From Flavobacterium sp. (lineage in GTDB: Bacteria; Bacteroidota; Bacteroidia; Flavobacteriales; Flavobacteriaceae): 64,000 nucleotides of DNA. This document shows positions 1 to 64,000 of the stretch, piece by piece. The number at the start of each line of letters is the position of its first letter. Position 1 is the first letter of the stretch. The notes under the pieces are model-generated. The model was not told the DNA's origin and made no database searches. It saw nothing but the letters and a program-made list of their open reading frames with translations. The stretch covers positions 42,363 to 106,362 of the forward strand of contig NZ_DATGWY010000019.1 of assembly GCF_035299245.1 (NCBI RefSeq). The letters are read 5' to 3'. Both the position numbers and the translations under genes were made by a program.

Positions 1-2
1 GA

Positions 3-728
3 AGAAGTTCACAACCGATTCCAAAATCAGTTAATGTTCTTTCTCCTGAAAACATTTTTATTGAAGAAGGAGCGAAGTTGGAGTTTGTGACTTTAAACGC
101 ATCAACCGGACCGATTTATATTGGTAAAAATGCCGAAATTATGGAAGGTTCTGTGATTCGCGGTCCATTTGCTTTGTGCGAAGAAGCGCAAGTAAAATTG
201 GCAACCAAAGTGTACGGGGCAACTACTGTTGGGCCACATTGTAGAATAGGTGGAGAAGTAAATAATTCGGTTCTTTTTGGGTATTCTAATAAAGGGCACG
301 ACGGATTTTTAGGGAATTCCGTCTTAGGAGAATGGTGTAATATTGGTGCGGATAGTAATAACTCAAATCTGAAGAATAATTATGAAGAAGTAAAATTGTG
401 GAGTTATGAAACTGAAAATTTCGCCAAAACAGGTTTGCAATTTTGTGGATTAATGATGGGAGATCATAGTAAATGCGGAATCAATACGATGTTCAATACC
501 GGAACTGTAATTGGTGTGAGTACTAATATTTTTGGCTCAGGTTTTCCTCGCAATTTTGTGCCGAGTTTTTCTTGGGGCGGAGCAGCAGGTTTTACAACTT
601 ATTTAACTTCCAAAGCGTTTCAAACAGCAAAAATAGTGATGTCACGACGCCATGTTGATTTTACCGAAGAAGATGCAAAGATACTTGAGCATGTTTTTGA
701 GGAAACTAAAAAATATAGAAAAGAGTAG
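3..728 (+). CDS. GlmU-family (hexapeptide/left-handed beta-helix) sugar-phosphate transferase-like protein, 5' end outside window
   Basis: The frame is open from the window edge (RSSQPIPKSVNVLSPENIFIEEGAKL...), so the track start at 78 is not the real start. Hexapeptide repeats IGKNAEI/VGPHCRI/LGEWCNI/MGDHSKC are typical of the Bacteroidetes GlmU-family C-terminal domain. Confidence 0.8.
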   Translation, partial: RSSQPIPKSVNVLSPENIFIEEGAKLEFVTLNASTGPIYIGKNAEIMEGSVIRGPFALCEEAQVKLATKVYGATTVGPHCRIGGEVNNSVLFGYSNKGHDGFLGNSVLGEWCNIGADSNNSNLKNNYEEVKLWSYETENFAKTGLQFCGLMMGDHSKCGINTMFNTGTVIGVSTNIFGSGFPRNFVPSFSWGGAAGFTTYLTSKAFQTAKIVMSRRHVDFTEEDAKILEHVFEETKKYRKE

Positions 729-732
729 TCAA

Positions 733-2700
733 TTATTGACTACTCTTTGTTTCTCTTATTTCAAGTGAGGGATTTATTGTTGGTTCTGAAGTGGTCATGT
801 TTTTCCCAGCTTGGCTTTCAAAATTCATTTCTTTTTCAACTATTTTTAAATCGCGATTCAAAGGTTTAAAACGCATATCTGAATATCTTGAAACTTGTCC
901 GTTTCGTTCTTCATCAGCTCTAAAAGCCACAATTTGATACGAAAATGAAACGTTAGAATTGCCATTTTGTAATTCTTTTACTTCAAAACTAGTGGCTGTT
1001 TTATTAAAAACATACACTCCTTTACAGTCGCCTTCTAATTGAATGAAGACTTTCATTGGGTGCGTTTCATCTACTCGTATGTTTTTGGTAAGCACTGGGT
1101 CAATGTCAATTTTAGCATAACCATTAGTAAGGTTTCCAATGCCGTAATCTTGGAATAAAGCTTCTGGAGCTTCTGGAGCTGCCATGATGCGCTCTTTTCC
1201 TTCGTTGTCTTGAACTAAAGTATTCACCGTTCCAAAGCCTAAAATTTTGTAAACCACATTGTCAACCACAGAGCCCACAGTGGCAACTGCGTTGATTCCG
1301 CCACCGCTGCTCACATAAAATAGTCCTCCCATTCTGTCAATTGTGGTTGAAAACCCATAATTTGATCTACCTTCAACACCAACATACTCACCACCAGCAG
1401 TAATTCCTTTGCCGGCTTCAGGAACAGCGCCTATAGCACCTAGCGTAAACCATCCTAAGTTAGTTCCGATTCCTCCACTCACAACATTTAAGGCAGTTGC
1501 AGTTGGATTGGTGTAGTAAAATGTAGCACCCAAGTCCCGGTGTACGGTAAGTCGACTCACAAATGTTCCACCAACTAAATTACCAGCTACTGTGTTGGGT
1601 GTGTTATTGAGTGAAAATTCAAATTGACCGCCAGGATTGTAATTGAACATCGCGGGATAATTACCACTTGACATTTGTCGAGTTCCTCCATTGTAATAGC
1701 TGTTAAAATAGATTCCAGGCCAGTCGGAAACCATAGCCATCCCTAATGAGTTAGGTGTTAAGTTAAAAGTAGCCACCGTATTACCAACCGCACCTTGAGT
1801 TTGTAATCTAGCTCGGTCTGGAGCTGTTGTTCCTATTCCAGTATTTCCATTAGCCACAATTAATCCGTAGTTGTTTGTTCCTCCTAATGCCTCAAAATAT
1901 CCTCCGTAATTTATTGTTGTTCCAGTGCCTGTTGCAGCACCATAAACTCCATAACGTGAACCAGCTGTTCCAGTAGAAATATTATAGCTTCCAAAAGAGC
2001 CGCCAAAATAAGTGCCACCATTGTTGATTGCTCTTGATCCCATATAGCTGCCTTCAAAATAGCCACCGTATCCGTAACCAGGATTGTTCAACGCTCTCCC
2101 ATATAAACCAATACCGTCTGTGTTTCCAATAAAGGTGTTTTCTGAAAAAGTAGCTATTGCTGCTGAAGTTGGAGTTACGATATGTGTTCTATAAAGCGGG
2201 TTTCCAGTTCCAATGCCAATAAATCCTGAAGTTTGTTTGACGCGAAAACGCTCAATGTTGTTCGTTCCAAATACGATGTCATTAGCATCAGTCGTTCCTA
2301 AAAAATTTTCTGTACCAGCAATTGTGGATGTGCCATAAGTGATTGGAAGAGCTGGATCGTTTGTGGACGTGTTTCCGTTTAAACTCCAATCTCTAGAGTT
2401 GTTTCCGGTAAAAGAAATCCAATTCACACCATCCCAATAATAATAACCTGGACTTACCCCGTTGATACCAGCTACAGTTGAGGTATTGTAAACCAATGTT
2501 GATGTAGTTAAAGCACCGCCTTGTGGATTAACAACAGGAGCAGCAACATTATTGGCAGTCAAAGCTACTCTTGGAATTAAAAAACCATTTGTAGTTGAGT
2601 TTACATCGAGCATTCCGTTGGGAGTTAGTGTGTTTATCCCTATTTGTGCATACGACAAAACAGAGATGAATAACGCTAATAAAGTAGTACTTTTCTTCAT
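733..2700 (-). CDS. Secreted fibre/adhesin-like hypothetical protein (GIGTxxP repeats, Gly-rich beta region, distinct C-terminal domain)
   Basis: 655 aa. Signal peptide MKKSTTLLALFISVLSYA-Q; QIGINT..P/GIGTGNP/GIGTTAP motifs; C-terminal APEAPEALFQDYG...SFSYQIVA domain; no T9SS type-A CTD. Confidence 0.6.
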   Translation of the reverse strand: MKKSTTLLALFISVLSYAQIGINTLTPNGMLDVNSTTNGFLIPRVALTANNVAAPVVNPQGGALTTSTLVYNTSTVAGINGVSPGYYYWDGVNWISFTGNNSRDWSLNGNTSTNDPALPITYGTSTIAGTENFLGTTDANDIVFGTNNIERFRVKQTSGFIGIGTGNPLYRTHIVTPTSAAIATFSENTFIGNTDGIGLYGRALNNPGYGYGGYFEGSYMGSRAINNGGTYFGGSFGSYNISTGTAGSRYGVYGAATGTGTTINYGGYFEALGGTNNYGLIVANGNTGIGTTAPDRARLQTQGAVGNTVATFNLTPNSLGMAMVSDWPGIYFNSYYNGGTRQMSSGNYPAMFNYNPGGQFEFSLNNTPNTVAGNLVGGTFVSRLTVHRDLGATFYYTNPTATALNVVSGGIGTNLGWFTLGAIGAVPEAGKGITAGGEYVGVEGRSNYGFSTTIDRMGGLFYVSSGGGINAVATVGSVVDNVVYKILGFGTVNTLVQDNEGKERIMAAPEAPEALFQDYGIGNLTNGYAKIDIDPVLTKNIRVDETHPMKVFIQLEGDCKGVYVFNKTATSFEVKELQNGNSNVSFSYQIVAFRADEERNGQVSRYSDMRFKPLNRDLKIVEKEMNFESQAGKNMTTSEPTINPSLEIRETKSSQ

Positions 2701-2963
2701 AATTAATTCATTTTCATTTATATACTAATAAATGTAACTTCTTTAGTTGGTTTCTAAAATAGAATATCGATTAGTGGCGTATTTAATCGATTAAAAGCAA
2801 ATTATTATTAATCAAAAAGTTAATATGGTGAAAATTAAATTAATTAGTAGTTTTTTTCTTAGGGAAAATGCATTTAATAAGTTAATTATAAGAATTATCC
2901 GTAAAGCTTGAGTATTTAATAAACTTTTTAATCAGATTTGAATTTTGAAATGAATATTGTGTT

Positions 2964-2971
2964 TAAATTTG
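2964..2971 (+). promoter_or_regulatory. Bacteroidetes housekeeping -7 promoter element for mtaB
   Basis: TAAATTTG matches TAnnTTTG, 45 nt upstream of the ATG. Confidence 0.6.
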
Positions 2972-3016
2972 CAGTCTCAATTTTTTGACAACGATTTCAT
3001 TAATTGAGGCGTATTT

Positions 3017-4345
3017 ATGGAAAACAAAAAAAGAGTAGCCTTCTATACTTTAGGCTGTAAATTGAATTTCTCCGAAACTTCTACTATCGCGAGAAATTTT
3101 CAAGATGAAGGTTTTGATCGTGTTGACTTTGAAGAAGTGGCCGACATCTACGTTATCAATACCTGTTCGGTTACCGAAAATGCTGATAAACAATTCAAAC
3201 AAGTAGTAAAAAAAGCGCTCAAGCTAAACGATAAGGCTTTTGTTGCCGCAGTGGGTTGCTATGCTCAGTTAAAGCCTGAAGAATTAGCAGCTGTAGATGG
3301 CGTTGACTTAGTTTTAGGTGCTACCGAAAAATTCAAAATCACCGATTACATCAACGATTTGTCCAAAAATGATTTGGGTGAAGTACATTCCTGCGAAATT
3401 GAAGAAGCCGATTTTTACGTTGGAAGTTATTCCATTGGAGACCGAACGAGAGCGTTTTTAAAAGTACAAGATGGTTGTGATTATAAATGTACGTATTGTA
3501 CAATTCCTTTGGCACGCGGAATTTCACGCAGTGATGCGTTGGAGAATGTATTGAAAAATTCCTACGAAATTTCACAACAAGGAATTAAAGAAATTGTGCT
3601 CACCGGAGTAAATATAGGTGATTACGGTAAAGGTGAATTCGGAAATAAAAAGCACGAACATACTTTTCTCGATTTGGTGAAAGCCTTGGATGAGGTGGAA
3701 GGAATTGAACGTCTTCGAATTTCGTCAATTGAACCCAATTTGTTGAAAAACGAAACCATTGAATTTGTGGCTCAAAGCCGCACTTTTGTTCCGCATTTTC
3801 ATATTCCGTTGCAAAGTGGAAGCAATGAAATTTTAGGAAAAATGAAACGTCGTTACCAACGCGAATTGTATTCGGATCGAATTGCTAAAATTCGTGAAGT
3901 AATGCCTCATGCCTGCATTGGTGTCGATGTGATTGTCGGTTTTCCTGGTGAAAGCGATGAACATTTCTTAGAAACGTATCATTTTTTAAATGAATTGGAT
4001 ATTTCGTATCTGCACGTTTTTACCTATTCTGAAAGAGACAATACAGAAGCGGCTGAAATGAGTGATGTTGTGCCGATGAATGTACGATCAAAGCGAAGTA
4101 AAATGTTGCGCGGACTTTCAGTAAAAAAACGCCGTGCTTTTTATGAAAGTCAAATTGGAACGAATAGAACTGTACTTTTTGAAGGTGAAAATAAAGAAGG
4201 TTACATCCACGGATTTACCGAAAACTATGTTAAAGTAAAAACACCATGGAACCCAGAATTGGTTAATACTTTACATGATATTCGTTTGACGCACATTGAT
4301 GAAGATGGAAGCGTTCGAATGGAGTTCATGAATGTTGAAGTATAA
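3017..4345 (+). CDS. mtaB: tRNA t6A methylthiotransferase MtaB (radical SAM)
   Basis: UPF0004 N-terminus TLGCKLN..E, radical SAM motif CDYKCTYC, EIVLTGVN and C-terminal TRAM region. Confidence 0.92.
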   Translation: MENKKRVAFYTLGCKLNFSETSTIARNFQDEGFDRVDFEEVADIYVINTCSVTENADKQFKQVVKKALKLNDKAFVAAVGCYAQLKPEELAAVDGVDLVLGATEKFKITDYINDLSKNDLGEVHSCEIEEADFYVGSYSIGDRTRAFLKVQDGCDYKCTYCTIPLARGISRSDALENVLKNSYEISQQGIKEIVLTGVNIGDYGKGEFGNKKHEHTFLDLVKALDEVEGIERLRISSIEPNLLKNETIEFVAQSRTFVPHFHIPLQSGSNEILGKMKRRYQRELYSDRIAKIREVMPHACIGVDVIVGFPGESDEHFLETYHFLNELDISYLHVFTYSERDNTEAAEMSDVVPMNVRSKRSKMLRGLSVKKRRAFYESQIGTNRTVLFEGENKEGYIHGFTENYVKVKTPWNPELVNTLHDIRLTHIDEDGSVRMEFMNVEV

Positions 4346-4348
4346 TAT

Positions 4349-4385
4349 AAACCCTGAAATAAAGACTATTTCAGGGTTTTTTATT
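4349..4385. terminator. Bidirectional intrinsic terminator
   Basis: ACCCTGAAAT-N7-ATTTCAGGGT stem with a T tract, between convergent genes. Confidence 0.8.
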
Positions 4386-4389
4386 AGGA

Positions 4390-5946
4390 TTAATTTACTG
4401 ATTCTACTAATCGAATGAATTCGGAACGATAACCGTCTTCATCATTGGATAATCCCGAGCGAGCTAATTTTTTGATTGCCTCAGAAGAAGTGTTCGAAAT
4501 CAATTTAGACTCTCTTAATGTAAGTCCAAACCAAGCTACTGCTGAGCTGAATCTAAAATCAGACGAACAACTGTTTAAAGCTACCGATTGGTCTTCAATC
4601 GTTTTAATCATTTCAATACTTTTCTCACCATTGGGTTTTTTATATCTGAATTTGATGGTGGCCAGTTCTTCATCATAATTGCTTTCGTCTAATTGTACTT
4701 TGGTGTATTTTAAATCGGAAGGAACAAAACTGCTTTCAACTCCAGTTGGGATTATTTCATACAAAGCAGTCACCGAATGGCCACTTCCTAATTCGCCCGC
4801 ATCGATTGCATCGTTTTTAAAATCTTCAGCATTGAGTTTTCGGTTTTCATAACCAATTAAACGATACGCTTGTACGTGTTTAGGGTTGAATTCAATTTGG
4901 ACTTTTACATCTTTGGCTATGGCAAACATCGAACCTTTGAATTCTTTTCCTAAAAACCGATTGGCTTCCTGGATGTTATCGATGTAAGCGTAATTTCCGT
5001 TTCCTTTATCGGCCAAAATTTCCATTTTGCTGTCTTTGTAATTGCCCATTCCAAATCCTAAAACGGTCAAAAACACACCCGATTTTCGTTTTTCTTCAAT
5101 CAAATCTTCCATTTCATTATCCGACGACATGCCTACGTTAAAATCACCGTCAGTTGCCAAAATCACGCGATTATTTCCTTCTTTGATGAAATTTTCTTCA
5201 GCAATTTTATAGGCCAATTCGATTCCTTCTCCGCCAGCAGTGCTTCCTCCAGCTTCCAGTTCGTCAAATGCATTGATGATGGCTTGTTTTTCACTTCCAG
5301 AAGTTGGCTCCAAAACTACACCAGCCGAACCCGCATAAACCACGATGCTTACTTTGTCTTTTGCTCTGAGTTCTTTCACCAAAACTTCCATGGATCTTTT
5401 TAATAAGGGCAATTTGTTTTCGTCGCTCATCGAACCTGAAACGTCAATTAAGAAAACCAAGTTGGAAGCGGGCAAATTGGATGTAGAAATGGTTTTTCCT
5501 TGCAACCCAATTTTAAGTAGTTTGTGATTGGAATTCCACGGACTTTCACTGTATTCAGTAGCGATGGAAAACGGATGTTCGTCGGTGGGTTGCGGATAAT
5601 TGTATTTAAAGAAATTTACCATCTCTTCAACACGAACTGCGTCTTTGGGTACTTTTTGTCCATTGTTGATGAATCGTCTAATGTTGGTGTACGAAGCATT
5701 ATCAACATCAATGGAAAAAGTAGAAAGTGGTGCTTTTGTAGGTGATTCAAAGGGGTTTTCAGTCCATTCAGCATAACTTTCAGTATTTTCATTAGCGGTA
5801 GTAACATCCTGAAAATCTTCAGGTAGTGCGGGTTCTTGTGCAGCATCAGTAATTATGCTTGTTTCGGATTCTATGTTTTCTGCGTTTTTGCAATGGGTCA
5901 AAAAAAGCAATAGGAATGCCGTTAAATAAAAAGGATACTTTTTCAT
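4390..5946 (-). CDS. vWA-domain lipoprotein (YfbK / DUF3520 type)
   Basis: Lipobox-like LLFLTHC; STFSIDVDNASY; MIDAS DVSGSM; ILATDGDFNVG; YRLIGYENR and DAGELG (DUF3520). Confidence 0.85.
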   Translation of the reverse strand: MKKYPFYLTAFLLLFLTHCKNAENIESETSIITDAAQEPALPEDFQDVTTANENTESYAEWTENPFESPTKAPLSTFSIDVDNASYTNIRRFINNGQKVPKDAVRVEEMVNFFKYNYPQPTDEHPFSIATEYSESPWNSNHKLLKIGLQGKTISTSNLPASNLVFLIDVSGSMSDENKLPLLKRSMEVLVKELRAKDKVSIVVYAGSAGVVLEPTSGSEKQAIINAFDELEAGGSTAGGEGIELAYKIAEENFIKEGNNRVILATDGDFNVGMSSDNEMEDLIEEKRKSGVFLTVLGFGMGNYKDSKMEILADKGNGNYAYIDNIQEANRFLGKEFKGSMFAIAKDVKVQIEFNPKHVQAYRLIGYENRKLNAEDFKNDAIDAGELGSGHSVTALYEIIPTGVESSFVPSDLKYTKVQLDESNYDEELATIKFRYKKPNGEKSIEMIKTIEDQSVALNSCSSDFRFSSAVAWFGLTLRESKLISNTSSEAIKKLARSGLSNDEDGYRSEFIRLVESVN

Positions 5947-6236
5947 TTAATAAAAGGTTTTAGAAATTTGTGATTGATTTTTGTACTCGAAATAATTTCT
6001 GGCATTCCGGATTTACCTTGAAAATTACCTCTTTTTTCGCTAATTCAAATTTGATGCCAAGATTTTTGCATCATACTGAAAATTTATAAATAGCCTGATT
6101 TTATTGAAGATAATTGATTGTAATAATCAAAAAAGTTGAGTATTAATTAAAGCTTTGCTTTATTGTTTAAAAAATAATCAAAAATTAAATTTTAGATTTT
6201 AAAGTAACTTTAAAATAGGAATTTTAAACTTTCATT

Positions 6237-6578
6237 TTAATATTTCGAATGAAACCGAATCTTTGTAATTCGAAAAACGGTCTCACTGTATTGCTCGATA
6301 AATTCGTACTTGTGTCTGCCTGGTTGTTTGAAATTGATGATTTTATCAGCTGAAACTTCATAGTATCGGTTGTTGCCTTCCATCATAAATTTCAATCCGT
6401 TTTTGCGATAAGCCGAACGAATCAAATCAAATTCAGATAAATTCCAGGTAGTGTGTTCCGCATCAATATCGTCTATTTCTGAAAACAAACCTTCAGAAAC
6501 TTCCGTTTTACAACCATAGTACTTTTCGATGGTTTCGAAAAAAGCAATAATTTTTGAATTTAAATCGTCGGAGTTCAT
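6237..6578 (-). CDS. Hypothetical protein
   Basis: 113-aa ATG ORF with normal composition filling the intergenic gap; no recognised motif. Confidence 0.7.
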   Translation of the reverse strand: MNSDDLNSKIIAFFETIEKYYGCKTEVSEGLFSEIDDIDAEHTTWNLSEFDLIRSAYRKNGLKFMMEGNNRYYEVSADKIINFKQPGRHKYEFIEQYSETVFRITKIRFHSKY

Positions 6579-6675
6579 TTGATAAATATACTAATTTTCT
6601 AAAAAGAAAAATTCCAAATTCTACTTTCGTAATGAAACCAGAATTTGGAATTTGTTTATAACTTTAAAATTAAAC

Positions 6676-6987
6676 TTATATTTTAATTCCGGGAGGCAAT
6701 AAATCTCTGTAAGTAGTATTTTTTCTCATAAAAGCAGCAATTTTTGGCAAAATGGGAACTACTTTTAGTTTGCGTTCGTAGGCGATTTCCATAATGTTCT
6801 TTAGCAAATCAGAAATGAATTCCTCGTTATCAAACCCTTCGAAAGTATTAATTCGCGTCAGAAATATTTTTTTCTCTTGAAATGAATATTCCACAGAAAT
6901 CATCTTTCCCTCAATTAAAGTCTCAAATTGCCTAGCAAATGTATTGTCTTTAATTTCCATCTTTTCTAAAATTAACGGTGTTTCCAT
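6676..6987 (-). CDS. Small GNAT-family (YjdJ-like) N-acetyltransferase
   Basis: RQFE..IEG, IFLT..., KVVPILPKIAAFMRKN pattern. ATG at 6987 (METPL); alternative ATG at 6960. Confidence 0.7.
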   Translation of the reverse strand: METPLILEKMEIKDNTFARQFETLIEGKMISVEYSFQEKKIFLTRINTFEGFDNEEFISDLLKNIMEIAYERKLKVVPILPKIAAFMRKNTTYRDLLPPGIKI

Positions 6988-7065
6988 AATCAATTCAATC
7001 AAATATTTTAATTTTATGCAAATTTCGGAATAATAAATTGATTAATCGAATTTAGTACGTTAAAA

Positions 7066-7725
7066 ATGAATAAAATCCCCGTTTATTTTGTGCCTGGCAT
7101 GGCAGCCAACACAACTATTTTTGAAAACATCAGTTTGCCAGCCGAACAATTCGAAGTAATTTTCATTCCTTGGAAACTTCCCAAGGGTAAAGAAACCATT
7201 CAGAACTATGCCAAAAGAATGGCTAAAGAGGTCAAACATGAAAATGCAGTACTAATTGGTGTTTCATTTGGTGGAGTAATGGTGCAGGAAATGGCGGCTT
7301 TTTTAAAACTTCGAAAATTGATTATTATATCCAGTGTGAAATCGAGTTCTGAATTACCGCGTCGTATGAAAATCGCCAAAACAACTAAAGCCTATAAACT
7401 ATTGCCAACAAGTTGGCTGAAAGACGTTGAAAAGTTCGTCAAATATGCTTTTGGAGATAATTTAAAACGCAAATTGAAGCTGTACGAAAAGTATTTGCAC
7501 GTTCGTGATAAAGGTTATCTCGATTGGGCTATTGAAAACATGATGTGTTGGGAACGAGCCAATTGTGATCCTAATGTGATTCATATTCACGGCGATGCTG
7601 ATGAGGTTTTTCCAGTTAAACACATCAAAAAATACATTAAGGTAAAAGGCGGAACTCATGCCATGATTCTCAGTAAATACAAATGGTTCAATGCCAATTT
7701 ACCAAAAATTATTACCGAAGAATAG
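7066..7725 (+). CDS. Alpha/beta hydrolase
   Basis: YFVPGM oxyanion region, GVSFGG nucleophile elbow, HGDADEVF and GGTHAM. Confidence 0.85.
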   Translation: MNKIPVYFVPGMAANTTIFENISLPAEQFEVIFIPWKLPKGKETIQNYAKRMAKEVKHENAVLIGVSFGGVMVQEMAAFLKLRKLIIISSVKSSSELPRRMKIAKTTKAYKLLPTSWLKDVEKFVKYAFGDNLKRKLKLYEKYLHVRDKGYLDWAIENMMCWERANCDPNVIHIHGDADEVFPVKHIKKYIKVKGGTHAMILSKYKWFNANLPKIITEE

Positions 7726-7772
7726 GCTTTTCGGTCTGGTTTTTGTACATTGCCATAACAAAGAAAATGATT

Positions 7773-8654
7773 ATGAAAAGACTAAAGTATTTTGGGTTGG
7801 CCGCATTGGTTGTGGTTTTGAGTAGTGTGTTGATTTACAGTGTAGATAGAGATGAAGTTCACTTGGGTTCGTCGATGTATGTACCAGCCGATGTGAGTTT
7901 CTCTAATGAAAAAGCACCGTTGGAAGTCTACGATGTGAAAGAACGTTTTGAACGCGAACTGTTAGTCAATGCCAATTTACACTCATCAACTATATTAATT
8001 ATCAAAAGAGCCAATCGGGCATTTCCTGTTATCGAGCCGATTTTAAAAGAATACAATGTTCCAGACGATTTCAAGTACTTGGCTGTAATCGAAAGTTCGT
8101 TGACCAATGCTGTTTCATCTGCTGGAGCACGTGGTTTTTGGCAATTTATGGAAGGTACGGCTAAAGAAAGTGGAATGGAAGTAACACTAACTGTTGACGA
8201 GCGCTATCATTTAGTAAAATCAACTCACGCAGCTTGTAAATACTTGTTAAAAGCCAAAGAAAAATTCGGAAGTTGGACATTAGCCGCTGCTTCCTACAAC
8301 GCTGGTATGGCCGGAATCGCCAATCAAATAGAATCGCAAAAAGTGTCCAATTACTATGATTTATTGCTTAATGAAGAAACGTCTCGTTATGTTTTCAGAA
8401 TCTTAGCATTAAAACAAATTATGGAAAATCCGCAAAATTTTGGGTTCGCAGTAAACAAAGACGATTTATACGAATTGCTTCCAACCAAAAAAGTAGAAGT
8501 TGATTCTACTATTAATGATTTAGCCGATTTTGCCAAAACACAAGGCATCAATTATAAAATTTTAAAACTGCACAACCCTTGGCTACGCGATAAGAAATTG
8601 CCGAATCCAACGAAGAAGTTATATGTGATTGAGATTCCTACGGAAGGATATTGA
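7773..8654 (+). CDS. Lytic transglycosylase (SLT domain, MltD-like)
   Basis: LAVIES catalytic Glu, GARGFWQFM, AAASYNAG, ETSRYV. Likely ATG at 7773 (or 7767). Confidence 0.88.
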   Translation: MKRLKYFGLAALVVVLSSVLIYSVDRDEVHLGSSMYVPADVSFSNEKAPLEVYDVKERFERELLVNANLHSSTILIIKRANRAFPVIEPILKEYNVPDDFKYLAVIESSLTNAVSSAGARGFWQFMEGTAKESGMEVTLTVDERYHLVKSTHAACKYLLKAKEKFGSWTLAAASYNAGMAGIANQIESQKVSNYYDLLLNEETSRYVFRILALKQIMENPQNFGFAVNKDDLYELLPTKKVEVDSTINDLADFAKTQGINYKILKLHNPWLRDKKLPNPTKKLYVIEIPTEGY

Positions 8655-8658
8655 ATTA

Positions 8659-8811
8659 GACTGTAAGATTTTAAGATTGTAAGACAGTATGACTGTAAAA
8701 CAATTAAATAAAAAAAACACTTTCAAATTTACTGAAAGTGTTTTTTGATTTTATGCCTATAGAGCAAAATCTTACAGTCTTACAGTCCTAAAGTCTTACA
8801 GTCCCAAAGTC
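8659..8811. repeat. 8-nt-period inverted repeat arms (GACTGTAA / TTACAGTC) enclosing a terminator
   Basis: Arm 1 is 8659-8700 and arm 2 is 8768-8811. Confidence 0.75.
8711..8746. terminator. Bidirectional intrinsic terminator
   Basis: AAAAAAACACTTTCA...TGAAAGTGTTTTTT between convergent genes. Confidence 0.8.
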
Positions 8812-8813
8812 AA

Positions 8814-9329
8814 CTATATTTTTTTCAGTTGCTCCTTCATCATCGCAATCTGATCTTTCAACATGCCTTGTTTGTCTAATTTCTTAACTTCTGCGATTAA
8901 ATTAGTAGCTTCAAGTTTTCGTCTTCTTGACATTGCAACACCAGCCAAATTCAGTTTAGCTACGGCCAAATCCATGTCCATATTCAACCCTAATTCAATT
9001 GCTTTTTTGAAGAATTTTTCAGCTTGAAGTAGGTTTGTTTGTGACAACATCAATCCTTGTAAATAATTATAGTAACCTTGTTGTTTTTGAACCAAAGCCG
9101 TTTCTGGATTTGAAATTTTGGCTAACCATTTCTTAGCGCCATCAAAATTTTGCTTTCTCAATTGTAAAAAAGCCAATAAAATAAATTCGTTTTTAAAGTA
9201 AAGAAACAACGGAACTAACGATAAAAAAATCAGGAAAATTCCGTTTCCAATGTTGCTTTCTGTGAATTGCCAAACGGCTGCCACTATAATAAGAGCGACT
9301 AAAATTAATTTGATATTTCTGTGAAACAT
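8814..9329 (-). CDS. Membrane-anchored TPR-like hypothetical protein
   Basis: Two N-terminal hydrophobic helices, then TPR-like helices (YYNYLQGL..AEKFFKKAIEL). Confidence 0.7.
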   Translation of the reverse strand: MFHRNIKLILVALIIVAAVWQFTESNIGNGIFLIFLSLVPLFLYFKNEFILLAFLQLRKQNFDGAKKWLAKISNPETALVQKQQGYYNYLQGLMLSQTNLLQAEKFFKKAIELGLNMDMDLAVAKLNLAGVAMSRRRKLEATNLIAEVKKLDKQGMLKDQIAMMKEQLKKI

Positions 9330-9393
9330 AATAGTGTTTTTTTTGAGGTGACAAAGATAATAAAAGCAATTTAAAATATTTTTAAAAAACTAC

Positions 9394-9423
9394 TTGCAAG
9401 TAATAAAAATCGTTGTATATTTG
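9394..9423 (+). promoter_or_regulatory. Housekeeping promoter of rpmH (-33 TTG, 19-nt spacer, -7 TATATTTG)
   Basis: TTG at 9394-9396, 19 nt, then TATATTTG at 9416-9423; matches the Flavobacterium consensus. Confidence 0.75.
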
Positions 9424-9481
9424 CACTCGGTTTTAAAAAGACCTCTAAAACGAATAGTACACGATTTAAAGATAAAAAGCA

Positions 9482-9643
9482 ATGAGCAAAAGAACGTTTC
9501 AACCATCGAAAAGAAAAAGAAGAAATAAACACGGATTTATGGACAGAATGGCTTCTGCAAATGGAAGAAAGGTCCTTGCGCGTCGTAGAGCTAAAGGAAG
9601 ACATAAATTGACAGTTTCTTGCGAACCAAGACACAAAAAATAA
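9482..9643 (+). CDS. rpmH: 50S ribosomal protein L34 (missing from ORF track, 53 aa)
   Basis: Translated by hand: [53 protein letters not shown]. Confidence 0.97.
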
Positions 9644-9665
9644 TGATTCGCATTCAATCAATATC

Positions 9666-9699
9666 AAGCCGTTACTTTTATTAGTAGCGGCTTTTTTTT
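9666..9699 (+). terminator. Intrinsic terminator after rpmH
   Basis: AAGCCGTTACT..AGTAGCGGCTTTTTTTT. Confidence 0.8.
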
Positions 9700-9701
9700 A
9701 A

Positions 9702-9727
9702 GTCATTGCGAGCCTACGAAGCAATCT
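9702..9727. repeat. REP-like unit GTCATTGCGAG..CGAAGCAATCT
   Basis: Reverse complement of the unit at 43008-43029; a degenerate version lies inside the element at ~9792-9809. Confidence 0.6.
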
Positions 9728-9760
9728 GTTCATAAATATTAATAATTATTTGAAGCTATT

Positions 9761-9847
9761 TCCCGCTTTCCACTGCAATCTTTTTATTTTTGATTGCTCG
9801 TGCCTCGCACCAAAAATAAAAAGGATTTTCGTTGCAATCGGGGCTAG
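9761..9847 (+). repeat. Dispersed structured element, copy A (possible Flavo-1)
   Basis: TCCCGCTTTCC...GCAATCGGGGCTAG ends with an internal CTTTTTATTTTTG/CAAAAATAAAAAG stem. Confidence 0.8.
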
Positions 9848-10002
9848 GGCAAATACTTCAAAATTCAACATTCGTTAATCGAAATTCAAATTTTAGTTAC
9901 GAAAGTTGGAAATGAAAACAAGGAATAAAGAACAACGAACTCTGAATGATGAAGTTTAAAACATACAACTTATAACATACAACTCACAACAAACTAACTA
10001 CA

Positions 10003-12855
10003 ATGCCAAAAGACAACTCCATTAAATCGATTTTAATCATTGGTTCGGGTCCAATTGTAATCGGGCAAGCGTGCGAATTTGACTATGCGGGTTCGCAATC
10101 AGCTCGTTCCATTCGCGAAGAAGGAATTGAAGTCATTCTCATCAATTCCAATCCGGCTACCATCATGACCGATCCATCCATGGCCGATCATGTGTATTTA
10201 AAACCATTAACTACAAAATCCATCATTGAAATCCTCAAAGCACATCCGCAAATTGATGCTGTTTTGCCTACAATGGGCGGACAAACCGCTTTGAATTTGT
10301 GCCTCGAAGCCGATGAAAAAGGCATTTGGCAAGATTTCGGTGTGCGATTAATAGGAGTAGACATCAACGCCATCAACATTACCGAAGACCGCGAGCAATT
10401 CAAGCAATTGCTTCAAAAAATAGGCGTTCCAACAGCGCCAGCCAAAACGGCTACTTCTTTCTTAAAAGGAAAAGAAATTGCGCAAGAATTTGGTTTTCCA
10501 TTAGTTATCCGACCTTCGTTTACTTTGGGCGGAACCGGAGCAGCTTTTGTACACAGAAAAGAAGATTTCGACGAGTTGCTTACGCGCGGTTTAGAAGCTT
10601 CTCCTATACATGAAGTCTTAATTGATAAGGCTTTGTTGGGTTGGAAAGAATACGAATTGGAATTGTTGCGCGATCAAAACGACAACGTGGTCATCATTTG
10701 CTCCATCGAAAATATGGATCCAATGGGAATTCATACCGGTGATTCCATCACGGTTGCGCCAGCGATGACTTTATCGGATACCACGTTCCAAAAAATGCGA
10801 GACATGGCAATTTTGATGATGCGTTCCATCGGTAATTTTGCCGGAGGTTGTAACGTACAATTTGCCGTTTCACCCGATGAAAAAGAAGACATCGTAGCCA
10901 TCGAAATCAATCCACGTGTGTCTCGTTCATCAGCTTTAGCATCCAAAGCAACGGGTTATCCTATTGCAAAAGTGGCTTCTAAATTAGCCTTAGGTTATAC
11001 TTTAGACGAACTCAACAATCAAATTACCAAATCGACTTCGGCTTTATTCGAACCAACTTTGGATTACGTTATCGTTAAAATCCCACGTTGGAACTTCGAC
11101 AAATTTGAAGGCGCTGACAGAACCTTAGGACTTCAAATGAAATCAGTGGGTGAAGTAATGGGAATTGGTCGTTCGTTTCAAGAAGCATTGCACAAAGCAA
11201 CCCAATCATTAGAAATCAAACGCAATGGTTTGGGCGCCGACGGAAAAGGATATAAAAATTACGAGCAAATCATAGAAAAACTCACCTTCGCAAGTTGGGA
11301 TAGAGTGTTTGTGATTTACGATGCCATTCAAATGGGAATTCCGCTGAGTCGCATCCACGAAATCACTAAAATTGACATGTGGTTCCTCAAACAATACGAA
11401 GAACTGTATTTCATTGAAAAAGAAATTTCACAATATAAAATTGATACACTTCCCAAAGAATTACTACTTGAAGCCAAACAAAAAGGCTACGGTGACCGTC
11501 AAATAGCGCACATGTTGGGCTGTTTGGAAAGTCAGGTGTACAAACTGCGCGACGAAATGAATATCAAACGCGTGTACAAATTAGTAGATACGTGTGCGGC
11601 CGAATTCAAAGCGCAAACGCCTTATTACTACTCGACTTTTGAAGCCGAAATCCAAACTGCCGATGGCAAACGATTTGTAGATAATGAAAGCAAAGTTACC
11701 GACAAGAAGAAAGTAGTCGTTTTAGGTTCGGGTCCGAATCGTATTGGGCAAGGAATTGAATTCGATTACTCTTGTGTTCACGGTGTTTTAGCAGCCAAAG
11801 AATGCGGTTACGAAACCATCATGATCAACTGTAATCCTGAAACGGTTTCGACCGATTTTGATACGGCTGATAAATTGTATTTCGAACCTGTTTTTTGGGA
11901 ACATATTTACGACATCATTCGCCATGAGAATCCGGAAGGAGTTATTGTTCAATTGGGCGGACAAACCGCATTGAAATTGGCAGAAAAATTATCGAAATAC
12001 GGAATCAAAATCCTCGGAACTTCGTTTGATGCCCTAGATTTAGCTGAAGATCGCGGACGATTTTCGGAATTGTTAACCGAACTTAAAATTCCATTTCCAC
12101 AGTTTGGTGTAGCCGAAAATGCTGACCAGGCGTCGGCTTTAGCCGACGTGCTAGATTTCCCATTGTTAGTTCGACCTTCTTATGTGTTGGGTGGACAAGG
12201 AATGAAAATCGTCATCAACAAGCAAGAGTTGGAAGAACACGTAATCGATTTATTAAAAAATATTCCCGGAAATAAATTACTACTCGATCATTATTTAGAT
12301 GGTGCAATTGAAGCCGAAGCCGACGCCATTTGCGATGGTGAAAACGTATACATCATCGGAATTATGGAACACATCGAACCGTGTGGAGTGCACTCAGGCG
12401 ATTCGAATGCGACATTACCACCTTTCAACTTAGGTGAATTCGTAATGCAACAAATCAAAGATCATACTAAGAAAATTGCTTTGGCATTGCGAACAGTTGG
12501 TTTAATCAACATTCAATTTGCTATTAAAGACGATATTGTGTACATCATTGAAGCCAATCCGAGAGCATCAAGAACAGTCCCTTTTATTGCTAAAGCGTAC
12601 GGTGAACCCTATGTCAATTATGCTACTAAAGTAATGTTAGGAGTGAATAAAGTAACTGATTTTACTTTCAATCCGAAGTTAAATGGATATGCAATCAAGC
12701 AACCGGTTTTCTCTTTTAGTAAATTCCCGAATGTGAATAAAGCACTCGGACCTGAAATGAAATCGACCGGTGAAAGCATACTGTTTATAGACGATTTAAA
12801 AGACGATGCATTCTACGAATTGTACAGCAGACGAAAAATGTATTTAAGTAAATAA
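10003..12855 (+). CDS. carB: Carbamoyl-phosphate synthase large subunit (950 aa, no C-terminal MGS-like domain)
   Basis: IIGSGPIVIGQACEFDY, two ATP-grasp units (EINPRVSRSS; EANPRASRT), LGSGPNRIGQGIEFDY. Confidence 0.96.
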   Translation: MPKDNSIKSILIIGSGPIVIGQACEFDYAGSQSARSIREEGIEVILINSNPATIMTDPSMADHVYLKPLTTKSIIEILKAHPQIDAVLPTMGGQTALNLCLEADEKGIWQDFGVRLIGVDINAINITEDREQFKQLLQKIGVPTAPAKTATSFLKGKEIAQEFGFPLVIRPSFTLGGTGAAFVHRKEDFDELLTRGLEASPIHEVLIDKALLGWKEYELELLRDQNDNVVIICSIENMDPMGIHTGDSITVAPAMTLSDTTFQKMRDMAILMMRSIGNFAGGCNVQFAVSPDEKEDIVAIEINPRVSRSSALASKATGYPIAKVASKLALGYTLDELNNQITKSTSALFEPTLDYVIVKIPRWNFDKFEGADRTLGLQMKSVGEVMGIGRSFQEALHKATQSLEIKRNGLGADGKGYKNYEQIIEKLTFASWDRVFVIYDAIQMGIPLSRIHEITKIDMWFLKQYEELYFIEKEISQYKIDTLPKELLLEAKQKGYGDRQIAHMLGCLESQVYKLRDEMNIKRVYKLVDTCAAEFKAQTPYYYSTFEAEIQTADGKRFVDNESKVTDKKKVVVLGSGPNRIGQGIEFDYSCVHGVLAAKECGYETIMINCNPETVSTDFDTADKLYFEPVFWEHIYDIIRHENPEGVIVQLGGQTALKLAEKLSKYGIKILGTSFDALDLAEDRGRFSELLTELKIPFPQFGVAENADQASALADVLDFPLLVRPSYVLGGQGMKIVINKQELEEHVIDLLKNIPGNKLLLDHYLDGAIEAEADAICDGENVYIIGIMEHIEPCGVHSGDSNATLPPFNLGEFVMQQIKDHTKKIALALRTVGLINIQFAIKDDIVYIIEANPRASRTVPFIAKAYGEPYVNYATKVMLGVNKVTDFTFNPKLNGYAIKQPVFSFSKFPNVNKALGPEMKSTGESILFIDDLKDDAFYELYSRRKMYLSK

Positions 12856-12859
12856 TGTT

Positions 12860-12890
12860 AAAAAAACGACCATTTATAGGTCGTTTTTTT
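12860..12890. terminator. Bidirectional intrinsic terminator
   Basis: AAAAAAACGACC..GGTCGTTTTTTT. Confidence 0.8.
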
Positions 12891-13779
12891 ATGCTTTCAA
12901 TTTTTTTCTAAAGAAATCAATGGTTCTTTGCCAAGCCAGATCGGCAGCGGGTTTGTCGTATCGTGGTGTGGTTGTATTGTGAAATCCATGATTCACGCCG
13001 GGATAAAAATGAGCGGTGTATTCCACCTTATTTTCCTTTAAAATAGCTTCGTAAGCAGGCCAACCTTCATTTACTCGTTGGTCGAGTTCTGCAAATTGGA
13101 GCAGGAGTGGAGCTTTTACTTTTTGAGCATCTTCAGGTGAAGGTTGTCCTCCGTAGAATGGCACTGAAGCTGGTAAATCCGGAATTCGCACTGCCATCAT
13201 GTTGGCGATTAATCCACCAAAACAAAATCCGACTACACCGACTATTCCGTTGCAATTTTCGTGAGAAATCAAGTATTCATAAGCGGCAATAAAATCTTCG
13301 AGCATCTCTTCACGGTTGCGCTTTTTTTGCAATTCACGGCCATCGTCGTCATTACCAGGATAACCTCCTAATGGAGAAAGAGCATCTGGAGCAAGAGTGA
13401 TAAAACCTCCTAAAGCGGCTAGTCGGCCAACATCTTCAATGTAAGGGTTGAGTCCTCTGTTTTCGTGTACGACAATTATTCCGGGTAGTTTAAATTTTTG
13501 ATCTTTGGGTTTTGACAGCAATCCTTTAATAGTGCCACCACCTTTGGGAGAATCATAATTAATGTAAACCGAATCCAGTTTGGGGTCATTGGGTTGAATT
13601 AGTAAAGTGTCAGAATAATTGGGTGTTAAAAATCCGAGTAAGGCAGGAAGAGTTAAGGTTCCAACGGCAAATACCGACAAGCGTTCTACAAATTGACGTC
13701 GGTTCAAACGGTTGTGTGCGTAGTCGTCGTACAAATCAAATACTTCCTGACTGATGTCTTCTTTGCTTATCTTTTCCAT
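12889..13779 (-). CDS. Dienelactone hydrolase family protein (YghX-like)
   Basis: FDLYDDYAH..NRRQF (Tat-like), VVHENRGLNP, GFCFGG, HGFHN. Likely start MEKIS at 13779. Confidence 0.88.
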   Translation of the reverse strand: MEKISKEDISQEVFDLYDDYAHNRLNRRQFVERLSVFAVGTLTLPALLGFLTPNYSDTLLIQPNDPKLDSVYINYDSPKGGGTIKGLLSKPKDQKFKLPGIIVVHENRGLNPYIEDVGRLAALGGFITLAPDALSPLGGYPGNDDDGRELQKKRNREEMLEDFIAAYEYLISHENCNGIVGVVGFCFGGLIANMMAVRIPDLPASVPFYGGQPSPEDAQKVKAPLLLQFAELDQRVNEGWPAYEAILKENKVEYTAHFYPGVNHGFHNTTTPRYDKPAADLAWQRTIDFFRKKLKA

Positions 13780-13892
13780 AGTAATTTTTTTAAACACCTA
13801 ATGTAACGAATAAAATGAAATTGTACCGTTTTCTTTATCAGTATTTTAACAATGGTTTATCCGTTTATTGTACTTTCGTGAAATTTTTAAAT

Positions 13893-13925
13893 AAAAAAAG
13901 CCTCTGCAATTACAGAGGCTTTTTT
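13893..13925. terminator. Intrinsic terminator for the 13945-17952 gene
   Basis: AAAAAAAGCCTCTG..CAGAGGCTTTTTT. Confidence 0.8.
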
Positions 13926-13944
13926 AGTGTTATTTTACATTGGA

Positions 13945-16900
13945 TTATCTTCCGATTACTAATTTGTGATTTTCAGTAAAATCTTCAGAAACCAACTGTA
14001 TGATGTATACTCCAGTAGCAAGCATGTCCAAAGAAATTTGACTTTCTGAACCGTTGATTTGGAATTGAGTAACTTGTTTTCCAGAACCTATTTCAAAAAC
14101 ACTTCCGGTTACAGATGTTGCGTTTTCATTCAGACGGATATTTACAAATCCGCTATTGGCTGGATTCGGATAGATTGAAGACACATTTCCATTGAATGAT
14201 GTAACACTCAATAAATTAGTTTGTGATTCAAAAGCACCGATGTCTCTTCTTCCGTCGAACACACCATTCCCGATTTGGTCGTTAAAGGTGTCAGCCATAT
14301 CTCCAGCATTGTACGCAGGACTGCCCGCTAACAAGGCGTGAGTTAGAGTCATTCCGCCATTATTTGCTAAAGGACCAACCAACGGGTCAACAGGAGTTGC
14401 ATCAGTACCTACTAAATCACCAGTTCCGGCTGTAAATGTTGTAGCAGTGGCTTTTCCGATTAAATTGTAACCGTTTGAGGTTAACGCTCCTGTTGTAGAT
14501 GAAACGTCAGTATCTGTAGTTGCTGTATTGGTTGCTACAATTGTATTTTTCAATGAAGGAATCGATGCGCTTTCATTAGCAATTCCACCGCCATTTACAG
14601 ATGTATTGTTGGCAATTGTTGATGCATTACTACTGAACACTGCATTAGAATATACGCCTCCGCCTTTAGTTGCAGAGGTATTTCCTGATACAGTAGATGT
14701 TAGTAAAGTAGCCGATCCCGTTTTTACGTGAATTCCGCCACCGTGTCCGCCAATTCCGTCTGAAATGTTATTTGAAATTGTAGATGAGTTAATAAAAACA
14801 TCTCCACCATTTACAAAAACTCCACCACCACCAAACAAAGCTCCAGCACCGCTTGCAGTATTGTTGTCAATTGTAACATTTGTAACGGTCATGGTGCTTC
14901 CTGTTTGATTCCACAATCCACCGCCTTCACGTCGTGCATCATTTCCTGAAACCATTCCGCCTACAATCGTTGTAGTTGTTACACCAGTAATATGAAGAGC
15001 TCCACCATTACCCGGACTCGGAGTTCCCGCAGTTCCATCGACATCGTTGTTGGTTAAGTTGGAGTTGGTAATATTTAATGTTCCGTTTACTACTTCAATA
15101 GCACCACCAGCGCGATTCGCCGAATTTGAGTCCAACGTTGAATTGTTGATGTTGATGGTTCCCGCTAAACCGAATACTCCACCACCTGAACCTGCCGTTC
15201 CAGTTGCATTGTTATTGGTTACAGTAGCATTGTTTAGGGTTAGCATTCCAGCATTATTGAATAAACCAGCTCCACCATCGTCAGCTGCATTACCTAAAGC
15301 TGTGTTTCCACTTACAACGGTATTGGTAACAGTCATCATGCCTGAACCATTCCATAATCCGCCACCTTCTAAACCGGCAGAGTTACTATTAACAGTTCCG
15401 CCTAAAATTGTTGCATTTCCGGCACCTGTTATGTGAAATCCACCACCATTTCCCGGAGAAGCAGCCGTTGATCCTAAAGCAACAACACCGGTTACGTTAT
15501 TATTTAGAGTGATGTTTGTTAAATTAGTAGTTGAACCAGCAGCGGCTTCAATTCCGCCACCTGCTCTGTTAGAGATATTTTCAGTTATAGCTGTACCATC
15601 GGCATTGAATGTACCTGCAAAGTTGAATACACCTCCACCAGAAGCACCACCAGTAATTGCTTTATTAGAGTTGATTGAACTTCCCATTACCGAAACAGTT
15701 CCAGCACTGATATAGATTCCACCACCACCTTCAGTAGGAGCAATTGAGCCTAAAGCAATATTTGTATTTAGAGCCGAATTATTCTGAATCGTTATTGTTC
15801 CGTTATTGGTGAAAATTCCACCACCATTGAGGTTTGCAGTGTTGTTATTTAAATTTGTTGCGTTTAAGGTAACCGAAGCTCCGTTATTTAAAAGTCCACC
15901 ACCAATTCCCAATGTACCACTTGCCATGTTATTAGCTACAACAGCATTTGAAACCATTAATGTACCCACTTGATTGTATAATCCACCACCACCGCTAGTT
16001 GCAGCATTTCCTGGAACCATGTTTCCGTTGATGGTTGTACCGTCTATGGTTAGCATTCCGGCACCATTCCATAATCCACCTCCTTGATTTCCTGCTGAAT
16101 TTCCATTAGCAGTTCCGCCAGTTACTGAAGCATTGGCAGTTCCGGTTAAGTGCAATCCGCCACCATTTCCTGGATTAGCAGCAGTTGATCCTAAAGCGAT
16201 TACCCCAGTTACGTTGTTATTCAATGCTACTCCAGTTAAATTGGTAGTAGAACCACTCGCTGCTTCAATTCCGCCACCAGCTCGGTTTGCAATATTCTGA
16301 CTGATAGATGTTCCATTGGCAGAGAAAGCTCCTCCAAAATTGAATATTCCACCACCAGAACCACCACCTGAAATTGCTGTATTACTGTTGATAGCACCAC
16401 CGATTACATTTACAGTGCCCGCAGCAACATAGATTCCGCCACCACCATCAGTTGGAGCCGTTGCGCCCATAGCTGTATTGGAGTTGATGGTAGAATTGTT
16501 GTCTATAGTGATTGTTCCGTTATTGGTATAGATTGCACCACCATTTAAGTTGGAAGCATTACTGTTTATTAAAGTATTATTGATAGTAACCGATGCGCCA
16601 TTATTTAAAAGTCCGCCACCATTACCTAAAGTTCCAGTTGTATCATTATCGTTTACAGTAGCATTGGATACATTTAATATTCCCACTTGATTGTAAAGTC
16701 CACCACCGCCACTAGTTGCAGCATTTCCAGAAACCATATTATTATTAATAGCAGTTCCAATTACGTTCATCGTTCCAGAGCCATTCCATAAACCTCCACC
16801 TTGATTTCCGGCCATATTATTGGTAACTGAACCTCCGTTTATAGTAGCATTTCCAGAACCTGTGATGTGAAATCCACCACCGTTTCCTGGAGCAGCTACA

Positions 16901-17952
16901 GCAGGAGCAACTCCTGTATTGTTATTAGTTAAGTTTACGTTGTTTAATGTTGTATTAGAATTTGCTACGGTTTCGATTCCGCCACCCGCACGATTCGAAC
17001 GGTTACCAGAAATAGTTGTGTTGGTTATGTTTAAAGTAGTTCCAACGTCCGAAAGGATTCCGCCACCCGATCCAGCTGTTCCATCAGCAATATTATTTGA
17101 AATGGTAGCATTTAAAATAGTTAAAGTACCATTGTTTAAATTGTAAATTCCACCACCACCATTATCAGCAGCTGGACCAGAAGCAGTATTGGATGTAATT
17201 GTTGTTCCTGTGATGGTCATCATTCCAGAACCATTCCATAATCCGCCACCTTCTGCAGCAGCGATGTTGTTTGCAACCGTTCCGCCAGTAATTGTTGCCA
17301 TTCCTGCTCCTGTAATGTGTAATCCACCACCGTTTCCTGGAGCTGCAGTTGCTGGAGCGACTCCAGTATTGTTGGAAATTAGATCAACATTAGTTAGTGT
17401 TGTAGTTGTTCCGGCAATTGCTTCAATAGCACCACCGGCACGGTTTGAAATATTGCTCGAAAAAGTGGTAGAAGTTGCTGTCAAATTAGCATTTGCTCCC
17501 ACCAAAACCGCACCGCCACTGCCGCTTGCACCATTGGCTCTGTTGTTTGAAAGAACAGAGTTATTGATGAAAACGTTTGCTGAGGCAATTTGAATGGCAC
17601 CACCATTGTCGGCCAATCCATTGGTAAGTGTTAGTGCGTTAACAGTAAAATCACCTGTAGTAACATTGAAAATTCGGCCATTGGCATTACCGTTAATGGT
17701 AGTGTTTGCAGCACCGTTTCCGGTCAAGGTTAATGATTTGTTAATGCTGATTTCACCACCAGTCAAGATTACGCTAGTTACTGCTGGATCAAATGTAATA
17801 GTTCCGCCCACTGCAGCAGCAGTGATTTGGCTTCTTAAAGTTCCCGCAGATCCATCGTCTGCACCGCTCGTTACTATCTGTCCAAATGAATTAACTCCAG
17901 TTAAGAATAAAGTTAAAGCGAACAGAATAATCAAAGTAATTTTTTTTCTCAT
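13945..17952 (-). CDS. Large T9SS-secreted beta-helix repeat protein with choice-of-anchor-Q-like domain and type-A CTD
   Basis: Signal peptide; many GGAI/GGGL and S-N/N-N beta-helix coils; GPLANNGG..THALLAGSPA..DIGAFE; C-terminal IYPNP...GVYIIQL CTD. Confidence 0.85.
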   Translation of the reverse strand: MRKKITLIILFALTLFLTGVNSFGQIVTSGADDGSAGTLRSQITAAAVGGTITFDPAVTSVILTGGEISINKSLTLTGNGAANTTINGNANGRIFNVTTGDFTVNALTLTNGLADNGGAIQIASANVFINNSVLSNNRANGASGSGGAVLVGANANLTATSTTFSSNISNRAGGAIEAIAGTTTTLTNVDLISNNTGVAPATAAPGNGGGLHITGAGMATITGGTVANNIAAAEGGGLWNGSGMMTITGTTITSNTASGPAADNGGGGIYNLNNGTLTILNATISNNIADGTAGSGGGILSDVGTTLNITNTTISGNRSNRAGGGIETVANSNTTLNNVNLTNNNTGVAPAVAAPGNGGGFHITGSGNATINGGSVTNNMAGNQGGGLWNGSGTMNVIGTAINNNMVSGNAATSGGGGLYNQVGILNVSNATVNDNDTTGTLGNGGGLLNNGASVTINNTLINSNASNLNGGAIYTNNGTITIDNNSTINSNTAMGATAPTDGGGGIYVAAGTVNVIGGAINSNTAISGGGSGGGIFNFGGAFSANGTSISQNIANRAGGGIEAASGSTTNLTGVALNNNVTGVIALGSTAANPGNGGGLHLTGTANASVTGGTANGNSAGNQGGGLWNGAGMLTIDGTTINGNMVPGNAATSGGGGLYNQVGTLMVSNAVVANNMASGTLGIGGGLLNNGASVTLNATNLNNNTANLNGGGIFTNNGTITIQNNSALNTNIALGSIAPTEGGGGIYISAGTVSVMGSSINSNKAITGGASGGGVFNFAGTFNADGTAITENISNRAGGGIEAAAGSTTNLTNITLNNNVTGVVALGSTAASPGNGGGFHITGAGNATILGGTVNSNSAGLEGGGLWNGSGMMTVTNTVVSGNTALGNAADDGGAGLFNNAGMLTLNNATVTNNNATGTAGSGGGVFGLAGTININNSTLDSNSANRAGGAIEVVNGTLNITNSNLTNNDVDGTAGTPSPGNGGALHITGVTTTTIVGGMVSGNDARREGGGLWNQTGSTMTVTNVTIDNNTASGAGALFGGGGVFVNGGDVFINSSTISNNISDGIGGHGGGIHVKTGSATLLTSTVSGNTSATKGGGVYSNAVFSSNASTIANNTSVNGGGIANESASIPSLKNTIVATNTATTDTDVSSTTGALTSNGYNLIGKATATTFTAGTGDLVGTDATPVDPLVGPLANNGGMTLTHALLAGSPAYNAGDMADTFNDQIGNGVFDGRRDIGAFESQTNLLSVTSFNGNVSSIYPNPANSGFVNIRLNENATSVTGSVFEIGSGKQVTQFQINGSESQISLDMLATGVYIIQLVSEDFTENHKLVIGR

Positions 17953-18080
17953 TTTTTTTGTTTTTAGTTACCATCTATTGTATTTACGGAAAACTAAGCC
18001 ATGCGGTTTTAACGATCCTCTTTTTTTAACTGATAATCATTCTTTTTTAAAAAGTTATCTCTAATTTTGAAAAAAAAATA

Positions 18081-18512
18081 ATGAAGGTAAACCCTAAAAA
18101 CGGCATTGATCAATTGTTGTTCGGAATGAAGCAAAGCGATGTTATCGCGCTTTATGGTGAGCCCAATAATCAATTTGAAGACGACGATAGCAATATCATC
18201 TTTCTTTACAATGAAAAAAAACTGCGTCTGACTTTTTATGAAGATGAGAATTTTCGTTTGGGCTATCTGATCACCTCCAATCCAGATAGTGTTTTGTTAG
18301 ATCAAAAAGTGATTGGAAGAAAGGTAGAAGAAGTGAAAAATGAATTGCCTTTTAAAAGTTGGGAGACGGAATGGTTTGATTCGACTGAAAATCATTTTAA
18401 TGAGAGTAATTGGTTGATTCTTCAATCGGAATACGAAGAAATCATTCGCATAGAAATTGGCGCCATCATTAATGATAACGACGAGTTTGACTGGAAGTTC
18501 AAAGGAAAATAA
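18081..18512 (+). CDS. Hypothetical protein
   Basis: 143-aa acidic ORF with an ATG start, followed by a terminator. Confidence 0.75.
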   Translation: MKVNPKNGIDQLLFGMKQSDVIALYGEPNNQFEDDDSNIIFLYNEKKLRLTFYEDENFRLGYLITSNPDSVLLDQKVIGRKVEEVKNELPFKSWETEWFDSTENHFNESNWLILQSEYEEIIRIEIGAIINDNDEFDWKFKGK

Positions 18513-18517
18513 AGCAA

Positions 18518-18549
18518 TAAAAAACCCTCAATCATATGAGGGTTTTTTA
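18518..18549. terminator. Bidirectional intrinsic terminator
   Basis: AAAAAACCCTCA..TGAGGGTTTTTT. Confidence 0.8.
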
Positions 18550-18556
18550 TGTAGTA

Positions 18557-19648
18557 TTAATTGTTAATTTTGATTAACTCGACTTCAAAAATCAAATCGC
18601 TTTTCGCAGGAATTACTCCGCCCATTGCTCTTTCTCCGTAAGCTAAGTTGTAAGGAATAAAGAATTTATATTTTGAACCTTCCGTCATTAATTGTAAACC
18701 TTCTGTCCAACCCGGAATTACTTGATTTAAACCAAAATCAATTGGTTGACCTCTTTTGACACTACTGTCAAAAACAGTTCCATTGGTTAATGTTCCTGTA
18801 TAATGTACCTTTACATTGCTTGTTGCAGTTGGTTTTGCTCCAGTTCCTTCTTGAAGTACAATATACTTTAATCCGCTTGCAGTTGTTTTTCCATTTTCAA
18901 ATTCTTTCAAAGCAGCGGCATTGGCAATAGCTCTTTCCTTGGCTTCTTTCTCAGCTTGTGCTTTTTCCTCAACATCTTTATTAGCAAAATAATCTGCAAA
19001 TACTTTTGGAGCATCAAATTTCTTTGCAGCGGCACCCTTTCTTACAATAGTAATAGATTTGATTAAATCGTCTTGAGCAATGGCATTTACCACTTCAATT
19101 CCTGTTACCACAATTCCGAAAACAGTGTGTTTTCCATCTAGATGTGGAGTTGCTCTATGGGTGATGAAAAATTGTGAACCATTCGTTTTTGGTCCAGCAT
19201 TTGCCATTGATAAAATTCCAGAGTTGTGATGTTTTAAATCGGTAATTTCATCTTTAAACGCATACCCTGGTCCGCCCGAACCGTTTCCAGCAGGATCGCC
19301 GCCTTGAATCATAAAATCTTTAATCACACGGTGGAATTTCAATCCATCGTAGAATTTTTTTCCTTTTAAATTTTCGCTCACTTTTGGGTTTGTTCCTTCA
19401 GCTAATGATATGAAGTTAGCAACAGTCACGGGTGTTTTTTTGTATTCTAATTGAACTACAATTTTGCCTTTTGAAGTTTCAATTTCTGCAAAAATTCCTT
19501 CTTTATCATTCACAACAGGTAATGTAACTGGAGTTTTTGGTGCAACAGTGGTAGTGACTGCTTTTTTAGTGGTAGTAGTTTTCTTTGCACCCTGAGCAAA
19601 AGTAATTGTAGTGCTCAAAAAAAGAAGTGCTAATAATTTGATTTTCAT
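18557..19648 (-). CDS. Peptidyl-prolyl isomerase, cyclophilin + FKBP fusion
   Basis: [43 protein letters not shown]; FKBP VHYTGTL..FDSS, VIPGW. Confidence 0.92.
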
Positions 19649-19687
19649 AATGATTAATTTTATACTAGTTTAATGATTGTTTCTAAT

Positions 19688-20776
19688 TTATTTTGATTGC
19701 ATTTCCAACTCAAAAACGATAGTTGCATTGGGCGGAATCACATTTCCTGCGCCTTGAGCACCATAACCGAGTTGAGGCGGAATTACAAAAACTGCTTTTT
19801 CACCAATTTTCATTTGTTCTATCGCTTCTATAAAGCCAGGAATTAATCCTTCTTTTGTTCCAATTTGAAATGGAATTGGGCTGTAGCCGTTTTGTTGGTC
19901 TTTCATGGTGTTGTATTTTCCAAACTTTTCTTCTACAGATTTGATGCTACTATCAAAGAGTGTTCCATCTTCTAAAAATCCTGCATAATTAATGTTTACT
20001 GTTGTTCCTGCAGCAGGCTTATTACCTGATCCTGGTTGAATGACTTTATAAATCAAACCGCTTGGTAATTTTGTTCCGGTTGCTTTAGCATTGTTGATCA
20101 TTGCAACATAAGGTGCTTTTAATTTAGTTTCAGCTTCGACTTTTAGTTTGAATTGATCATCAAAAATTTTATTGGCATTAAAATTTTCTGCCTCTTTGCC
20201 GTTTCGAATGATTTTCACCGATTTAATAAAATCTCCTTGAACAATTTTTGTTACTACTTCCATTCCATTTTGTACTACTTTTCCAAAAACTGTATGTTTT
20301 CCGTCTAACCAAGGAGTAGGTACAATGGTAATAAAAAATTGACTACTGTTGGTTCCTGGACCTGAATTGGCCATCGATAAAATTCCAGGTGTATCGTGGT
20401 TTAAATCGGTTATTTCATCACTGAATTTGTAGCCCGCATCACCAGATCCTGTTCCCAGCGGATCACCTGTTTGCACCATAAAATCGTCCGAATCCCCATT
20501 TGTTTTAGAGATAACTCTATGAAATTTTAACCCATCATAAAAAGGTTTTCCTTTAAACTCTTCAGTTACTCGTGTGTTTTTGCCTTCTGCTAAAGAAACG
20601 AAGTTGGCCACAGTCATTGGAGTTTTTTTGTAATTTAATTCGACGATTATTGTTCCTTTATTGGTTTCAATTTCGGCGTATAAGCCATCGGGTAAATTGT
20701 TGTTTTTTTCTTCTTTTTTGCAAGAAAATAATAACGTAGTAATAAGAGCAACTACTAAAACGACTTTAGATTTCAT
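19688..20776 (-). CDS. Peptidyl-prolyl isomerase lipoprotein, cyclophilin + FKBP fusion
   Basis: Lipobox LFSC; [32 protein letters not shown]; [12 protein letters not shown]. Confidence 0.92.
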
Positions 20777-20780
20777 TTAA

Positions 20781-21335
20781 TTATTGTTTTTTTTCTGGTT
20801 CAAAATTAGTTAATGTTACAGTGCAAATAAGTGGCTCATTAGTGCCAATTTTATCATTATCGCCGTGGTAACCATAGGCCATGTGAGAAGGAAAAAGGAA
20901 AGTGACTTTTTCTGTTTTCTTCATCAGTTTGATTCCGTGTCGTAAACCCATCATTATGTTTTGTTTATCTACTAAATAGGTTTGTGGTTTTAAATCGGCT
21001 TCAGAATAAATTACATTGCCATTTAAGTCTTTTACATCGTAAATAAAATAAGCAACATCGCCTTTTTTTGGACGAATGGTATCCGTATCATTTTTGATCT
21101 CATAATGATACCAATAGCCTTTTTGAGAAGCTAAGTACTTAATTTTTGGATTACTTTTGATGATGGAATCAATTTTTCCCTCTTCGCCTTTGATGAGTTT
21201 TTTGTTGCGTTCAGCCGATTCCTTCAAGAAAGTTCCCGATGAATGTGAAATCGGTTTCCGAGCTTGTGGTTCTTTACAACTTACTAGATTCAGTAGTAAA
21301 GAAAAGAGTAAAAGGATGTAGGTTATTTTTTTCAT
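20781..21335 (-). CDS. gldI: Gliding motility lipoprotein PPIase GldI
   Basis: Lipobox LVSC followed by ARKPI, FKBP-like region, FPSHMAYGYHGD; adjacent to a DHH gene and PPIases. Confidence 0.88.
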   Translation of the reverse strand: MKKITYILLLFSLLLNLVSCKEPQARKPISHSSGTFLKESAERNKKLIKGEEGKIDSIIKSNPKIKYLASQKGYWYHYEIKNDTDTIRPKKGDVAYFIYDVKDLNGNVIYSEADLKPQTYLVDKQNIMMGLRHGIKLMKKTEKVTFLFPSHMAYGYHGDNDKIGTNEPLICTVTLTNFEPEKKQ

Positions 21336-22340
21336 TTAGTGGGATAGATTTTTAACTATTTTTTCAAATTTTTTGATGGTATTTTTCAACGAATCATTCG
21401 ATTTTCCTCCAGCAGCATTAATATGTCCTCCTCCATTGAAATGTTCTCTTGCAAATTGATTTACGTCAAATCCACCTTGAGAACGGAACGAAATTTTGAT
21501 GATATTTTCGTCTCTGTGCTCGATGAAGATTGCGGCAAAAATAATGCCTTTTATTGTTAGACCATAATTGACAATGCCTTCAGTGTCACCTTTTACGTAG
21601 TTAAATTCGTCTAATTCTTTTTGAGATAAAACCGTGTACGCAGTTTTTTTCTCAGGAAAAACAATCATATTTTGCAATGCTCTTCCCAATAATTGTAAAC
21701 GTTCAAACGAATTGTTGTCAAAAATTAAGGTAGGAATTTCGGTGTTTTCTATTCCCAAATCGATGAATTCAGCTACAATTCGGTGTGTGGCTCCCGTTGT
21801 TTTTGGATAACGAAATTGGCCTGAGTCGGTCATTATGCCGGTATACAAACAAGTGGCTATCGTTTTGTCAATAAGACTTTTATGATTCAAAAAACCGATA
21901 AAATTATAAATCATTTCACACGTCGAACCAAAAGCTGTATCAGAATACGTATAAGCTGCATAATTACTCGGCAGTTCGTGATGATCAATCATAATCATTG
22001 GAACGGTGAGTTTGTTCAATACGTTTTCCATTTCGCCTGTTCGGTGCAACGCATTAAAATCTAAGGTAAAAACCAATTCTGCTTCTTGAAGAACGGCACT
22101 GCTTTTTTCGCGGTCGTTTTCATAAATCAAAACGGTTTCAGACGCAGGCAACCAAGCCAAAAATTCAGGGAAATCATTAGGTGCAATTACCGTAGGTTGG
22201 TGGTTAAGTTTTAGTAAAAAATGATACAAACCCAAAGTAGAACCCATGGCGTCTCCATCGGGACTTCGGTGTGGAATAATAGCAATTTTTTTGGGCGAAG
22301 CTAATAGCTTTTGAATCGCTTGGATGTCATTTTCATTCAT
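21336..22340 (-). CDS. nrnA: DHH/DHHA1 phosphoesterase (NrnA-like oligoribonuclease/pAp phosphatase)
   Basis: HRSPDGDAMGS, IDHH, TDSGQF, SFRS, GGGHINAAGG. Start MNEND at 22340. Confidence 0.85.
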   Translation of the reverse strand: MNENDIQAIQKLLASPKKIAIIPHRSPDGDAMGSTLGLYHFLLKLNHQPTVIAPNDFPEFLAWLPASETVLIYENDREKSSAVLQEAELVFTLDFNALHRTGEMENVLNKLTVPMIMIDHHELPSNYAAYTYSDTAFGSTCEMIYNFIGFLNHKSLIDKTIATCLYTGIMTDSGQFRYPKTTGATHRIVAEFIDLGIENTEIPTLIFDNNSFERLQLLGRALQNMIVFPEKKTAYTVLSQKELDEFNYVKGDTEGIVNYGLTIKGIIFAAIFIEHRDENIIKISFRSQGGFDVNQFAREHFNGGGHINAAGGKSNDSLKNTIKKFEKIVKNLSH

Positions 22341-22365
22341 AGGCTGCGAAAATACTAAAAATCGA

Positions 22366-22393
22366 ACACAGATTACACAGATTAACACAGATT
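22366..22393. repeat. 9-nt tandem repeat (ACACAGATT x3)
   Basis: Read directly; a related reverse-complement array is at 38591-38619. Confidence 0.7.
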
Positions 22394-22461
22394 TTTATGT
22401 TTACTGTAGGTTGGGCAAATTAATGCAGATTGTTGATTTATATGTATATGAATTATATGGA

Positions 22462-22833
22462 TTATTTTGAAATATACATCCCTAACCCAATAGCTGCAAG
22501 TCCAACGATAACACTCAATCCGATGTAAGCGAAAGCCAACAATGAGTTTTGATTTTGAAAAAGTGAATAATTCTCAACTCCAAAAGTAGAAAACGTAGTG
22601 TAACCGCCACAGAAACCAGTAATTAATAACCATTTTAAGTTGGAGTTCGTAAAGTTGTTTTTTTCTAAAATTCCGATGAAAAGACCAATCAAAAAGCACC
22701 CTAAAACATTAGCAATAAAAGTGGCCAAAGGGAAATTACTTGACCAATATTTTGAAACCAAAACCGTAGTAAGGTAACGTAAAACACTTCCGATGGCGCC
22801 ACCGATGGCGATGTAAATGATGGTTTTGAGCAT
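22462..22833 (-). CDS. crcB: Fluoride efflux channel CrcB/Fluc
   Basis: GGAIGSVLRY, TFIANVLGCFLIG, GFCGGYTTFSTF. Confidence 0.95.
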   Translation of the reverse strand: MLKTIIYIAIGGAIGSVLRYLTTVLVSKYWSSNFPLATFIANVLGCFLIGLFIGILEKNNFTNSNLKWLLITGFCGGYTTFSTFGVENYSLFQNQNSLLAFAYIGLSVIVGLAAIGLGMYISK

Positions 22834-22893
22834 GTTGTAGATTTGAATTCAAATGTAATAAAATTTAATTTATTTCTGATGCAACGTGTTTTT

Positions 22894-23030
22894 CTAGCCC
22901 AGACAGTAGTGGAAATCCTTTTGCGTTGGAAGTTTGTTTTTTTCTTGGCATGGCAACGCGACCAACGAAAGCGCTTGCCATGGCTTAGAAAAAAGAACTG
23001 AAGCGCAAAAGATTGAAACGGATGGCTGGA
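22894..23030 (-). repeat. Dispersed structured element, copy B (long form)
   Basis: CTAGCCCAGACAG...GGATGGCTGGA ends with nested internal hairpins. Confidence 0.75.
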
Positions 23031-23088
23031 TGAGCTACAAAAAGAAAATAATTTCCAAAATCTAGTTTTTATTTTCAATCGAGAATAG

Positions 23089-23096
23089 TACTTTTG
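23089..23096 (+). promoter_or_regulatory. -7 promoter element directly before the guaA ATG (leaderless candidate)
   Basis: TACTTTTG ends 3 nt before the ATG at 23100. Confidence 0.65.
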
Positions 23097-23099
23097 CGC

Positions 23100-24629
23100 A
23101 TGCAACACAACGTACTTATTTTAGATTTCGGCTCGCAATACACACAACTAATTGCACGCCGCGTTCGCGAATTGAATATATTCTGCGAAATTTTTCCTTA
23201 CAACCATGTTCCCGAAGATTTATCCTCGTACAAAGCAGTAATATTAGGCGGAAGTCCGTATTCGGTGCGCGCTGAAGATGCTTTGCAAATTGATTTGTCG
23301 GCCATCAGAGGTAAATTACCTTTGCTTGCTGTGTGTTACGGTGCACAATATTTGGCGCATTTTTCAGGTGGTGAAGTTGCGGCTTCCAACATCAGAGAAT
23401 ACGGAAGAGCCAACTTGTCGTACATCAAAGAAAATGAAGTGTTTTTTGAGAATGTCAATGTCAATTCACAAGTGTGGATGAGTCACAGCGACACGATTAA
23501 ACATCTTCCTACTAATGGTGTAAAATTGGCTTCGACGCACGATGTTGAAAACGCTGCTTACAAAATTGAAGGTGAAACCACCTATGCGATTCAGTTTCAT
23601 CCTGAAGTCTATCATTCAACCGATGGAAAGCAAATGTTAGAGAATTTCTTAGTCAAAATTGCCGAAGTGCCACAGAATTTCACTCCGAATGCTTTTGTGG
23701 AAGATTGTGTGAAAGAACTAAAAGAAAAAGTAAAAGACGATAAAGTAGTTTTAGGACTTTCGGGCGGAGTTGATTCGACTGTAGCTGCCGTTTTATTGCA
23801 TAAAGCGATTGGCAAGAACTTATACTGTATCTTTGTTAACAACGGTTTATTGCGCAAAAACGAGTTTGAAAATGTATTGCACCAATACAAAGATATGGGG
23901 TTGAATGTAAAAGGTGTAGATGCTTCGGCACGCTTTTTGGGTGAACTGGCTGGAGTTGATGATCCGGAAACGAAACGAAAAATCATCGGTCGCGTGTTCA
24001 TTGAGGTTTTTGACGACGAAGCACATCAATTGACGGATGTGAAATGGTTGGCGCAAGGAACGATTTATCCGGATGTGATAGAATCCATATCGGTTAAAGG
24101 TCCGAGTGCTACTATCAAATCACACCACAATGTAGGCGGTTTGCCTGATTTTATGAAATTGCAAATTGTAGAACCACTTCGAATGTTGTTTAAAGATGAA
24201 GTGCGAAGAGTAGGAGCGACTTTAGGTATTGATGCTGAATTATTAGGTCGTCATCCGTTTCCTGGCCCAGGTTTGTCGATTCGTATTTTGGGCGATATTA
24301 CTCCAGAGAAAGTTCGCATTTTACAAGAAGTGGATGCGATTTTTATCAACGGATTAAAAACGCACGGTTTGTACGACAAAGTATGGCAAGCGGGAGCGAT
24401 TTTGCTTCCTGTGAATAGTGTAGGAGTAATGGGCGATGAGCGTACTTACGAAAAAGTAGTTGCTTTAAGAGCTGTTGAATCTACCGATGGAATGACCGCA
24501 GATTGGGTACATCTACCGTATGAGTTTTTGATGAAAATATCGAACGAAATCATCAATAAAGTAAAAGGTGTCAATAGAGTAGTGTATGATATCAGTTCAA
24601 AACCACCGGCTACGATTGAGTGGGAATAA
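23100..24629 (+). CDS. guaA: GMP synthase (glutamine-hydrolysing)
   Basis: [48 protein letters not shown]. Confidence 0.98.
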
Positions 24630-24730
24630 ATTGTAATAATAAATCTACGTAAAGAACGTTTTTTAATTACTAATTTTATACTTTTAATCCTCTTTTCGAT
24701 TCGGTTAGGCACGGTGTTTTAATGTAATAA

Positions 24731-26716
24731 ATGGTAATTATGAAACGTTTTTTTAGTATTTTCTTTCTTGTTTTTCTGCAAAGTATTTTGGCGCAACAAA
24801 CCAATCATACGGTGCAAGAAGGCGAAACCATTTCTAAAATTGCTCAAAAATACAAGGTAACTCCATTTGATATTTATAAGTTGAATCCCGATGCACAAAC
24901 GGGTGTTAAGCCCGGAATGGTCTTGGCAATTCCAAAATCAGTAGCGCAAGATGGAACCATTGAAACCAAAGCAGTTGAAGTAAAACCAGTTGTAACTAAA
25001 CCAACAGAGACAAAGCCTGCAGCAGCAACATCTTCTCAAAAAACGCATACTGTAAAAGCAAAAGAAAGTGTTTACGGAATCTCAAAGCAATACGGTATCA
25101 CCATAGACGAGTTGGAAAAAAACAATCCCATTTTAAAAGAAACCGGATTGCAACCCGGACAAGTTTTGGTTATTAAAAAAGGCGCCAACGCAGTAAAACC
25201 AGCTCCAGTTGTAAAACCTGTAGCTTCAAATTCATCTGGAATTATTACACACCAAGTACAACCCAAAGAAACCAAATACGGAATTGCTACTAAATATGGA
25301 ATTACCGTAGAGGAATTGGAACGACAAAATCCTGATGTAGTTGATAATTTGCCCATCGGATTTGTTTTGAAAATCAATAAAAACGGAAAAGCAACAACGC
25401 CTTCCGAACCTGAAAAACCAAAAGAAGTCAAACAAGTAGCCGCTAAACCACTTTTTAATTATTCGGTTAAAGACGGCGATACTTTTTACAGTTTGACTAA
25501 ATCATTAGGTTTGACACAAGAAGAGTTGACGAAGCTTAATCCTGAATTGTCGGATGGTTTGAAGGAAGGAATGATGTTGAAAGTGCCTGTTGATTTATCT
25601 AATATGAGTTCGCCTTCAAAAGCTTCGACTAATTTGGTGAATTCCATTTCAAAAAAAGACAAAAAGCATTTAGTACTATTGATTCCGTTTAATGTTTCCA
25701 AAATTGAAATGGATACTGTCAAAACGCTAAACTCTAAATTCAAAGACGATAAATTTCTCAACATGACACTCGATTTTTATTCGGGAGTGATGATGGCAAT
25801 TGATTCGGCCAAAGTGTTAGGATTGAATGTTGATGTGAGTATTTTTGATTCGGAAGAAACCAAAACAACGACTTCTGCGTTATCAACATTGCAAAATAAA
25901 GCTTCAAATGCCGATGCCGTAATTGGTCCGTTTTTTCAAGCGAATGTCGAAAAAGTTGCCCAATCACTCGAAAGTAAAAAAGTACCTGTCATTTCGCCAT
26001 TGTCCAAAGAAGTAGCCACTTCGTATGCTAATTTATATAATTCAATGCCATCAGAATATGCTCAGAAAAAAGCAATTTTTGATTATATGAATGGCAAAAA
26101 CGGAAATGTTATTGCTTTAGTCGATGCCGATAAAACCAATAGTAAAGCATTTATTTCTGAATATGAGAAAAATGTAAAATGGGTTGGGCTATCCAGTAAA
26201 GGAACTTTTGTCAGCGATAGTATCAAAAAACATTTTGTAAAAGACAGATTGAATTTTGTAGTAATGGAATCCGAAAAATACGAGACGATTCAGACCACAT
26301 TAACGGCAATTAATTCGTCTCTTAAAGAGTATTCAGCACAATTAGTGGTGTTAGAAACCAATGAGATGCTCGATTTTGAAGAAATTTCTCTCAACAGTTT
26401 GGTGAAATCAAAGCTAACCTATCCTTCGTTGTACAGAGAAAATGAATCGAATGAAGCCATTCAGTTTGAAAAAGCTTATCGTATCAAAAATAAAGTGCTT
26501 CCGAATCAATTTGCTACTCGCGGATTTGATTTAACTTTCGATACGATGCTTCGTCTCTCACAAGACAAATCATTCGAAGAGACCGTTCTAAATGCGGCTT
26601 CGGAACAAGTAGAAAGTAAATTTGATTACATAAAAAATTCAAATGGTGGTTACCTTAACAAAGGAGTTTATGTTTTAACTTATCAATCTGATTTAACAAT
26701 TAAAGAAGCACAATAA
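24731..26716 (+). CDS. LysM x4 peptidoglycan-binding protein with C-terminal periplasmic-binding-protein-like domain
   Basis: Four LysM repeats (HTVQEGET, HTVKAKES, HQVQPKET, YSVKDGDT); LLIPF..DFYSG..DS, VIGPFF. Alternative ATG at 24740. Confidence 0.85.
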   Translation: MVIMKRFFSIFFLVFLQSILAQQTNHTVQEGETISKIAQKYKVTPFDIYKLNPDAQTGVKPGMVLAIPKSVAQDGTIETKAVEVKPVVTKPTETKPAAATSSQKTHTVKAKESVYGISKQYGITIDELEKNNPILKETGLQPGQVLVIKKGANAVKPAPVVKPVASNSSGIITHQVQPKETKYGIATKYGITVEELERQNPDVVDNLPIGFVLKINKNGKATTPSEPEKPKEVKQVAAKPLFNYSVKDGDTFYSLTKSLGLTQEELTKLNPELSDGLKEGMMLKVPVDLSNMSSPSKASTNLVNSISKKDKKHLVLLIPFNVSKIEMDTVKTLNSKFKDDKFLNMTLDFYSGVMMAIDSAKVLGLNVDVSIFDSEETKTTTSALSTLQNKASNADAVIGPFFQANVEKVAQSLESKKVPVISPLSKEVATSYANLYNSMPSEYAQKKAIFDYMNGKNGNVIALVDADKTNSKAFISEYEKNVKWVGLSSKGTFVSDSIKKHFVKDRLNFVVMESEKYETIQTTLTAINSSLKEYSAQLVVLETNEMLDFEEISLNSLVKSKLTYPSLYRENESNEAIQFEKAYRIKNKVLPNQFATRGFDLTFDTMLRLSQDKSFEETVLNAASEQVESKFDYIKNSNGGYLNKGVYVLTYQSDLTIKEAQ

Positions 26717-27120
26717 TGGCTACATCAAGTATAGAATATGTAGGTGATTTACGTACGATTTGTATTCACTTACAATCAGGAACTCAAATTCTAACCGACG
26801 CACCTACCGATAATCATGGGAAAGGTGAAGCGTTTTCTCCAACCGATTTGGTCGCCACCGCATTGGGAAGTTGTATGGTTTCAATCATGGCCATTAAATC
26901 CAAAGATTTAGACGTTGATCTCAAAGATTCTACTCTTTCAATTACCAAAATCATGCAAGCTGAACCACGCAAAATCGCTAAGATTATTGTTGAATTGAAT
27001 ATGTCAACTGAAACTTCAGATAAAAATAAAACCATTTTGGAACGAAGTGCGATGACGTGTCCGGTATTACTGAGTTTGCATCCCGATATCGAGAAAGAAG
27101 TCACTTTCAATTGGAAGTAA
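26716..27120 (+). CDS. OsmC family protein
   Basis: TDAP..HGKGEAFSPTDL..ALGSCM and second Cys CPV; TAATG overlap with the upstream gene. Confidence 0.9.
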   Translation: MATSSIEYVGDLRTICIHLQSGTQILTDAPTDNHGKGEAFSPTDLVATALGSCMVSIMAIKSKDLDVDLKDSTLSITKIMQAEPRKIAKIIVELNMSTETSDKNKTILERSAMTCPVLLSLHPDIEKEVTFNWK

Positions 27121-27122
27121 TT

Positions 27123-27165
27123 AAGACCGCTTCGCTGCAAGAGTCAAGACCGCTTCGCTGCAAGA
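27123..27165. repeat. Direct repeat AAGACCGCTTCGCTGCAAGA x2 (23-nt period)
   Basis: Identical 20-mers at 27123-27142 and 27146-27165. Confidence 0.85.
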
Positions 27166-27236
27166 AGCAAGACAGCTTTGTTATAAGACATGTTGAAGTC
27201 TTTTCTCTTTCATCTTTCTTCTTTTCTCTAAAAAAA

Positions 27237-27470
27237 ATGAACGACCAACAACAACTTCTCATCAAATTAGCTCATACCAAAATGCCTTTCGGAAAATACG
27301 AAGGGCGTTTTCTTATTGATTTACCCGAATATTATTTGGTGTGGCTCAAAAACAATCATCTTCCCAAAGGTCAATTAGGAGAACAACTTCAATTGGTTTA
27401 CGAACTCAAACTAAACGGTTTGGAAGAGCTGGTTCGGAATATTAAAAAGCAATACCCAAAACCGATTTGA
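27237..27470 (+). CDS. DUF3820 family small protein
   Basis: KMPFGKYEGR.LIDLPE.YL.W motif; ATG at 27237. Confidence 0.85.
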   Translation: MNDQQQLLIKLAHTKMPFGKYEGRFLIDLPEYYLVWLKNNHLPKGQLGEQLQLVYELKLNGLEELVRNIKKQYPKPI

Positions 27471-27480
27471 AAATGTAGTA

Positions 27481-29241
<1,761 letters not shown>

Positions 29242-29313
29242 CAGGTTTTTTCCTGTTAGGTATTTAATTGAAAAAGAGAGGAGCGAATCAGTTGGCTTCA
29301 TTGTATTCCTTGT

Positions 29314-29356
29314 TCCTGCTTTCCGCTTTGCATGGCATCGCGTCAATCAGGGCTAG
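29314..29356 (+). repeat. Dispersed structured element, copy C (short form)
   Basis: TCCTGCTTTCC...CAATCAGGGCTAG. Confidence 0.75.
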
Positions 29357-29478
29357 AAGGCCAACTTTTGGGCTTCTAAAATAATAGTTCTAACCCAACT
29401 ATTCTAAAATTGAAACAAAACCGTCGCAACAGCGACATACATACAAATTGATAAAATCCCTTTTTTGGGAAGTATACT

Positions 29479-31377
29479 ATGGAACAAAAAAAATTTGACC
29501 TAAATTCAATCATCGGGTTTGCCTTGATTTTTGGTATTGTAATGTGGATGATGTACAGCAACCAAAAAACAGCCGAAAAAGAACAACTCGAAAAAGCAAA
29601 ACAAGAAAAACTTCAAAAGCAACAAAAAGCCAAAACAGTTGCTGCCAAAGAAATCGTTACTATTGCTACCGATACTTCAGTATCAGACACTGCAAAAATC
29701 AAAAAACTACAAGCTACTTTAGGAACATTTGCTTATTCAGCAACTTTACCAACGGCAAAAGAGGGTGTAACTGTACTTGAAAATGATTTAGTAAAAATTT
29801 CGGTTTCTAACAAAGGTGGAGCTATTTCAGAAGTTACACTTAAAAAATACGACAAATTCAAAAAGAATTCGGGCGAATTGGTTTCGTTAATCAAAAACAA
29901 CAACGCCAATTTTAATCTTGAATTGCAAACTTCGGATAACCGAATCTTAAACACTAAAGACTTGTTTTTTGAACCCACTTTAACCAAAGTAGGAGCAGAT
30001 CAAATTCTTTCGATGAAATTAAAATCGGGTGCTAATGAGTTCTTAGAATACAAATACGTTCTAAAACAGGATAATTATATGCTTGATTTTGATGTGCGTT
30101 CACAAGGTTTAAGTAAAGCCGTGAATACTTCAAAACCAGCTAATTTGAACTGGGATTTGAAAACCTACCGCAACGAAAAAAGTATTTCCTACGAAAATCG
30201 TTATACCGAATCAGTTTTTGAATACGAAGATGGTAAAGACGATTACACAGGTCAAGGAACTGAGAAAGAAGAAAACCCAGAAAAGGTGACTTATGTTGCC
30301 TACAAACAACACTTGTTTACTACGGTTTTATTGACTAAAACTCCATTAGAAAAGGCATCCATCAAGTCATTTGATTTAGTAAAAGACGCCAAAAAAGATA
30401 CTATTTATACCAAACAATTCAAAACGGTTGCGCCTTTAACGTTTAACAACGGCGAATTGAACTATCAAATGAATTGGTATTTTGGGCCAGCCGATTATAA
30501 ATTATTAAGCAAATACGATCGCAATCTTGATGAAATTGTTTCGTTGGGATGGGGAATTTTTGGTTGGATCAACAAATTAATTTTCGTTCCGTTATTCGGA
30601 TTCTTAAGTTCGTTCATGGGATTAGGAATTGCAATTATTCTTTTCACTATTATTATCAAATTAGCAATGTCGCCTATTACTTTCAAATCGTTTTTATCTC
30701 AAGCGAAAATGAAAGTATTACGACCTGAAATTGCAGAATTAGGAGAGAAATTCGCAAAAGACCCAATGAAGAAACAACAAGAAACCATGAAGTTGTACAG
30801 TAAAGCTGGAGTAAATCCAATGGCTGGTTGTATTCCGGCATTGATTCAAATTCCGTTCATGTATGCTTCGTTTTTGTTCTTCCCAACTTCGGTTGATTTA
30901 AGACAAAAAGGTTTCCTTTGGGCTGACGATTTATCCTCATTTGATTCGGTATTGAAATTGCCATTTAACATTCCGCTTTATGGTGACCACATCAGTTTAT
31001 TTGCTTTGTTAGCATCAATCGCCATTTTCTTCTATATGAAAATGACTTCTGGAGATCAAGCTATGGCACAACCACCACAAGAAGGCATGCCTGATATGGC
31101 TAAAATCATGAAGATAATGATTTATTTGTCGCCAATCATGATGTTAATCTTCTTTAATAATTATGGTTCAGGTTTGAGTTTATACAACTTAATTTCCAAC
31201 TTAATCACTATTGGAATCATGATTGTTATTAAGAAGTATTTTATTGATAGTGAAAAAATACACGCTCAAATTCAAGAGAACAAAGCCAAACCCAAAACTG
31301 AAAGCAAGTTCCAAAAGAAAATGAGAGAGATGATGGAGCAAGCCGAAGCTCAAAAAGCACAACAGAAGAAAAAATAA
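29479..31377 (+). CDS. yidC: Membrane protein insertase YidC
   Basis: YFGP, LGWGIFGW, KMKVLRPEI, GVNPMAGCIP, FLWADDLS, GLSLY. Confidence 0.96.
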   Translation: MEQKKFDLNSIIGFALIFGIVMWMMYSNQKTAEKEQLEKAKQEKLQKQQKAKTVAAKEIVTIATDTSVSDTAKIKKLQATLGTFAYSATLPTAKEGVTVLENDLVKISVSNKGGAISEVTLKKYDKFKKNSGELVSLIKNNNANFNLELQTSDNRILNTKDLFFEPTLTKVGADQILSMKLKSGANEFLEYKYVLKQDNYMLDFDVRSQGLSKAVNTSKPANLNWDLKTYRNEKSISYENRYTESVFEYEDGKDDYTGQGTEKEENPEKVTYVAYKQHLFTTVLLTKTPLEKASIKSFDLVKDAKKDTIYTKQFKTVAPLTFNNGELNYQMNWYFGPADYKLLSKYDRNLDEIVSLGWGIFGWINKLIFVPLFGFLSSFMGLGIAIILFTIIIKLAMSPITFKSFLSQAKMKVLRPEIAELGEKFAKDPMKKQQETMKLYSKAGVNPMAGCIPALIQIPFMYASFLFFPTSVDLRQKGFLWADDLSSFDSVLKLPFNIPLYGDHISLFALLASIAIFFYMKMTSGDQAMAQPPQEGMPDMAKIMKIMIYLSPIMMLIFFNNYGSGLSLYNLISNLITIGIMIVIKKYFIDSEKIHAQIQENKAKPKTESKFQKKMREMMEQAEAQKAQQKKK

Positions 31378-31391
31378 TTAGCAGTATAAAA

Positions 31392-31425
31392 TAAAAAGTC
31401 CCGAGTAGTTTCGGGACTTTTTTTA
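31392..31425. terminator. Bidirectional intrinsic terminator
   Basis: AAAAAGTCCCGA..TCGGGACTTTTTT. Confidence 0.8.
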
Positions 31426-31446
31426 TGGAATAAAATTATTGATTTC

Positions 31447-32418
31447 TTAATCTAAATTAGGAAGAAGAACTCTATCAACCATGTGAATCATACCGTTGTA
31501 ACACTGAATGTCTTTAGTTGTAATGTTAGACAAACGATCATTCATATCAACAATTCTGAAATTTGCAGGCGTTGATTGAATTGAAAAAGGATCACCAGCA
31601 TACGTATTTACTGTTGCTCCATCTGTAAGAGATGATGAGAATGTATTAGCGGTAATCACAAAATGATACTTCAAAACTTGAGCCAATGTACTGTTTCCAA
31701 TAGCAGCTAAATTGGGTTGATTTAATTCTACTAATAAAGAAGAAAAAGCAGTATTCATTGGAGCAATCATTGTATACGGGCCATTGTTAACACTCGACAA
31801 TTCAGCTACAAAGTCAAATTGATCATTCGAAGCTAAAGCAGAAGAAAGAGTTGATAAATTAGGATTGGCTAAAATATGATCAATAATTGTTGGCAATTTA
31901 AGAACAGCATCCACTTTGTGAATTACTCCGTTAGATGCAAAAATATTTCCATTAGTGACAGAGGCAATGCCATTAATTTCTGTTTCACCATCTACGTTTC
32001 TGAAATACATACTCAAATTAGCAGAATTTGATGCAAACCCTGTAGCTTGTGATTTTATATAGGTATTAATTGGTAAATCTTCTAGCTTGATTTTTCCAAC
32101 AATAATATGATTTAAAAGGATTTGTCTCAATACACTTGTTGGAACTTCTTCGATTGTAGCAAAATCATTTTCAGCTAAAAAGTTTTCAAAAGCAGTATCC
32201 GTTGGAGCAAATAAAGTGAATGTTTCAGTTCCGCTTAAAGTTGAACTTAAATCGGTAATTTCAATCGCTTTTTGTAATGAGTCAAACTCGTTATTGTCGG
32301 AGATTAATCCGTTCAAAGTATCCTTTTTTGCATTAGCATCATCTTCCATATCACAAGATGTAAATACACTAATACTTACAAAAAGAATAAGTAAAATTCT
32401 ATTTTTTAGTAGGTTCAT
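31447..32418 (-). CDS. Fasciclin-domain lipoprotein (2 FAS1 domains)
   Basis: Lipobox FTSC; TLFAPTDTAF, HII, NGVIHKVDAVL; second domain NGMIHMVDRVL. Confidence 0.9.
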   Translation of the reverse strand: MNLLKNRILLILFVSISVFTSCDMEDDANAKKDTLNGLISDNNEFDSLQKAIEITDLSSTLSGTETFTLFAPTDTAFENFLAENDFATIEEVPTSVLRQILLNHIIVGKIKLEDLPINTYIKSQATGFASNSANLSMYFRNVDGETEINGIASVTNGNIFASNGVIHKVDAVLKLPTIIDHILANPNLSTLSSALASNDQFDFVAELSSVNNGPYTMIAPMNTAFSSLLVELNQPNLAAIGNSTLAQVLKYHFVITANTFSSSLTDGATVNTYAGDPFSIQSTPANFRIVDMNDRLSNITTKDIQCYNGMIHMVDRVLLPNLD

Positions 32419-32652
32419 AATGAGTAGTTTTATGTTAAATAATCAATTATGAGACAAATATATAAAATAATGTGAAATACACTTAAAAGACCAATTAAAT
32501 TAACAGTATTAATCTGTCTAAAAATATTCAAAATTAATTAACTATTTTTTTGTTTTTTGCATAAAAAAAGACTCTCAAGTTAATGAGAGTCTCCCTAAAC
32601 AAACCAAATAATCAATAAACTAGGATGTGGAAATTATCCCAACTTAACTTTT

Positions 32653-33654
32653 TTACAATGATGGTTGTAATACTTTATCTACAGCGTGAATAACACCATT
32701 ACTGCATTGAACATCAGTAATTATGATGTTACTTGGTGTTGTGGTTGTATCATTAATTTTTACACCACCCGTTAAATTGATGGTTAGATTCTGTACAGGA
32801 GAAGTAATTGTTGGAATGACTTGTCCATTTGTTAGCGATGAAGCTAATACATTTCCTGCGGTAGTTACGTGATATTGTAGTACTTTGGTTACTTGTGCTG
32901 GTGTTGCTCCTACTGCAAAACCTGATCCTGTCGTTGCTGCTGTAAATGCTGCATTTGTTGGAGCAAAAACGGTTTTAGTAGTTGCATTTGACAAAGCAGC
33001 AGCCACTGCAGTCTGATCGCCAAAACCATTTCCATTTGTTGAAGTACTTGTTACTACAGTAGCCAAAATAGAAAAGTTAGGATTAGCAGCCGCATGTGTT
33101 ACTATTGTTGGTAAACCTATTACTGCATCAACAACATGGATAACACCATTAGTAGCTATAATGTTGAACGTTTCTCCAGGAGTTGTTGTTACAACTGATG
33201 AAACACCATTTAATCGTACACCACTTGTTGTATTTACATACATGCTTAAGGTGTTAGTAGAAGATGCTGTCCCTTTCCCTAAAGTTTTAATATAGGTGTT
33301 ATTTGTTAAACCTGTTGACTGAACAGATCCACTTACAACATGGTTCAAAAGAATTTCTCTCAGAGTGGCAACCGGTACAGCTTCCAGATTTGCAAAACCA
33401 TTTTGTTGTAAGAAAGTTGTAAATGCGGCATTTGTTGGGGCAAAAACGGTGTACGGTCCTGTACCTTGTAATGTACTTACAAGTCCTGCTCTATCTAAAG
33501 CAGATACTAAGGTCGTCAAGTTTGAATTTCTTGAAGCTATTCCTGCTATAGTATTGTCTACAGGTGCAGTTGTTGTGTCGTCATCATCGCATGATGAAAA
33601 TCCAAAAGCTAACATCGCAATTAATGCGAACATTTTTAAATTGATTGTTTTCAT
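32653..33654 (-). CDS. Fasciclin-domain lipoprotein (2 FAS1 domains)
   Basis: Lipobox FSSC; YTVFAPTNAAF, NHVV, NGVIHVVDAV; second domain NGVIHAVDKVL. Confidence 0.92.
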   Translation of the reverse strand: MKTINLKMFALIAMLAFGFSSCDDDDTTTAPVDNTIAGIASRNSNLTTLVSALDRAGLVSTLQGTGPYTVFAPTNAAFTTFLQQNGFANLEAVPVATLREILLNHVVSGSVQSTGLTNNTYIKTLGKGTASSTNTLSMYVNTTSGVRLNGVSSVVTTTPGETFNIIATNGVIHVVDAVIGLPTIVTHAAANPNFSILATVVTSTSTNGNGFGDQTAVAAALSNATTKTVFAPTNAAFTAATTGSGFAVGATPAQVTKVLQYHVTTAGNVLASSLTNGQVIPTITSPVQNLTINLTGGVKINDTTTTPSNIIITDVQCSNGVIHAVDKVLQPSL

Positions 33655-33947
33655 AGTTTTTTTGTTTTATTTGTTATTATTTCGTTTAAAGATAACGACA
33701 AAAACATAAACAAAATTTAGAGCAAATTATTTTTTAACAAATTTGTTTAATCATTTTATATTGAAAAACCTTTTTTTTGTTTTATGTAATTATATAATTG
33801 TTAAACAAAAAAACAGCTTTTAATATATATTTAACAACCTTATTTAGTAGTTTTTTTCTTAAAATATTGAAAATTAATGTGAAATAGGAATTACATTTGC
33901 TACAATAAATTAGTTAAGTTGTAGTTATAGTAATTCAAAACAATTTT

Positions 33948-34655
33948 ATGAGAATCGTACTGCTATTATTTTTTATAGTTTTTAATTTAAACGCTCAAGA
34001 CATCAATCAATTAGACGATAAAGGTCAAAAACATGGTTCTTGGAAAGGTTATCATGAAGGGTCGAAACGACTGCGTTATGAAGGTAATTTTGAGCACGGT
34101 AAAGAAGTCGGCATGTTTAGATTCTTCGACGATACCAAAGCCAATACTGTAATTGCAACTCGCGAATTCAACACCAAAGACAATTCGTGCTACACTATTT
34201 TCTACAATCAAAAAGGATTTAAAGTAAGTGAAGGGAAATTAATCAATAAAGTTTACGAAGGAGAATGGAAGTACTATCACCTTGATTCACCTTCAATAAT
34301 GACAACCGAAACCTATGTTAAAGGAAAATTAGAAGGAATACGAAAAGTATATTATAAAGAAGGTGCTATTGCCGAAGAAACAACTTATAAAAGCGGTAAA
34401 AAAGAAGGAGCTTATAAAAAATACGCTGAAAACGGGATTGTTTTAGAAGAAGCAACGTATAAAAACGATCTCTACCACGGACAAGCTATTTTTAGAAATC
34501 CAGATAATGCAGTTACAGCTAAAGGAATTTTTACTAATGGAAAGAAAACCGGAATTTGGGAGTTTTTAGAAAATGGTAAAATGGTGAAAAAGAACATGAA
34601 TCTGCAAGGCAAAAAGTTTGTGAAGAAAAAAATCACCAAAGAGCCTACAGAATAA
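33948..34655 (+). CDS. MORN-variant repeat protein (YwqK-antitoxin-like annotation)
   Basis: Signal peptide; repeated G.W..Y...G / EG.Y..GK..G units. Confidence 0.8.
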   Translation: MRIVLLLFFIVFNLNAQDINQLDDKGQKHGSWKGYHEGSKRLRYEGNFEHGKEVGMFRFFDDTKANTVIATREFNTKDNSCYTIFYNQKGFKVSEGKLINKVYEGEWKYYHLDSPSIMTTETYVKGKLEGIRKVYYKEGAIAEETTYKSGKKEGAYKKYAENGIVLEEATYKNDLYHGQAIFRNPDNAVTAKGIFTNGKKTGIWEFLENGKMVKKNMNLQGKKFVKKKITKEPTE

Positions 34656-34749
34656 TTTCAATAAATAGAATTTACTAAGGTATATGTTTTTATAATCAAA
34701 AGCGTATACCTTTTTTTATTATTTAATGTAATTTTGCAAAAAAATTAAA

Positions 34750-35937
34750 ATGAAACGGGTTATAGTCGGACTTTCTGGTGGTGTTGATTCAAGTGTTGCA
34801 GCTTATCTTTTAAAAGAGCAAGGTTATGAAGTAATCGGACTTTTTATGAAGAATTGGCACGATGATTCAGTGACTATTTCTAACGAATGTCCGTGGCTCG
34901 AAGACAGTAATGATGCACTTTTAGTTGCAGAAAAACTCGGAATTCCTTTTCAAACGGTCGATTTAAGCGAACAATATAAAGAGCGAATCGTCAATTATAT
35001 GTTCAACGAGTACGAACAAGGTCGAACTCCCAATCCGGATGTGCTTTGTAATCGCGAAATCAAATTTGATGTGTTCATGAAAATCGCCCTGAGTTTAGGA
35101 GCCGATTTTGTAGCGACAGGTCACTATTGCCGAAAAGGTGAAATTGAAGTGGATGGAGAGAAAGTATTTCAATTACTTGCAGGAAAAGACGACAATAAAG
35201 ATCAATCGTATTTTTTATGTCAATTGTCACAAGAACAATTGAGTAAAGCTCTTTTCCCGATTGGTGAATTGACCAAACCACAAGTGCGTGAAATTGCCAT
35301 GAAACTCAATTTAGTAACAGCCGAAAAGAAAGATTCGCAAGGATTGTGCTTTATTGGAAAAGTACGTTTACCCGAATTTTTGCAACAACAACTCCAACCC
35401 AAAGAAGGAATCATTGTTGAAATTGATGTCAATCATCCCATATATTCCCAAGAAAAACCAATTTTTAGTTCCAAAGAAGAAGAGTTGAAATACCTTTCAA
35501 AACCAATTCACTATATTCCAGAAATGGGAAAGAAAGTGGGTCAACATCAAGGTGCACATTACTTTACTATTGGTCAACGCAAAGGATTGAATGTAGGTGG
35601 AACCAAAGAAGCTTTATTTATTATCGCTACAGATGTTAAAAACAATGAAATTTACACGGGCCAAGGTCATCATCATCCGGGTTTGTTCCGAAAAGCATTG
35701 CGAGTTCAGCCTTCAGAAATTCATTGGATACGCCAAGATTTAGCATTGAAAAATGGTGAAACGATGGACGTTATAGCTCGTATTCGTTATCGACAAGAAC
35801 TTCAGAAAGCAACTTTGTATCAATTTGAAAGTGGTTTGTATGTTGAGTTTGACGTACCTCAATCGGCCATAACAGAAGGTCAGTTTGTTGCATGGAATAT
35901 TGATGATGAATTAGTTGGATCTGGAGTAATCTCTTAA
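34750..35937 (+). CDS. mnmA: tRNA 2-thiouridylase MnmA
   Basis: [42 protein letters not shown]. Confidence 0.97.
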
Positions 35938-35993
35938 TTTAATTATTTGATTGTCTTTTTTTGTATTTTTGATGAATCCAAATTGAAAATGCT

Positions 35994-37619
35994 ATGCAAA
36001 AAATCTACTTTTTCTTACTTTTAACTATTTCTTTCTCATCCTTTTCACAAGATGAAGAAGCTTGGGTTTATTTTACAGATAAGCCAAATGCACAATATTA
36101 TTTAGACAATCCTCTAGAAATGCTAACTCAGAGAGCATTGGATCGTAGGGCAAACCAAGGAATAGCTCTACAGATTAATGATACTCCAATTCACCAACCT
36201 TACATTGATCAGGTAATGGCATCTGAAGGAGTAACCGTGAAAGCCAAATCAAAATGGTTGAATTGTGTTCATGTGAGAGGAAATGTCAATGATATCAATG
36301 CTTTGTCTGTATTATCTTTTGTGGATACTATAGTTTTTGCCGACGATGCATTGAATACATCAGGTAAAATCAGATCGCCAAAACCCATAAATCCAGTGAA
36401 TAAAACTCTAGATGTAAGCGAAAATTTCAATTACGGGAATTCACAAAATCAAATTGAAATGCTCAACGGTCATTTGTTGCATCAAGCCAATTATACTGGA
36501 AACGGAAAAATTATTGCCGTTCTTGATTCAGGTTTTATCAATGTGAATTCTACCGCGCCTTTTCAACGATTATTTGACAATAATTTAATCCTTGGCGGAT
36601 ACAATTATGTAAGTCAAAATGAAGATGTGTATTCGCTACACAATCACGGAACAATGACACTTTCTTGTATGGGTGGCTATGTTGATGGTGAATTAGTTGG
36701 AACAGCGCCCAATGCTCAATATTATCTTTTTGTAACTGAAGATGTTGTTGATGAAAATCCAGTGGAAGAGAGCTATTGGGTAGAAGCAGCAGAAGAAGCC
36801 GATCGATTAGGAGCTGACATCATTTCGACTTCATTAGGATATTACGTTTATGATAATCCTAACTACAGTCATGTGTATACCAATATGACCGGAAATGAGG
36901 CTTTCGCATCAAAAGGCGCTAATATTGCTTTTAGTAAAGGAATCATAGTAGTGGCAAGTGCAGGAAATTCAGGCGCTAGTGCAGAACCTTTAAATCACAT
37001 AAGTGTTCCAGCAGAAGCTACTAATGTACTTGCTGTTGGAGCAGTACGATTTGATGAAACTTATGCAACCTTCAGTTCTGTTGGTCCAGGTTATGAAAAC
37101 AGAATCAAACCCGAAGTCATGGCAAAAGGTCAAGCAGCCACAGTTGCCAATACAGCAGGGAATATTCAAACTGCGAGCGGAACTTCTTTTTCGTGCCCGA
37201 TTATGGCCGGAATGGTCGCTAGTTTTTGGAGTGCAGTACCCAGTTTAACCAATCAGCAAGTAATTAATTTTATTATACAGTCAGCAGACCGATTCAATAA
37301 TCCTACCGACCAATTTGGTTATGGAATTCCCGATTTTCAATCTGCTCTTCAAAGTGCATTACTTTCTGTTGATGAAGCTGAAATCGAAAATTATCAGGTT
37401 TTTCCCAATCCTACAACTTCAACTATAACAATGGTAAGCCCAGCTAATTTTGTTGGTAATTCAATTAAAATGTACAATGGTTTAGGACAATTGGTTCTTA
37501 CAAACACTATAGAAAATCCAGTTCAAACCCTTTCGTTAGACGGATTGAATTCGGGTGTTTATTTTTACACCATTTCAACTTCTGATATAGTATACCAAGG
37601 AAAAATCATTAAAAATTAA
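35994..37619 (+). CDS. S8 subtilisin-like serine protease with T9SS type-A CTD
   Basis: Catalytic triad VLDSG, HGT and GTSFSCP; C-terminal VFPNP...GVYFY. Confidence 0.92.
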   Translation: MQKIYFFLLLTISFSSFSQDEEAWVYFTDKPNAQYYLDNPLEMLTQRALDRRANQGIALQINDTPIHQPYIDQVMASEGVTVKAKSKWLNCVHVRGNVNDINALSVLSFVDTIVFADDALNTSGKIRSPKPINPVNKTLDVSENFNYGNSQNQIEMLNGHLLHQANYTGNGKIIAVLDSGFINVNSTAPFQRLFDNNLILGGYNYVSQNEDVYSLHNHGTMTLSCMGGYVDGELVGTAPNAQYYLFVTEDVVDENPVEESYWVEAAEEADRLGADIISTSLGYYVYDNPNYSHVYTNMTGNEAFASKGANIAFSKGIIVVASAGNSGASAEPLNHISVPAEATNVLAVGAVRFDETYATFSSVGPGYENRIKPEVMAKGQAATVANTAGNIQTASGTSFSCPIMAGMVASFWSAVPSLTNQQVINFIIQSADRFNNPTDQFGYGIPDFQSALQSALLSVDEAEIENYQVFPNPTTSTITMVSPANFVGNSIKMYNGLGQLVLTNTIENPVQTLSLDGLNSGVYFYTISTSDIVYQGKIIKN

Positions 37620-37640
37620 TGCCACATAGATTCCTCATTA

Positions 37641-38585
37641 ATGAATAGAATTACGCAACTCTTCAACATACAATACCCGATTATTCAAGGCGGAATGATT
37701 TGGAATTCAGGTTACAAATTGGCAAGTGCTGTCAGTAATGCTGGCGGATTAGGCTTAATCGGAGCAGGTTCAATGTATCCCGATGTGCTTCGCGAACACA
37801 TTCAAAAGTGCAAAAAAGCTACCGATAAACCTTTTGGTGTTAACGTTCCGATGTTGTATCCGAATATAGAAGAAATCATTCAAATCATCATAGAAGAAGA
37901 CGTGAAAATCGTGTTCACTTCTGCTGGAAATCCTAAAACTTGGACTAGCTATTTGAAAGAAAATGGAATTACGGTAGTTCATGTGGTAAGCAGTTCTAAA
38001 TTTGCTCTCAAAGCACAAGAAGCCGGAGTTGATGCAGTTGTTGCCGAAGGTTTTGAAGCTGGCGGTCACAACGGTCGCGAAGAAACGACAACAATTACTT
38101 TAATTCCGATGGTGCGTGAAAATATTTCGATTCCGTTAATAGCTGCAGGTGGAATCGCAACGGGTCGCGGAATGTTAGCAGCAATGGTTCTCGGTGCCGA
38201 TGGTGTTCAAATGGGAAGTCGTTTTGCGGCATCTACCGAAAGTTCAGCTCACGATAATTTCAAAAAAACAATTGTAGAAACAGGCGAAGGTGATACTCAA
38301 TTAACCTTAAAAGAATTGGCGCCTGTTCGATTGATTAAGAATAAATTTTTCAACGATGTTCAAGAGTTGTACGCCAAATGTCCAACCAAAGAAGATTTAG
38401 AAAATTTACTAGGAAAACGCCGTGCCAAACGCGGTATGTTTGAAGGTGATTTAGTCGAAGGTGAACTCGAAATTGGCCAAATTGCGGGATTAATTCACGA
38501 CATCAAACCCGTTGAAATCATCATCAAAGAAGTGATGGAAGAATTTGAATTGGCTAAAAAAGAAGCACAAGATTTTAGGTTTTAA
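37641..38585 (+). CDS. Nitronate monooxygenase / FabK-like flavoprotein
   Basis: IIQGGM, EGFEAGGH, IAAGGIATG, GVQMGSRF. Confidence 0.88.
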   Translation: MNRITQLFNIQYPIIQGGMIWNSGYKLASAVSNAGGLGLIGAGSMYPDVLREHIQKCKKATDKPFGVNVPMLYPNIEEIIQIIIEEDVKIVFTSAGNPKTWTSYLKENGITVVHVVSSSKFALKAQEAGVDAVVAEGFEAGGHNGREETTTITLIPMVRENISIPLIAAGGIATGRGMLAAMVLGADGVQMGSRFAASTESSAHDNFKKTIVETGEGDTQLTLKELAPVRLIKNKFFNDVQELYAKCPTKEDLENLLGKRRAKRGMFEGDLVEGELEIGQIAGLIHDIKPVEIIIKEVMEEFELAKKEAQDFRF

Positions 38586-38691
38586 AAATAAATCAGAGTT
38601 AATCTGTGTAATCAGTGGCGCACAAAACTTACCAATTTCTTCACGTCTATCTCCATTCAAAATACTACTTTTGTACAAATAATTTATCCTA

Positions 38692-40305
38692 ATGAAAAAG
38701 TTTATCTGGATTGTAACTATCGTTTTTTCCATCCTTACAAAAGCACAAGAACGCCCAAAATTAGTAGTCGGAATAGTTGTCGACCAAATGAAAATGGAGT
38801 ATTTATACCGTTTCCAAAGCGATTTTTCGAACAATGGTTTCAAACGATTGATGCAACAAGGTTATACTTTTGAAAATGCACATTACAATTATATGCCAAC
38901 GTACACTGCGCCAGGTCATGCTTCGGTTTATACTGGAACAACACCAGCACTTCACGGAATTGTAAGCAACGAGTGGTTTCACAGAACTTTAAAAAAAGAC
39001 GTGTATTGTACCGATGATGCTTCAGTAACTACTTTAGTTCCCGGCACTGAATCTGAAGGCAAAATGTCGCCCAAAAATTTACAGAGTTCAACAATCACAG
39101 ACGAGTTAAAATTGTCAACCAATTTCCAAGGAAAAGTAATCGGAATCAGTATTAAAGATCGTGGTGCGATTCTGCCAGCCGGACATTTTGCAGACTGGGC
39201 TTTTTGGTATTGCAAAACGGGTGAATTCATATCAAGTTCGTATTACGGAACCACTTTGCCTTCTTGGGTAGATGATTTCAATAAAGAAAAAAACTACATT
39301 CCGTACGCTCAAAAAGGTTGGGAATTATTCAAACCCAAAGAAGCCTATAACGAAAGTCTTCCTGATGATAATCCCTACGAAGGTCAACTCTACAAAAAAC
39401 AACCCTTCTTTCCTTATAATATGAAGGAAATGTTGGATAACAATGATGCTGGAGTTTTGAGAGTAAGTCCGTATGGTAATAATTTGATTGTGGATTTTGC
39501 TAAACGTGCCATCGAAAAGGAAAATTTAGGTAAAGATGCAGTAACCGATTTTCTAGCTTTGAGTTTTTCTTCTACTGATTACATCGGGCATACTTTTGGT
39601 CCGCGTTCCATCGAAATTCAGGATACGTATTTGCGCTTGGATCAAACTATTGCTGAGTTTCTGAATTATTTAGATACAACTGTTGGAAAAGGAAATTACC
39701 TCGTTTTTCTGACAGCCGATCACGCTGGAGCGGAAAATGCAACCTATTTAAAAGATCACAAATACGATGTGAATAGCATCAACTATAAAAATGTCGAAAG
39801 TGATTTAAAAGACTTTTCTAAAACTACTTTTGGCGATGATTTGATTCTGAATTATTCTAGTTTTAATGTCCATTTTGATAAAGACAAAATCAAAGCTAAA
39901 GGGTTGAATTTAACCGATGTTAAGCAATCGTTCAAAGACTATTTGTATACCAAAGAATACGTTAAACGAGTATTTACAGAAGAAGAGATTCTCTCAGCCA
40001 CTGGCAACGATGTTATATTGGATTATGTTGCAAAAGGTTACGATCCGACGCAAAATGGTGAGTTGTATTTTGTGTACAAACCTGGTTATTTGGAATATTC
40101 AACTACAGGAACAACACATGGCTCACCTTATACTTATGATACTCACGTGCCGATTATTTTCTACGGATGGCACATCAAGAAAGGCAAAACCAACGATAGA
40201 AAAGAGATCACACAAATTGCTCCTACAGTAACCCAATTGTTAAAAATCTCCATGCCGAATAGTACTAAAGGCAAGGTGTTGACGGAGATTGTTGATGCAA
40301 AATAG
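38692..40305 (+). CDS. pafA: Alkaline phosphatase PafA
   Basis: VVDQM, PTYTAPGHAS (Thr nucleophile), KDRGAILPAGH, STDYIGH, TADH, THGSPY..HVP. Confidence 0.9.
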   Translation: MKKFIWIVTIVFSILTKAQERPKLVVGIVVDQMKMEYLYRFQSDFSNNGFKRLMQQGYTFENAHYNYMPTYTAPGHASVYTGTTPALHGIVSNEWFHRTLKKDVYCTDDASVTTLVPGTESEGKMSPKNLQSSTITDELKLSTNFQGKVIGISIKDRGAILPAGHFADWAFWYCKTGEFISSSYYGTTLPSWVDDFNKEKNYIPYAQKGWELFKPKEAYNESLPDDNPYEGQLYKKQPFFPYNMKEMLDNNDAGVLRVSPYGNNLIVDFAKRAIEKENLGKDAVTDFLALSFSSTDYIGHTFGPRSIEIQDTYLRLDQTIAEFLNYLDTTVGKGNYLVFLTADHAGAENATYLKDHKYDVNSINYKNVESDLKDFSKTTFGDDLILNYSSFNVHFDKDKIKAKGLNLTDVKQSFKDYLYTKEYVKRVFTEEEILSATGNDVILDYVAKGYDPTQNGELYFVYKPGYLEYSTTGTTHGSPYTYDTHVPIIFYGWHIKKGKTNDRKEITQIAPTVTQLLKISMPNSTKGKVLTEIVDAK

Positions 40306-40340
40306 TTGAAGTTTTTTATCCAGTGAGTTCGATTAAATTT

Positions 40341-40454
40341 TTAGCCACGAATTATCGAATCTATTGTTGTAAACATTTGATTCTATTCGAATGTTCATCG
40401 AAGATGAATAAATTTTTAGTCTCGGACCCAATTTAAATTTGTGAATTCGTGGCA
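40341..40454. repeat. Inverted repeat element (GCCACGAATT / AATTCGTGGC)
   Basis: Arms at 40341-40353 and 40444-40454, after pafA. Confidence 0.6.
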
Positions 40455-40591
40455 ACAACACTAGAATTATCAATCATTAGTTATATGTTGAGATAGTCTT
40501 ATAGATTTAGGTTACTGAATTAATGTTAATAAATCAAAATTGATTTCTCGCTTTAGCCAAATTTTACTATATTGGGCTAAACTGAATAAAC

Positions 40592-41500
40592 ATGAAATTA
40601 TTTTTTGAACGACTTTATAAAAACAGCAGCCGAATTACTCAAATAGTTTACACGCGACACATCAAAGACTTTATTTTGATTTGTATTGGTGTGACGATGG
40701 CAAGTATCGGTTTGAAAGAATTTCTTCTGCCCAATGATTTCCTCGATGGTGGTGCAATGGGTTTGTCGCTACTCACCGAAATTATGACCGGAATCGAGTT
40801 GTCCGTTTTGATTGTACTCATCAATTTACCTTTCATAATCATTGGTGCCAAACAAATTTCACTCGAATTTGCGATTAAAAGTACCTTGGCCATTTTGGCG
40901 TTATCGCTTTTAGTGCATTTCATAAGTCTGCCAGCCATAACTTCTGATAAATTATTGATCTCGGTTTTTGGAGGATTTTTTCTTGGAGCAGGAATCGGAT
41001 TTACCATTCGTGGTGGCGCGGTAATTGACGGAACTGAGGTATTGGCGATTTACGTCAGCAAAAAAACCAGTTTGACTGTAGGTGATTTTATCTCGGTTTT
41101 TAATGTAATACTGTTTTCTTTTTCAGCTTTATTAGTGAGTGTAGAAACTGCAATGTATTCGATGTTGACGTATTTTGCAGCTTCCAAAACTGTCGATTTT
41201 ATCATCAATGGTATCGAAGAATACATTGGTGTAACGATTGTTTCCCGAAATGCTATAGAAGTAAAACAAGCCATAATTGAAAAATTAGGTCGTGGTGTTA
41301 CCGTTTACAATTCGGAAAGTGGTTACGGAAAATCGGGTGTGAATTACAATGAAAACAAAATCCTCTTCTGTGTTGTCACTCGTTTGGAAGTCACACGATT
41401 ATTATTGGAAATCGAAAAAATTGACGAAGAAGCTTTTGTAGTGCAGCATTCCATCAAAGACACTAAAGGCGGAATGATCAAAAAACGTCCGTTGCATTAA
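40592..41500 (+). CDS. YitT family membrane protein (DUF161/DUF2179)
   Basis: FLDGGAMG, INLPF, GAVIDGTE, GRGVT. Confidence 0.88.
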   Translation: MKLFFERLYKNSSRITQIVYTRHIKDFILICIGVTMASIGLKEFLLPNDFLDGGAMGLSLLTEIMTGIELSVLIVLINLPFIIIGAKQISLEFAIKSTLAILALSLLVHFISLPAITSDKLLISVFGGFFLGAGIGFTIRGGAVIDGTEVLAIYVSKKTSLTVGDFISVFNVILFSFSALLVSVETAMYSMLTYFAASKTVDFIINGIEEYIGVTIVSRNAIEVKQAIIEKLGRGVTVYNSESGYGKSGVNYNENKILFCVVTRLEVTRLLLEIEKIDEEAFVVQHSIKDTKGGMIKKRPLH

Positions 41501-41502
41501 TA

Positions 41503-41546
41503 CAAAAGTCACGAATTACTATTATGTTAATTCGTGACTTTTTGTA
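41503..41546. terminator. Bidirectional intrinsic terminator
   Basis: TACAAAAGTCACGAATTA..TAATTCGTGACTTTTTGTA. Confidence 0.75.
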
Positions 41547-41567
41547 TACCATTTAAAATTTATAGTT

Positions 41568-42773
41568 TTAGACTTCAACCATAATCTGATTTTTAATTAA
41601 ATCTTCAAAGGTTTCTCGTTTGCTTATTAAGTGACCTTTTCCGTCTTTCCACAATACTTCGGCAGGTTTGAAACGTGAGTTGTAGTTGGATGACATCGAA
41701 TAACAATACGCACCCGCATTTTTGAAACACAAGATATCACCTTCTTTAATTTCAGCTATTCTGCGGTTGTTGGCAAACGTATCGGTTTCGCATATGTAAC
41801 CCACAACGGTGTAAAAACGCTCTTTTCCTTTTGGATTGGAAATGTTTTCAATGGTGTGTTGCGAACCATAAAACATCGGTCGAATTAAATGGTTGAAACC
41901 ACTATCAATTCCGGCAAAAACAGTTGAGGTAGTTTGTTTAACTACGTTTACTTTGGCCAAGAAAAATCCGGCTTCACTGACTAAAAATTTTCCAGGTTCA
42001 AAGGCTAAGGTCAGCGTTCGGCCGTATTCTTTTTCGAAAGCCAAAAAACGTTTGGTTAGTTTTTTCCCTAATTCTTCAATGTTGGTTTCGATGTCGCCTT
42101 TTTTGTACGGCACTTTGAATCCCGAACCAAAATCAAGGAAATCCAGTTCTTTGAATTGTTTTGCGGTGTCGAATAAGATTTCGGCAGCGTATAAAAATAC
42201 TTCAATGTCTAAAATATCCGAACCGGTATGCATGTGAATTCCATTGATGTGCATTCCGGTATTTTCCACAATGCGCAATACATGAGGAATTTGGTAAATC
42301 GAAATTCCGAATTTACTATCAATATGTCCAACTGAGATATTCTCATTTCCGCCCGCCATCACATGTGGATTGATTCGAATACAAACGGGAACTTTTGGGT
42401 GTTTGGTTCCAAAATGCTCTAAAACCGAAAGATTGTCAATGTTGATTTGAACGCCCAATTCGGCTACTGCTTCTATTTCTTCGAATGAAACTCCATTGGG
42501 AGTAAATATAATTTTATCAGGAGTAAATCCGGCGTGTAAACCCAATTGTACTTCTTGAAATGAAACCGTATCCAAACCCGAGCCGCACTTCTTGAGCAAC
42601 TTCAGTACGGATAAGTTGGACAATGCTTTCATGGCGTAGTTGATGCGAAGACGCTCTACCTTTGAAAATGCAGTTGTCAAACGGTTGTACTGATGCTCGA
42701 TGGTTGTAGCGTCGTAAACGTACAACGGACTGCCAAATTCTTCGGCAAGTGCTAGTAACTCTTTGGGTTGCAT
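41568..42773 (-). CDS. lysA: Diaminopimelate decarboxylase
   Basis: YAMKA PLP Lys, SKFG, HMHTGS, EPGKF, VGYICETD, GAYCYSMSSNYN. Confidence 0.95.
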   Translation of the reverse strand: MQPKELLALAEEFGSPLYVYDATTIEHQYNRLTTAFSKVERLRINYAMKALSNLSVLKLLKKCGSGLDTVSFQEVQLGLHAGFTPDKIIFTPNGVSFEEIEAVAELGVQINIDNLSVLEHFGTKHPKVPVCIRINPHVMAGGNENISVGHIDSKFGISIYQIPHVLRIVENTGMHINGIHMHTGSDILDIEVFLYAAEILFDTAKQFKELDFLDFGSGFKVPYKKGDIETNIEELGKKLTKRFLAFEKEYGRTLTLAFEPGKFLVSEAGFFLAKVNVVKQTTSTVFAGIDSGFNHLIRPMFYGSQHTIENISNPKGKERFYTVVGYICETDTFANNRRIAEIKEGDILCFKNAGAYCYSMSSNYNSRFKPAEVLWKDGKGHLISKRETFEDLIKNQIMVEV

Positions 42774-42897
42774 ATTATTTATTTTAAAAATTTAAAGTTG
42801 TGCAAAGATACTTTTTGAGATAACGAATTCAAAGCGCGTTAACATTTCTGCGGATTTGCTATTTTTTGCACTAATTTTTTTTCAATACGATAATAAA

Positions 42898-42951
42898 CTA
42901 GCCCTGATGCAAGGGAATCCCGATTTTTATCGGGATGGAAAGGCAGCAGGA
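42898..42951 (-). repeat. Dispersed structured element, copy D
   Basis: CTAGCCCTGATGC...GCAGCAGGA; internal ATCCCGAT/ATCGGGAT palindrome. Confidence 0.75.
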
Positions 42952-43007
42952 AAATGGATGGCAAGAAGGCCCGAGCCATTCGCTTCCCAAATCGCTAAAA
43001 AAAAGTT

Positions 43008-43029
43008 GAGATTGCTTCGTTCCTCGCAA
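43008..43029. repeat. REP-like unit GAGATTGCTTCGTTCCTCGCAA
   Basis: Reverse-complement relative of 9702-9727. Confidence 0.6.
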
Positions 43030-43143
43030 ATTCAAGAAAGTTACTAAATTGATATACATTTCTTTTAGGATTCATTCTAATTAATTACTTTTGTGAAACT
43101 TTTTCTGGGACGAGTTTCAGAATTTAACAACAAACTTATACTT

Positions 43144-44337
43144 ATGAATATACACGAATATCAAGGGAAAGAAATTTTAGCGAAATATGGTGTACGCGTT
43201 CAACGTGGAATTGTAGCTAATAATCCGGTTGAGGCAGTTGCTGCAGCCAAACAATTGACTACAGAAACAGGTACACAATGGTACGTAATCAAAGCTCAAA
43301 TTCACGCAGGTGGAAGAGGAAAAGGTGGTGGCGTAAAATTGGCTAAAAACCTAGAGCAAGTAACCGAAATTTCAGAACAAATTATTGGTATGCAATTAAT
43401 CACGCCACAAACTCCACCAGAAGGAAAAACGGTGCACAAAGTGTTGATTGCAGAAGATGTATATTACCCAGGAGAAAGTGAAACTTCTGAATTTTACATG
43501 TCGGTTTTATTGAACAGAGCGACAGGAAGAAACATGATTATGTATTCTACTGAAGGTGGAATGGATATTGAAGAAGTAGCAGAACACACTCCGCATTTAA
43601 TTTTCACAGAAGAAATTGATCCACAAGTGGGACTACAAGGTTTTCAAGCACGACGAGTTGCTTTTAACTTAGGTCTTTCTGGAAATGCGTTCAAAGAAAT
43701 GGTGAAATTTGTTGAATCGTTGTACAACGCCTATATTGGTTCTGATGCTTCGATGTTTGAGATTAATCCAGTACTTAAAACTTCGGATAACAAAATTATG
43801 GCCGTTGATGCCAAAGTAAATATTGATGATAATGCATTGTACCGTCAGCCGAAATACGCTGAAATGCGTGACGTTAGAGAAGAAAATCCAATTGAAGTGG
43901 AAGCTAAAGAAGCCGGATTGAACTATGTTGACCTTGACGGAACTGTAGGTTGTATGGTAAACGGTGCTGGTTTGGCAATGGCAACAATGGATTTGATTAA
44001 ATACGCCGGTTTTGAACCAGCTAACTTCTTAGACGTGGGTGGAACAGCCGATGCAAAACGTGTAGAATTAGCGTTTAGAATCATTTTAAAAGATCCGAAT
44101 GTAAAAGCCATTCTGATTAACATTTTTGGTGGAATCGTTCGTTGCGACCGTGTAGCTCAGGGTGTTGTGGATGCATACAAAAACATGGGTGACGCGATTC
44201 AAGTGCCAATCATTGTACGTTTACAAGGAACTAATGCTGAAATTGCAAAAGAATTAATTGACAATTCAGGTATGCCTATCTTATCTGCGGTTCAGTTTCA
44301 AGAAGCAGCTGATCAAGTGCAAAAAGCATTGTCTTAA
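43144..44337 (+). CDS. sucC: Succinyl-CoA synthetase beta subunit
   Basis: [47 protein letters not shown] at 43144. Confidence 0.97.
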
Positions 44338-44400
44338 TGAATTGAAACGGACTTATGAATTGAAACGGACTTATGAATTGAAACGGACTTTAGTCCGTTT
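44337..44400. repeat. Three exact 18-bp tandem repeats plus a palindrome
   Basis: ATGAATTGAAACGGACTT x3 (44337-44390), then AAACGGACT-TT-AGTCCGTTT. Confidence 0.9.
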
Positions 44401-44409
44401 ATAAATAAA

Positions 44410-44441
44410 TATAAATCCCGAGTTTGTGCTCGGGATTTTTT
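44410..44441. terminator. Bidirectional intrinsic terminator
   Basis: AAATCCCGAG..CTCGGGATTTTT. Confidence 0.75.
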
Positions 44442-44838
44442 ATTTCATTTTCTCAGCAAAAGCAATTACATGTCCATCCAAATCCGAAAAATAAAAAGCG
44501 GTGTCGCCCCAATTGCGCGGTTCAATTTCGCTGATTATAGTGGTATTTAGTTTTTTTACATTTTCATATTCTACCTTAAGATTTTCAACAATAAAGTACA
44601 ATTCGCAACGCGGAATTCCGTTTCCTAAGTTCGGATGCGGTAGTGCTGGAGTGATGATTTTTGCAATTCCGTCGTTAGGCATTAATCCGAGTTTACACTG
44701 ATTATTTATAATGAATTCAGTCATTCCGGGCACATTCAAATCGGCTGATTTTCTGAAAAGTTGCTCATAAAATTGAGTGCTTTTTTGCTGGTCTTTTACA
44801 TAAAGTATGAATTCGGTATGTTTAATGTGTGTAATCAT
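44440..44838 (-). CDS. VOC/glyoxalase family protein
   Basis: LYVKDQQKSTQFYE, ELYFIV, WGDTAFYFSDLDGH. Confidence 0.85.
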   Translation of the reverse strand: MITHIKHTEFILYVKDQQKSTQFYEQLFRKSADLNVPGMTEFIINNQCKLGLMPNDGIAKIITPALPHPNLGNGIPRCELYFIVENLKVEYENVKKLNTTIISEIEPRNWGDTAFYFSDLDGHVIAFAEKMK

Positions 44839-44859
44839 TTTTGGAATTTATAATCAATG

Positions 44860-45849
44860 CTATTTTTCATTCATTTTCATTTGATCAAGAAAGAAATGAA
44901 TCACTTCTAAATTCATTTCTGATGTGGTCCAATGTCCCACTTTTTCATATGTTTTAAAGGTTGCATTGATTTTTGCATTCAAATAATGTTTTTGACATTC
45001 CAAATACCTTTTTTGAACGGTTCTCCCTATGTTGTCATTAATACTATTTCGTTCCTTTTTGCTGTAAGCATCGTCAAATTGAACCGCATCATTTTCGTCT
45101 AACTGTCCCATATAGATAAACTGAGGAATAGATTTGTACGATTCAAAGTTGAATTTTTCTTTAAATAATTGTTCAAAATCGTTAGTGCCAATTGGATAGT
45201 CGAGTTTACAACTATTAATTTCGTTTTGAGGCAACATAAGTTCTCCGTTAAATCCGCCAATTGCCATTGCTTGGATTGTATCTGGGTGCAGAAATGAAAA
45301 ACGATTTGTAAAAGTAGCTGAAGCTGAAAAACCACTCATAAAAAATTTTTCCTCAACTTCAATGTGTACTGTTTTTAATACGTTTTTGGAATCGTTTATC
45401 ATTGCCAACAACTGTAAGTCAAGTCGGAGTAATTCGGTAGATGTTTCTAACATTACATCTCTGTCCAAAGCATGTGTGTAGGTCAAAGGTTTTGATTCTG
45501 GTCTAGGAAAAATGGGGACAAGTAGCGGAATTTTCAATTCAGTAGAAATATTATTTCCTACGGAACTTACAGATGCCAAGTCGATAGCATGCTGTTTATG
45601 AACTTCGATGTCATCTGACAATTTCCCCGTGTTGTTTGGTTCTACTAGTAAGAATGTTTTTTTATTCAGTTGAGCTCCTTTTGGAATAAAAAGTATGTAA
45701 TCGTTAAAAAATCCTTTTGCTTGATTTTTTTCTATGACGATTAAACTGTCTTTCTTGAAAATTTCCGTTTTTGAATTTTGAGCAAACGAAAAAATGCAGG
45801 TAAACGAAAGAAATAGAGTTTTGATTATATTTCGCATTTCAAATATCAT
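44860..45849 (-). CDS. Secreted hypothetical protein, probable alpha/beta hydrolase
   Basis: Signal peptide; FMSGFSASATF elbow-like motif; GQLDEND; VGHW. Confidence 0.65.
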   Translation of the reverse strand: MIFEMRNIIKTLFLSFTCIFSFAQNSKTEIFKKDSLIVIEKNQAKGFFNDYILFIPKGAQLNKKTFLLVEPNNTGKLSDDIEVHKQHAIDLASVSSVGNNISTELKIPLLVPIFPRPESKPLTYTHALDRDVMLETSTELLRLDLQLLAMINDSKNVLKTVHIEVEEKFFMSGFSASATFTNRFSFLHPDTIQAMAIGGFNGELMLPQNEINSCKLDYPIGTNDFEQLFKEKFNFESYKSIPQFIYMGQLDENDAVQFDDAYSKKERNSINDNIGRTVQKRYLECQKHYLNAKINATFKTYEKVGHWTTSEMNLEVIHFFLDQMKMNEK

Positions 45850-45966
45850 TTCTATTGTTTGTCTTAACTTGTCAAAAATTGTTACTAGGTATTTTTTAAA
45901 ATTACTGCTAACAAAAAAATCCCATCTGAAAGCAGATAGGATTTATATTTTGATTGTGAAAAAGAT

Positions 45967-46176
45967 CTAGGGTTTTTTAACCGAGCACGTAGTAATTCCC
46001 AATAAAGGATACAACGGACAAAAGCTAACTAAGCTAGTTAACGCGAATACTCCAGCAACTATGACAGCTATAATTCCTAATGTTCCTGAAATAGTTCCGT
46101 TATAGAATAAGAAACCTAACACTGCAGCGATTATCAATCGGATAATACGATCTGCTGAACCCATATTTTTTTTCAT
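45967..46176 (-). CDS. DUF2892 (YgaP-like) small membrane protein
   Basis: NMGSADRIIR...FCPLYPLLGITTC. Confidence 0.88.
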   Translation of the reverse strand: MKKNMGSADRIIRLIIAAVLGFLFYNGTISGTLGIIAVIVAGVFALTSLVSFCPLYPLLGITTCSVKKP

Positions 46177-46249
46177 AATGTAAATGATTAATTAGTTATT
46201 ATGAGACAAATTTAGGCAGTGTAAAAAAGGTGTGCAGTGACTTTGGTCA

Positions 46250-46879
46250 CTAGTCCAAAACTTCGATGGTGGTTGGGCTTTGTTTGACCTTTCCTTCCAT
46301 CTCTAATTTTTTGACAATTCGGCTGATGACTTCACGTGCAGTGCCGAGTTCACTAGCAATTTGACGATGCGAAATTTTTAATGGATTGTGTTGTGTTACG
46401 TCCACTTTTTCTTTTAAATAATCTAAAACACGCTTGTCTAATCGATCAAAGAGAAGTGAATTGATTGTGTCTAATAAATCGGAGTAACGCAAATTGTATT
46501 GCAGGAAGAAAAGTGAATTGAAGTCGGGAAACTTCTTTGTCCATTGCCCTAATTTTTCAGTGGGAATTAAGAGTAAATGCGAATCTTCTTCAGTTACAGC
46601 ATAAATTTTACTTGGCTGATTGTTGATTCCAGCCGAAAATGACATAATGCAACTTTCATTGGGTTTGATGTAATAGAGTAGGAGTTCTTTGTCTTCGTGA
46701 CGGGTAAATACTTTGATCACTCCGCTAAAAACTAGTGGGATTACTTTTATGAATTGTCCTTCACGCAACAATTCGGTGTCTTTCTTAACCTCTTTTTCGA
46801 TGGCAAATTGTAGCATTTCCGAAATCAAATCCGAATTAAAATGTGGAAATTGGTGTTTGATTTGAGTCGCTAAATCCAT
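46250..46879 (-). CDS. Crp/Fnr family transcriptional regulator
   Basis: cNMP-binding fold (SGVIKVF..ELLLYYI..ESCIMS) and HTH SHRQIASELGTAREVISR. Confidence 0.9.
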   Translation of the reverse strand: MDLATQIKHQFPHFNSDLISEMLQFAIEKEVKKDTELLREGQFIKVIPLVFSGVIKVFTRHEDKELLLYYIKPNESCIMSFSAGINNQPSKIYAVTEEDSHLLLIPTEKLGQWTKKFPDFNSLFFLQYNLRYSDLLDTINSLLFDRLDKRVLDYLKEKVDVTQHNPLKISHRQIASELGTAREVISRIVKKLEMEGKVKQSPTTIEVLD

Positions 46880-46885
46880 CAGAAA

Positions 46886-47305
46886 TTACTTTTTATTCTT
46901 TCCGTTTTTGAATTGCACTTTTTCAACAATTGGCTCCTTTTTAACTTGTTTTTTGGGAACAAATTTCTTTTTAGGAGCAGTTGTTGTAGCTGTCTTTTCT
47001 CTATTTTCTATTTTCTTTTCTCTAAATTCTTTTGGTTGCGCTTCTTTTTTGTGAATGGCAATTACATCCATAGGATTTTTTGGATTTTCTTTGGTGCCAC
47101 GTAAGTAAATTACCAATCCGTTTAAAAAATTACGAAGTACTTGATCACCACATTCAACAAATTTTGGATGATCAGCATTGCGGAAAAAGTTACCAATTTC
47201 ACCTTTAGACATACGGAAATCAACCAATTTTAAAATCTCTTCTATTTGGTCATCGCGAAGCATTAATGCCACACGGAGCTTTTTGAAAATATCGTTGTTA
47301 TTCAA
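46886..47305 (-). CDS. DUF1456 (YehS-like) family protein
   Basis: NNDIFKKLRVAL..., CGDQVLRNFLNGL; TTG start; Lys-rich tail. Confidence 0.8.
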   Translation of the reverse strand: MNNNDIFKKLRVALMLRDDQIEEILKLVDFRMSKGEIGNFFRNADHPKFVECGDQVLRNFLNGLVIYLRGTKENPKNPMDVIAIHKKEAQPKEFREKKIENREKTATTTAPKKKFVPKKQVKKEPIVEKVQFKNGKNKK

Positions 47306-47378
47306 TGTTTTTATTGTTTATAGTTTGTTGTTTAGGGTTATAATTTTAGTAAACTATGAACCATAAACTACCAAACAG

Positions 47379-48197
47379 TTAGAAAAGCCAAAGATACGCC
47401 TTTTTAAATCCTTCACGCCATAATTTTTCGTTGTGTTGTCCGCCTTTTACTATGACTTTTTTATTTTTATTTTGACATTCACAACGTTTCGAATTGACTT
47501 CGTATTCCATGGCATTTAAATCGCGCACCATATCATCATCACCTTCGCTATCGCCACACAGAAAATATACTTTGGTTTTAAAAGATTTGGTATTCTTCAT
47601 CAGGTCGAAAATTTCTTTCCGGTTGAACCAAAATGAAGGTGAGAAACAACCTACTTTTCCGAACACTTTTGGATATTTTAATGCTCCATAAAAAGAGACT
47701 AAACCTCCAAGCGAACTTCCCCAAAGACAAGTGTTGTTGGCGTTCGATTTGGTTCGGTAGTTTTGATCAACATAAGGTTTTAAAGTAGCAACTATAAAAT
47801 CCAAATAGTTGTCCGCATTTCCGCCATTGTACTTTTCGTGTTTAAAAGGCGTTAATTCGTCAATTCGCTTATCACCACCATGTTCAATTCCGATGACAAT
47901 TACTTGTGCTGCAATACTGTCTAGGGTTTCATCAACATTCCATTCACCTACATACGAAGTTTTCGCATCAAATAAATTCTGACCGTCGTGCATGTAAATC
48001 ACAGGGTATTTTTTGTTCGATTCGGAATAATTTTTAGGCAAATACACCCAGATTTTTTTCGATGAATTCAATTGAGGAGATTCAATAGTAAATGATGAAA
48101 CTTGCTGGCTTGCACTACTGTTCTGAGCATTTGTGAAGCAGAATCCAAAATTAATTAAAAAGAGTAAAGCGAATTTTGAGTGTATTAATTTCCACAT
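47379..48197 (-). CDS. Putative esterase (alpha/beta hydrolase)
   Basis: YPVIYMHDGQNLFD, GSSLGG, GGQHNE. Confidence 0.9.
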   Translation of the reverse strand: MWKLIHSKFALLFLINFGFCFTNAQNSSASQQVSSFTIESPQLNSSKKIWVYLPKNYSESNKKYPVIYMHDGQNLFDAKTSYVGEWNVDETLDSIAAQVIVIGIEHGGDKRIDELTPFKHEKYNGGNADNYLDFIVATLKPYVDQNYRTKSNANNTCLWGSSLGGLVSFYGALKYPKVFGKVGCFSPSFWFNRKEIFDLMKNTKSFKTKVYFLCGDSEGDDDMVRDLNAMEYEVNSKRCECQNKNKKVIVKGGQHNEKLWREGFKKAYLWLF

Positions 48198-48237
48198 TTT
48201 AACAAAAAATTATATTTTAGCTAAAAATAATCATTTC

Positions 48238-48639
48238 ATGAATACAAAAGCAGAAAAAGTAAGTTTGTTGTGCGATATGATTGCCTTTGCGATTGTAGAT
48301 GGCGAATTGCACGAAAGAGAATATATGTTTCTTTCGATAATTGCTGTTGAATTAGGAATTAGCAAAGAAGAACTGAATCAGCTTTTTCATGAAGAACACC
48401 GTAGTGAAATCATTAAGAGTGAGTTTGAACGCATACAGCAATTCTATCGTTTAGCACTGTTGATGCATTGTGATGGTGTTTTACACGAACGCGAACAAAT
48501 CAAAATTCGCGAAATCGGCATCAACATGGGATTGAATCCTTTTGCCATGAAACGAGTGTTAAAAGCAATGGAAGAATCGCCCACTTCAATGGTTCACCCC
48601 GATTTTCTGTTGGAAGTTTTTCAAGAGCAGCATAATTAG
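48238..48639 (+). CDS. TerB-like family protein
   Basis: FAIVDGELHERE and LMHCDGVLHERE duplicated TerB motif; ATG at 48238. Confidence 0.8.
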   Translation: MNTKAEKVSLLCDMIAFAIVDGELHEREYMFLSIIAVELGISKEELNQLFHEEHRSEIIKSEFERIQQFYRLALLMHCDGVLHEREQIKIREIGINMGLNPFAMKRVLKAMEESPTSMVHPDFLLEVFQEQHN

Positions 48640-48655
48640 TTTTACTACATTCATA

Positions 48656-48695
48656 TAGCCAAAAGCCATTCAGTATTGAATGGCTTTTGGTTTTT
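48656..48695 (+). terminator. Intrinsic terminator
   Basis: CCAAAAGCCATTCA..TGAATGGCTTTTGG TTTTT. Confidence 0.75.
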
Positions 48696-48802
48696 AAACA
48701 GTCTGAAAATTAGTCAGTTAACAAAATGTTAAAGCGGACTTTTTTTCAGTTTTTATGATGGATTTTCCCTTTTTTGATGTCAAAATGACCTGATTTTTCC
48801 AT

Positions 48803-48817
48803 TGGTATGTAATTTGT
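48803..48817 (+). promoter_or_regulatory. Sigma54-like -24/-12 element upstream of hsp20
   Basis: TGGTATG-N4-TTGT versus consensus TGGCACG-N4-TTGC. Confidence 0.4.
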
Positions 48818-48867
48818 CTTTTGCTCATCGTAATTAAAAAATCGTTTAACATTAAAACATAAAAATT

Positions 48868-49293
48868 ATGAACTTAATTAAAAGAAGTACAGTGCCATTT
48901 CCATCCATTATTGATGAATTATTAAAACCAGATTGGTTGGGCGGAATGCAAAGTTTTAACAACAACATTCCTGCAGTAAATATCAAAGAAACCGACACAA
49001 GTTTCGGAATTGAACTCGCTGCTCCAGGAAAAACCAAAGAAGATTTCAACATCGAAATCGATCACAATGTATTGACCATTTCTTCTGAGGAAAAATCAGA
49101 GAAAGAAGAAACTCAAGGCAAATACACTCGGAAAGAATTCAACTATTCATCGTTCCGCAGAGCATTCACTTTGCCAGAAACGGTAAATACCGATTCTATT
49201 AATGCAACGTACGAAAACGGTGTTTTACATGTAGCACTTCCTAAAAAAGAAGAAGCACTTCCAAAACCAAAACGTTTAATCGAAATAGGGTAA
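48868..49293 (+). CDS. Hsp20/alpha-crystallin small heat-shock protein
   Basis: PAVNIKE, LAAPG, LTISSE, F.R.FTLP, YENGVLHVALPK. Confidence 0.93.
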   Translation: MNLIKRSTVPFPSIIDELLKPDWLGGMQSFNNNIPAVNIKETDTSFGIELAAPGKTKEDFNIEIDHNVLTISSEEKSEKEETQGKYTRKEFNYSSFRRAFTLPETVNTDSINATYENGVLHVALPKKEEALPKPKRLIEIG

Positions 49294-49382
49294 TTTTTCA
49301 TCATAGTTAGGGTTGAAGAAAACGCATCTAGTTTAGGTGCGTTTTCTTTTTGTTTACACTTCTCTTACTGCAAACAATTTCC

Positions 49383-49409
49383 TATTTTTGCACTACAACA
49401 CAACAAACT
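49383..49409 (+). promoter_or_regulatory. pyrD -7 element and short leader with CAACACAAC
   Basis: TATTTTTG at 49383-49390; CAACACAAC at 49396-49404. Confidence 0.7.
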
Positions 49410-50429
49410 ATGTACAAACTTCTCATTCGTCCGATTCTTTTTTGGTTTGATCCCGAAAAAGTTCATTATTTTACCTTTTCATTAATTCGAACACTTTGTA
49501 AAATTCCGGGTTTTCCCTCACTTTTTAAATCGTTGTATTTGGTCAATGATCAACGTTTGGAGCGTGAAGTTTTTGGATTGAAATTCAAAAACCCAGTTGG
49601 CCTTGCTGCCGGATTTGACAAAGACGCCAAATTGTACAATGAGCTGTCTGACTTCGGATTTGGTTTTATTGAAATCGGAACATTAACTCCAGTTGGCCAA
49701 GAAGGAAATCCAAAAAAGCGATTGTTTCGTTTGAAAGAAGATTCGGCCATCATCAACCGAATGGGTTTCAATAACGGCGGCGTAAAAGAAGCGGTCGAGC
49801 GTCTCAAAAAGAACAAAGGTGTTCTCATTGGCGGCAACATTGGTAAAAACAAAGTTACACCTAATGAAAATGCGGTAGACGACTACAAGATCTGTTTTGA
49901 AGCCTTATTCGATTATGTGGATTATTTTGTAGTGAATGTAAGTTCGCCCAATACTCCCAATTTACGTGAATTACAAGAAAAAGAACCGTTAAAACAACTG
50001 CTCAATCAACTTCAAACTGATAACTTACAACATACAACTCCAAAACCAATTCTACTCAAAATCGCACCCGATTTAACGGATTCACAGTTACTCGACATCA
50101 TCGAAATTGTCAATGAAACCAAAATCGCGGGAGTAATAGCAACGAATACGACTTTATCACGCGAAGGTTTGCAATCCGAAAATAAGTCGGAAACTGGCGG
50201 ATTATCCGGAAAACCTTTAACTAAACGTTCGACCGAAGTCATTCGTTTTCTGTCTGAAAAAAGCAATAAATCATTTCCAATTATTGGTGTAGGCGGAATC
50301 CACACTGCTGCTGATGCTATCGAAAAACTCGAAGCCGGTGCAAGCTTGATACAATTGTACACCGGATTTATCTATGAAGGTCCAAAATTGGTGCGCGATA
50401 TCAATACCGCAATTTTGAAAAAATCTTAG
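49410..50429 (+). CDS. pyrD: Quinone-dependent dihydroorotate dehydrogenase
   Basis: [41 protein letters not shown] at 49410. Confidence 0.96.
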
Positions 50430-50445
50430 TACATTAGCAAAAAAT

Positions 50446-50480
50446 CTCAGTTACTCAGCCACTCAGGAACTCAGTCACTC
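50446..50480. repeat. 8-nt-period repeat (ACTCAGnn)
   Basis: Four to five units directly before the HMG-CoA lyase ATG; a reverse-complement array is at 63541-63570. Confidence 0.7.
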
Positions 50481-50481
50481 C

Positions 50482-51345
50482 ATGGAAAATATCAAAATCA
50501 TCGAATGTCCGCGCGATGCCATGCAAGGCATCAAACCGTTTATTCCCACCGAGCGTAAAGTCGACTATATTCAGGCGTTGCTCCGCGTAGGTTTTGATAC
50601 GATTGATTTTGGAAGTTTTGTTTCGCCCAAAGCGATTCCGCAAATGCAAGATACCGCTGAGGTATTAGCGCAACTCGATTTGTCGCAAACAACTAGTAAA
50701 TTACTTGCCATTATTGCCAATACGCAAGGCGCTGAAATGGCTTCGGTTCACAAGGAAATCAACTATTTGGGTTTTCCGTTTTCGATTTCGGAGAATTTCC
50801 AAATGCGTAATACGCACAAAACCATAGCCGAGAGTTTGGTGACGCTACAAGAAATTTTAAACATTGCAGATAAATCCAATAAAGAGGTTGTAACTTACAT
50901 TTCAATGGGTTTCGGAAATCCGTACGGCGATCCGTGGAATGTAGAAATAGTAGGCGAGTGGACTGAAAAATTGGCGCAAATGGGTGTGAAAATTCTCTCG
51001 CTTTCCGACACTGTTGGAAGCTCAACACCTGAAGTGATTGACTATTTGTTTTCCAATTTGATTCCGAAATACCCAAACATTGAATTTGGCGCGCATTTGC
51101 ACACTACACCCGAAAAATGGTTTGAAAAAATCGATGCCGCCTACAAAGCCGGTTGCCGACGCTACGATGGCGCGATTCAAGGTTTTGGTGGTTGCCCTAT
51201 GGCCAAAGACGATTTGACAGGCAACATGCCCACCGAAAAATTACTTTCCTATTTCACTACTGTGAAAGAAAATACGAATACAAGTCCGATGAGCTTTGAA
51301 AGCGCATACAATGTGGCTTCGCGGTTGTTTGGCGAGTTTCATTAA
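50482..51345 (+). CDS. Hydroxymethylglutaryl-CoA lyase
   Basis: ECPRDAMQG, SFVSPKAIPQM, LSDTVG, HLH, GGCP, GNMPTE. Confidence 0.92.
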   Translation: MENIKIIECPRDAMQGIKPFIPTERKVDYIQALLRVGFDTIDFGSFVSPKAIPQMQDTAEVLAQLDLSQTTSKLLAIIANTQGAEMASVHKEINYLGFPFSISENFQMRNTHKTIAESLVTLQEILNIADKSNKEVVTYISMGFGNPYGDPWNVEIVGEWTEKLAQMGVKILSLSDTVGSSTPEVIDYLFSNLIPKYPNIEFGAHLHTTPEKWFEKIDAAYKAGCRRYDGAIQGFGGCPMAKDDLTGNMPTEKLLSYFTTVKENTNTSPMSFESAYNVASRLFGEFH

Positions 51346-51380
51346 TTTTTTACCATAAAAACTTTCAATTTTTTCTTTAT

Positions 51381-51440
51381 CATATAAGACATATAAGTTC
51401 ATGTATGTTTTCTCTTCAATGACCTTATATGCCTTATATG
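51381..51440. repeat. 9-nt-period inverted repeat (CATATAAG / CTTATATG)
   Basis: Arms at 51381-51397 and 51424-51440. Confidence 0.75.
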
Positions 51441-51461
51441 GTTCAAATTTTTAGTAGCTAA

Positions 51462-51596
51462 TCCAGCTTTTCATTCCAAGTTTTTTACTTCAAACTATTT
51501 TTGTAAGCTGCGAAAAGAGCTTCCGTTGGTCGCTTTTTCACAGCAACAAAAATTGGTTTTCACTTTCAAAAAGCTTTCCATTGCAATCTGGGCTAA
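51462..51596 (+). repeat. Dispersed structured element, copy H (long form)
   Basis: TCCAGCTTT...GCAATCTGGGCTAA; internal loop shares CGTTGGTCGC with copy B. Confidence 0.75.
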
Positions 51597-51612
51597 TTCA
51601 GAAAGCGGTCGG

Positions 51613-51743
51613 CAGAACGCAGAAGGCAGAAAGTGCAACTGAAATACAAAACGTCTAAACTAGCCCCGATTGAAGCGGCACGCAGTAAAGCGGAAAGCGG
51701 GACAAGGCGTTATTAGAACTTTTATACGTCTGCTTCAAATAAA
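51613..51743 (-). repeat. Direct repeat 1 flanking the P-type ATPase (contains element copy E, 51660-51702)
   Basis: Aligns with 54342-54480. Confidence 0.85.
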
Positions 51744-51752
51744 GAAATCTGA

Positions 51753-54254
51753 TTAAATCAGCTTTCTTCTTCTGAATACTTTATAAATCTCAATCCACAT
51801 TACTGATACAAACCCAACCAAAACACTCAATCCGACTTGCGTCCATGTAACCGAATCAAACAAAAAGAAAGTGCTGAAAACGGGTATAAAAAGCAATAAG
51901 GAAGTCATCAAAATGGTAATTCCAATGATGAGTGGAACTAGGTTGTTTTTGTACTGAATAGTAGTGAAAATAGAGTAATAAAACGAGCGATTGGCCAGTG
52001 TCAAAAAGATGTTGGATGCAATGAGTGCGATAAAGATTACGGTACGAGTGACGTTTTCCGAACAACCATCAGCCACACAATATTGATACACAAACAGTAA
52101 TCCTGCGGTAATTACTAAGCCTTGAATAATACTAATGGAAATTTCTTTTAAATTGAAAAAAGTAGTAGTCAGCGGTCGTGGTTGTTGCAGCATTAAATTG
52201 CGTTCCATGGGTTCGTTTTCGTAAATAATAGAGCAAGTCGGACCCATAATTATCTCAAAAAATATAATGTGAACGGGTGTAAAAATATTGGGATACATCC
52301 AACCCAAAGCCAACGGAATGAATACAATTAATATGATTGGAATGTGAATGGAAATGATGTACTGAATGGCTTTTTTTAAGTTGATGTAAATTTTTCTTCC
52401 CATGGCAATAGCGTCGGTCATTTTGGAAAAATCATCATCAATTAGGATTAAATTGGCGGCTTGTTTAGCGATTTCAGTTCCTTTTTTGCCCATGGCAATT
52501 CCGATGTGCGCCGATTTTAAAGCTGGACCATCATTGACTCCATCGCCTGTCATGGCTACAATTTGGTTGTTGGCTTTTAACGCCTGAATGATTTTTAGTT
52601 TGGCTTCGGGAAACATTCGGGTAAAAATGGCCGTTTCCATTACTTTCACTTTTAGCGTTGCTTCGTCCATGGCCATTAATTCGTCGCCATTTAAGACTTT
52701 GTCTGCCTCTTTAAATCCGACTTGTTTGGCAATAGTTGAGGTGGTTGCTGCATTGTCGCCCGTTACAATTTTCAGTTGAATTCCGGCTTTGTAAAACGTT
52801 TCAAAAACGTCTTGAATGTTGGCTTTCGGCGGATCGTAAAACGCGACCAATCCTTTAAAATGAAACTTCAATTCTTGTTGGGTTTTGGGGTAATCGTTGC
52901 CTGAAAATTCGGTAACACCAACACCTAAAACGCGATAACCTTCGTTGGCGATGGTTTCCATTGCGGTTACAATTTTCTTTTGATCGGCTTCCGATAAATG
53001 ACTTACTTCGATCAACGCTTCGGGTGCGCCTTTGGCAGCGATGATTCTTTTACCATTTTTATCTTCAAAAACGTGTGTCATCATCGGTGGTTTTCCGCTC
53101 AAAGGATATTCATGAATCAATTTAAAATTAGGTCGTTCATCAGTTGATTCTATATTGGTATACGCCTCATGAATGGCAATTTCCATGGCATCAAAAGGCG
53201 TAGGTTCGCTTGACCACATGGCCAAACTTAGTAGTTCTTCGGCTTCAGGGTTGAGTTTTTCGTTGGTATTGACAATGGCATCCGAAGTGAAAAGATACAA
53301 CTGCGCCAAACTCATTTTATTTTCGGTGATGGTTCCGGTTTTGTCGGTGCAGATTACCGTTGCACTTCCCAAGGTTTCTACGGTTTTGGTTTGTTTGGTG
53401 ATGATTCCCATCTTCATCAAACGCCACGCACCCAACGCCATGAAGGAAGCAAATGCCACCGGAATTTCTTCGGGAATAACACTCATGGCAATGGTTAGTG
53501 CTTTGAGTAAACTGTCTAAAACACTTTTCGAATTATAGTAATTTACTGCCCAAACGATGCCAAAAATGAGGATTCCAATAATGGACATTTTCTTGACAAA
53601 GTTGGTAATCTGGATTTGCAAAGGCGTTTTTTCTTCGGCAATTTCATTTAAACTTTTGCCTATTTTTCCGAGTTGCGTTTGGTTTCCGATAGCAGTAACT
53701 TCGCAAATTGCCATTCCTGTTGCCACAGTTGTTCCTTGAAAAACGATTTTATTTTCGGAATCCTCATTTTTAAAAACGGAAAGTGATTCGCCCGTTAATA
53801 TCGCTTCGTTTACTGAAAAATCGTGCGATTGTAAGATTGTAGCATCGGCGGGAACAAAACTTCCTTCTTCGATTTGAATGCAATCACCCAACACAATTTC
53901 TTCGCTTTGAATTTCGATTAGTTCACCATTTCGAATGACTTTACTTTTGGGTTGCGACATTTTTTTGAGCGCATCAATGGCATTACGACTGCGTGATTCC
54001 TGAAAAAGAGAGATTGCCGCTACCAAAAAAATTGCAAAAGTCATAAAGATACCATCACCCAAATCGCCCGAAATATAATAAATACTCGCTGCTGCCACCA
54101 ATAATAAAAACATAGGTTCTTTAACCATTTCGAGTAAAGAATTCAAAAAGTGATTCTTTTTTTGATGTTCTAACGAATTAGAACCTCCCGTTTTTCGAGA
54201 TGAAAGCACCTCTTGATGGGAAAGTCCGGTAATTGATGGTTTAAATTCGCTCAT
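51753..54254 (-). CDS. Cation-translocating P-type ATPase (P2-like)
   Basis: LTGES, TM4 VIPEEIP, DKTGTIT, KGAPE, TGD, TGDGVNDGPAL. Confidence 0.93.
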   Translation of the reverse strand: MSEFKPSITGLSHQEVLSSRKTGGSNSLEHQKKNHFLNSLLEMVKEPMFLLLVAAASIYYISGDLGDGIFMTFAIFLVAAISLFQESRSRNAIDALKKMSQPKSKVIRNGELIEIQSEEIVLGDCIQIEEGSFVPADATILQSHDFSVNEAILTGESLSVFKNEDSENKIVFQGTTVATGMAICEVTAIGNQTQLGKIGKSLNEIAEEKTPLQIQITNFVKKMSIIGILIFGIVWAVNYYNSKSVLDSLLKALTIAMSVIPEEIPVAFASFMALGAWRLMKMGIITKQTKTVETLGSATVICTDKTGTITENKMSLAQLYLFTSDAIVNTNEKLNPEAEELLSLAMWSSEPTPFDAMEIAIHEAYTNIESTDERPNFKLIHEYPLSGKPPMMTHVFEDKNGKRIIAAKGAPEALIEVSHLSEADQKKIVTAMETIANEGYRVLGVGVTEFSGNDYPKTQQELKFHFKGLVAFYDPPKANIQDVFETFYKAGIQLKIVTGDNAATTSTIAKQVGFKEADKVLNGDELMAMDEATLKVKVMETAIFTRMFPEAKLKIIQALKANNQIVAMTGDGVNDGPALKSAHIGIAMGKKGTEIAKQAANLILIDDDFSKMTDAIAMGRKIYINLKKAIQYIISIHIPIILIVFIPLALGWMYPNIFTPVHIIFFEIIMGPTCSIIYENEPMERNLMLQQPRPLTTTFFNLKEISISIIQGLVITAGLLFVYQYCVADGCSENVTRTVIFIALIASNIFLTLANRSFYYSIFTTIQYKNNLVPLIIGITILMTSLLLFIPVFSTFFLFDSVTWTQVGLSVLVGFVSVMWIEIYKVFRRRKLI

Positions 54255-54341
54255 AATGAAATTGTTGTGGTACTCTAAGGTAGTGATTTTTATTGGATTT
54301 ATGGGGAAATGATTGGGTTATTTTTGATAGTGTTCAGTGTT

Positions 54342-54480
54342 CAGAACGCAGAACACAGAAGGCAGAAAGTACTACTGAAATACAAAACGTCTAAACTAGC
54401 CCCGATTGGAGGAAGCACCGCGTGCGACGGAAAGCGGGACGAGGCGTTATTAGAATTACTAAATTGCTGCTTCAAATAAA
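54342..54480 (-). repeat. Direct repeat 2 flanking the P-type ATPase (contains element copy F, 54396-54439)
   Basis: Aligns with 51613-51743. Confidence 0.85.
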
Positions 54481-54553
54481 AAAAAAACCGTTTAATCAGC
54501 GTTTTGTGCAAGCAAATCCGTTTAATCCGCGTTCCAAAATGAGCCAAGTGAAT

Positions 54554-54600
54554 GAGATGCTTCGTTTCCCGAGAAGTCGGGACAAGCTCTCAGCATGACA
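54554..54600. repeat. REP-like unit GAGATGCTTCG...CTCAGCATGACA with nested TCCCGA/TCGGGA palindrome
   Basis: Read directly; related to the GAGATTGCTTCG..CGCAA units. Confidence 0.55.
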
Positions 54601-54632
54601 AGTTAGACGTTTAAAAATCGATGTCTAAAAAA

Positions 54633-54663
54633 ACTAATCACTAATCACTATTCACTAATCACT
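54633..54663. repeat. 7-nt tandem repeat (ACTAATC)
   Basis: About 4.5 units immediately upstream of the guaB -7 element TACATTTG (54672-54679). Confidence 0.75.
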
Positions 54664-54712
54664 TTTTTCACTACATTTGCATGCAATTTAACTACAACAA
54701 CTAAATTGCAAC

Positions 54713-56185
54713 ATGAAGGCACACATTTCTAAAATCGTTGGAGAAGGTCTTACTTACGACGATGTTCTGCTCATCCCAAATTACTCCGAAGTTTTACCGC
54801 GCGAAGTCAGTATTCAATCCAAATTTACACGTAACATTATGTTGAATGTTCCTATCGTTTCCGCTGCAATGGATACGGTAACCGAAAGTTCAATGGCGAT
54901 TGCTATGGCGCAAGAAGGTGGAATAGGCGTACTGCACAAAAACATGACCATCGAGCAACAAGCAGCCAAAGTGCGGAAAGTAAAACGTGCGGAAAGCGGT
55001 ATGATCATCGATCCGGTGACGCTTCCGTTAACCGCCACGGTGGGCGATGCGAAACAAGCGATGAAAGAGTTCAGTATCGGTGGAATTCCGGTAGTGGACG
55101 AAAACGGAACGTTAAAAGGAATTGTGACCAATCGTGATTTGCGTTTTGAAAAAGTCAATTCGCGCTCGATATTGGAAGTGATGACGTCTCAAAATTTAGT
55201 TACCGCTGCCGAAGGAACTACACTACAAGAAGCCGAAGGCATTTTACAAGAAAACAAAATTGAAAAATTGCCTGTTGTAGACAACAATTACAAATTAGTT
55301 GGTTTGATTACCTTTAGAGATATTACCAAATTAGCACAAAAACCAATTGCGAATAAAGATCGTTACGGTCGTTTAAGAGTAGCTGCTGCTTTGGGTGTAA
55401 CTGCCGATGCTTTGGAAAGAGCCACAGCTTTGGTCAATGCTGGAGTAGACGCAGTCATTATTGATACGGCGCACGGACACACGCAAGGCGTGGTAAAAGT
55501 GTTGAAAGAAGTAAAAGCGAAATTTCCTGATTTGGATGTAGTTGTTGGAAATATCGCTACGCCTGAAGCCGCTTTGTATTTAGTAGAAAATGGAGCTGAT
55601 GCGGTGAAAGTCGGTATTGGACCTGGTTCGATTTGTACTACACGTGTTGTGGCTGGAGTTGGTTTTCCACAGTTTTCTGCCGTATTGGAAGTCGCTGCTG
55701 CATTGCGTGGAAGTGGCGTTCCGGTGATTGCTGATGGTGGAATTCGATATACAGGCGATATCCCGAAAGCGATTGCTGCGGGTGCCGATAGTGTAATGTT
55801 GGGTTCATTGTTAGCCGGAACTAAAGAATCGCCAGGTGAAACCATCATTTTTGAAGGAAGAAAATTCAAATCGTACCGCGGAATGGGTTCGGTAGAAGCG
55901 ATGCAAGAAGGTTCGAAAGACCGTTATTTCCAAGATGTAGAAGACGATATTAAAAAATTAGTTCCAGAAGGAATTGTAGGTCGTGTTCCGTACAAAGGTG
56001 AATTGAACGAAAGTATGCAGCAATTCATTGGCGGTTTACGTGCCGGAATGGGTTATTGTGGTGCGAAAGACATTCCGACACTACAAGAAACAGGAAAGTT
56101 TGTTAGAATTACTACCAGTGGAATAGGCGAGAGTCATCCGCATAATGTGACGATTACTAAGGAAGCACCGAATTATTCAAGATAG
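54713..56185 (+). CDS. guaB: IMP dehydrogenase
   Basis: [12 protein letters not shown] pair, [39 protein letters not shown]. Confidence 0.98.
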
Positions 56186-56188
56186 TTT

Positions 56189-56274
56189 AACCGCAAAGTT
56201 CGCAAGGTATTTACGCAAGGTTCGCAATGATTATATAGTGTTCTTCGTGTTTTTGCTTTGCGAACTTTGCGGTT
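56189..56274. repeat. 9-nt-period inverted repeat (AACCGCAAAGTTCGCAA / TTGCGAACTTTGCGGTT)
   Basis: Perfect 17-bp arms between convergent guaB and purB; probably also acts as the terminator. Confidence 0.8.
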
Positions 56275-56281
56275 GAAAATT

Positions 56282-57625
56282 TTATATTCCTAAATAATTA
56301 CTTGGCGATATAGCCAATAATTCACTTTTAATGGCCTCCGAAACGTCTAAAGTCCCGATGAATTCGTGAATCGATGCTTTAGTGATGGCTGTGTTGGTTC
56401 TGGTCAATCCTTTCAGCGCTTCATATGGATTTGGATAGCCTTCTCTACGAAGAATCGTTTGAATGGCTTCGGCTACGACTGCCCAATTTTTTTCTAAATC
56501 TTCGGAAAATTTATCTTCGTTTAAAAGAAGTTTGTTTAAGCCTTTTAACGTGGCTTCAAAAGCAATTAAGGTATGTCCGATGGGAACACCAATGTTGCGT
56601 AAAACTGTACTGTCCGTCAAATCGCGTTGCAAACGAGAAACCGGAAGTTTGGCTGAAAGATGTTCAAAAATCGCATTGGCAATTCCGAGATTTCCTTCGC
56701 TGTTTTCAAAATCAATTGGGTTGACTTTGTGAGGCATAGCCGATGAACCGATTTCGCCTGCTTTGATTTTTTGTTTGAAATAATCCATCGAAACGTACGT
56801 CCAGATGTCGCGATCCAAATCGATGATGATGGTGTTGATTCGTTTTAAAGCATCAAAAAAGGCCGCAAAATGATCGTAATGTTCGATTTGAGTAGTAGGG
56901 AATGAATGGTGTAAACCCAATACTTCCTCTACGAAATGCGTCCCAAATTTTTTCCAATCGATGTTAGGATAGGCCACATGATGTGCGTTGTAATTTCCCG
57001 TTGCTCCACCAAATTTAGCGGCAAACGGAATGTTGAACAACAAACGCATTTGCTCCTCTAAACGTTCTACAAACACCAAAATTTCTTTTCCTAATCGAGT
57101 AGGAGAAGCCGGTTGACCGTGTGTTCTTGCTAACATTGGAACGTCTTTCCATTCCATTGCTAATTCTTTTAATTTGGCAATTACAGCAATTAAGCTCGGT
57201 AAATATACTTTTTCAAAAGCTTCTTTAGTGGATAATGGAATGGCTGTGTTGTTGATGTCTTGCGAAGTCAATCCGAAGTGAATGAACTCTTTATAAGGTG
57301 ATAAATTGAGTGCTTCAAATTGGTCCTTGATGAAATATTCCACCGCTTTGACATCGTGGTTGGTTACTTTTTCGGTGTCTTTTATTTTTTGAGCATCTTC
57401 CGAAGAAAAATTAGTATAAATACTGCGTAACTCGTCAAAAAGAGTTACATCTACACCCGAAAGCTGAGGTACATTGGCTTCGCAAAGTGCAATGAAATAT
57501 TCGATTTCGACTAAAACTCGGTATTTGATGAGTGCTTCTTCTGAAAAGTAAGGCGATAAAGAAATCGTTTTGCTTCTGTATCTTCCGTCAATTGGAGAAA
57601 CTGCGTTTAATTCGGATAGTTGCAT
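56282..57625 (-). CDS. purB: Adenylosuccinate lyase
   Basis: SPIDGRY, TNHDVKAVEY, HFGLTSQD, RTHGQPASP, GSSAMPHKVNPIDFEN, LQRDLTDS. Confidence 0.97.
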   Translation of the reverse strand: MQLSELNAVSPIDGRYRSKTISLSPYFSEEALIKYRVLVEIEYFIALCEANVPQLSGVDVTLFDELRSIYTNFSSEDAQKIKDTEKVTNHDVKAVEYFIKDQFEALNLSPYKEFIHFGLTSQDINNTAIPLSTKEAFEKVYLPSLIAVIAKLKELAMEWKDVPMLARTHGQPASPTRLGKEILVFVERLEEQMRLLFNIPFAAKFGGATGNYNAHHVAYPNIDWKKFGTHFVEEVLGLHHSFPTTQIEHYDHFAAFFDALKRINTIIIDLDRDIWTYVSMDYFKQKIKAGEIGSSAMPHKVNPIDFENSEGNLGIANAIFEHLSAKLPVSRLQRDLTDSTVLRNIGVPIGHTLIAFEATLKGLNKLLLNEDKFSEDLEKNWAVVAEAIQTILRREGYPNPYEALKGLTRTNTAITKASIHEFIGTLDVSEAIKSELLAISPSNYLGI

Positions 57626-57658
57626 GAGTTGTGTTGTTGTTTTGAAGGTGCAAATTTA
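57626..57658 (-). promoter_or_regulatory. purB -7 element and leader with CAACACAAC
   Basis: TAAATTTG (57658-57651) and CAACACAAC (57636-57628) on the minus strand. Confidence 0.7.
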
Positions 57659-57767
57659 GTTATTAGTTGTAAGTTGTGAGTTATAAGTTGTGATTTTTTT
57701 TAATCTATAAAGGTTCTCGGCTATAATCTAAAAGTGAATTGAAAATCGATGACCTACAACCAAAAAC

Positions 57768-58466
57768 CTACAACTTCTTCAACAATTTCTCTCTCAAAAT
57801 TGGTACACCTTCCGTTGCATTCATTGCTATTACTTCTAACGGATTGGACAAATCGTAAATAGTAGCCGGATTGGGATCGATGTAAAAAATAGGAATGTTA
57901 TAATTGGTATAATGTAGTAATCCAGCGGCAGGATAAACTTGCAGTGAAGTTCCAATCACAGCAAAATAATCGGCTTGTTGAGTGATTGCAACCGCTTCTT
58001 CCAAAGCCGGAACCGCTTCACCAAACCACACAATGTGGGGTCGAAGTTGAAATCCATCTCGGTCTACATCGCCAATTTTCAAATCGGTTTTCCAATCTAA
58101 AATTTCCAGCGGAGGATTACGATCGCTTCTCACTTTGAATAGTTCGCCGTGCAAATGCAACACCTTTGAACTTCCCGCTTGTTCGTGCAAATTATCGACG
58201 TTTTGAGTGATGATGTGAACGTCGAAATCACTTTCTAACTCAGCCAAAATAATATGACCTAAATTAGGTTGCACTTCGTGTAATTGTCTACGACGTTGGT
58301 TGTAAAAATCGAGCACTAGCTCTTTGTTTTTTCGCCAACCATCGTAAGAGGCCACTTCCATCACATCGTGTCCTTCCCATAATCCGCCTGCATCACGAAA
58401 GGTTTTAATTCCGCTTTCAGCCGAAATTCCGGCGCCAGTTAATACTACCAATTTCTTTTTTTCCAT
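57768..58466 (-). CDS. cobB: NAD-dependent deacylase (sirtuin, CobB-like)
   Basis: TGAGISAESG..TFR, TQNVDNLHE, HLHG, RPHIVWFGE, GTSLQVYPAA; no zinc-binding Cys seen. Start at 58466. Confidence 0.88.
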   Translation of the reverse strand: MEKKKLVVLTGAGISAESGIKTFRDAGGLWEGHDVMEVASYDGWRKNKELVLDFYNQRRRQLHEVQPNLGHIILAELESDFDVHIITQNVDNLHEQAGSSKVLHLHGELFKVRSDRNPPLEILDWKTDLKIGDVDRDGFQLRPHIVWFGEAVPALEEAVAITQQADYFAVIGTSLQVYPAAGLLHYTNYNIPIFYIDPNPATIYDLSNPLEVIAMNATEGVPILREKLLKKL

Positions 58467-58533
58467 TTTCAAAAATAAATAAAAAAACCTCAAATGAACA
58501 ATCAGATGAGGTTTTGAAATGGTGTTTTTAATG

Positions 58534-59307
58534 TTATACTTTTCCTAAAGTGTACAATTGTTCCATTGTAGGCGAAGCACTTCCGCCTGCAGGTTCAAGT
58601 GTAATTCCGAAGGCTTCTGCACCATCGGCATTTTCAACTTTAAACACTCGTGTTTCTTCAGCCGTAAAGTTTTCTAATAAACCTATACTGGTTGGAGTCA
58701 ATACAGGTTGCAGTTTCAACGCCCAAATTTGGTATACTTTTCCTTCTGGTGGTTCAGGTAAACCTGCTGCATCAATGTATACTTCTTTGGTCTGCTTGTT
58801 ATAGTACGCTTTAGCATACGAAGTAGGCGAAACAGCTTGTCCGGCAAGAGCTACAACGGTATTGTTTTGATCTCGGATGACATCTAAAATCGACTCTGTT
58901 GCTTTCTTTTTGCCTTCTAAAACGGTAACTGAATTTTCTAATTCTTTATTTTTATTAATTAATTCTACTTTAGACGAATTCATTTGAAAGTACATGAATC
59001 CTGCGCCTAAAAGCATTACTATGGAAGCAGCCCAACCTAAATAAGCTCTTGACTGCGTTGGTTTCATTTGGATGACTTTGTGTTTTTCCAATAATTTTTG
59101 TCTGATTTGCTCGTAATTTCGTGCAGATAAATGCGGAGCAACACTTTGCGATAAATTAATTACCGCCTTTTCAATGGCTTCAATTTCATCACGAATGTCT
59201 TGATGTTGTGATGCCATTTCCTGAACCTCTTTATTTTCTTGCTCGTTGAGAGTACCAAAAACGAAGAGTTCTAAGATTCCTGATTCTATATATTCTTTAC
59301 TATCCAT
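58534..59307 (-). CDS. Anti-sigma factor, RskA type
   Basis: YIESGILELFVFG N-terminus, one TM helix, YQIWAL, AFGITLEPAGGS..PT. Confidence 0.9.
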   Translation of the reverse strand: MDSKEYIESGILELFVFGTLNEQENKEVQEMASQHQDIRDEIEAIEKAVINLSQSVAPHLSARNYEQIRQKLLEKHKVIQMKPTQSRAYLGWAASIVMLLGAGFMYFQMNSSKVELINKNKELENSVTVLEGKKKATESILDVIRDQNNTVVALAGQAVSPTSYAKAYYNKQTKEVYIDAAGLPEPPEGKVYQIWALKLQPVLTPTSIGLLENFTAEETRVFKVENADGAEAFGITLEPAGGSASPTMEQLYTLGKV

Positions 59308-59830
59308 TTACAAAAGTTCTTAAATCATTTAAGCAATTTCTATTATTTGTTTTCACTGTTCCCAACGGAATATTCAATTCCTCAGAAGCTTCTTGTTGGG
59401 TATATCCTTGGAAAAACAACAACTCAAAAAGTTCAATACATTTTGGTTTTAATCGTCGTAAAAGCGCTTTTATTCCGATTGCATCAATCTTACTCGTTTC
59501 TTTCGAATTGTCGTCTAATAGATTTACGAAATTATCTGTGGATAGGTTTTGAGCACTCTTCTTATAATTTTTAGAACGGAGTTTGTCAATGGTCGTATTC
59601 CGAGCAATATTGAGCATCCACGTGTACAATCGACCCTTTGATTCATTATAAGAATCAATGTTATTCCAGATTTTTACAAATACTTCTTGAAGCACATCTT
59701 CGGCTTCTTCTTTGTTTTTGATTAGATTGAAAATTACTCCATACAAACTTTTTGAGTAATGATCGTATAAATACGTGAAAGAAGATGAGTCCTTCCTCAG
59801 TATCTGTGCTACAATTTCTTCCTGTGTCAT
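59300..59830 (-). CDS. ECF RNA polymerase sigma factor
   Basis: LYDHYS, AEDVLQEVFVKIW, WMLNIARN..ID, region 4 GYTQQEASEELNIPLGTVK; overlaps the anti-sigma gene. Confidence 0.93.
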   Translation of the reverse strand: MTQEEIVAQILRKDSSSFTYLYDHYSKSLYGVIFNLIKNKEEAEDVLQEVFVKIWNNIDSYNESKGRLYTWMLNIARNTTIDKLRSKNYKKSAQNLSTDNFVNLLDDNSKETSKIDAIGIKALLRRLKPKCIELFELLFFQGYTQQEASEELNIPLGTVKTNNRNCLNDLRTFVNG

Positions 59831-59948
59831 ACCTAGTGTTTTTGCGAAGATAAGAAATATAAATTTCTACTTTACTCTACTTTTGTTAAGAAAATTAAAA
59901 AAGGGATGCTTTTTTTTGAATTTTAGTAAGAAATTCTAATTTTGAGCC

Positions 59949-60608
59949 ATGAATTTGGACTTATTAGAATACCTTGAAGGTTTTTTAACCGATAGTAGGA
60001 AAGAAAAATTTCTAAAAATATTAGAAAATCGTACCAACCACTTTACGATTGCAATGGAAGATGTGTATCAACTGCACAATACAAGTGCTGTGATGCGCAG
60101 TTGCGAGGTTTTTGGGATACAGGAATTGAATGTAGTGGAACAAAAATTTGGTAAACGAATCGACACTGAAATTGCGATGGGCGCTCAGAAGTGGGTCGAC
60201 ATTAACAGGTTCAATTCGATGCAAAATTGTATGGATTCTTTAAAAGAAAAAGGCTATCAAATTATTGCAACAACACCACACAATGATTCGTGTATGTTGC
60301 ATGAATTTGATATTTCCAAACGCAGTGCGATTTTTTTTGGAACCGAGCGCGATGGACTTTCGCAAGAAGTGATCGATCAAGCTGATGGTTATTTGAAAAT
60401 TCCGATGGTAGGTTTTACGGAAAGTTTGAATATTTCGGTTTCGGCGGCAATTATTATTCAAGACATTACCAATCGATTACGTCAATCGGAAGTAGATTGG
60501 AAATTAACGCCAGATGAAATTTTGCAAAAACGATTGACCTGGACGCGCAATTCGATTAAAGATATCAAGCGGATTGAGGAAAGATATTACAATCAAAAAA
60601 AGGAATAG
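59949..60608 (+). CDS. TrmH/SpoU family RNA methyltransferase
   Basis: EDVYQLHNTSAVMRS, FGTERDGLS, IPMVGFTESLNISVS. Confidence 0.9.
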   Translation: MNLDLLEYLEGFLTDSRKEKFLKILENRTNHFTIAMEDVYQLHNTSAVMRSCEVFGIQELNVVEQKFGKRIDTEIAMGAQKWVDINRFNSMQNCMDSLKEKGYQIIATTPHNDSCMLHEFDISKRSAIFFGTERDGLSQEVIDQADGYLKIPMVGFTESLNISVSAAIIIQDITNRLRQSEVDWKLTPDEILQKRLTWTRNSIKDIKRIEERYYNQKKE

Positions 60609-60615
60609 TTTATTT

Positions 60616-61383
60616 CTATTTCTTTCTCAGCACCTTATATTCCTCATAACAGCCACTAATCGCATCCATGATTTGAAGATCATTAGCGGTTTCAATAAAG
60701 GTTTGAGAATAATTACAGTGTTGAAGTATCTCTGGAATTTCGTCTTTGTCAATTCCTAAAAGTGCCGCCAATGTTTCGCGATCAAATTTGGTTTCTAAGG
60801 CATTTCGAACCGTGTCGTCTTTACGCATTTCCTTCAGCTTTCGGAGTTCTTTGGGTTTGTTTCCGAAGAAATTATACAGCATATCAGCTGGATTGAAAAT
60901 GGAGTTCATCACTCTCGAAAAGGCTTTTGGTGACTGCTCTCCAACTTCATACGATTTTGATAAACCCGAAATGCTGTACGAATAATTCTCTTTATATGGA
61001 ATCAATTTGCTATCCACTTCCAAATAACCAGTAAGCATGTATTTACGTACTAAAACTTCTTCCAAAGCGATGGCTTTTTCGGTTAAAAGGATTTTAGTGG
61101 TTTCGTTTTTAACCCAGTCATTGGTGACTCTCACCCGCAATGATTGATATCCGATGCAAGTAATGTGAATCGTATCGTTCACACTGGCTTCAATTTCAAA
61201 TACACCTTTACTGTTCGAAGTCGACCCTTTTACTTTGTTGATGTTAATTACATTCACATTGGATAGTGGAAGTAAATTAACGCTGTTTAAAATGGTTCCA
61301 GAAACTTTAGTTTTGAGCGAAGTGTCTTGCGCAAAAGTAGTGTTTAGGGTAAGTAGAAGTAGGAAAGCTAGTAGATATCTCAT
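60616..61383 (-). CDS. Carboxypeptidase-regulatory-like domain protein
   Basis: Signal peptide; SGTILN..PLSNVNV..GSTSN.KG.F, CIGY, LEEVLV. Confidence 0.75.
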   Translation of the reverse strand: MRYLLAFLLLLTLNTTFAQDTSLKTKVSGTILNSVNLLPLSNVNVININKVKGSTSNSKGVFEIEASVNDTIHITCIGYQSLRVRVTNDWVKNETTKILLTEKAIALEEVLVRKYMLTGYLEVDSKLIPYKENYSYSISGLSKSYEVGEQSPKAFSRVMNSIFNPADMLYNFFGNKPKELRKLKEMRKDDTVRNALETKFDRETLAALLGIDKDEIPEILQHCNYSQTFIETANDLQIMDAISGCYEEYKVLRKK

Positions 61384-61463
61384 TGTCAGTTTTGAATGGT
61401 TAAAAGTAGTAAAGTCAACGGATATTTTATCTCAATTATAAGAAAATTAACAAAATGATGTAA

Positions 61464-61502
61464 AAAAACTCCAATCAAAATAAATTCAGATTGGAGTTTT
61501 TA
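61464..61502. terminator. Intrinsic terminator of the helicase gene
   Basis: AAAAAACTCCAATC..GATTGGAGTTTTT. Confidence 0.75.
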
Positions 61503-61528
61503 TTCATTAGAATATGAAGCTTTTACAA

Positions 61529-63439
61529 CTAACTTCTTCTTGGTCTTCTATTTTTTGCAGCTTCGAATGAACGACCTGCCGGACGATCAGAATTTCCTTC
61601 CGAACGACGTGGCGCTCTTTCTTCTCTTTGAAACGAACCTGGTTCTCTTTTTGGAGCCGAACTTTTAAATCCGCCTTCACGACTTGAACCCGAACGATCG
61701 CTTCTTGGTCCGAAACTACCGCCTCGTGAACCCGAACTTCTTTCGCCATCACGTCTTCCGCCAAAACCACCCGAACTTCTGCGTTCACCGCCCGAATTTC
61801 TTCCGTTATGGTCACGTCGTTCACGACTTCCGCCGTCATTTTTAGAAATTTCAACGTTGATACGTCTTCCGTTTAAGTCGAAACCGTTTAAGATTTCCAT
61901 TACTTTTTCAGTATGTTCTCCATCGGTATTAAAGAAAGAGAAACCTTCTTTAACATCTACTTTGAATACATCATCACGACCCAAATCAAGCGTTTCTTTT
62001 AAGAAATCTTTCAATTGCATCCAATCGAAATCGTCTCTCGCTCCAATGTTGATGAAATAACGAACCGGATCGCCTGCTCTAATTTCTCTTGGTTCAGACG
62101 AACTTCTTTCTGATTTTTCACCCGATAAATCGCGTTTCTTTTTATAGTACGAAATGAATCGATTGAACTCAACCGAGACCATTTTCTTGATCAATTCTTC
62201 TTTGGTTAAACCATCCAAAACTTCATTAATAGCCGGAAGATAGTTGTCAATTTCGTGATCTACTTCTGTATCTTTAATTTTGTTGGCTAAGTGTAACAAC
62301 TGAATTTCGCAAATTTCGATACCACTTGGGATGGTTTTCTCTTCAAATTTTTGTTTGATGATTTTTTCAATCGAATGGATTTTACGAATTTCACTTTTGG
62401 TAATAATTACTATCGAAGTTCCTAATTTACCAGCACGACCAGTACGTCCTGAACGGTGATTGTAGGTTTCAATTTCATCAGGTAATTGATAATTCACTAC
62501 GTGTGTAATGTTATCAACGTCAATTCCACGTGCCGCAACATCGGTCGCAACCAACATTTGAATTTGTCTACCTCTGAACGATTTCATCACACCATCACGT
62601 TGCGCTTGCGATAAATCGCCGTGTAACGCAGCAGCACTGTAACCGTCTTCAATTAATTTTTCAGCAACGGCTTGCGTGTCTCTTTTCGTTCTACAAAAAA
62701 CTACTGAGAAGATATCTGGGTTAGCATCCGCCAAACGTTTCAGAGCTTCATAACGATCGCGAGCGTTTACACAATAAAATTCGTGTGAAACAGTAGCTGA
62801 ACCTGAATTTTTAGTTCCAACCGTAATTTCGGCTGGATCGGCCATGAATTTCTTAGCAATACGCGCTACTTCAGCAGGCATTGTTGCCGAGAATAACCAT
62901 GTTCTTTTTTCGTCTGGAGTATCCGAAAGAATCGAAACGATGTCTTCATAAAATCCCATGTTCAACATCTCATCGGCTTCGTCCAGAATACAATAGTTGA
63001 TGTTTTTAATGTTCACAAGACCACGATTGATCATGTCTTGCATTCTTCCTGGTGTAGCCACAATAATTTGTGCTCCACGTTTTACCTCTCGGGCTTGTTC
63101 TGTTATGCTTGCACCACCGTAAACTGCAACTGTATGTAATCCTTTTACATATTTTGAGTAAAGTTTAATCTCATTTGTGATTTGTAAGCAAAGTTCGCGC
63201 GTTGGGGATAAAATTAACGCTTGCGTGCTTCGGTCTTCAGCATCAATTTTTTGAATCAGCGGAAAACCAAAAGCTGCTGTTTTCCCTGTACCTGTTTGTG
63301 CTAAAGCCACTAAGTCTGTTTCTTGTTCTAATAAAACCGGAATCGCTTTTTCTTGCACTTCTGACGGATTCTCAAATCCTAGATCTTTGATCGCCAGCAG
63401 TAACGATTCATTCAGACCTAATTGTTCAAATTTATTCAT
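61529..63439 (-). CDS. DEAD-box RNA helicase (DeaD/CsdA-like, DbpA-type domain, RG/RS-rich tail)
   Basis: AQTGTGKT, PTREL, TPGR, DEAD, SAT, DVAARGID, HRSGRTGRAG. Confidence 0.95.
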   Translation of the reverse strand: MNKFEQLGLNESLLLAIKDLGFENPSEVQEKAIPVLLEQETDLVALAQTGTGKTAAFGFPLIQKIDAEDRSTQALILSPTRELCLQITNEIKLYSKYVKGLHTVAVYGGASITEQAREVKRGAQIIVATPGRMQDMINRGLVNIKNINYCILDEADEMLNMGFYEDIVSILSDTPDEKRTWLFSATMPAEVARIAKKFMADPAEITVGTKNSGSATVSHEFYCVNARDRYEALKRLADANPDIFSVVFCRTKRDTQAVAEKLIEDGYSAAALHGDLSQAQRDGVMKSFRGRQIQMLVATDVAARGIDVDNITHVVNYQLPDEIETYNHRSGRTGRAGKLGTSIVIITKSEIRKIHSIEKIIKQKFEEKTIPSGIEICEIQLLHLANKIKDTEVDHEIDNYLPAINEVLDGLTKEELIKKMVSVEFNRFISYYKKKRDLSGEKSERSSSEPREIRAGDPVRYFINIGARDDFDWMQLKDFLKETLDLGRDDVFKVDVKEGFSFFNTDGEHTEKVMEILNGFDLNGRRINVEISKNDGGSRERRDHNGRNSGGERRSSGGFGGRRDGERSSGSRGGSFGPRSDRSGSSREGGFKSSAPKREPGSFQREERAPRRSEGNSDRPAGRSFEAAKNRRPRRS

Positions 63440-63540
63440 AAAGTATTTTAAATTGGGTGCAAAGGTAGTCTTTAAATACCATATAAACTAATTTGTTAGT
63501 TGCTGGTAATTAGAAAGTTAACTTTTGCTTAACAAAGTGG

Positions 63541-63570
63541 CTGAGTGACTGAGCAGCTGATTGACTGAGT
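63541..63570. repeat. 8-nt-period repeat (CTGAGT..)
   Basis: Reverse complement of the 50446-50480 array. Confidence 0.6.
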
Positions 63571-63640
63571 TTCTGTTAAATTTTAAGATCTTTTTGTGGG
63601 ATTTTTAGGAGCAGAAAAGTTGTCGTTCTTACCACAGTTG

Positions 63641-63705
63641 TCCCGCTTTCCGCGCTACAAGCCTACTTGTCGTCAGGCTAGGTAGCTAGCTTCAATCGGG
63701 GCTAA
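63641..63705 (+). repeat. Dispersed structured element, copy G
   Basis: TCCCGCTTTCC...TTCAATCGGGGCTAA with an internal AGCCT/AGGCT hairpin. Confidence 0.8.
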
Positions 63706-63748
63706 TGTAGACCTATATCGATACTTTGAAACTCTGTAACTTTGAAAC

Positions 63749-64000
63749 TTAGAAACTTAAAAAATCCACTAACTTACGCACGGCAATTCCGCGATGACTA
63801 ATACTTGATTTTTCTTCTATTGAAAGTTGGGCAAAAGTTTTTTCATAGCCATCGGCCACAAAAATAGGATCGTAACCAAAACCATTGGTTCCGATTTTTT
63901 CTTCGATAATTGTACCGTTGATAATTCCTGTAAAAAGATGTTGCTCACCATTTAGATTCAAACAAATTACGGTTTTGAAATTGGCTTTTCGATTCGCTTT
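63749..64000 (-). CDS. rdgB: Non-canonical purine NTP pyrophosphatase (HAM1/RdgB), 5' end outside window
   Basis: Frame open to the window edge ([16 protein letters not shown]...); [17 protein letters not shown]. Confidence 0.92.

What the first reader, a model, noticed from the sequence alone, without database searches (positions are those of the whole stretch)
9761..63705. Eight copies of a dispersed structured element whose terminal stem shows compensatory base changes
Seen: copies at 9761-9847(+), 22894-23030(-), 29314-29356(+), 42898-42951(-), 51462-51596(+), 51660-51702(-), 54396-54439(-) and 63641-63705(+), all intergenic. Their ends pair with a constant pattern: T.G, C-G, C-G, variable pair, G-C, C.T mismatch, then two pairs. 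The variable pair is C-G in A/E/F/G, A-T in B/H and T-A in C/D. The last two pairs are TT/AA in most copies, CA/TG in B and TG/CA in D. A YTAG tetramer sits at the foot of the stem on the opposite strand. Orientation does not track the flanking genes. Knowledge: REP elements moved by HUH (Y1/RAYT) transposases have a tetramer at the foot of an imperfect hairpin. From memory, this resembles Rfam Flavo-1, whose function is unresolved. Inference: a non-autonomous element recognised as a ssDNA or RNA hairpin.
Basis: partly seen in the sequence, partly recalled or inferred. Interest (0 to 1): 0.7.

Follow-up and report, generated by a model that had tools for sequence, protein, structure and literature searches.

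The report
Known Flavo-1 hairpin repeat, REP-like
The eight elements are copies of Flavo-1, a folded intergenic repeat of flavobacteria catalogued in 2010 whose function is still unknown; in this genome it behaves like a dispersed DNA hairpin repeat that is gained, lost and then kept in shape by selection, not like a small-RNA gene.

Summary
All eight copies are real. They belong to Rfam family RF01705 (Flavo-1): four pass the curated threshold, three score below it, and one was found only by my own scan. The element is therefore already known, and this scan has noted it more than 100 times on other DNA.

The genome holds at least 119 copies, and 117 of them are intergenic. They fall into short (36-41 nt), middle and constant-length (126-131 nt) classes.

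The fold is strongly supported. Free stem positions are about 95% Watson-Crick with all four pair types. At one orthologous locus in eight species, 25 of 46 pairs carry compensated changes.

Additions here:
- An outer helix (5' AGC with 3' GCT) that also co-varies.
- Two 3'-end architectures.
- An A-run next to the 3' end (65% of copies against 13.5% background).
- No target duplication.
- Filled and empty orthologous sites.
- A 70-75% bias of the Rfam strand to lie antisense to flanking genes, with no replication-strand bias.

The RAYT link is not supported. RAYT genes are flanked by other palindromes, and RAYT-free relatives keep more than 50 copies.

My best reading is a REP-like DNA hairpin repeat mobilised in trans by an unidentified enzyme.

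The parts
9752..9847 (-). Copy A. Middle-length form with type I end: core, then a 5-nt bulge AAATA, then GCTTC.
   Evidence: RF01705 at 74.5 bits. The DNA fold recovers the basal helices and the outer AGC:GCT helix, z = -3.2. The site is filled in 4 and empty in 7 of the related species read.
22894..23038 (+). Copy B. Constant-length 'long' form (131-nt core) with the conserved apex GCGACCAAC-GAAAGC. Type I end.
   Evidence: RF01705 at 63 bits. The fold is a rod-like hairpin, z = -5.8. It is a member of the long-form alignment (46 census copies; 44 aligned), in which 30 of 36 pairs are compensated.
29280..29356 (-). Copy C. Short form with type II end: about 30-nt 3' extension, then GCTCC.
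   Evidence: RF01705 at 37.3 bits, below threshold. Sequence read. Single-sequence fold is not significant, z = -1.0.
42898..42986 (+). Copy D. Divergent core whose apex is a TCCCGA...TCGGGA hairpin. Type II end (AAAATGGATGGCAAGAAGGCCCGAGCCATTC, then GCTTC).
   Evidence: RF01705 at 25.3 bits, below threshold. Sequence read. The fold recovers the outer helix, z = -2.5.
51454..51596 (-). Copy E. Constant-length 'long' form, type I end. It forms a head-to-head doublet with copy F, 74 nt away.
   Evidence: RF01705 at 49.3 bits. Census. Doublet seen. Fold z = -3.3.
51660..51736 (+). Copy F. Short form (37-nt core), type II end.
   Evidence: RF01705 at 44.3 bits. Census. The single-sequence DNA fold is not better than shuffles, z = +0.4, so its structure rests on family covariation.
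54396..54473 (+). Copy G. Short form (38-nt core), type II end.
   Evidence: No Rfam hit at E<=10. Found by the pairing-aware scan. Sequence read. It is 94% identical to copies elsewhere in the genome.
63608..63705 (-). Copy H. Middle-length form (59-nt core), type II end.
   Evidence: RF01705 at 30.9 bits, below threshold. Census. Sequence read. The fold recovers the basal helices.

Best explanation
The elements are members of the known Flavo-1 family (RF01705).

In this genome the family works as a REP/BIME-like, DNA-level dispersed hairpin repeat and not as a small-RNA gene.

Anatomy. A conserved basal module, 5'-YTAGC / CCNG / A / NN / GNA / GY / GNA ..., pairs with ... GNA / RC / GNA / NN / G / CNGG. 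A bulge or a 30-nt extension follows, and then GCTNC. This module clamps a freely exchangeable apical hairpin.

Proposed mechanism. The element folds as a single strand, or extrudes as a cruciform. It is copied into new intergenic sites without a target duplication, usually beside an A/T run just downstream of a gene or its terminator. The enzyme acts in trans and is not the RAYT of these genomes. Once inserted, a copy is kept folded by selection for very long times.

Shown: family membership, the fold, gain and loss at orthologous sites, absence of a target duplication, the A-run and gene-end position, the orientation bias, and the lack of a RAYT link.

Inferred: that the folded form is DNA rather than RNA, the ssDNA-type insertion mechanism, and the existence of a trans-acting enzyme.
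For: Membership:
- Four window copies and 60 genome copies exceed the curated score.

Fold:
- 110 sites were found with no pairing imposed, against 1 in the control.
- The variable pair is A-T 39, C-G 39, T-A 24, G-C 3, and 500 of 550 free positions are Watson-Crick.
- Long subfamily: 30 of 36 pairs compensated, and 92% of cells paired against 69.5% (maximum 71.8%) in shuffles.
- New outer helix AGC:GCT co-varies to GCC:GGC in 5 copies and AAC:GTT in 1 copy, and is recovered by folding.

DNA-level hints:
- G.U pairs are equally frequent on both strands (188 against 199).
- Wobble pairs make up only about 2% of the free positions.
- Where a terminator-like site is recognisable it lies between the gene and the element in 32 cases and after the element in 2.
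- No flank is conserved beyond about 10 nt on either side in the long and middle forms, so there is no promoter of its own; short type II copies add a conserved 3' extension of about 30 nt.
- In F. psychrophilum arrays, 8 sampled copies are silent, or transcribed only as part of an mRNA, on either strand (PMC9723704 text; supplement).

Gain and loss:
- Filled and empty orthologous sites were seen at three loci.
- In one case the element end GAAGCTAA replaces the last codons and the stop of a gene.

Insertion signature:
- No target duplication.
- 106 of 119 copies end in the GCTNC motif at two discrete offsets, followed by an A-run of >=4 in 65% against 13.5% background.
- 13 copies abut a terminator-like hairpin's T-tract exactly.

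Long retention:
- Eight species carry the same long copy at one locus, with 81% column identity and 25 of 46 pairs compensated.
Against: - No mobilising enzyme was found, and no recurrent neighbour gene.
- No identical copies exist. Nearest-copy identity is mostly 70-90%, so there is no sign of recent transposition.
- Selection that keeps the fold at fixed loci fits a host function better than a purely selfish element.
- The orientation bias follows transcription (56:19; 66:25 within 200 nt of a stop) and not replication (50:39 by GC skew; 12:11 and 9:6 in a complete relative).
- That bias is not explained by T-run supply, which is 49% on the sense strand. An RNA-level effect is therefore not excluded.
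- In F. psychrophilum three of eight sampled copies lie inside 3' or intra-operon transcripts.
- Short copies do not fold better than shuffled sequence under DNA parameters.
Confidence: 0.5

Rival explanations
1. A cis-acting structured RNA inside mRNAs. The reverse complement of the Rfam strand, read through from the upstream gene, forms a long rod. The rod would end, stabilise or process the transcript, as an exonuclease barrier or an RNase III site, as proposed for REP and Correia elements.
For: - 70-75% of copies have the Rfam strand antisense to the flanking gene, and the bias follows transcription, not replication.
- Long copies sit a median 36 nt after the stop, many at 2-20 nt.
- 26 gene-end cases lie <=30 nt from the stop, none with a terminator-like site before the element and 2 with one after it.
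- In F. psychrophilum, copies 0001, 0003 and 0006 lie antisense inside 3' or intra-operon transcripts expressed at log2 of about 9-10.
- The fold is kept by selection at fixed loci.
Against: - 25-30% of copies are in the other orientation, and 15 of 111 classified copies lie between divergent genes.
- Terminator-like sites lie before the element 32 times and after it 2 times.
- No U-run follows the rod on either strand.
- G.U pairs show no strand preference.
- The conserved G.A-lined loops lie on the strand that is mostly not transcribed.
- The published transcriptome found hits in sense, in antisense and outside transcripts.
Confidence: 0.25
2. A REP or REPIN family moved by the genome's RAYT (Y1/HUH) transposase.
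For: - A conserved YTAG lies 5' of an imperfect hairpin.
- Copy number is high and the copies are extragenic.
- There is no target duplication.
- A RAYT gene exists in the genome (NF047646, 108 bits).
- Among 16 genomes of other families in the order, all 3 with Flavo-1 also have a RAYT-like hit, and 12 of 13 without Flavo-1 lack one.
Against: - The RAYT of this genome is flanked by inverted copies of a different palindrome, AAAGTCTCCTGACTTTG.
- RAYTs of G023, G011, G039 and G016 each have their own flanking palindromes and no Flavo-1 flank.
- G020 (56 copies, complete genome), G021 (45), G018 (21) and G022 (12) have no Y1 hit at E<=1e-5.
- RAYT-rich G004, G009 and G019 have only 4-11 copies.
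- Only 2 inverted doublets were found.
Confidence: 0.07
3. A stand-alone small regulatory RNA gene, which is how Rfam types it (Gene; sRNA).
For: - Rfam lists it as an sRNA.
- Covariation is strong.
- A few F. psychrophilum copies are expressed on the Rfam strand, for example 0004 and 0005 at log2 of about 8-10.
Against: - There are more than 100 diverged copies per genome.
- There is no conserved promoter or terminator.
- The apical half varies from 0 to about 100 nt.
- Several sampled F. psychrophilum copies sit at array background, about 3.9-5.
- The original paper rated it only 'y' for RNA and 'n' for cis-regulatory.
Confidence: 0.05
4. A recombination or landing site. The folded element would mark the border of exchangeable DNA (attC-like) or would itself be a target for other hairpin repeats.
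For: - The apex of many copies is occupied by hairpins that resemble RAYT-flanking palindromes. Examples are TCCCGA..TCGGGA, as beside the G011 RAYT, and CCTGACATTGCG, as beside the G000 RAYT.
- At locus L020 several relatives carry 0.5-1.5 kb of extra DNA on the TAGC side.
- One copy lies in a variable region next to a highly conserved tRNA-like stretch where synteny breaks.
Against: - Copies are dispersed singly and not in arrays.
- No integrase or recurrent neighbour was found.
- Most loci examined keep the same two flanking genes.
- The link to synteny breaks was not tested against a control.
Confidence: 0.08
5. A classical MITE moved by a DDE transposase through its terminal inverted repeats.
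For: The constant 126-131 nt length of 46 copies, with inverted ends, resembles ERIC or Correia-type MITEs.
Against: - No direct repeat flanks the element at any offset or length of 2-5 nt beyond shuffled expectation.
- Compensatory changes between the arms are not expected for double-stranded recognition of inverted repeats.
- No related autonomous IS was seen next to any copy.
Confidence: 0.03

Closest known systems
Flavo-1 RNA motif, Rfam RF01705 (Weinberg et al. 2010, PMC2864571)
   Same: It is the same family. The consensus, structure and taxon match. Four window copies and 60 genome copies score over the curated threshold. All 24 sampled species of the genus have it.
   Different: - The Rfam model covers only the 76-position basal and upper stem.
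- It misses about half of the copies counted here: the long 126-131 nt forms and the short forms with the 3' extension.
- It does not include the outer AGC:GCT helix or the terminal GCTNC motif.
REP/BIME and REPIN elements with RAYT transposases (Nunvar 2010; Bertels and Rainey 2011; Ton-Hoang 2012; recalled from knowledge)
   Same: - High-copy extragenic imperfect hairpins with a conserved tetranucleotide (here YTAG) at the foot.
- No target duplication.
- Compensatory stem changes.
- Long vertical persistence.
   Different: - Much longer and modular, at 36-131 nt with internal GNA/GNA loops.
- Mostly single copies and not doublets.
- Not the repeats that flank the RAYT genes.
- Abundant in RAYT-free genomes.
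CGTC-tagged palindromic repeats (Di Nocera et al. 2013, PMC3733652)
   Same: These are tagged palindromic repeats, also reported in Bacteroidetes, for which no dedicated transposase could be found even though RAYT genes are present.
   Different: - The tag and stem sequences differ.
- CGTC repeats are 20-40 bp simple stem-loops and mostly head-to-head dimers.
- Flavo-1 is longer, bulged and mostly single.
IS200/IS605-derived hairpin MITEs and the ssDNA transposition model (IS608; recalled from knowledge; PMC6006769 in the library)
   Same: - Insertion without a duplication, next to a short preferred sequence.
- Folded single-strand ends.
- Strand-specific anatomy.
   Different: - No strong replication-strand bias.
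- No TnpA in several copy-rich genomes.
- One hairpin spans the whole element, instead of two subterminal hairpins.
Correia and ERIC-type MITEs (recalled from knowledge)
   Same: The long form is a roughly 130-nt, constant-length rod that is often co-transcribed with neighbouring genes.
   Different: There is no TA or other target duplication. The arms co-vary rather than keeping a fixed inverted-repeat sequence.

Membership tests
Rfam RF01705 Flavo-1 | Covariance-model score at or above the gathering score of 42 bits | tested here: met
   Four of the eight window copies score 44.3-74.5 bits. Three score 25-37 bits. One has no hit at E<=10. In the whole genome 60 copies are over the cut-off.
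Rfam RF01705 Flavo-1 | Conserved UAGCC at the 5' foot, the bulged basal helices, and restriction to Bacteroidota/Flavobacteriia | tested here: met
   See the alignments to the model. All 24 same-genus genomes have it, and 3 of 16 genomes from other families of the order; the 14 control genomes had no match in that search and none over the curated cut-off in any search.
REP/REPIN-RAYT system | The RAYT gene is flanked by inverted copies of the repeat | tested here: not met
   RAYT flanks in G000, G023, G011, G039 and G016 carry other palindromes. The only Flavo-1 hit near a RAYT is a single copy about 1.2 kb away in L017.
REP/REPIN-RAYT system | Repeat abundance depends on presence of the cognate RAYT | tested here: not met
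   G020, G021, G018 and G022 have 12-57 copies and no Y1 hit. G004, G009 and G019 have RAYTs but only 4-11 copies.
REP/REPIN-RAYT system | Predominantly inverted doublets (REPINs) | tested here: not met
   Only 2 pairs lie closer than 500 nt. Among 15 pairs under 5 kb the orientations are 5 '-+', 5 '++' and 5 '+-'.
REP/REPIN-RAYT system | Short extragenic imperfect palindrome with a conserved tetranucleotide at the foot | tested here: met
   YTAG lies 5' of the stem. 117 of 119 copies lie outside ORFs.
DDE-type MITE | Target-site duplication flanking terminal inverted repeats | tested here: not met
   No direct repeat of 2-5 nt at any offset exceeds shuffled flanks.
IS200/IS605-type ssDNA element | Orientation bias with respect to replication (lagging-strand template) | tested here: not met
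   50:39 against local GC skew in G000. In the complete relative G020 the two skew domains give 12:11 and 9:6. The skew signal is noisy, so this is a weak test.
IS200/IS605-type ssDNA element | Insertion 3' of a short specific target, without duplication | tested here: inconclusive
   There is no duplication. The A-run beside the 3' end is enriched, 65% against 13.5%. Of three filled/empty comparisons, two show a pre-existing T-run and one does not.
Intrinsic terminator | G+C-rich hairpin followed directly by a U-run on the transcribed strand | tested here: not met
   The run next to the element is A on the Rfam strand. On the other strand it precedes the hairpin.
Stand-alone sRNA gene | Own promoter and terminator, and a discrete transcript on a constant strand | tested here: inconclusive
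   No flank is conserved beyond about 10 nt, apart from the roughly 30-nt 3' extension of short type II copies. Published arrays of a related species show silent, sense or antisense signal.
Integron attC site | Arrays of sites separating cassettes, next to an integron integrase | tested here: not met
   Copies are dispersed, about one per 30 kb, with no recurrent neighbour protein. An integrase was not searched for.

The most novel reading that the evidence does not exclude
Flavo-1 may be neither an sRNA nor a RAYT-dependent REP. It could be a distinct class of modular DNA hairpin element. Its quasi-two-fold-symmetric, G.A-lined basal clamp would be recognised by a still unknown dimeric protein. 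In the canonical middle-length copies both arms read GATTGNAGCGGAAA 5' to 3'. The element would insert without duplication beside A/T runs at gene ends. It would then be domesticated: kept folded by purifying selection at the same locus across species that are only about 80% identical. Its apex would serve as a landing pad for other hairpin repeats.
Probability: 0.25. Interest if true: 0.6.

Novelty: already known. Interest (0 to 1): 0.3.

Why it matters
Flavo-1 is one of the most abundant orphan entries of Rfam. It is annotated as an 'sRNA' in every flavobacterial genome, although nobody knows what it does.

If it is shown to be a REP-like DNA repeat, independent of RAYT and kept in shape by selection at fixed loci, three things follow:
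- A widespread annotation would be corrected.
- A well-defined bait would be available for finding the protein that recognises it: the symmetric, G.A-lined basal clamp with the outer helix and the terminal GCTNC motif.
- Bacteroidota would gain a counterpart to the REP/BIME biology of proteobacteria.

For this particular finding the value is modest. It rediscovers a known family that this scan has already met many times.

Tried and rejected
- RAYT link. The RAYT was searched in the own genome and in 40 relatives, and the flanks were read. The RAYTs have their own palindromes, so the link is rejected.
- Target duplication. All offsets and lengths of 2-5 nt were tested against shuffled flanks. 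None was found.
- Recurrent neighbour gene. An all-against-all BLAST of 224 neighbour proteins found nothing.
- Strand-specific wobble pairs. G.U pairs number 188 on one strand and 199 on the other, so this is uninformative.
- Replication-strand bias. None was detected in the own genome or in the complete relative G020. The skew is noisy.
- T-run supply as the cause of the gene-orientation bias. T-runs and A-runs are equally common on the sense strand (49%), and A-run adjacency is the same in both orientations. Rejected.
- The 30-nt 3' extension as an independent element into which Flavo-1 inserted. Every true instance of the extension is preceded by a Flavo-1 hairpin. Rejected.
- The short ATG-led frame in that extension. 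The ATG is not conserved. Rejected.
- Phage copies. BLAST of two copies against 50,697 phage records gave no match.
- Locus L023, tried for the TAGC-side boundary. It is not syntenic in relatives, so it was not usable.
- Literature. No paper in the library assigns a function or classifies Flavo-1 as a REP.


Full report
**Identity.** A scan of the window against Rfam gives four matches to RF01705 (Flavo-1) above its curated score of 42 bits. They are 9755-9849(-) at 74.5 bits, 22892-23036(+) at 63, 51456-51598(-) at 49.3 and 51658-51708(+) at 44.3. A permissive scan adds 29308-29358(-) at 37.3, 63635-63707(-) at 30.9 and 42896-42957(+) at 25.3. The eighth copy, 54396-54439, has no Rfam hit but has the same architecture. 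Flavo-1 was defined by Weinberg et al. 2010 (PMC2864571). The only functional look I found is the F. psychrophilum transcriptome. It reports 128 copies lying 'indistinctly in sense or antisense' of transcribed regions, many of them untranscribed, and no clue to function (PMC9723704). This scan has already noted Flavo-1-type repeats in at least 69 other genomes.

**Check of the observation.** The YTAG at the foot is the conserved UAGCC of the Rfam consensus.

**Census.** The genome is 3.53 Mb in 23 contigs with 35% G+C. Rfam's model finds 60 copies over threshold and 88 at E<=1, with only 150 of about 1,075 candidates scored. My pairing-aware pattern scan finds 159 sites against 12 in the reversed genome. 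Of these, 119 have the proper 5' tag. A later look showed that further divergent copies were missed, so 119 is a lower bound. The lengths fall into three classes:
- Short cores of 36-41 nt: 23 copies.
- A broad middle class.
- A constant-length class of 126-131 nt: 46 copies. The Rfam model scores these poorly.

Only 2 of 119 copies lie inside my crude ORF calls.

**Structure.** A scan that fixes only the conserved letters and leaves the pairing free finds 110 sites, against 1 in the control. The variable outer pair is A-T 39, C-G 39, T-A 24 and G-C 3. The next two pairs are 105 and 106 of 110 Watson-Crick, with TT/AA, TA/TA, CA/TG and TG/CA all present. Overall 500 of 550 free positions are Watson-Crick, 10 are G.T and 3 are A.C.

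For the long class, RNAalifold on a MAFFT alignment of the long class (44 sequences aligned) predicts a rod of 36 pairs. Thirty of these pairs carry changes on both sides. Of all cells, 92.3% are paired, against 69.5% (maximum 71.8%) when the 3' partners are shuffled. The rod has a conserved apex, AAAAAGCGACCAACGGAAGCTNTTTTT.

Three structural points are not part of the Rfam model:
1. The 5' AGC of the YTAGC tag pairs with a 3' GCT across a 3-5 nt A-rich bulge. This helix co-varies: GCC:GGC in five copies and AAC:GTT in one. Folding recovers it. A variant family with a GGG/CCC basal stem has GCGT:ACGC instead.
2. 106 of 119 copies end in this GCT+NC motif. It lies either 4-6 nt from the core (60 copies, 'type I') or 28-32 nt from it (43 copies, 'type II'). 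Type II copies carry a conserved extension such as AAAATGGATTACAAGAAAGCCCAAGCCTTTC.
3. The two arms of the canonical stem have the same consensus read 5' to 3', GAUUGNAGCGGAAA (the consensus line). The duplex is therefore quasi-two-fold symmetric, with GNA/GNA internal loops on the Rfam strand. These are potential sheared G.A pairs, which is my inference. Copy by copy the arms differ while the pairing holds. Pairing is therefore what is conserved, not a direct repeat.

Single-sequence folding is significant for long and middle copies (z from -3.2 to -5.8) but not for the short ones (z from +0.4 to -1.0). The fold of the short forms rests on covariation.

**Where the copies sit.**
- 75 copies lie between co-directional genes, 21 between convergent genes and 15 between divergent genes.
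- Long copies sit a median 36 nt after the upstream stop. Several are at 2-20 nt, so that the stop codon lies in the element's own end.
- The Rfam strand is antisense to the flanking genes in 56 of 75 tandem cases. It is antisense in 66 of 91 cases within 200 nt of a stop (p = 2e-5).
- The bias is not a replication effect. Orientation against local GC skew is 50:39, about what the gene-strand bias predicts. In a complete relative the two skew domains give 12:11 and 9:6. The skew is noisy, so this is a weak test.
- The supply of T-runs does not explain the bias either. T-runs make up 49% of the T-runs and A-runs counted on the sense strand, and A-run adjacency is equal in both orientations.
- Where a terminator-like site can be recognised on the sense strand, it lies between the gene and the element in 32 cases and after the element in 2.
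- In 13 copies a terminator-like hairpin's T-tract abuts the terminal motif exactly.
- An A-run of at least four follows the terminal motif in 65% of copies, against 13.5% at random intergenic positions.

**Gain, loss and retention.**
- At the locus of window copy A the element is present in 4 species. It is absent in 7 whose intergenic region is only 91-125 nt.
- At a second locus a long copy sits right after the stop of the same gene in eight species. Three further species have a middle-type copy there and two have none.
- At a third locus two species are filled and two are empty. The protein ends ...KRKVK in the empty species and ...KRRS or ...KRS in the filled ones. The element end GAAGCTAA has replaced the last codons and supplies Ser-stop.
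- No target duplication is detectable.
- In two of the three comparisons a T-run already stood at the insertion point. In the third it did not.

The eight orthologous long copies are 81% identical by column. This is about as conserved as the flanking coding DNA, while the neighbouring intergenic DNA did not align by eye. Of 46 predicted pairs, 25 show changes on both sides, and all four Watson-Crick pairs occur at the variable position. Either the fold is under purifying selection at fixed loci, or copies are repeatedly overwritten by other copies.

Within the genome there are no identical copies. Nearest-copy identity is mostly 70-90%. Nothing points to a recent burst.

**Who moves it.**
- The genome has one clear RAYT (NF047646, 108 bits). 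It is flanked by inverted copies of a different 20-nt palindrome that has only 4-5 copies in the genome.
- RAYTs of four relatives each have their own flanking palindromes. Across six RAYT loci there is only one unrelated Flavo-1 hit.
- Copy number and RAYT presence do not go together within the genus. G020, G021, G018 and G022 have 12-57 copies and no Y1 hit. G004, G009 and G019 have RAYTs and 4-11 copies.
- No protein family recurs beside the copies.
- The RAYT-type palindromes do resemble the apical inserts of some Flavo-1 copies, namely TCCCGA..TCGGGA and CCTGACATTGCG. This suggests that the apex is exchangeable or acts as a landing site.

**RNA or DNA.** The points for DNA are:
- There is no conserved promoter or terminator.
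- Wobble use is equal and low on both strands.
- Copies lie downstream of recognisable terminators.
- Copies occur in every context and in both orientations.
- In the published arrays, eight sampled copies are at background (0008). Or they are low on the Rfam strand under an expressed antisense mRNA segment (0001, 0003, 0006). Or they are simply part of a 5' or independent segment (0004, 0005).

The points for RNA are:
- The orientation bias is tied to transcription.
- Some long copies hug the stop codon.
- Some copies lie inside 3' UTRs.
- The fold is selected at fixed loci.

**Verdict.** The best reading, at about 0.5, is a REP/BIME-like DNA hairpin repeat that spreads without a duplication to sites beside A/T runs at gene ends, through an unidentified trans-acting activity, and is then retained by selection. 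A cis-acting RNA role for the complement strand inside mRNAs is the main rival, at about 0.25. The RAYT/REPIN reading, the sRNA-gene reading and the DDE-MITE reading are disfavoured by direct tests.

Noticed in passing
window 9703-9727: A second, unrelated mini-palindrome (GTCATTGCGAG..CGAAGCAATC, 25 nt). It is an insertion relative to the orthologous site in G023. It has about 22-36 copies in the genome, often directly abuts the 3' end of Flavo-1 copies, and also occurs inside the apex of 8 middle-length copies.
   Followed up: partly
G000 contig C20, about 29693-30298 (L001:1183-1788, minus strand): A single REP-associated tyrosine transposase gene (201 aa, NF047646 at 108 bits). It is flanked by inverted 20-nt repeats, AAAGTCTCCTGACTTTGAGC and GCGCAAAGTCAGGAGACATT. 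RAYTs in relatives each have their own species-specific flanking palindrome.
   Followed up: yes
window 51597-51650; also the 5' flanks of copies at C4:205235, C5:83247 and C14:367974: Short tandem arrays rich in WCTG / CAGAA lie next to the TAGC end. Seven of 119 copies have four or more WCTG in the 70-nt 5' flank, against 0.4% of random intergenic windows. This recalls the minisatellites beside Flavo-1 noted earlier in another genome.
   Followed up: partly
window 44328-44476, 13814-14009 and 31368-31452: Clusters of sub-threshold Rfam hits to unrelated leader and sRNA families (Leu_leader at 36.6 bits, MicC, Phe_leader and others) on both strands. These are probably strong bidirectional terminator hairpins between genes and not those RNAs.
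   Followed up: no
L023:1040-1150 (G000 contig C14, about 280640-280750): A stretch of about 105 nt that is 88-100% identical across the genus, presumably a tRNA or other RNA gene. Next to it is a region that is not syntenic in relatives and contains a long Flavo-1 copy.
   Followed up: no
whole window: Eight copies in 64 kb is about 3.7 times the genome-wide density of roughly one per 30 kb.
   Followed up: no

Follow-up and report, generated by a model that had tools for sequence, protein, structure and literature searches.

A C/A-rich word at the start codons of Flavobacterium nucleotide genes is a predicted target site of a conserved, tRNA-Asp-linked small RNA

Introduction

The sRNA GcvB, whose gene is divergent from gcvA, depends on Hfq, a protein that is not known from the phylum of Flavobacterium. 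Its target consensus is reportedly CACAaCAY, as attributed to Sharma et al. in 2007 and 2011. E. coli 3′ETS-leuZ is a sponge for other sRNAs. GibS of Bacteroides thetaiotaomicron is said to be an Hfq-independent, structured and terminator-ended sRNA that acts on mRNAs by pairing. To our knowledge, Bacteroidetes have neither Hfq nor ProQ, and no PurR or PyrR regulons have been described in them. Translation initiation in these bacteria is not Shine-Dalgarno-based. GcvB acts as a repressor through its R1 seed (PMC9299463). How Flavobacteria and other Bacteroidetes coordinate nucleotide synthesis is the question addressed here, starting from a short word, CAACACAAC, that is found near the start codons of purine and pyrimidine genes in a window of Flavobacterium DNA (the whole stretch of 64,000 nt that was analysed).

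Results

The word CAACACAAC adjoins the start codons of four nucleotide genes in the window

The original prediction had placed CAACACAAC on the sense strand near the starts of guaA, pyrG, pyrD and purB, and all four sites were recovered at 23103-23111 (+), 27609-27617 (+), 49396-49404 (+) and 57628-57636 (-), respectively. A TAnnTTTG box was present upstream of each of them, with gaps of 6 nt for guaA, 25 nt for pyrG, 5 nt for pyrD and 14 nt for purB.

In guaA (GMP synthase, 23100-24629, +; NCBIfam NF000848, E 1.6e-230), the word directly follows the ATG of a leaderless mRNA and forms codons 2-4 (Gln-His-Asn). The -7 promoter box TACTTTTG (23089-23096, +) lies 3 nt upstream of the ATG, and this arrangement of box, 3 nt and ATG was kept in most of 29 congeners. 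The string ATG-CAACACAAC was kept in 27 of the 29, with the entire 5′ end of the coding sequence being conserved and the motif not singled out.

The pyrG leader site AACAACACAAC (27607-27617, +) consists of the 9-mer plus two further bases complementary to the sRNA described below, and ends 10 nt before the ATG. Its -7 box is again TACTTTTG (27576-27583, +). The pyrG (CTP synthase) coding sequence is an ORF at 27628-29241 (+) with orthologues 80-95% identical in 28 of the 29 congeners, named from its N-terminus and from the pyrG annotation of the F. psychrophilum orthologue. The exact 9-mer was found in 9 of 28 congeneric pyrG leaders and the core ACACAAC in nearly all. A U-tract at the pyrG start is an element separate from the motif.

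For pyrD (quinone-dependent dihydroorotate dehydrogenase, 49410-50429, +; NCBIfam NF003652, E 3e-155), the site ACAACACAAC (49395-49404, +) is at or adjoining the predicted mRNA 5′ end and 5 nt before the ATG, and the -7 box is TATTTTTG (49383-49390, +). Eight of 28 congeners had the exact 9-mer, and about 16 had CAACACAAY. The purB site, also AACAACACAAC (57628-57638, -), ends 2 nt before the ATG of the adenylosuccinate lyase gene (56282-57625, -; NCBIfam NF006764, E 8.6e-199), with TAAATTTG (57651-57658, -) as its -7 box. When the purB leaders of 29 genera were compared, three other genera had the exact 9-mer 2 nt before the ATG, and one more had it at a distance of 9 nt. The exact word was kept in only about 15-30% of the orthologous pyrD, pyrG and purB leaders.

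The window was said to hold a single further exact copy at 34% G+C; three were found, at a G+C content of 37%, and all three are within coding sequence. The copy at 7107-7115 (+), 41 nt into a 219-aa ORF, and that at 47430-47438 (-), close to the 3′ end of a coding sequence of 272 aa, are probably chance occurrences, and the one at 17015-17023 (-), deep in the coding sequence of a 1335-aa repeat protein, may be due to chance or codon usage. The total of seven exact copies compares with a mean of 0.85 and a maximum of 4 in 100 dinucleotide-preserving shuffles, and in the whole genome 75 were counted where base composition predicts 24.6; over-representation of C/A-rich 9- to 12-mers was also seen inside coding sequence. 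Typical leaders of this genome are A/T-rich, not C/A-rich. Among the 126 permutations of the same composition, CAACACAAC ranked first in each of five orthologue sets, and it also ranked first among the leaders of this genome, indicating that generic C/A richness is not what was detected. The looser 7-mer AACACAA was dropped as unspecific (65 leaders, mostly of unrelated genes). The placement of CAACACAAC beside purine and pyrimidine start codons is genuine and is conserved.

The word is transcribed and keeps to the start codon rather than to the promoter

The original prediction expected the motif to be transcribed, and its geometry agrees. Downstream of -7 boxes, CAACACAAC was found 8 times in sense and never in antisense orientation, and the 7-mer core 17 times and never. 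Confinement to the sense strand and to positions past a promoter points to an action at the RNA level. Across genes and genera, the distance from promoter to motif ranged from 2 to about 60 nt, and the motif was always within about 40 nt of the ATG. In pyrD, purM, purD and guaA, the motif starts 5-6 nt past the -7 box, i.e., at the transcription start. By the mapped transcription start sites (TSSs) of F. psychrophilum, the transcripts of guaA and pyrD both contain a related sequence: the guaA TSS is the A of the ATG, and the pyrD transcript begins with ACACAACACAA (PMC9723704 Table S2). For purB of that species, the printed window ends with a shifted-register word, AAACAAC (PMC9723704 Table S2). 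An NTP-sensing initial transcript, which had also been put forward, does not fit, because the motif is not at a fixed distance from the promoter; moreover, CAACACAAC has neither the fixed start-site position nor the homopolymer tract of such control.

The word marks nucleotide genes genome-wide and in other genera

Elsewhere in the genome, exact copies were found upstream of purF, purM and hpt, and one-mismatch or shifted-register copies upstream of purD, purL, purH, pyrH, prs and udk (gene identities for motif-bearing leaders were taken from NCBIfam). A start-region match of at least 9 nt was found for 31 genes, ten of which belong to nucleotide metabolism, with further ones when one mismatch was allowed. 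This enrichment has a hypergeometric P of about 2e-12 if 40 such genes are assumed among the 3009 ORFs, and supports the idea that the motif marks a nucleotide-metabolism regulon. The hpt motif is recent, being present in only 2 of 27 congeners.

In other genera, among the sites that were assigned to genes, the promoter-plus-motif pattern was found before pyrD, purH, pyrG, carA, purC, prs (two genera) and guaA (five genera), and also before rpe and long GAPDH (three genera). Matches conserved in four genera were rejected because they fall in the part of an MltG-like gene that codes for its C-terminus. An A at position -1, which would pair with U10 of the seed of the sRNA described below, was present in 28 of 49 matches; this is a mild signal, as leaders are A-rich and many pattern matches are noise.

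A conserved structured RNA carries the complement of the word at its unpaired 5′ end

The exact complement of the motif, GTTGTGTTG, has a copy in the genome of the window (G000) that is intergenic and not antisense to a gene leader, at C4:479494. This copy heads a candidate sRNA gene of about 90 nt at C4:479494-479582 (+), outside the window. The gene was located by an anti-motif search, so the complementarity of motif and seed itself carries no independent weight. Its unpaired 5′ end, GUUGUGUUG(U)UU, is invariant and is followed by a first hairpin whose sequence varies, a second, conserved one (GGUUUA/UAGACC) and an intrinsic terminator. The fold headed by GTTGTGTTG gave z = -4.8.

Twenty-eight of 29 congeners have the locus, as a single copy with 73-93% identity. 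Within the genus, the seed GUUGUGUUG is unpaired in the fold and invariant in 26 distinct copies, and hairpin 1 varies by compensatory pairs. A covariance model detected the sRNA in 34 of 61 Flavobacteriaceae genera, and the exact seed was present in 28 of 30 family-level loci that had been found without forcing the seed. In 95 distinct sequences, 95.3% of cells could pair, compared with 79.4% when shuffled and at most 60% when the partners were slid, and the alignment held 376 double-change cells versus 105. Three helices were recognized, 15 of 24 pairs had changes on both sides, and the end is formed by a stem and a U-run. A pattern scan returned at least 120 stretches; among the 80 records listed, all but one came from Flavobacteriaceae or unclassified Bacteroidota, the sole exception being an oddly labelled MAG. 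Seed invariance in the pattern-scan loci holds by construction.

No conserved gene was found downstream of the sRNA, which argues against a cis leader. With its helices, its final stem and U-run and no conserved gene behind it, the candidate has the conserved structure and terminator of an independent non-coding unit. A screen requiring the anti-motif, a TAnnTTTG box and a perfect-stem terminator gave nothing useful; this sRNA has a degenerate box in this genus and an imperfect terminator stem.

An Rfam search at the locus gave no match even at E up to 1. In the part of the F. psychrophilum sRNA list (Rfp1-89, PMC9723704) that was consulted, neither this RNA nor its seed appears; there, only a 32-nt 3′ segment after its tRNA-Asp is entered, and the 9-mer occurs only within an unrelated antisense RNA. 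Literature searches with the motif and seed strings returned primers and unrelated RNAs only, and no description of such a Flavobacterium sRNA or nucleotide regulon was found. As far as these searches go, the RNA of about 90 nt is previously undescribed and absent from Rfam.

The sRNA gene is linked to tRNA-Asp

The sRNA gene usually lies just 3′ of tRNA-Asp(GTC), which it follows in 116 of 161 copies. A canonical TAnnTTTG box ending exactly 4 nt before the seed was present in at least six genera, and in 17 of the 161 copies. This spacing matches the sigma-A box at -12 to -5 (PMC9723704), from which the seed is predicted to be transcribed. The seed thus lies within the predicted transcribed part of the candidate sRNA gene. 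In other genera, the sRNA follows tRNA-Asp directly, or comes after a promoter and a 5′ hairpin. In some genera, the interval from tRNA-Asp to the seed contains neither a promoter nor a terminator; in others, it includes a terminator, or there is a canonical -7 box. In many genera, the sRNA starts 7-40 nt past the 3′ end of tRNA-Asp without a promoter and would be cut from the tRNA precursor. In the genus of this genome, the box before the seed is degenerate (TATCTAAG or CATTTAAA), so the 5′ end there would depend on terminator read-through or processing.

Predicted pairing and co-occurrence of the sRNA with its proposed targets

Duplexes with the sRNA seed were predicted for 1192 leaders, which served as the background (mean -6.4, sd 2.7, 5th percentile -11.1 kcal/mol). 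The four sites of the window were close to the top: pyrG -15.5 kcal/mol (rank 6), purB -15.0 (rank 7), guaA -14.8 (rank 9), where codons 2-4 are the predicted pairing site, and pyrD -14.5 (rank 11). Together with purF, hpt, purM and purL, they are all within the best 17 of the 1192 leaders. Degenerate sites had also been assigned to the leaders of guaB (CTACAACAACT, 54692-54702, +) and carB (CTCACAACAAAC, 9983-9994, +). Their duplexes, at -8.8 and -9.4 kcal/mol, respectively, are within the background range, and neither is supported as a site since such energies cannot be told from those of background leaders.

In genomes with a detected sRNA, the promoter-plus-motif pattern gave 43 matches versus 12 for the reversed control, and in genomes without one, 15 versus 13. 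The co-occurrence has a Fisher P of 0.025 (0.007 without guaA-type matches), in a test that counts related genomes as independent and in which one genome (G049) alone supplies 11 matches. Four genomes (G017, G055, G044 and G045) have motif-bearing guaA, purB, prs or GAPDH leaders and gave no sRNA match under strict filters.

Discussion

Functionally related mRNAs were found to carry complementary sites in their initiation regions, conserved in relatives. We regard CAACACAAC as probably the mRNA target site of a conserved trans-acting sRNA, and the genes that carry it as a predicted GcvB-like regulon for nucleotide and PRPP metabolism. In full, the target site would comprise 9 nt or more of AAACAACACAAC. 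The 5′ seed is proposed to pair with this C/A-rich word in the translation-initiation regions of mRNAs of several pathways: de novo purine synthesis (purF, purD, purL, purM, purB, purH and guaA), pyrimidine synthesis (pyrD, pyrG and pyrH), salvage (hpt and udk) and PRPP supply (prs, possibly rpe). The expected effect of such pairing is a change in how ribosomes reach the mRNA or in how stable the mRNA is. Repression would be the default expectation, as the G/U-rich seed of the analogous GcvB masks enhancer elements rich in C and A.

A rather unlikely alternative is a constitutive role of the word in translation, as a C/A-rich enhancer or as an unstructured landing pad for ribosomes on SD-less mRNAs, with no dedicated trans regulator and with the sRNA complement being coincidental or serving other targets. 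Bacteroidetes initiate without SD pairing and favour A-rich unstructured leaders, CA repeats enhance translation in E. coli, and the motif adjoins start codons at variable spacing and is also found before central-metabolism genes (the E2 acyltransferase gene, fsa, ilvE and long GAPDH). However, the leaders here are typically A/T-rich rather than C/A-rich, the exact word outranks all 125 other permutations in every orthologue set, and the gene set is strongly biased to nucleotide metabolism. It is also unlikely that a word taken from about 0.3 Mb of intergenic DNA would by chance coincide with the unpaired and invariant end of a structured RNA present across the family. An enhancer function is compatible with the sRNA model, GcvB targets being enhancers themselves. 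Genes for rRNA, which were looked for with regard to 16S rRNA complementarity, were absent from the assembly.

The original prediction also named an RNA-binding repressor or activator as a possible factor. Its RNA-level part stands, as the signal is confined to the sense strand of the transcribed region; its protein part gives way to a conserved sRNA with an invariant 5′ end exactly complementary to the word. That the word is the site of a sequence-specific RNA-binding protein (RRM, KH or S1-type) controlling the translation of nucleotide genes, with the sRNA perhaps competing or assisting, appears quite unlikely. The same geometry would suit such a protein, and Bacteroidetes, being without Hfq and ProQ, use other RNA-binding proteins. 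On the other hand, the analysis pointed to no candidate protein, the loci have no regulator gene linked to them, and just one regulator, a LytTR DNA-binding response regulator, has the motif in the leader of its own gene. Such a protein would also leave unexplained the exact complement at the unpaired end of a conserved RNA.

A DNA or nascent-transcript signal at the promoter, acting as an operator that blocks RNA polymerase or as an initial-transcript ATP/CTP sensor, would draw on the C- and A-only composition of the word, its position at the transcription start of pyrD, purM, purD and guaA, and the NTP-sensitive start-site choice or reiterative transcription known for E. coli pyrC/pyrD and B. 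subtilis pyrG, but is very improbable, as the promoter distance varies while the motif stays near the ATG, and the word is not palindromic, has no homopolymer tract and was never found antisense upstream of or overlapping -33 or -7 boxes. The conserved sRNA is accordingly ranked as the likeliest candidate for the trans factor, more likely than a protein or NTP sensing.

In its widest form, the sRNA model makes the tRNA-Asp-linked RNA of Flavobacteriaceae a master post-transcriptional regulator of nucleotide and PRPP metabolism. A G/U-rich 5′ seed of 9-12 nt would act on C/A-rich initiation regions, leaderless mRNA included, as an Hfq-independent counterpart of GcvB; we lean, if only slightly, towards this reading. 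If true, this would be the first described signal coordinating purine and pyrimidine synthesis in a phylum without known PurR or PyrR. A leader word has been turned into a defined pair, namely an sRNA gene with a 9-nt invariant seed and a dozen or more complementary mRNAs. Confirmation would establish a global sRNA that is widely conserved in a family abundant in the environment and including fish pathogens. It would also offer a clean model of how sRNAs act on mRNAs that are SD-less or leaderless, and exemplify the biogenesis of sRNAs linked to tRNAs.

Comparison with known systems

PurR, PyrR and the purine, ZTP and PRPP riboswitches resemble the system predicted here in that pur and pyr genes are controlled together, by a cis signal that they share close to their 5′ ends. 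The word described here is short, unstructured, not palindromic and limited to the sense strand, and in contrast to those systems, a single signal is common to genes for purines, pyrimidines, salvage and PRPP. The window contained no riboswitch or PyrR-binding RNA family; there, an Rfam search at gathering thresholds gave only Flavo-1. The E. coli 3′ETS-leuZ is similar in being tRNA-linked, as is this sRNA, which in many genera has no promoter between it and tRNA-Asp. However, this sRNA has its own terminator, its own canonical promoter in several genera and predicted mRNA targets. Rfp18 of Flavobacterium psychrophilum resembles this RNA in its phylum and its structured, terminator-ended form, and in the Hfq-independent pairing with mRNAs (PMC9723704) that is predicted for the present RNA. 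The sequences of GibS and Rfp18 are unrelated to this RNA, their regulons concern glycan metabolism (GibS) and proteases (Rfp18), and this RNA occurs in at least 34 genera.

The nearest likeness is to GcvB of Enterobacteria (RF00022, R1 seed). Both have a single-stranded G/U-rich seed, C/A-rich targets in initiation regions (GUUGUGUUGUUU as the seed and AAACAACACAAC as the predicted target in the present case), many predicted or known mRNAs of one metabolic area and an intrinsic terminator at the RNA end. The two RNAs have no homology in sequence or structure, in keeping with the Rfam result at this locus. Moreover, the seed is at the extreme 5′ end in this sRNA and internal in GcvB, and the gene is linked to tRNA-Asp rather than to gcvA. 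Whereas GcvB governs amino-acid transport, the regulon predicted for the Flavobacterium RNA is nucleotide and PRPP metabolism.

The motif at start regions of nucleotide genes

The window (C19:42363-106362 of the 3.53 Mb assembly G000, 35.6% G+C) contains seven copies of CAACACAAC, vs a mean of 0.85 and a maximum of 4 in 100 dinucleotide-preserving shuffles. Four of them lie exactly where the original prediction had placed them, on the sense strand of the following gene. The guaA copy (23103-23111, +) directly follows the ATG as codons 2-4, 6 nt after the -7 box (TAnnTTTG) TACTTTTG. The pyrG copy (27609-27617, +) lies 25 nt after a box TACTTTTG and ends 10 nt before the ATG, the pyrD copy (49396-49404, +) lies 5 nt after TATTTTTG and ends 5 nt before the ATG, and the purB copy (57628-57636, -) lies 14 nt after TAAATTTG and ends 2 nt before the ATG. 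NCBIfam confirmed that guaA, pyrD and purB are correctly identified. Three further exact copies were found (7107, +; 17015, -; 47430, -), all inside coding sequence, where one of these had been seen earlier as the sole addition.

Genome-wide, 75 copies were counted vs 24.6 expected from base composition. Exact copies are present in the start regions of guaA, pyrG, pyrD, purB, purF, purM and hpt, and also before genes for a LytTR response regulator, an O/P-type porin, a phosphatase-like protein and ilvE. Copies with one mismatch precede purD, pyrH, purL and purH, and register-shifted forms of the longer word AAACAACACAAC lie before prs, udk, rpe, trpD, long GAPDH and aspartate transaminase. The proposed enrichment in nucleotide genes was borne out, the count for these genes being 10/31 with a start-region match of at least 9 nt (hypergeometric P ~2e-12). 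At the O/P-type (phosphate-selective) porin gene, the ATG is directly preceded by the entire 12-nt complement AAACAACACAAC (C2:134116-134127, +), and the regulon may include this porin as a member that is not an enzyme.

The motif acts as an RNA-level signal in the favoured reading

Greedy ORF calls gave 1192 promoter-anchored leaders, each from TAnnTTTG box to ATG. Up to 45 nt downstream of the -7 boxes, the motif occurred 8 times in sense and 0 times in antisense orientation, and its 7-mer core 17 and 0 times; upstream of the boxes of these leaders no strand bias was found. The distance from promoter to motif varied widely, and the motif remained close to the start codon. In the 5′-end mapping of F. 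psychrophilum (Table S2 of PMC9723704, sequence column -50 to +10), where the sigma-A box TAnnTTTG occupies positions -12 to -5, guaA is leaderless with its TSS at the A of the ATG, and the transcripts of pyrD, purB and pyrG start with ACACAACACAA, CTTTAAACAAC and GTTTTTTTACA, respectively. The sense-only bias, the variable promoter distance and these TSSs favour an RNA-level signal over a DNA operator or a fixed initial-transcript sensor. The NTP-sensing idea of the original prediction is thus disfavoured. In the window, guaA is likewise leaderless, with only 3 nt between its -7 box and the ATG (23089-23130).

Conservation was compared among 29 species of the genus and, for purB, 29 other genera. 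ATG-CAACACAAC of guaA was kept in 27/29 congeners; synonymous sites of codons 1-10 were almost invariant too, so that the guaA case by itself supports the motif only weakly, and nucleotide-level selection extends beyond the 9-mer. Exact copies were found in 8/28 pyrD leaders (CAACACAAY in about 16), 9/28 pyrG leaders (core ACACAAC in nearly all) and only 2/27 hpt leaders. For purB, 4/29 other genera had an exact copy, in three of them 2 nt before the ATG even with a recognisable promoter 30-60 nt away. In each of five orthologue sets, CAACACAAC ranked first of 126 same-composition permutations, and the runners-up overlap the extended complement.

A candidate small RNA carries the complement of the motif

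When intergenic reverse-complement copies of the motif were listed in the genome, one was not just the antisense of a gene leader (C4:479494, +). It opens a candidate sRNA gene of ~90 nt with the 5′ end GUUGUGUUG (C4:479494-479582, +; locus L147:1524-1612), located after a tRNA-Asp gene and that gene's terminator. The predicted fold (-33.2 kcal/mol, z = -4.8) leaves the first 20 nt single-stranded and comprises three hairpins, of which hairpin 3 forms a terminator together with its U-run. By BLAST, the 156-nt region was single copy in 28/29 congeners at 73-93% identity. Alignment of 26 distinct copies showed no change in GTTGTGTTG, in most of the U's after it, in hairpin 2 (GGUUUA/UAGACC) or in the linker CCAAUGAAAAGC; hairpin 1 varies in sequence via compensatory pairs. 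Across 95 distinct sequences, helix pairing held in 95.3% of cells vs 79.4% when shuffled and at most 60% with slid partners, with 376 double-change cells vs 105.

A covariance model with strict filters detected the sRNA in 34/61 genera, and 28/30 loci fetched after this search had the exact seed at the sRNA start. A scan of every species genome with a sequence pattern returned at least 120 stretches; 79 of the 80 matches listed belonged to Flavobacteriaceae or unclassified Bacteroidota, the exception being one oddly labelled MAG. No Rfam family matched here with E values of up to 1 admitted, and a literature search for the seed string gave no occurrence in such a context.

A canonical TAnnTTTG box has its end exactly 4 nt ahead of GTTGTGTTG in at least six genera, making the first G the predicted +1; this arrangement was also counted in 17/161 sRNA copies. 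In Lutibacter, Tenacibaculum and others, a small 5′ hairpin stands between a canonical promoter and the seed; in many other genera, the seed starts 7-40 nt past the 3′ end of tRNA-Asp(GTC), and a hairpin may or may not lie in between. This tRNA gene is within 130 nt of 116/161 copies. The seed is inside the predicted transcribed region in every arrangement. In the genus studied here the box before the seed is degenerate, and the sRNA 5′ end probably arises from read-through or processing. No conserved gene was found downstream of the 161 copies, and a cis-leader identity was therefore rejected.

The invariant part of the sRNA is the exact complement of the over-represented 9-mer. In 82/95 copies U occupies position 10, and most true sites have an A immediately ahead of the motif, a match that lends only mild support. 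When the first 14 nt of the sRNA were paired with the 1192 leaders by RNAduplex (mean -6.4, 5th percentile -11.1 kcal/mol), hpt ranked 1, pyrG 6, purB 7, guaA 9, purM 10, pyrD 11 and purL 17. The purF leader, scored separately for want of a recognised -7 box, reached -16.7 kcal/mol, better than all 1192. The degenerate guaB and carB sites originally proposed gave -8.8 and -9.4 kcal/mol, ordinary values among leaders. Also high in this ranking was a small paralogous gene family with leaders of the form GCAGCA(G/C)CAAC (C2 starts 162, 2144, 5573 and 9261, -; C16:260765).

Co-occurrence in other genera

The pattern TAnnTTTG-N(2-30)-CAACACAAC was searched in 61 genomes. Outside the window's own genome, it matched 58 times vs 25 for the reversed-pattern control: 43 vs 12 in the 33 genomes with a detected sRNA, and 15 vs 13 in the 27 where it was not detected. 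Fisher P was 0.025, and 0.007 after removal of guaA-type matches, on which coding constraint may act; the counts include related genomes that are not independent of one another, and 11 matches come from a single genome. With one locus fetched per genome, the genes below the promoter and motif were pyrD, purH, pyrG, carA, purC and rpe, together with prs (two genera), guaA (five genera) and long GAPDH (three genera). Several genomes scored negative for the sRNA had guaA, purB, prs or GAPDH leaders with the motif, and their sRNA may have been overlooked through strict filters. Four fetched loci (L222, L226, L228 and L235) were rejected as leader sites because the matched stretch codes for the C-terminus of an MltG/YceG-like protein (..HKFAKTLAQHNRN..), and pattern searches can pick up false positives at this gene.

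Neighbouring elements

The pyrG transcript start region CATCGTTTTTTACA (27584-27597) is conserved in most congeners, and the mapped F. psychrophilum TSS is the G preceding the U-tract; it is a candidate UTP/CTP-sensitive reiterative-transcription site, distinct from the C/A motif. Four matches to Flavo-1 RNA (RF01705) were located (9755-9849, -; 22892-23036, +; 51456-51598, -; 51658-51708, +), one of which immediately precedes the guaA promoter, and another of which lies on the opposite strand upstream of carB. At other places in the genome, the leaders of purF and trpD are preceded by this same hairpin end, GAATCTGTGGCAAAA. Short direct repeats in phase are present ahead of the pyrG (tcaaatcttcaaatcttcaaatcttcaaat, 27540-27570) and purB (cacaacttataactcacaacttacaactaataac, 57660-57700, -) promoters, and relatives have similar repeats before the orthologous promoters; UP-like elements or curved DNA are possible explanations.

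A base-pairing regulon and its alternatives

The best-supported reading, fairly probable on a basis that is comparative and computational throughout, is that motif and seed form a base-pairing sRNA regulon. Since the sRNA was found with the anti-motif as query, independent support comes only from conservation, structure, promoter placement and co-occurrence. In this reading, mRNAs of purine and pyrimidine synthesis, of salvage and of PRPP supply would be bound at their initiation regions, by pairing of (AAA)CAACACAAC with the 5′ seed GUUGUGUUG(UUU); by analogy with GcvB this pairing would hinder initiation. Where the motif is the mRNA 5′ end (pyrD, purM, purD, guaA), pairing might instead protect from 5′-end-dependent decay.

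Among rivals to the sRNA regulon, a constitutive C/A-rich enhancer is compatible with a role as sRNA target too; leaders of this genome are generally A/T-rich, not C/A-rich. The motif could also be the site of an RNA-binding protein, a reading that shares the RNA-level signal and does not explain the complementary seed. Promoter-level control, for which the adjacent -7 boxes might speak, fits poorly with a sense-only motif that stays near the start codon.

The G/U-rich R1 seed of GcvB reportedly masks C/A-rich enhancer elements, as Sharma et al. are said to have described in 2007 and 2011. Dependence of GcvB repression on R1 is documented (PMC9299463). The likeness of the candidate sRNA to GcvB lies in the proposed pairing of its seed with C/A-rich elements of initiation regions, as GcvB R1 does.

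Follow-up and report, generated by a model that had tools for sequence, protein, structure and literature searches.

Dispersed Flavo-1 repeats on both sides of a long-resident P-type ATPase gene in Flavobacterium

Flavo-1 (RF01705) is an sRNA class with covariation in Rfam (PMC2864571), and the published motif is multi-copy and is found only in Flavobacteria and their close kin (Weinberg et al. 2010, PMC2864571). Its model is an RNA hairpin of 76 positions with unknown function, and in F. psychrophilum the matches lie sense or antisense to transcripts, many of them not being transcribed (PMC9723704). Other systems that the present locus can be compared with are the REP/BIME elements of enterobacteria and pseudomonads, the modular repeats or MITEs known as BOX in pneumococci and Correia in Neisseria, and composite transposons or repeat-bounded cassettes. 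In the literature open to search, no description of REP/RAYT or other intergenic repeats was found for Flavobacterium.

The window analyzed here is a stretch of 64,000 nucleotides (nts) from a Flavobacterium sp. contig, and the features of the locus are listed in Table 1. A first-pass annotation of the window had reported a P-type ATPase gene bracketed by direct repeats, which extend well beyond an element core, keep their flanks while the inner loops differ, and enclose just the ATPase gene and a possible promoter. Our results agree with this description, the ATPase ORF and the region upstream of it being all that the repeats enclose. The left and right repeats were 83% identical over 137 nt (MAFFT, blastn), and a repeat search of the window gave 94% identity for the first 64 nt (51612-51675 and 54348-54411) and 84% for the 3′ segments (51691-51747 and 54428-54484), the longest run without mismatch being approximately 34 nt. 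A 31-nt pattern of the 5′ flank occurred twice in the window versus zero times in 100 shuffles, and the hairpin tips, 21-22 nt in length, are unlike. Only two ORFs of at least 80 aa were present in 51613-54480, the ATPase and a 121-aa ORF inside it on the opposite strand. No transposase or integrase was found among the ORFs between or within the repeats, and the neighboring genes of the unit are metabolic genes.

Table 1. Features of the locus, with positions in the window
Feature	Position	Strand	Remarks
HMG-CoA lyase-like gene	50482..51345	+	Pfam HMGL-like, NCBIfam PRK05692; left anchor of the locus
Long-loop Flavo-1 copy	51456..51598	-	RF01705 49.3 bits, above gathering score; head to head with left repeat
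Heptamer-like leader, GCAGAAC / GCAGAAG units	51599..51634	+	Read directly; precedes left repeat
Left repeat	51612..51747	+	Extended Flavo-1, type-A tip, alpha 3′ flank; Rfam core 51658-51708
P-type cation ATPase, type II/III-like, 833 aa	51753..54254	-	Pfam E1-E2_ATPase, Cation_ATPase_N/C, Hydrolase
Candidate ATPase -7 promoter box TACCTTAG	54275..54282	-	5/6 specified positions of TAnnTTTG
Heptamer microsatellite, TCAGTGT / GCAGAAC units	54326..54369	+	Precedes right repeat
Right repeat	54348..54484	+	Extended Flavo-1, type-B tip, beta 3′ flank; Rfam core 54394-54445
Tail module	54485..54612	+	Length ~125 nt; behind right repeat; repeat unit in its own right
Heptamer array, CTAATCA units	54627..54656	+	Immediately upstream of guaB promoter
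guaB -7 box and conserved leader hairpin	54672..54712	+	Block invariant in all relatives
guaB (IMP dehydrogenase)	54713..56185	+	Pfam IMPDH and CBS; right anchor, syntenic in relatives

The HMG-CoA lyase-like gene is syntenic in nearly all relatives, and the leader of guaB contains a perfect 9-nt inverted repeat (54682-54690 and 54702-54710). The best NCBIfam match of the ATPase was the PMR1-type Ca ATPase, under the equivalog cut-off. A possible minus-strand promoter of this gene had been placed at approximately 54282-54289; the box TACCTTAG is indeed present, although its true position is a few bases off. The consensus of the Bacteroidetes -7 promoter element is TAnnTTTG. Because the box is kept in relatives both with and without the repeats, it is predicted to belong to the old promoter region of the ATPase.

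Three kinds of features had escaped the first-pass annotation, namely the minus-strand Flavo-1 copy, the heptamers before both repeats and the tail module. Orthologues of the minus-strand copy are found in G023, G066, G214, G092, G153 and G267 and also in the ATPase-less G046, G206 and G070, and this copy predates the repeat pair. The heptamers of the left leader vary among species in unit count and sequence, and the microsatellite of the right repeat has three extra units in the closest relative (G267; the genome under study is G000). At the guaB promoter the array consists of CTTCCAA or CTGAACA units in other species at the same place. Behind the left repeat of G267, the tail unit (~100 nt) is present as four tandem copies, and part of it is found behind that of G092.

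The core of both repeats and of the minus-strand copy, TAGCCCCGAT ... hairpin ... GGAAAGCGGGA, matches Rfam Flavo-1. The left repeat (44.3 bits) and the minus-strand copy pass the gathering threshold of the covariance model (42 bits), and the right repeat falls below it (27.7 bits, E = 0.01), yet it aligns to the left copy over its full length, and the two score 131.6 (left) and 137.8 bits (right) with the family profile. This genome contains 75 copies at the Rfam level and at least 86 at the profile level. Further copies align to the repeats over 105-117 nt with 76-82% identity, indicating that the 'extra' flanks are a feature of the family. In the full unit of approximately 130 nt, a hairpin whose tip is exchangeable stands between the 5′ and 3′ flanks, and an A-run follows; tip types and flank types occur in all combinations. 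All but one of the 86 copies are intergenic and avoid the long ORFs (88% of this genome is coding), and the orientation of copies in tandem spacers is biased 44:12. Across the genus, genomes carry between 1 and at least 92 copies; Flavo-1 was found in 18/18 genus genomes searched, in 3 of the 12 further families searched within the order and in none of 14 control genomes, and the records with sequence related to the repeats were titled Flavobacterium or Flavobacteriales. In core match, taxonomic restriction and multiplicity the elements are like the published motif; unlike it, the unit includes flanks and an A-run, is mosaic and almost strictly intergenic, and behaves as a DNA repeat family and not as a single-copy RNA gene.

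With a family of this size, same-strand bracketing of a gene is expected by chance: we counted 4 same-strand neighbor pairs at most 5 kb apart in this genome, versus 4.9 expected. Against an explanation by dispersed repeats, the two copies at this locus are reciprocal best matches within the family (138 bits). In addition, the 31-nt variant of the 5′ flank is present in this genome only at the two repeats, and elsewhere only at the same locus of four other genomes (one genome per species, 185,579 species), so that the two copies cannot be regarded as random samples of the family. The 5′-flank pattern of this locus gave 0 matches in a metagenome scan. The two repeats are either derived from one another or homogenized.

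Flavo-1 units and REP/BIME elements are both short, hairpin-forming, extragenic, multi-copy and often clustered. Both occur in head-to-head pairs (a second Flavo-1 dimer of this kind is located at C6:118631-118965), form mosaics with other small motifs and show orientation bias to genes. They differ in that the Flavo-1 unit exceeds the REP length, has no near-identical copies and shows no link to a RAYT. The most alike family pairs in the genome share only 83-93% identity, which gives no sign of a recent burst. The palindrome that flanks the single RAYT (C20, NF047646, 108 bits) is unrelated and has four genomic copies, and no Flavo-1 match was found within 1.5 kb of it; since that palindrome is a different repeat, the RAYT was rejected as mobilizer of the family on present evidence. 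BOX and Correia elements share exchangeable or repeated modules, intergenic location and presence/absence between close species with Flavo-1, whereas neither copy here is bounded by terminal inverted repeats, no partner transposase was identified, and for the two copies no target-site duplication was definable, the outgroup spacers being too diverged. The lack of terminal inverted repeats led us to discard a MITE reading. Tip types A and B are not mutual inversions either, as just the central 6-mer is reverse-complementary in a manual comparison.

The ATPase gene lies between the HMG-CoA lyase-like gene and guaB, in the same orientation and with no repeat pair, in a further 19 species and on 11 contigs from metagenomes. 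In five of these species (G022, G004, G135, G061 and G076) the spacers are compact, 3-9 bp and 113-166 bp, with no repeat; the others are G023, G205, G137, G059, G093, G188, G214, G066, G249, G244, G006, G020, G013 and G005. The ATPase tree is congruent with the tree of lyase plus guaB. The four genomes with the pair (G000, G267, G092 and G153) form one clade with 100/100 support and the topology ((G000,G267),(G092,G153)), and tree and synteny together place the origin of the pair once, in the ancestor of these four species, beside a gene that was already resident. The first-pass annotation had proposed that the gene was gained by recombination between the repeats or carried as gene plus repeat, and both proposals are contradicted by its vertical descent in the same slot without the pair. 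It had further named as adverse to its reading a stable synteny in relatives lacking the repeats together with a lack of empty sites; the synteny was found, but empty sites, in which the lyase gene adjoins guaB, do exist and are frequent.

Comparison of the four orthologous pairs revealed replacements in patches. G000 and G267 have right spacers that are ~92% alike (mean column identity, indels included), and within them the right repeats differ by a clean replacement of the 22-nt hairpin tip, B versus A. The left and right copies of G092 have traded their loop and 3′-flank types. In G153, both copies carry one nested insert at the identical position (83% identity), and the insert was not found elsewhere in that genome. 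The copies have thus recombined with each other, mostly by what appears to be conversion.

We consider it probable that dispersed Flavo-1 copies settled beside a resident ATPase gene, without gene capture, and have exchanged patches since. The ATPase was long resident between the lyase gene and guaB when, in the common ancestor of the four species, one copy of the family entered each spacer beside it; as the gene is older than the repeats at the locus, the repeats did not bring it. Afterwards, these direct copies, separated by 2.6 kb, have repeatedly swapped short patches, and exchange with other family members may also have taken place. The likely cause of the exchange is homologous recombination (gene conversion), with additional changes presumably arising from microsatellite slippage and the gain or loss of neighboring repeat modules.

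That the ATPase was acquired, or is mobile, as a repeat-bounded unit in the style of a cassette or composite element is suggested only by the bracketing and the locus-specific likeness of the two copies, and we regard it as extremely improbable. One gene between direct repeats is what such elements look like, but the repeats here encode nothing, terminal inverted repeats are absent, the unit has no transposase or integrase ORF and was never found elsewhere, and the gene was inherited vertically, with ancestral synteny in many species without repeats. We also looked for ATPase orthologues at other places with the same flanks, as had been suggested, and on every contig that permitted the check, ATPases of more than 70% identity were located at this locus, with the lyase gene and guaB as neighbors, those at other sites being more distant P-type ATPases of 30-63% identity. 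Loss of the gene through the repeats is a different matter, and is compatible with the preferred origin of the repeats, to which it adds a functional consequence. A single crossover would delete the ATPase and leave one hybrid copy, and the swap in G092 would correspond to excision and re-integration, equivalent to a double crossover. Deletion by such a crossover is possible, given the patch exchange and the ~34 nt of uninterrupted identity, and the gene is dispensable in the genus: empty sites have several independent origins, requiring 7 changes on the tree, and the ATPase of G023 has an in-frame stop. The junction expected by the first-pass annotation, a single repeat between lyase and guaB without the ATPase, was found in G046, where the lyase gene is followed by the minus-strand Flavo-1 copy and heptamers, then by a single element on the plus strand that has a type-B tip and an alpha-like 3′ flank (102 bits), and finally by guaB, which is preceded by a CTGAACA array resembling that of the G153 right spacer. 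However, G046 groups with G059 and G093 (100/99 support), both of which have the ATPase and lack the pair, and CarB and GuaA identities likewise set it apart from the clade that carries the pair. The first 150-225 nt of its guaB are 89-90% identical to G092/G153 versus 85-87% to its sisters in a sliding window, a weak hint of an imported spacer, and the lyase side shows no such signal. The same structure would also result from recombination between heptamer arrays, or from an independent insertion near the old minus-strand copy (compare the dimer on C6). Moreover, the seven other empty sites examined in genomes had no copy of this repeat, and neither had any of 80 lyase loci of metagenomes, which yielded no further pair or solo site, indicating that ATPase loss does not depend on the repeats; all four pair-bearing species have kept the gene despite ~10% divergence of the protein. 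The earlier idea of recombination between the copies stands in so far as patches are exchanged in four species; loss of the gene through the repeats, with the solo locus as its product, seems rather unlikely.

Alternatively, selection may keep the repeats on either side of the gene as functional Flavo-1 RNAs or as DNA sites with a regulatory or insulating effect on the ATPase and guaB. The covariation recorded for Flavo-1 (PMC2864571), the conservation of the pair in four species, the biased orientation relative to neighboring genes and compensatory differences in short hairpin tips of family members are consistent with this, but in most relatives these genes are expressed in the absence of such copies, orthologous copies tolerate nested insertions and replacement of the whole tip, and neither copy folds as a single strand with more stability than shuffled sequence (z ~0). 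The right copy sits between predicted divergent promoters and may go untranscribed, which, together with the many untranscribed matches in F. psychrophilum (PMC9723704), argues against obligatory transcription. We judge selection for such a function very unlikely to explain the pair. A terminator or stable-structure reading was dropped, as neither repeat contains a terminator-like site and the folds are no better than shuffles. More speculatively, and still improbable in our view, Flavo-1 would be a BIME-like mosaic DNA repeat system and not an RNA gene, in which short-patch recombination shuffles tips and flanks among the copies, and direct copies close to each other recombine so often that an enclosed gene passes through excised-circle or double-crossover states, as in the G092 swap, and is occasionally deleted, as in G046. 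If true, the presence/absence polymorphism that is frequent at such loci would be driven in part by the repeats.

The result is in the first place a correction, since the picture of a gene between two repeats arises from a high-copy intergenic family with members that landed next to a gene long in place. Several brackets of this kind are expected in each genome by chance, and no new mechanism of gene capture is opened by the finding. Flavo-1, which has been in Rfam since 2010 without known function, is now described more fully as a repeat of approximately 130 nt that is nearly strictly intergenic, orientation-biased and mosaic, with a roughly hundredfold range of copy number within one genus. 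The series of orthologous pairs in four species, with its patch replacements and one left/right swap, constitutes a convenient, naturally occurring record of ectopic recombination between short repeats separated by 2.6 kb.

In the 3.53-Mb genome under study (G000), of which the window spans C19:42363-106362, the gene order at the locus is HSP20, pyrD, an HMG-CoA lyase-like gene, a P-type cation ATPase, guaB and purB. The direct repeats that the first-pass annotation described around the ATPase are present, with 83% identity over 137 nt overall, 94% identity in one block (51612-51675 / 54348-54411) and 84% in another (51691-51747 / 54428-54484). The central 21-22 nt are unlike between the left and right repeat, in agreement with the differing internal loops noted there.

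Features of the lyase-guaB locus and related elements
Feature	Sequence	Position	Strand	Remark
HMG-CoA lyase-like gene	window	50482-51345	+	
Third Flavo-1 copy	window	51456-51598	-	Rfam; head to head with left repeat
Heptamer array before left repeat	window	51599-51634		
Left repeat	window	51612-51747	+	
P-type cation ATPase	window	51753-54254	-	833 aa
Heptamer array before right repeat	window	54326-54369		
Right repeat	window	54348-54484	+	
Tail unit	window	54485-54612		about 100 nt
Heptamer array upstream of guaB promoter	window	54627-54656		CTAATCA units
guaB -7 box and leader	window	54672-54712		
guaB	window	54713-56185	+	
Second head-to-head Flavo-1 dimer	G000	C6:118631-118965		
RAYT (REP-associated tyrosine transposase)	G000	C20:29693-30298 (L140:1183-1788)	-	NF047646
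ATPase orthologue	G023	C3:445880-448363		
Nested module, about 130 nt	L035 (G153)	about 1210-1330 and 4280-4400		in leader of plus-strand elements
Nested module, about 130 nt	L057 (G267)			in leader of plus-strand element

The proposal that the ATPase was gained through these repeats was examined by searching 40 relatives at the protein level and 250 genus genomes at the DNA level, and in fetched loci, across which the order and orientation of lyase, ATPase and guaB were constant. Five relatives (G022, G004, G135, G061 and G076) have this arrangement with spacers of just 3-9 bp and 113-166 bp and without the repeat, ten others (G023, G205, G137, G059, G093, G188, G214, G066, G249 and G244) have it without the plus-strand pair, and in G006, G020, G013 and G005 it is accompanied by an additional gene pair encoding a DUF5723 protein and a 183-aa protein. 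Among 80 metagenome lyase loci, the compact arrangement was found in 11 and the plus-strand elements in none. In addition, the ML tree of 22 ATPases recovered the clades of the lyase and guaB tree, indicating that the ATPase was inherited vertically alongside its neighbours. The repeats therefore did not bring the ATPase, and gene capture is refuted by the stable synteny of the gene where they are absent, a criterion that the first-pass annotation had itself named.

In this genome, the two repeats are the only sites of a 31-nt 5′-flank variant (≤1 mismatch), and a scan of 185,579 species, one genome per species, found it in four records (G153, G092, G267 and G046). G153 and G092 have two matches each, one on either side of the ATPase. 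The closest relative is G267, with protein identities of 95.7% for the ATPase and 98% for guaB. The pair-bearing genomes form one clade of the ATPase tree, ((G000,G267),(G153,G092)), with support of 100/100, and this monophyly indicates a single origin of the pair, beside a resident gene. In these four genomes the pair has been kept across about 10% ATPase protein divergence and the gene was never lost.

Both repeats match the Rfam motif Flavo-1 (RF01705), with scores of 44.3 bits for the left and 27.7 bits, below the gathering score, for the right. Two further copies lie in the window outside the locus, and the whole genome contains 75 Rfam-level matches, or 86 family copies according to an iterated nucleotide profile seeded with the two repeats. 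Many copies align to the pair over 105-117 nt at 76-82%, well beyond the 76-position Rfam core, so the extended flanks are a family feature and not specific to the pair. The family unit consists of a 5′ flank, a variable-tip hairpin, a 3′ flank that ends in CTGCTTC, and an A-run. Coding sequence makes up 88% of the genome, and 85 of the 86 copies fall outside long ORFs; in co-directional spacers 44 are antisense and 12 sense to the genes. Copy number across the genus ranges from 1-3 up to at least 92. No terminal inverted repeats or terminator-like site was found in either repeat, and their single-strand folds were no more stable than shuffles. No two copies in the genome exceed about 93% identity, and hence no recent burst is visible. 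The original description of Flavo-1 covers taxonomy only (PMC2864571 and supplement), and in the F. psychrophilum transcriptome the hits are sense or antisense to transcripts, many being untranscribed (PMC9723704); the literature contains next to nothing on function. The sole RAYT transposase gene (108 bits) is bordered by inverted copies of a palindrome, GCGCAAAGTC..., which is unrelated to Flavo-1 and has only 4 genomic copies; this could be a REP/RAYT system that is either close to extinction or a recent arrival.

With 86 copies placed at random, 4.9 adjacent same-strand pairs within 5 kb are expected and 4 were observed, so bracketing per se is uninformative. The left and right repeats are nevertheless specially related, as judged from the 5′-flank variant that only they carry in this genome and from being mutual best matches in the family (138 bits). 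Further reciprocal-best pairs, of 135 and 124 bits, have their members on separate contigs.

The copies were typed by 5′ flank, hairpin tip (A or B) and 3′ flank (alpha or beta).

Tip and 3′-flank types of the plus-strand elements
Genome	Left	Right
G000	tip A, flank alpha	tip B, flank beta
G267	tip A, flank alpha	tip A, flank beta
G092	tip B, flank beta	tip A, flank alpha
G153	long tip, flank alpha	long tip, flank beta
G046 (solo)	tip B, flank alpha-like	none

Between G000 and G267, whose right spacers have about 92% mean column identity including indels, a 22-nt tip has been cleanly replaced, with perfectly conserved sequence on either side. The two spacers also differ in heptamer number, by three units, and in a second hairpin that is replaced in the tail, the module that follows the right repeat. 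In G092, the tip, 3′ flank and tail are exchanged between sides relative to G000, G267 and G153, and all four tip and flank combinations are found across the family. Both copies of G153 share an insert, nested at the same position, that is about 130 nt long and contains an inverted repeat; the two inserts are 83% identical and were not found elsewhere in that assembly, and a related module is present in G267 on the left side only. A 9-10 nt target duplication (AGAAAGTGCA / AGGAAGTGCT) may accompany the nested module, and the stem differences between the two G153 modules are compensatory. In G267, the interval from the left element to the ATPase stop contains tail units, four in tandem, which G000 lacks behind its left repeat; a 7-nt AATCAGC match between the junction and the ATPase end, read directly, suggests a microhomology deletion. 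We read the overall pattern as repeated short-patch recombination between the left and right copies, possibly involving other family members as well. To arise, the swap in G092 would require two separate conversions or else a double crossover, which amounts to excision followed by re-integration.

The lyase gene is directly next to guaB in G014, G021, G018, G024, G131, G070 and G206, as it is in some twenty metagenome contigs, and empty sites require seven independent changes on the tree. The ATPase orthologue of G023 contains one in-frame TGA and may be a pseudogene, which fits repeated loss in the genus. Together these indicate that the ATPase is dispensable and often lost. No plus-strand element was found at empty sites other than that of G046, where the predicted single repeat without an ATPase does exist: the old minus-strand Flavo-1 comes after the lyase gene, then heptamers and a single plus-strand element with a type-B tip (102 bits), and between this element and guaB lies a CTGAACA array like that in the right spacer of G153. 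This site is compatible with a crossover deletion between two copies, with recombination between heptamer arrays, and with independent insertion beside the old minus-strand copy; one further head-to-head dimer is present in G000. G046 clusters with G059 and G093 (support 100/99), both ATPase-positive without the pair, and by CarB and GuaA identities, too, it falls outside the pair-bearing clade; a sliding-window comparison hinted only weakly at an origin of its spacer and guaB 5′ end in the G092/G153 lineage. For the weaker reading, in which the two copies recombine with each other and deletion of the ATPase may follow, the support is indirect.

Heptamer microsatellites (TCAGTGT / GCAGAAG units) precede each plus-strand element, and another array lies directly upstream of the guaB promoter, with CTTCCAA units in G092, G214 and G059 and CTGAACA units in G153 and G046 (L034, L035, L046, L056). 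Their copy number varies even among closest relatives, and they could be spacing or phase-variable promoter elements, or recombination substrates. The tail unit, single in G000 and fourfold in G267 (L057), contains two AATC(A/C)GCGTT motifs. It also has a small hairpin, the stem-loop of which is replaced from one species to another, and fragments of the unit are found about 14-30 times across the genome. Regardless of upstream content, the guaB -7 box and its leader form a block that is almost invariant genus-wide and similar to the CAACACAAC leader motif; the leader has a perfect 9-nt hairpin (TGCAATTTA ... TAAATTGCA) around AACTACAAC.

The repeats are a new, well-documented instance of a dispersed intergenic repeat of known kind, catalogued as Flavo-1, and the ATPase is an ordinary accessory transporter gene with Flavo-1 beside it. 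The empty spacer of G131 (L044) contains four copies of an unrelated 30-40 nt repeat, GTCAGTCTGAGCTTGTCGAAGACC..., indicating that different small repeat families colonise one spacer in different species. In other species a conserved gene pair occupies the slot, whether or not the ATPase is there too; it encodes a 183-aa protein without a Pfam match and a DUF5723 protein of 465 aa (L022, L023, L024, L031, L025-L029). The interval between the ATPase and guaB in G023 and G205 is taken up by a DUF3307 protein and a LuxR/SatD-like gene. The lyase-guaB spacer is an accessory-gene hot spot across the genus.
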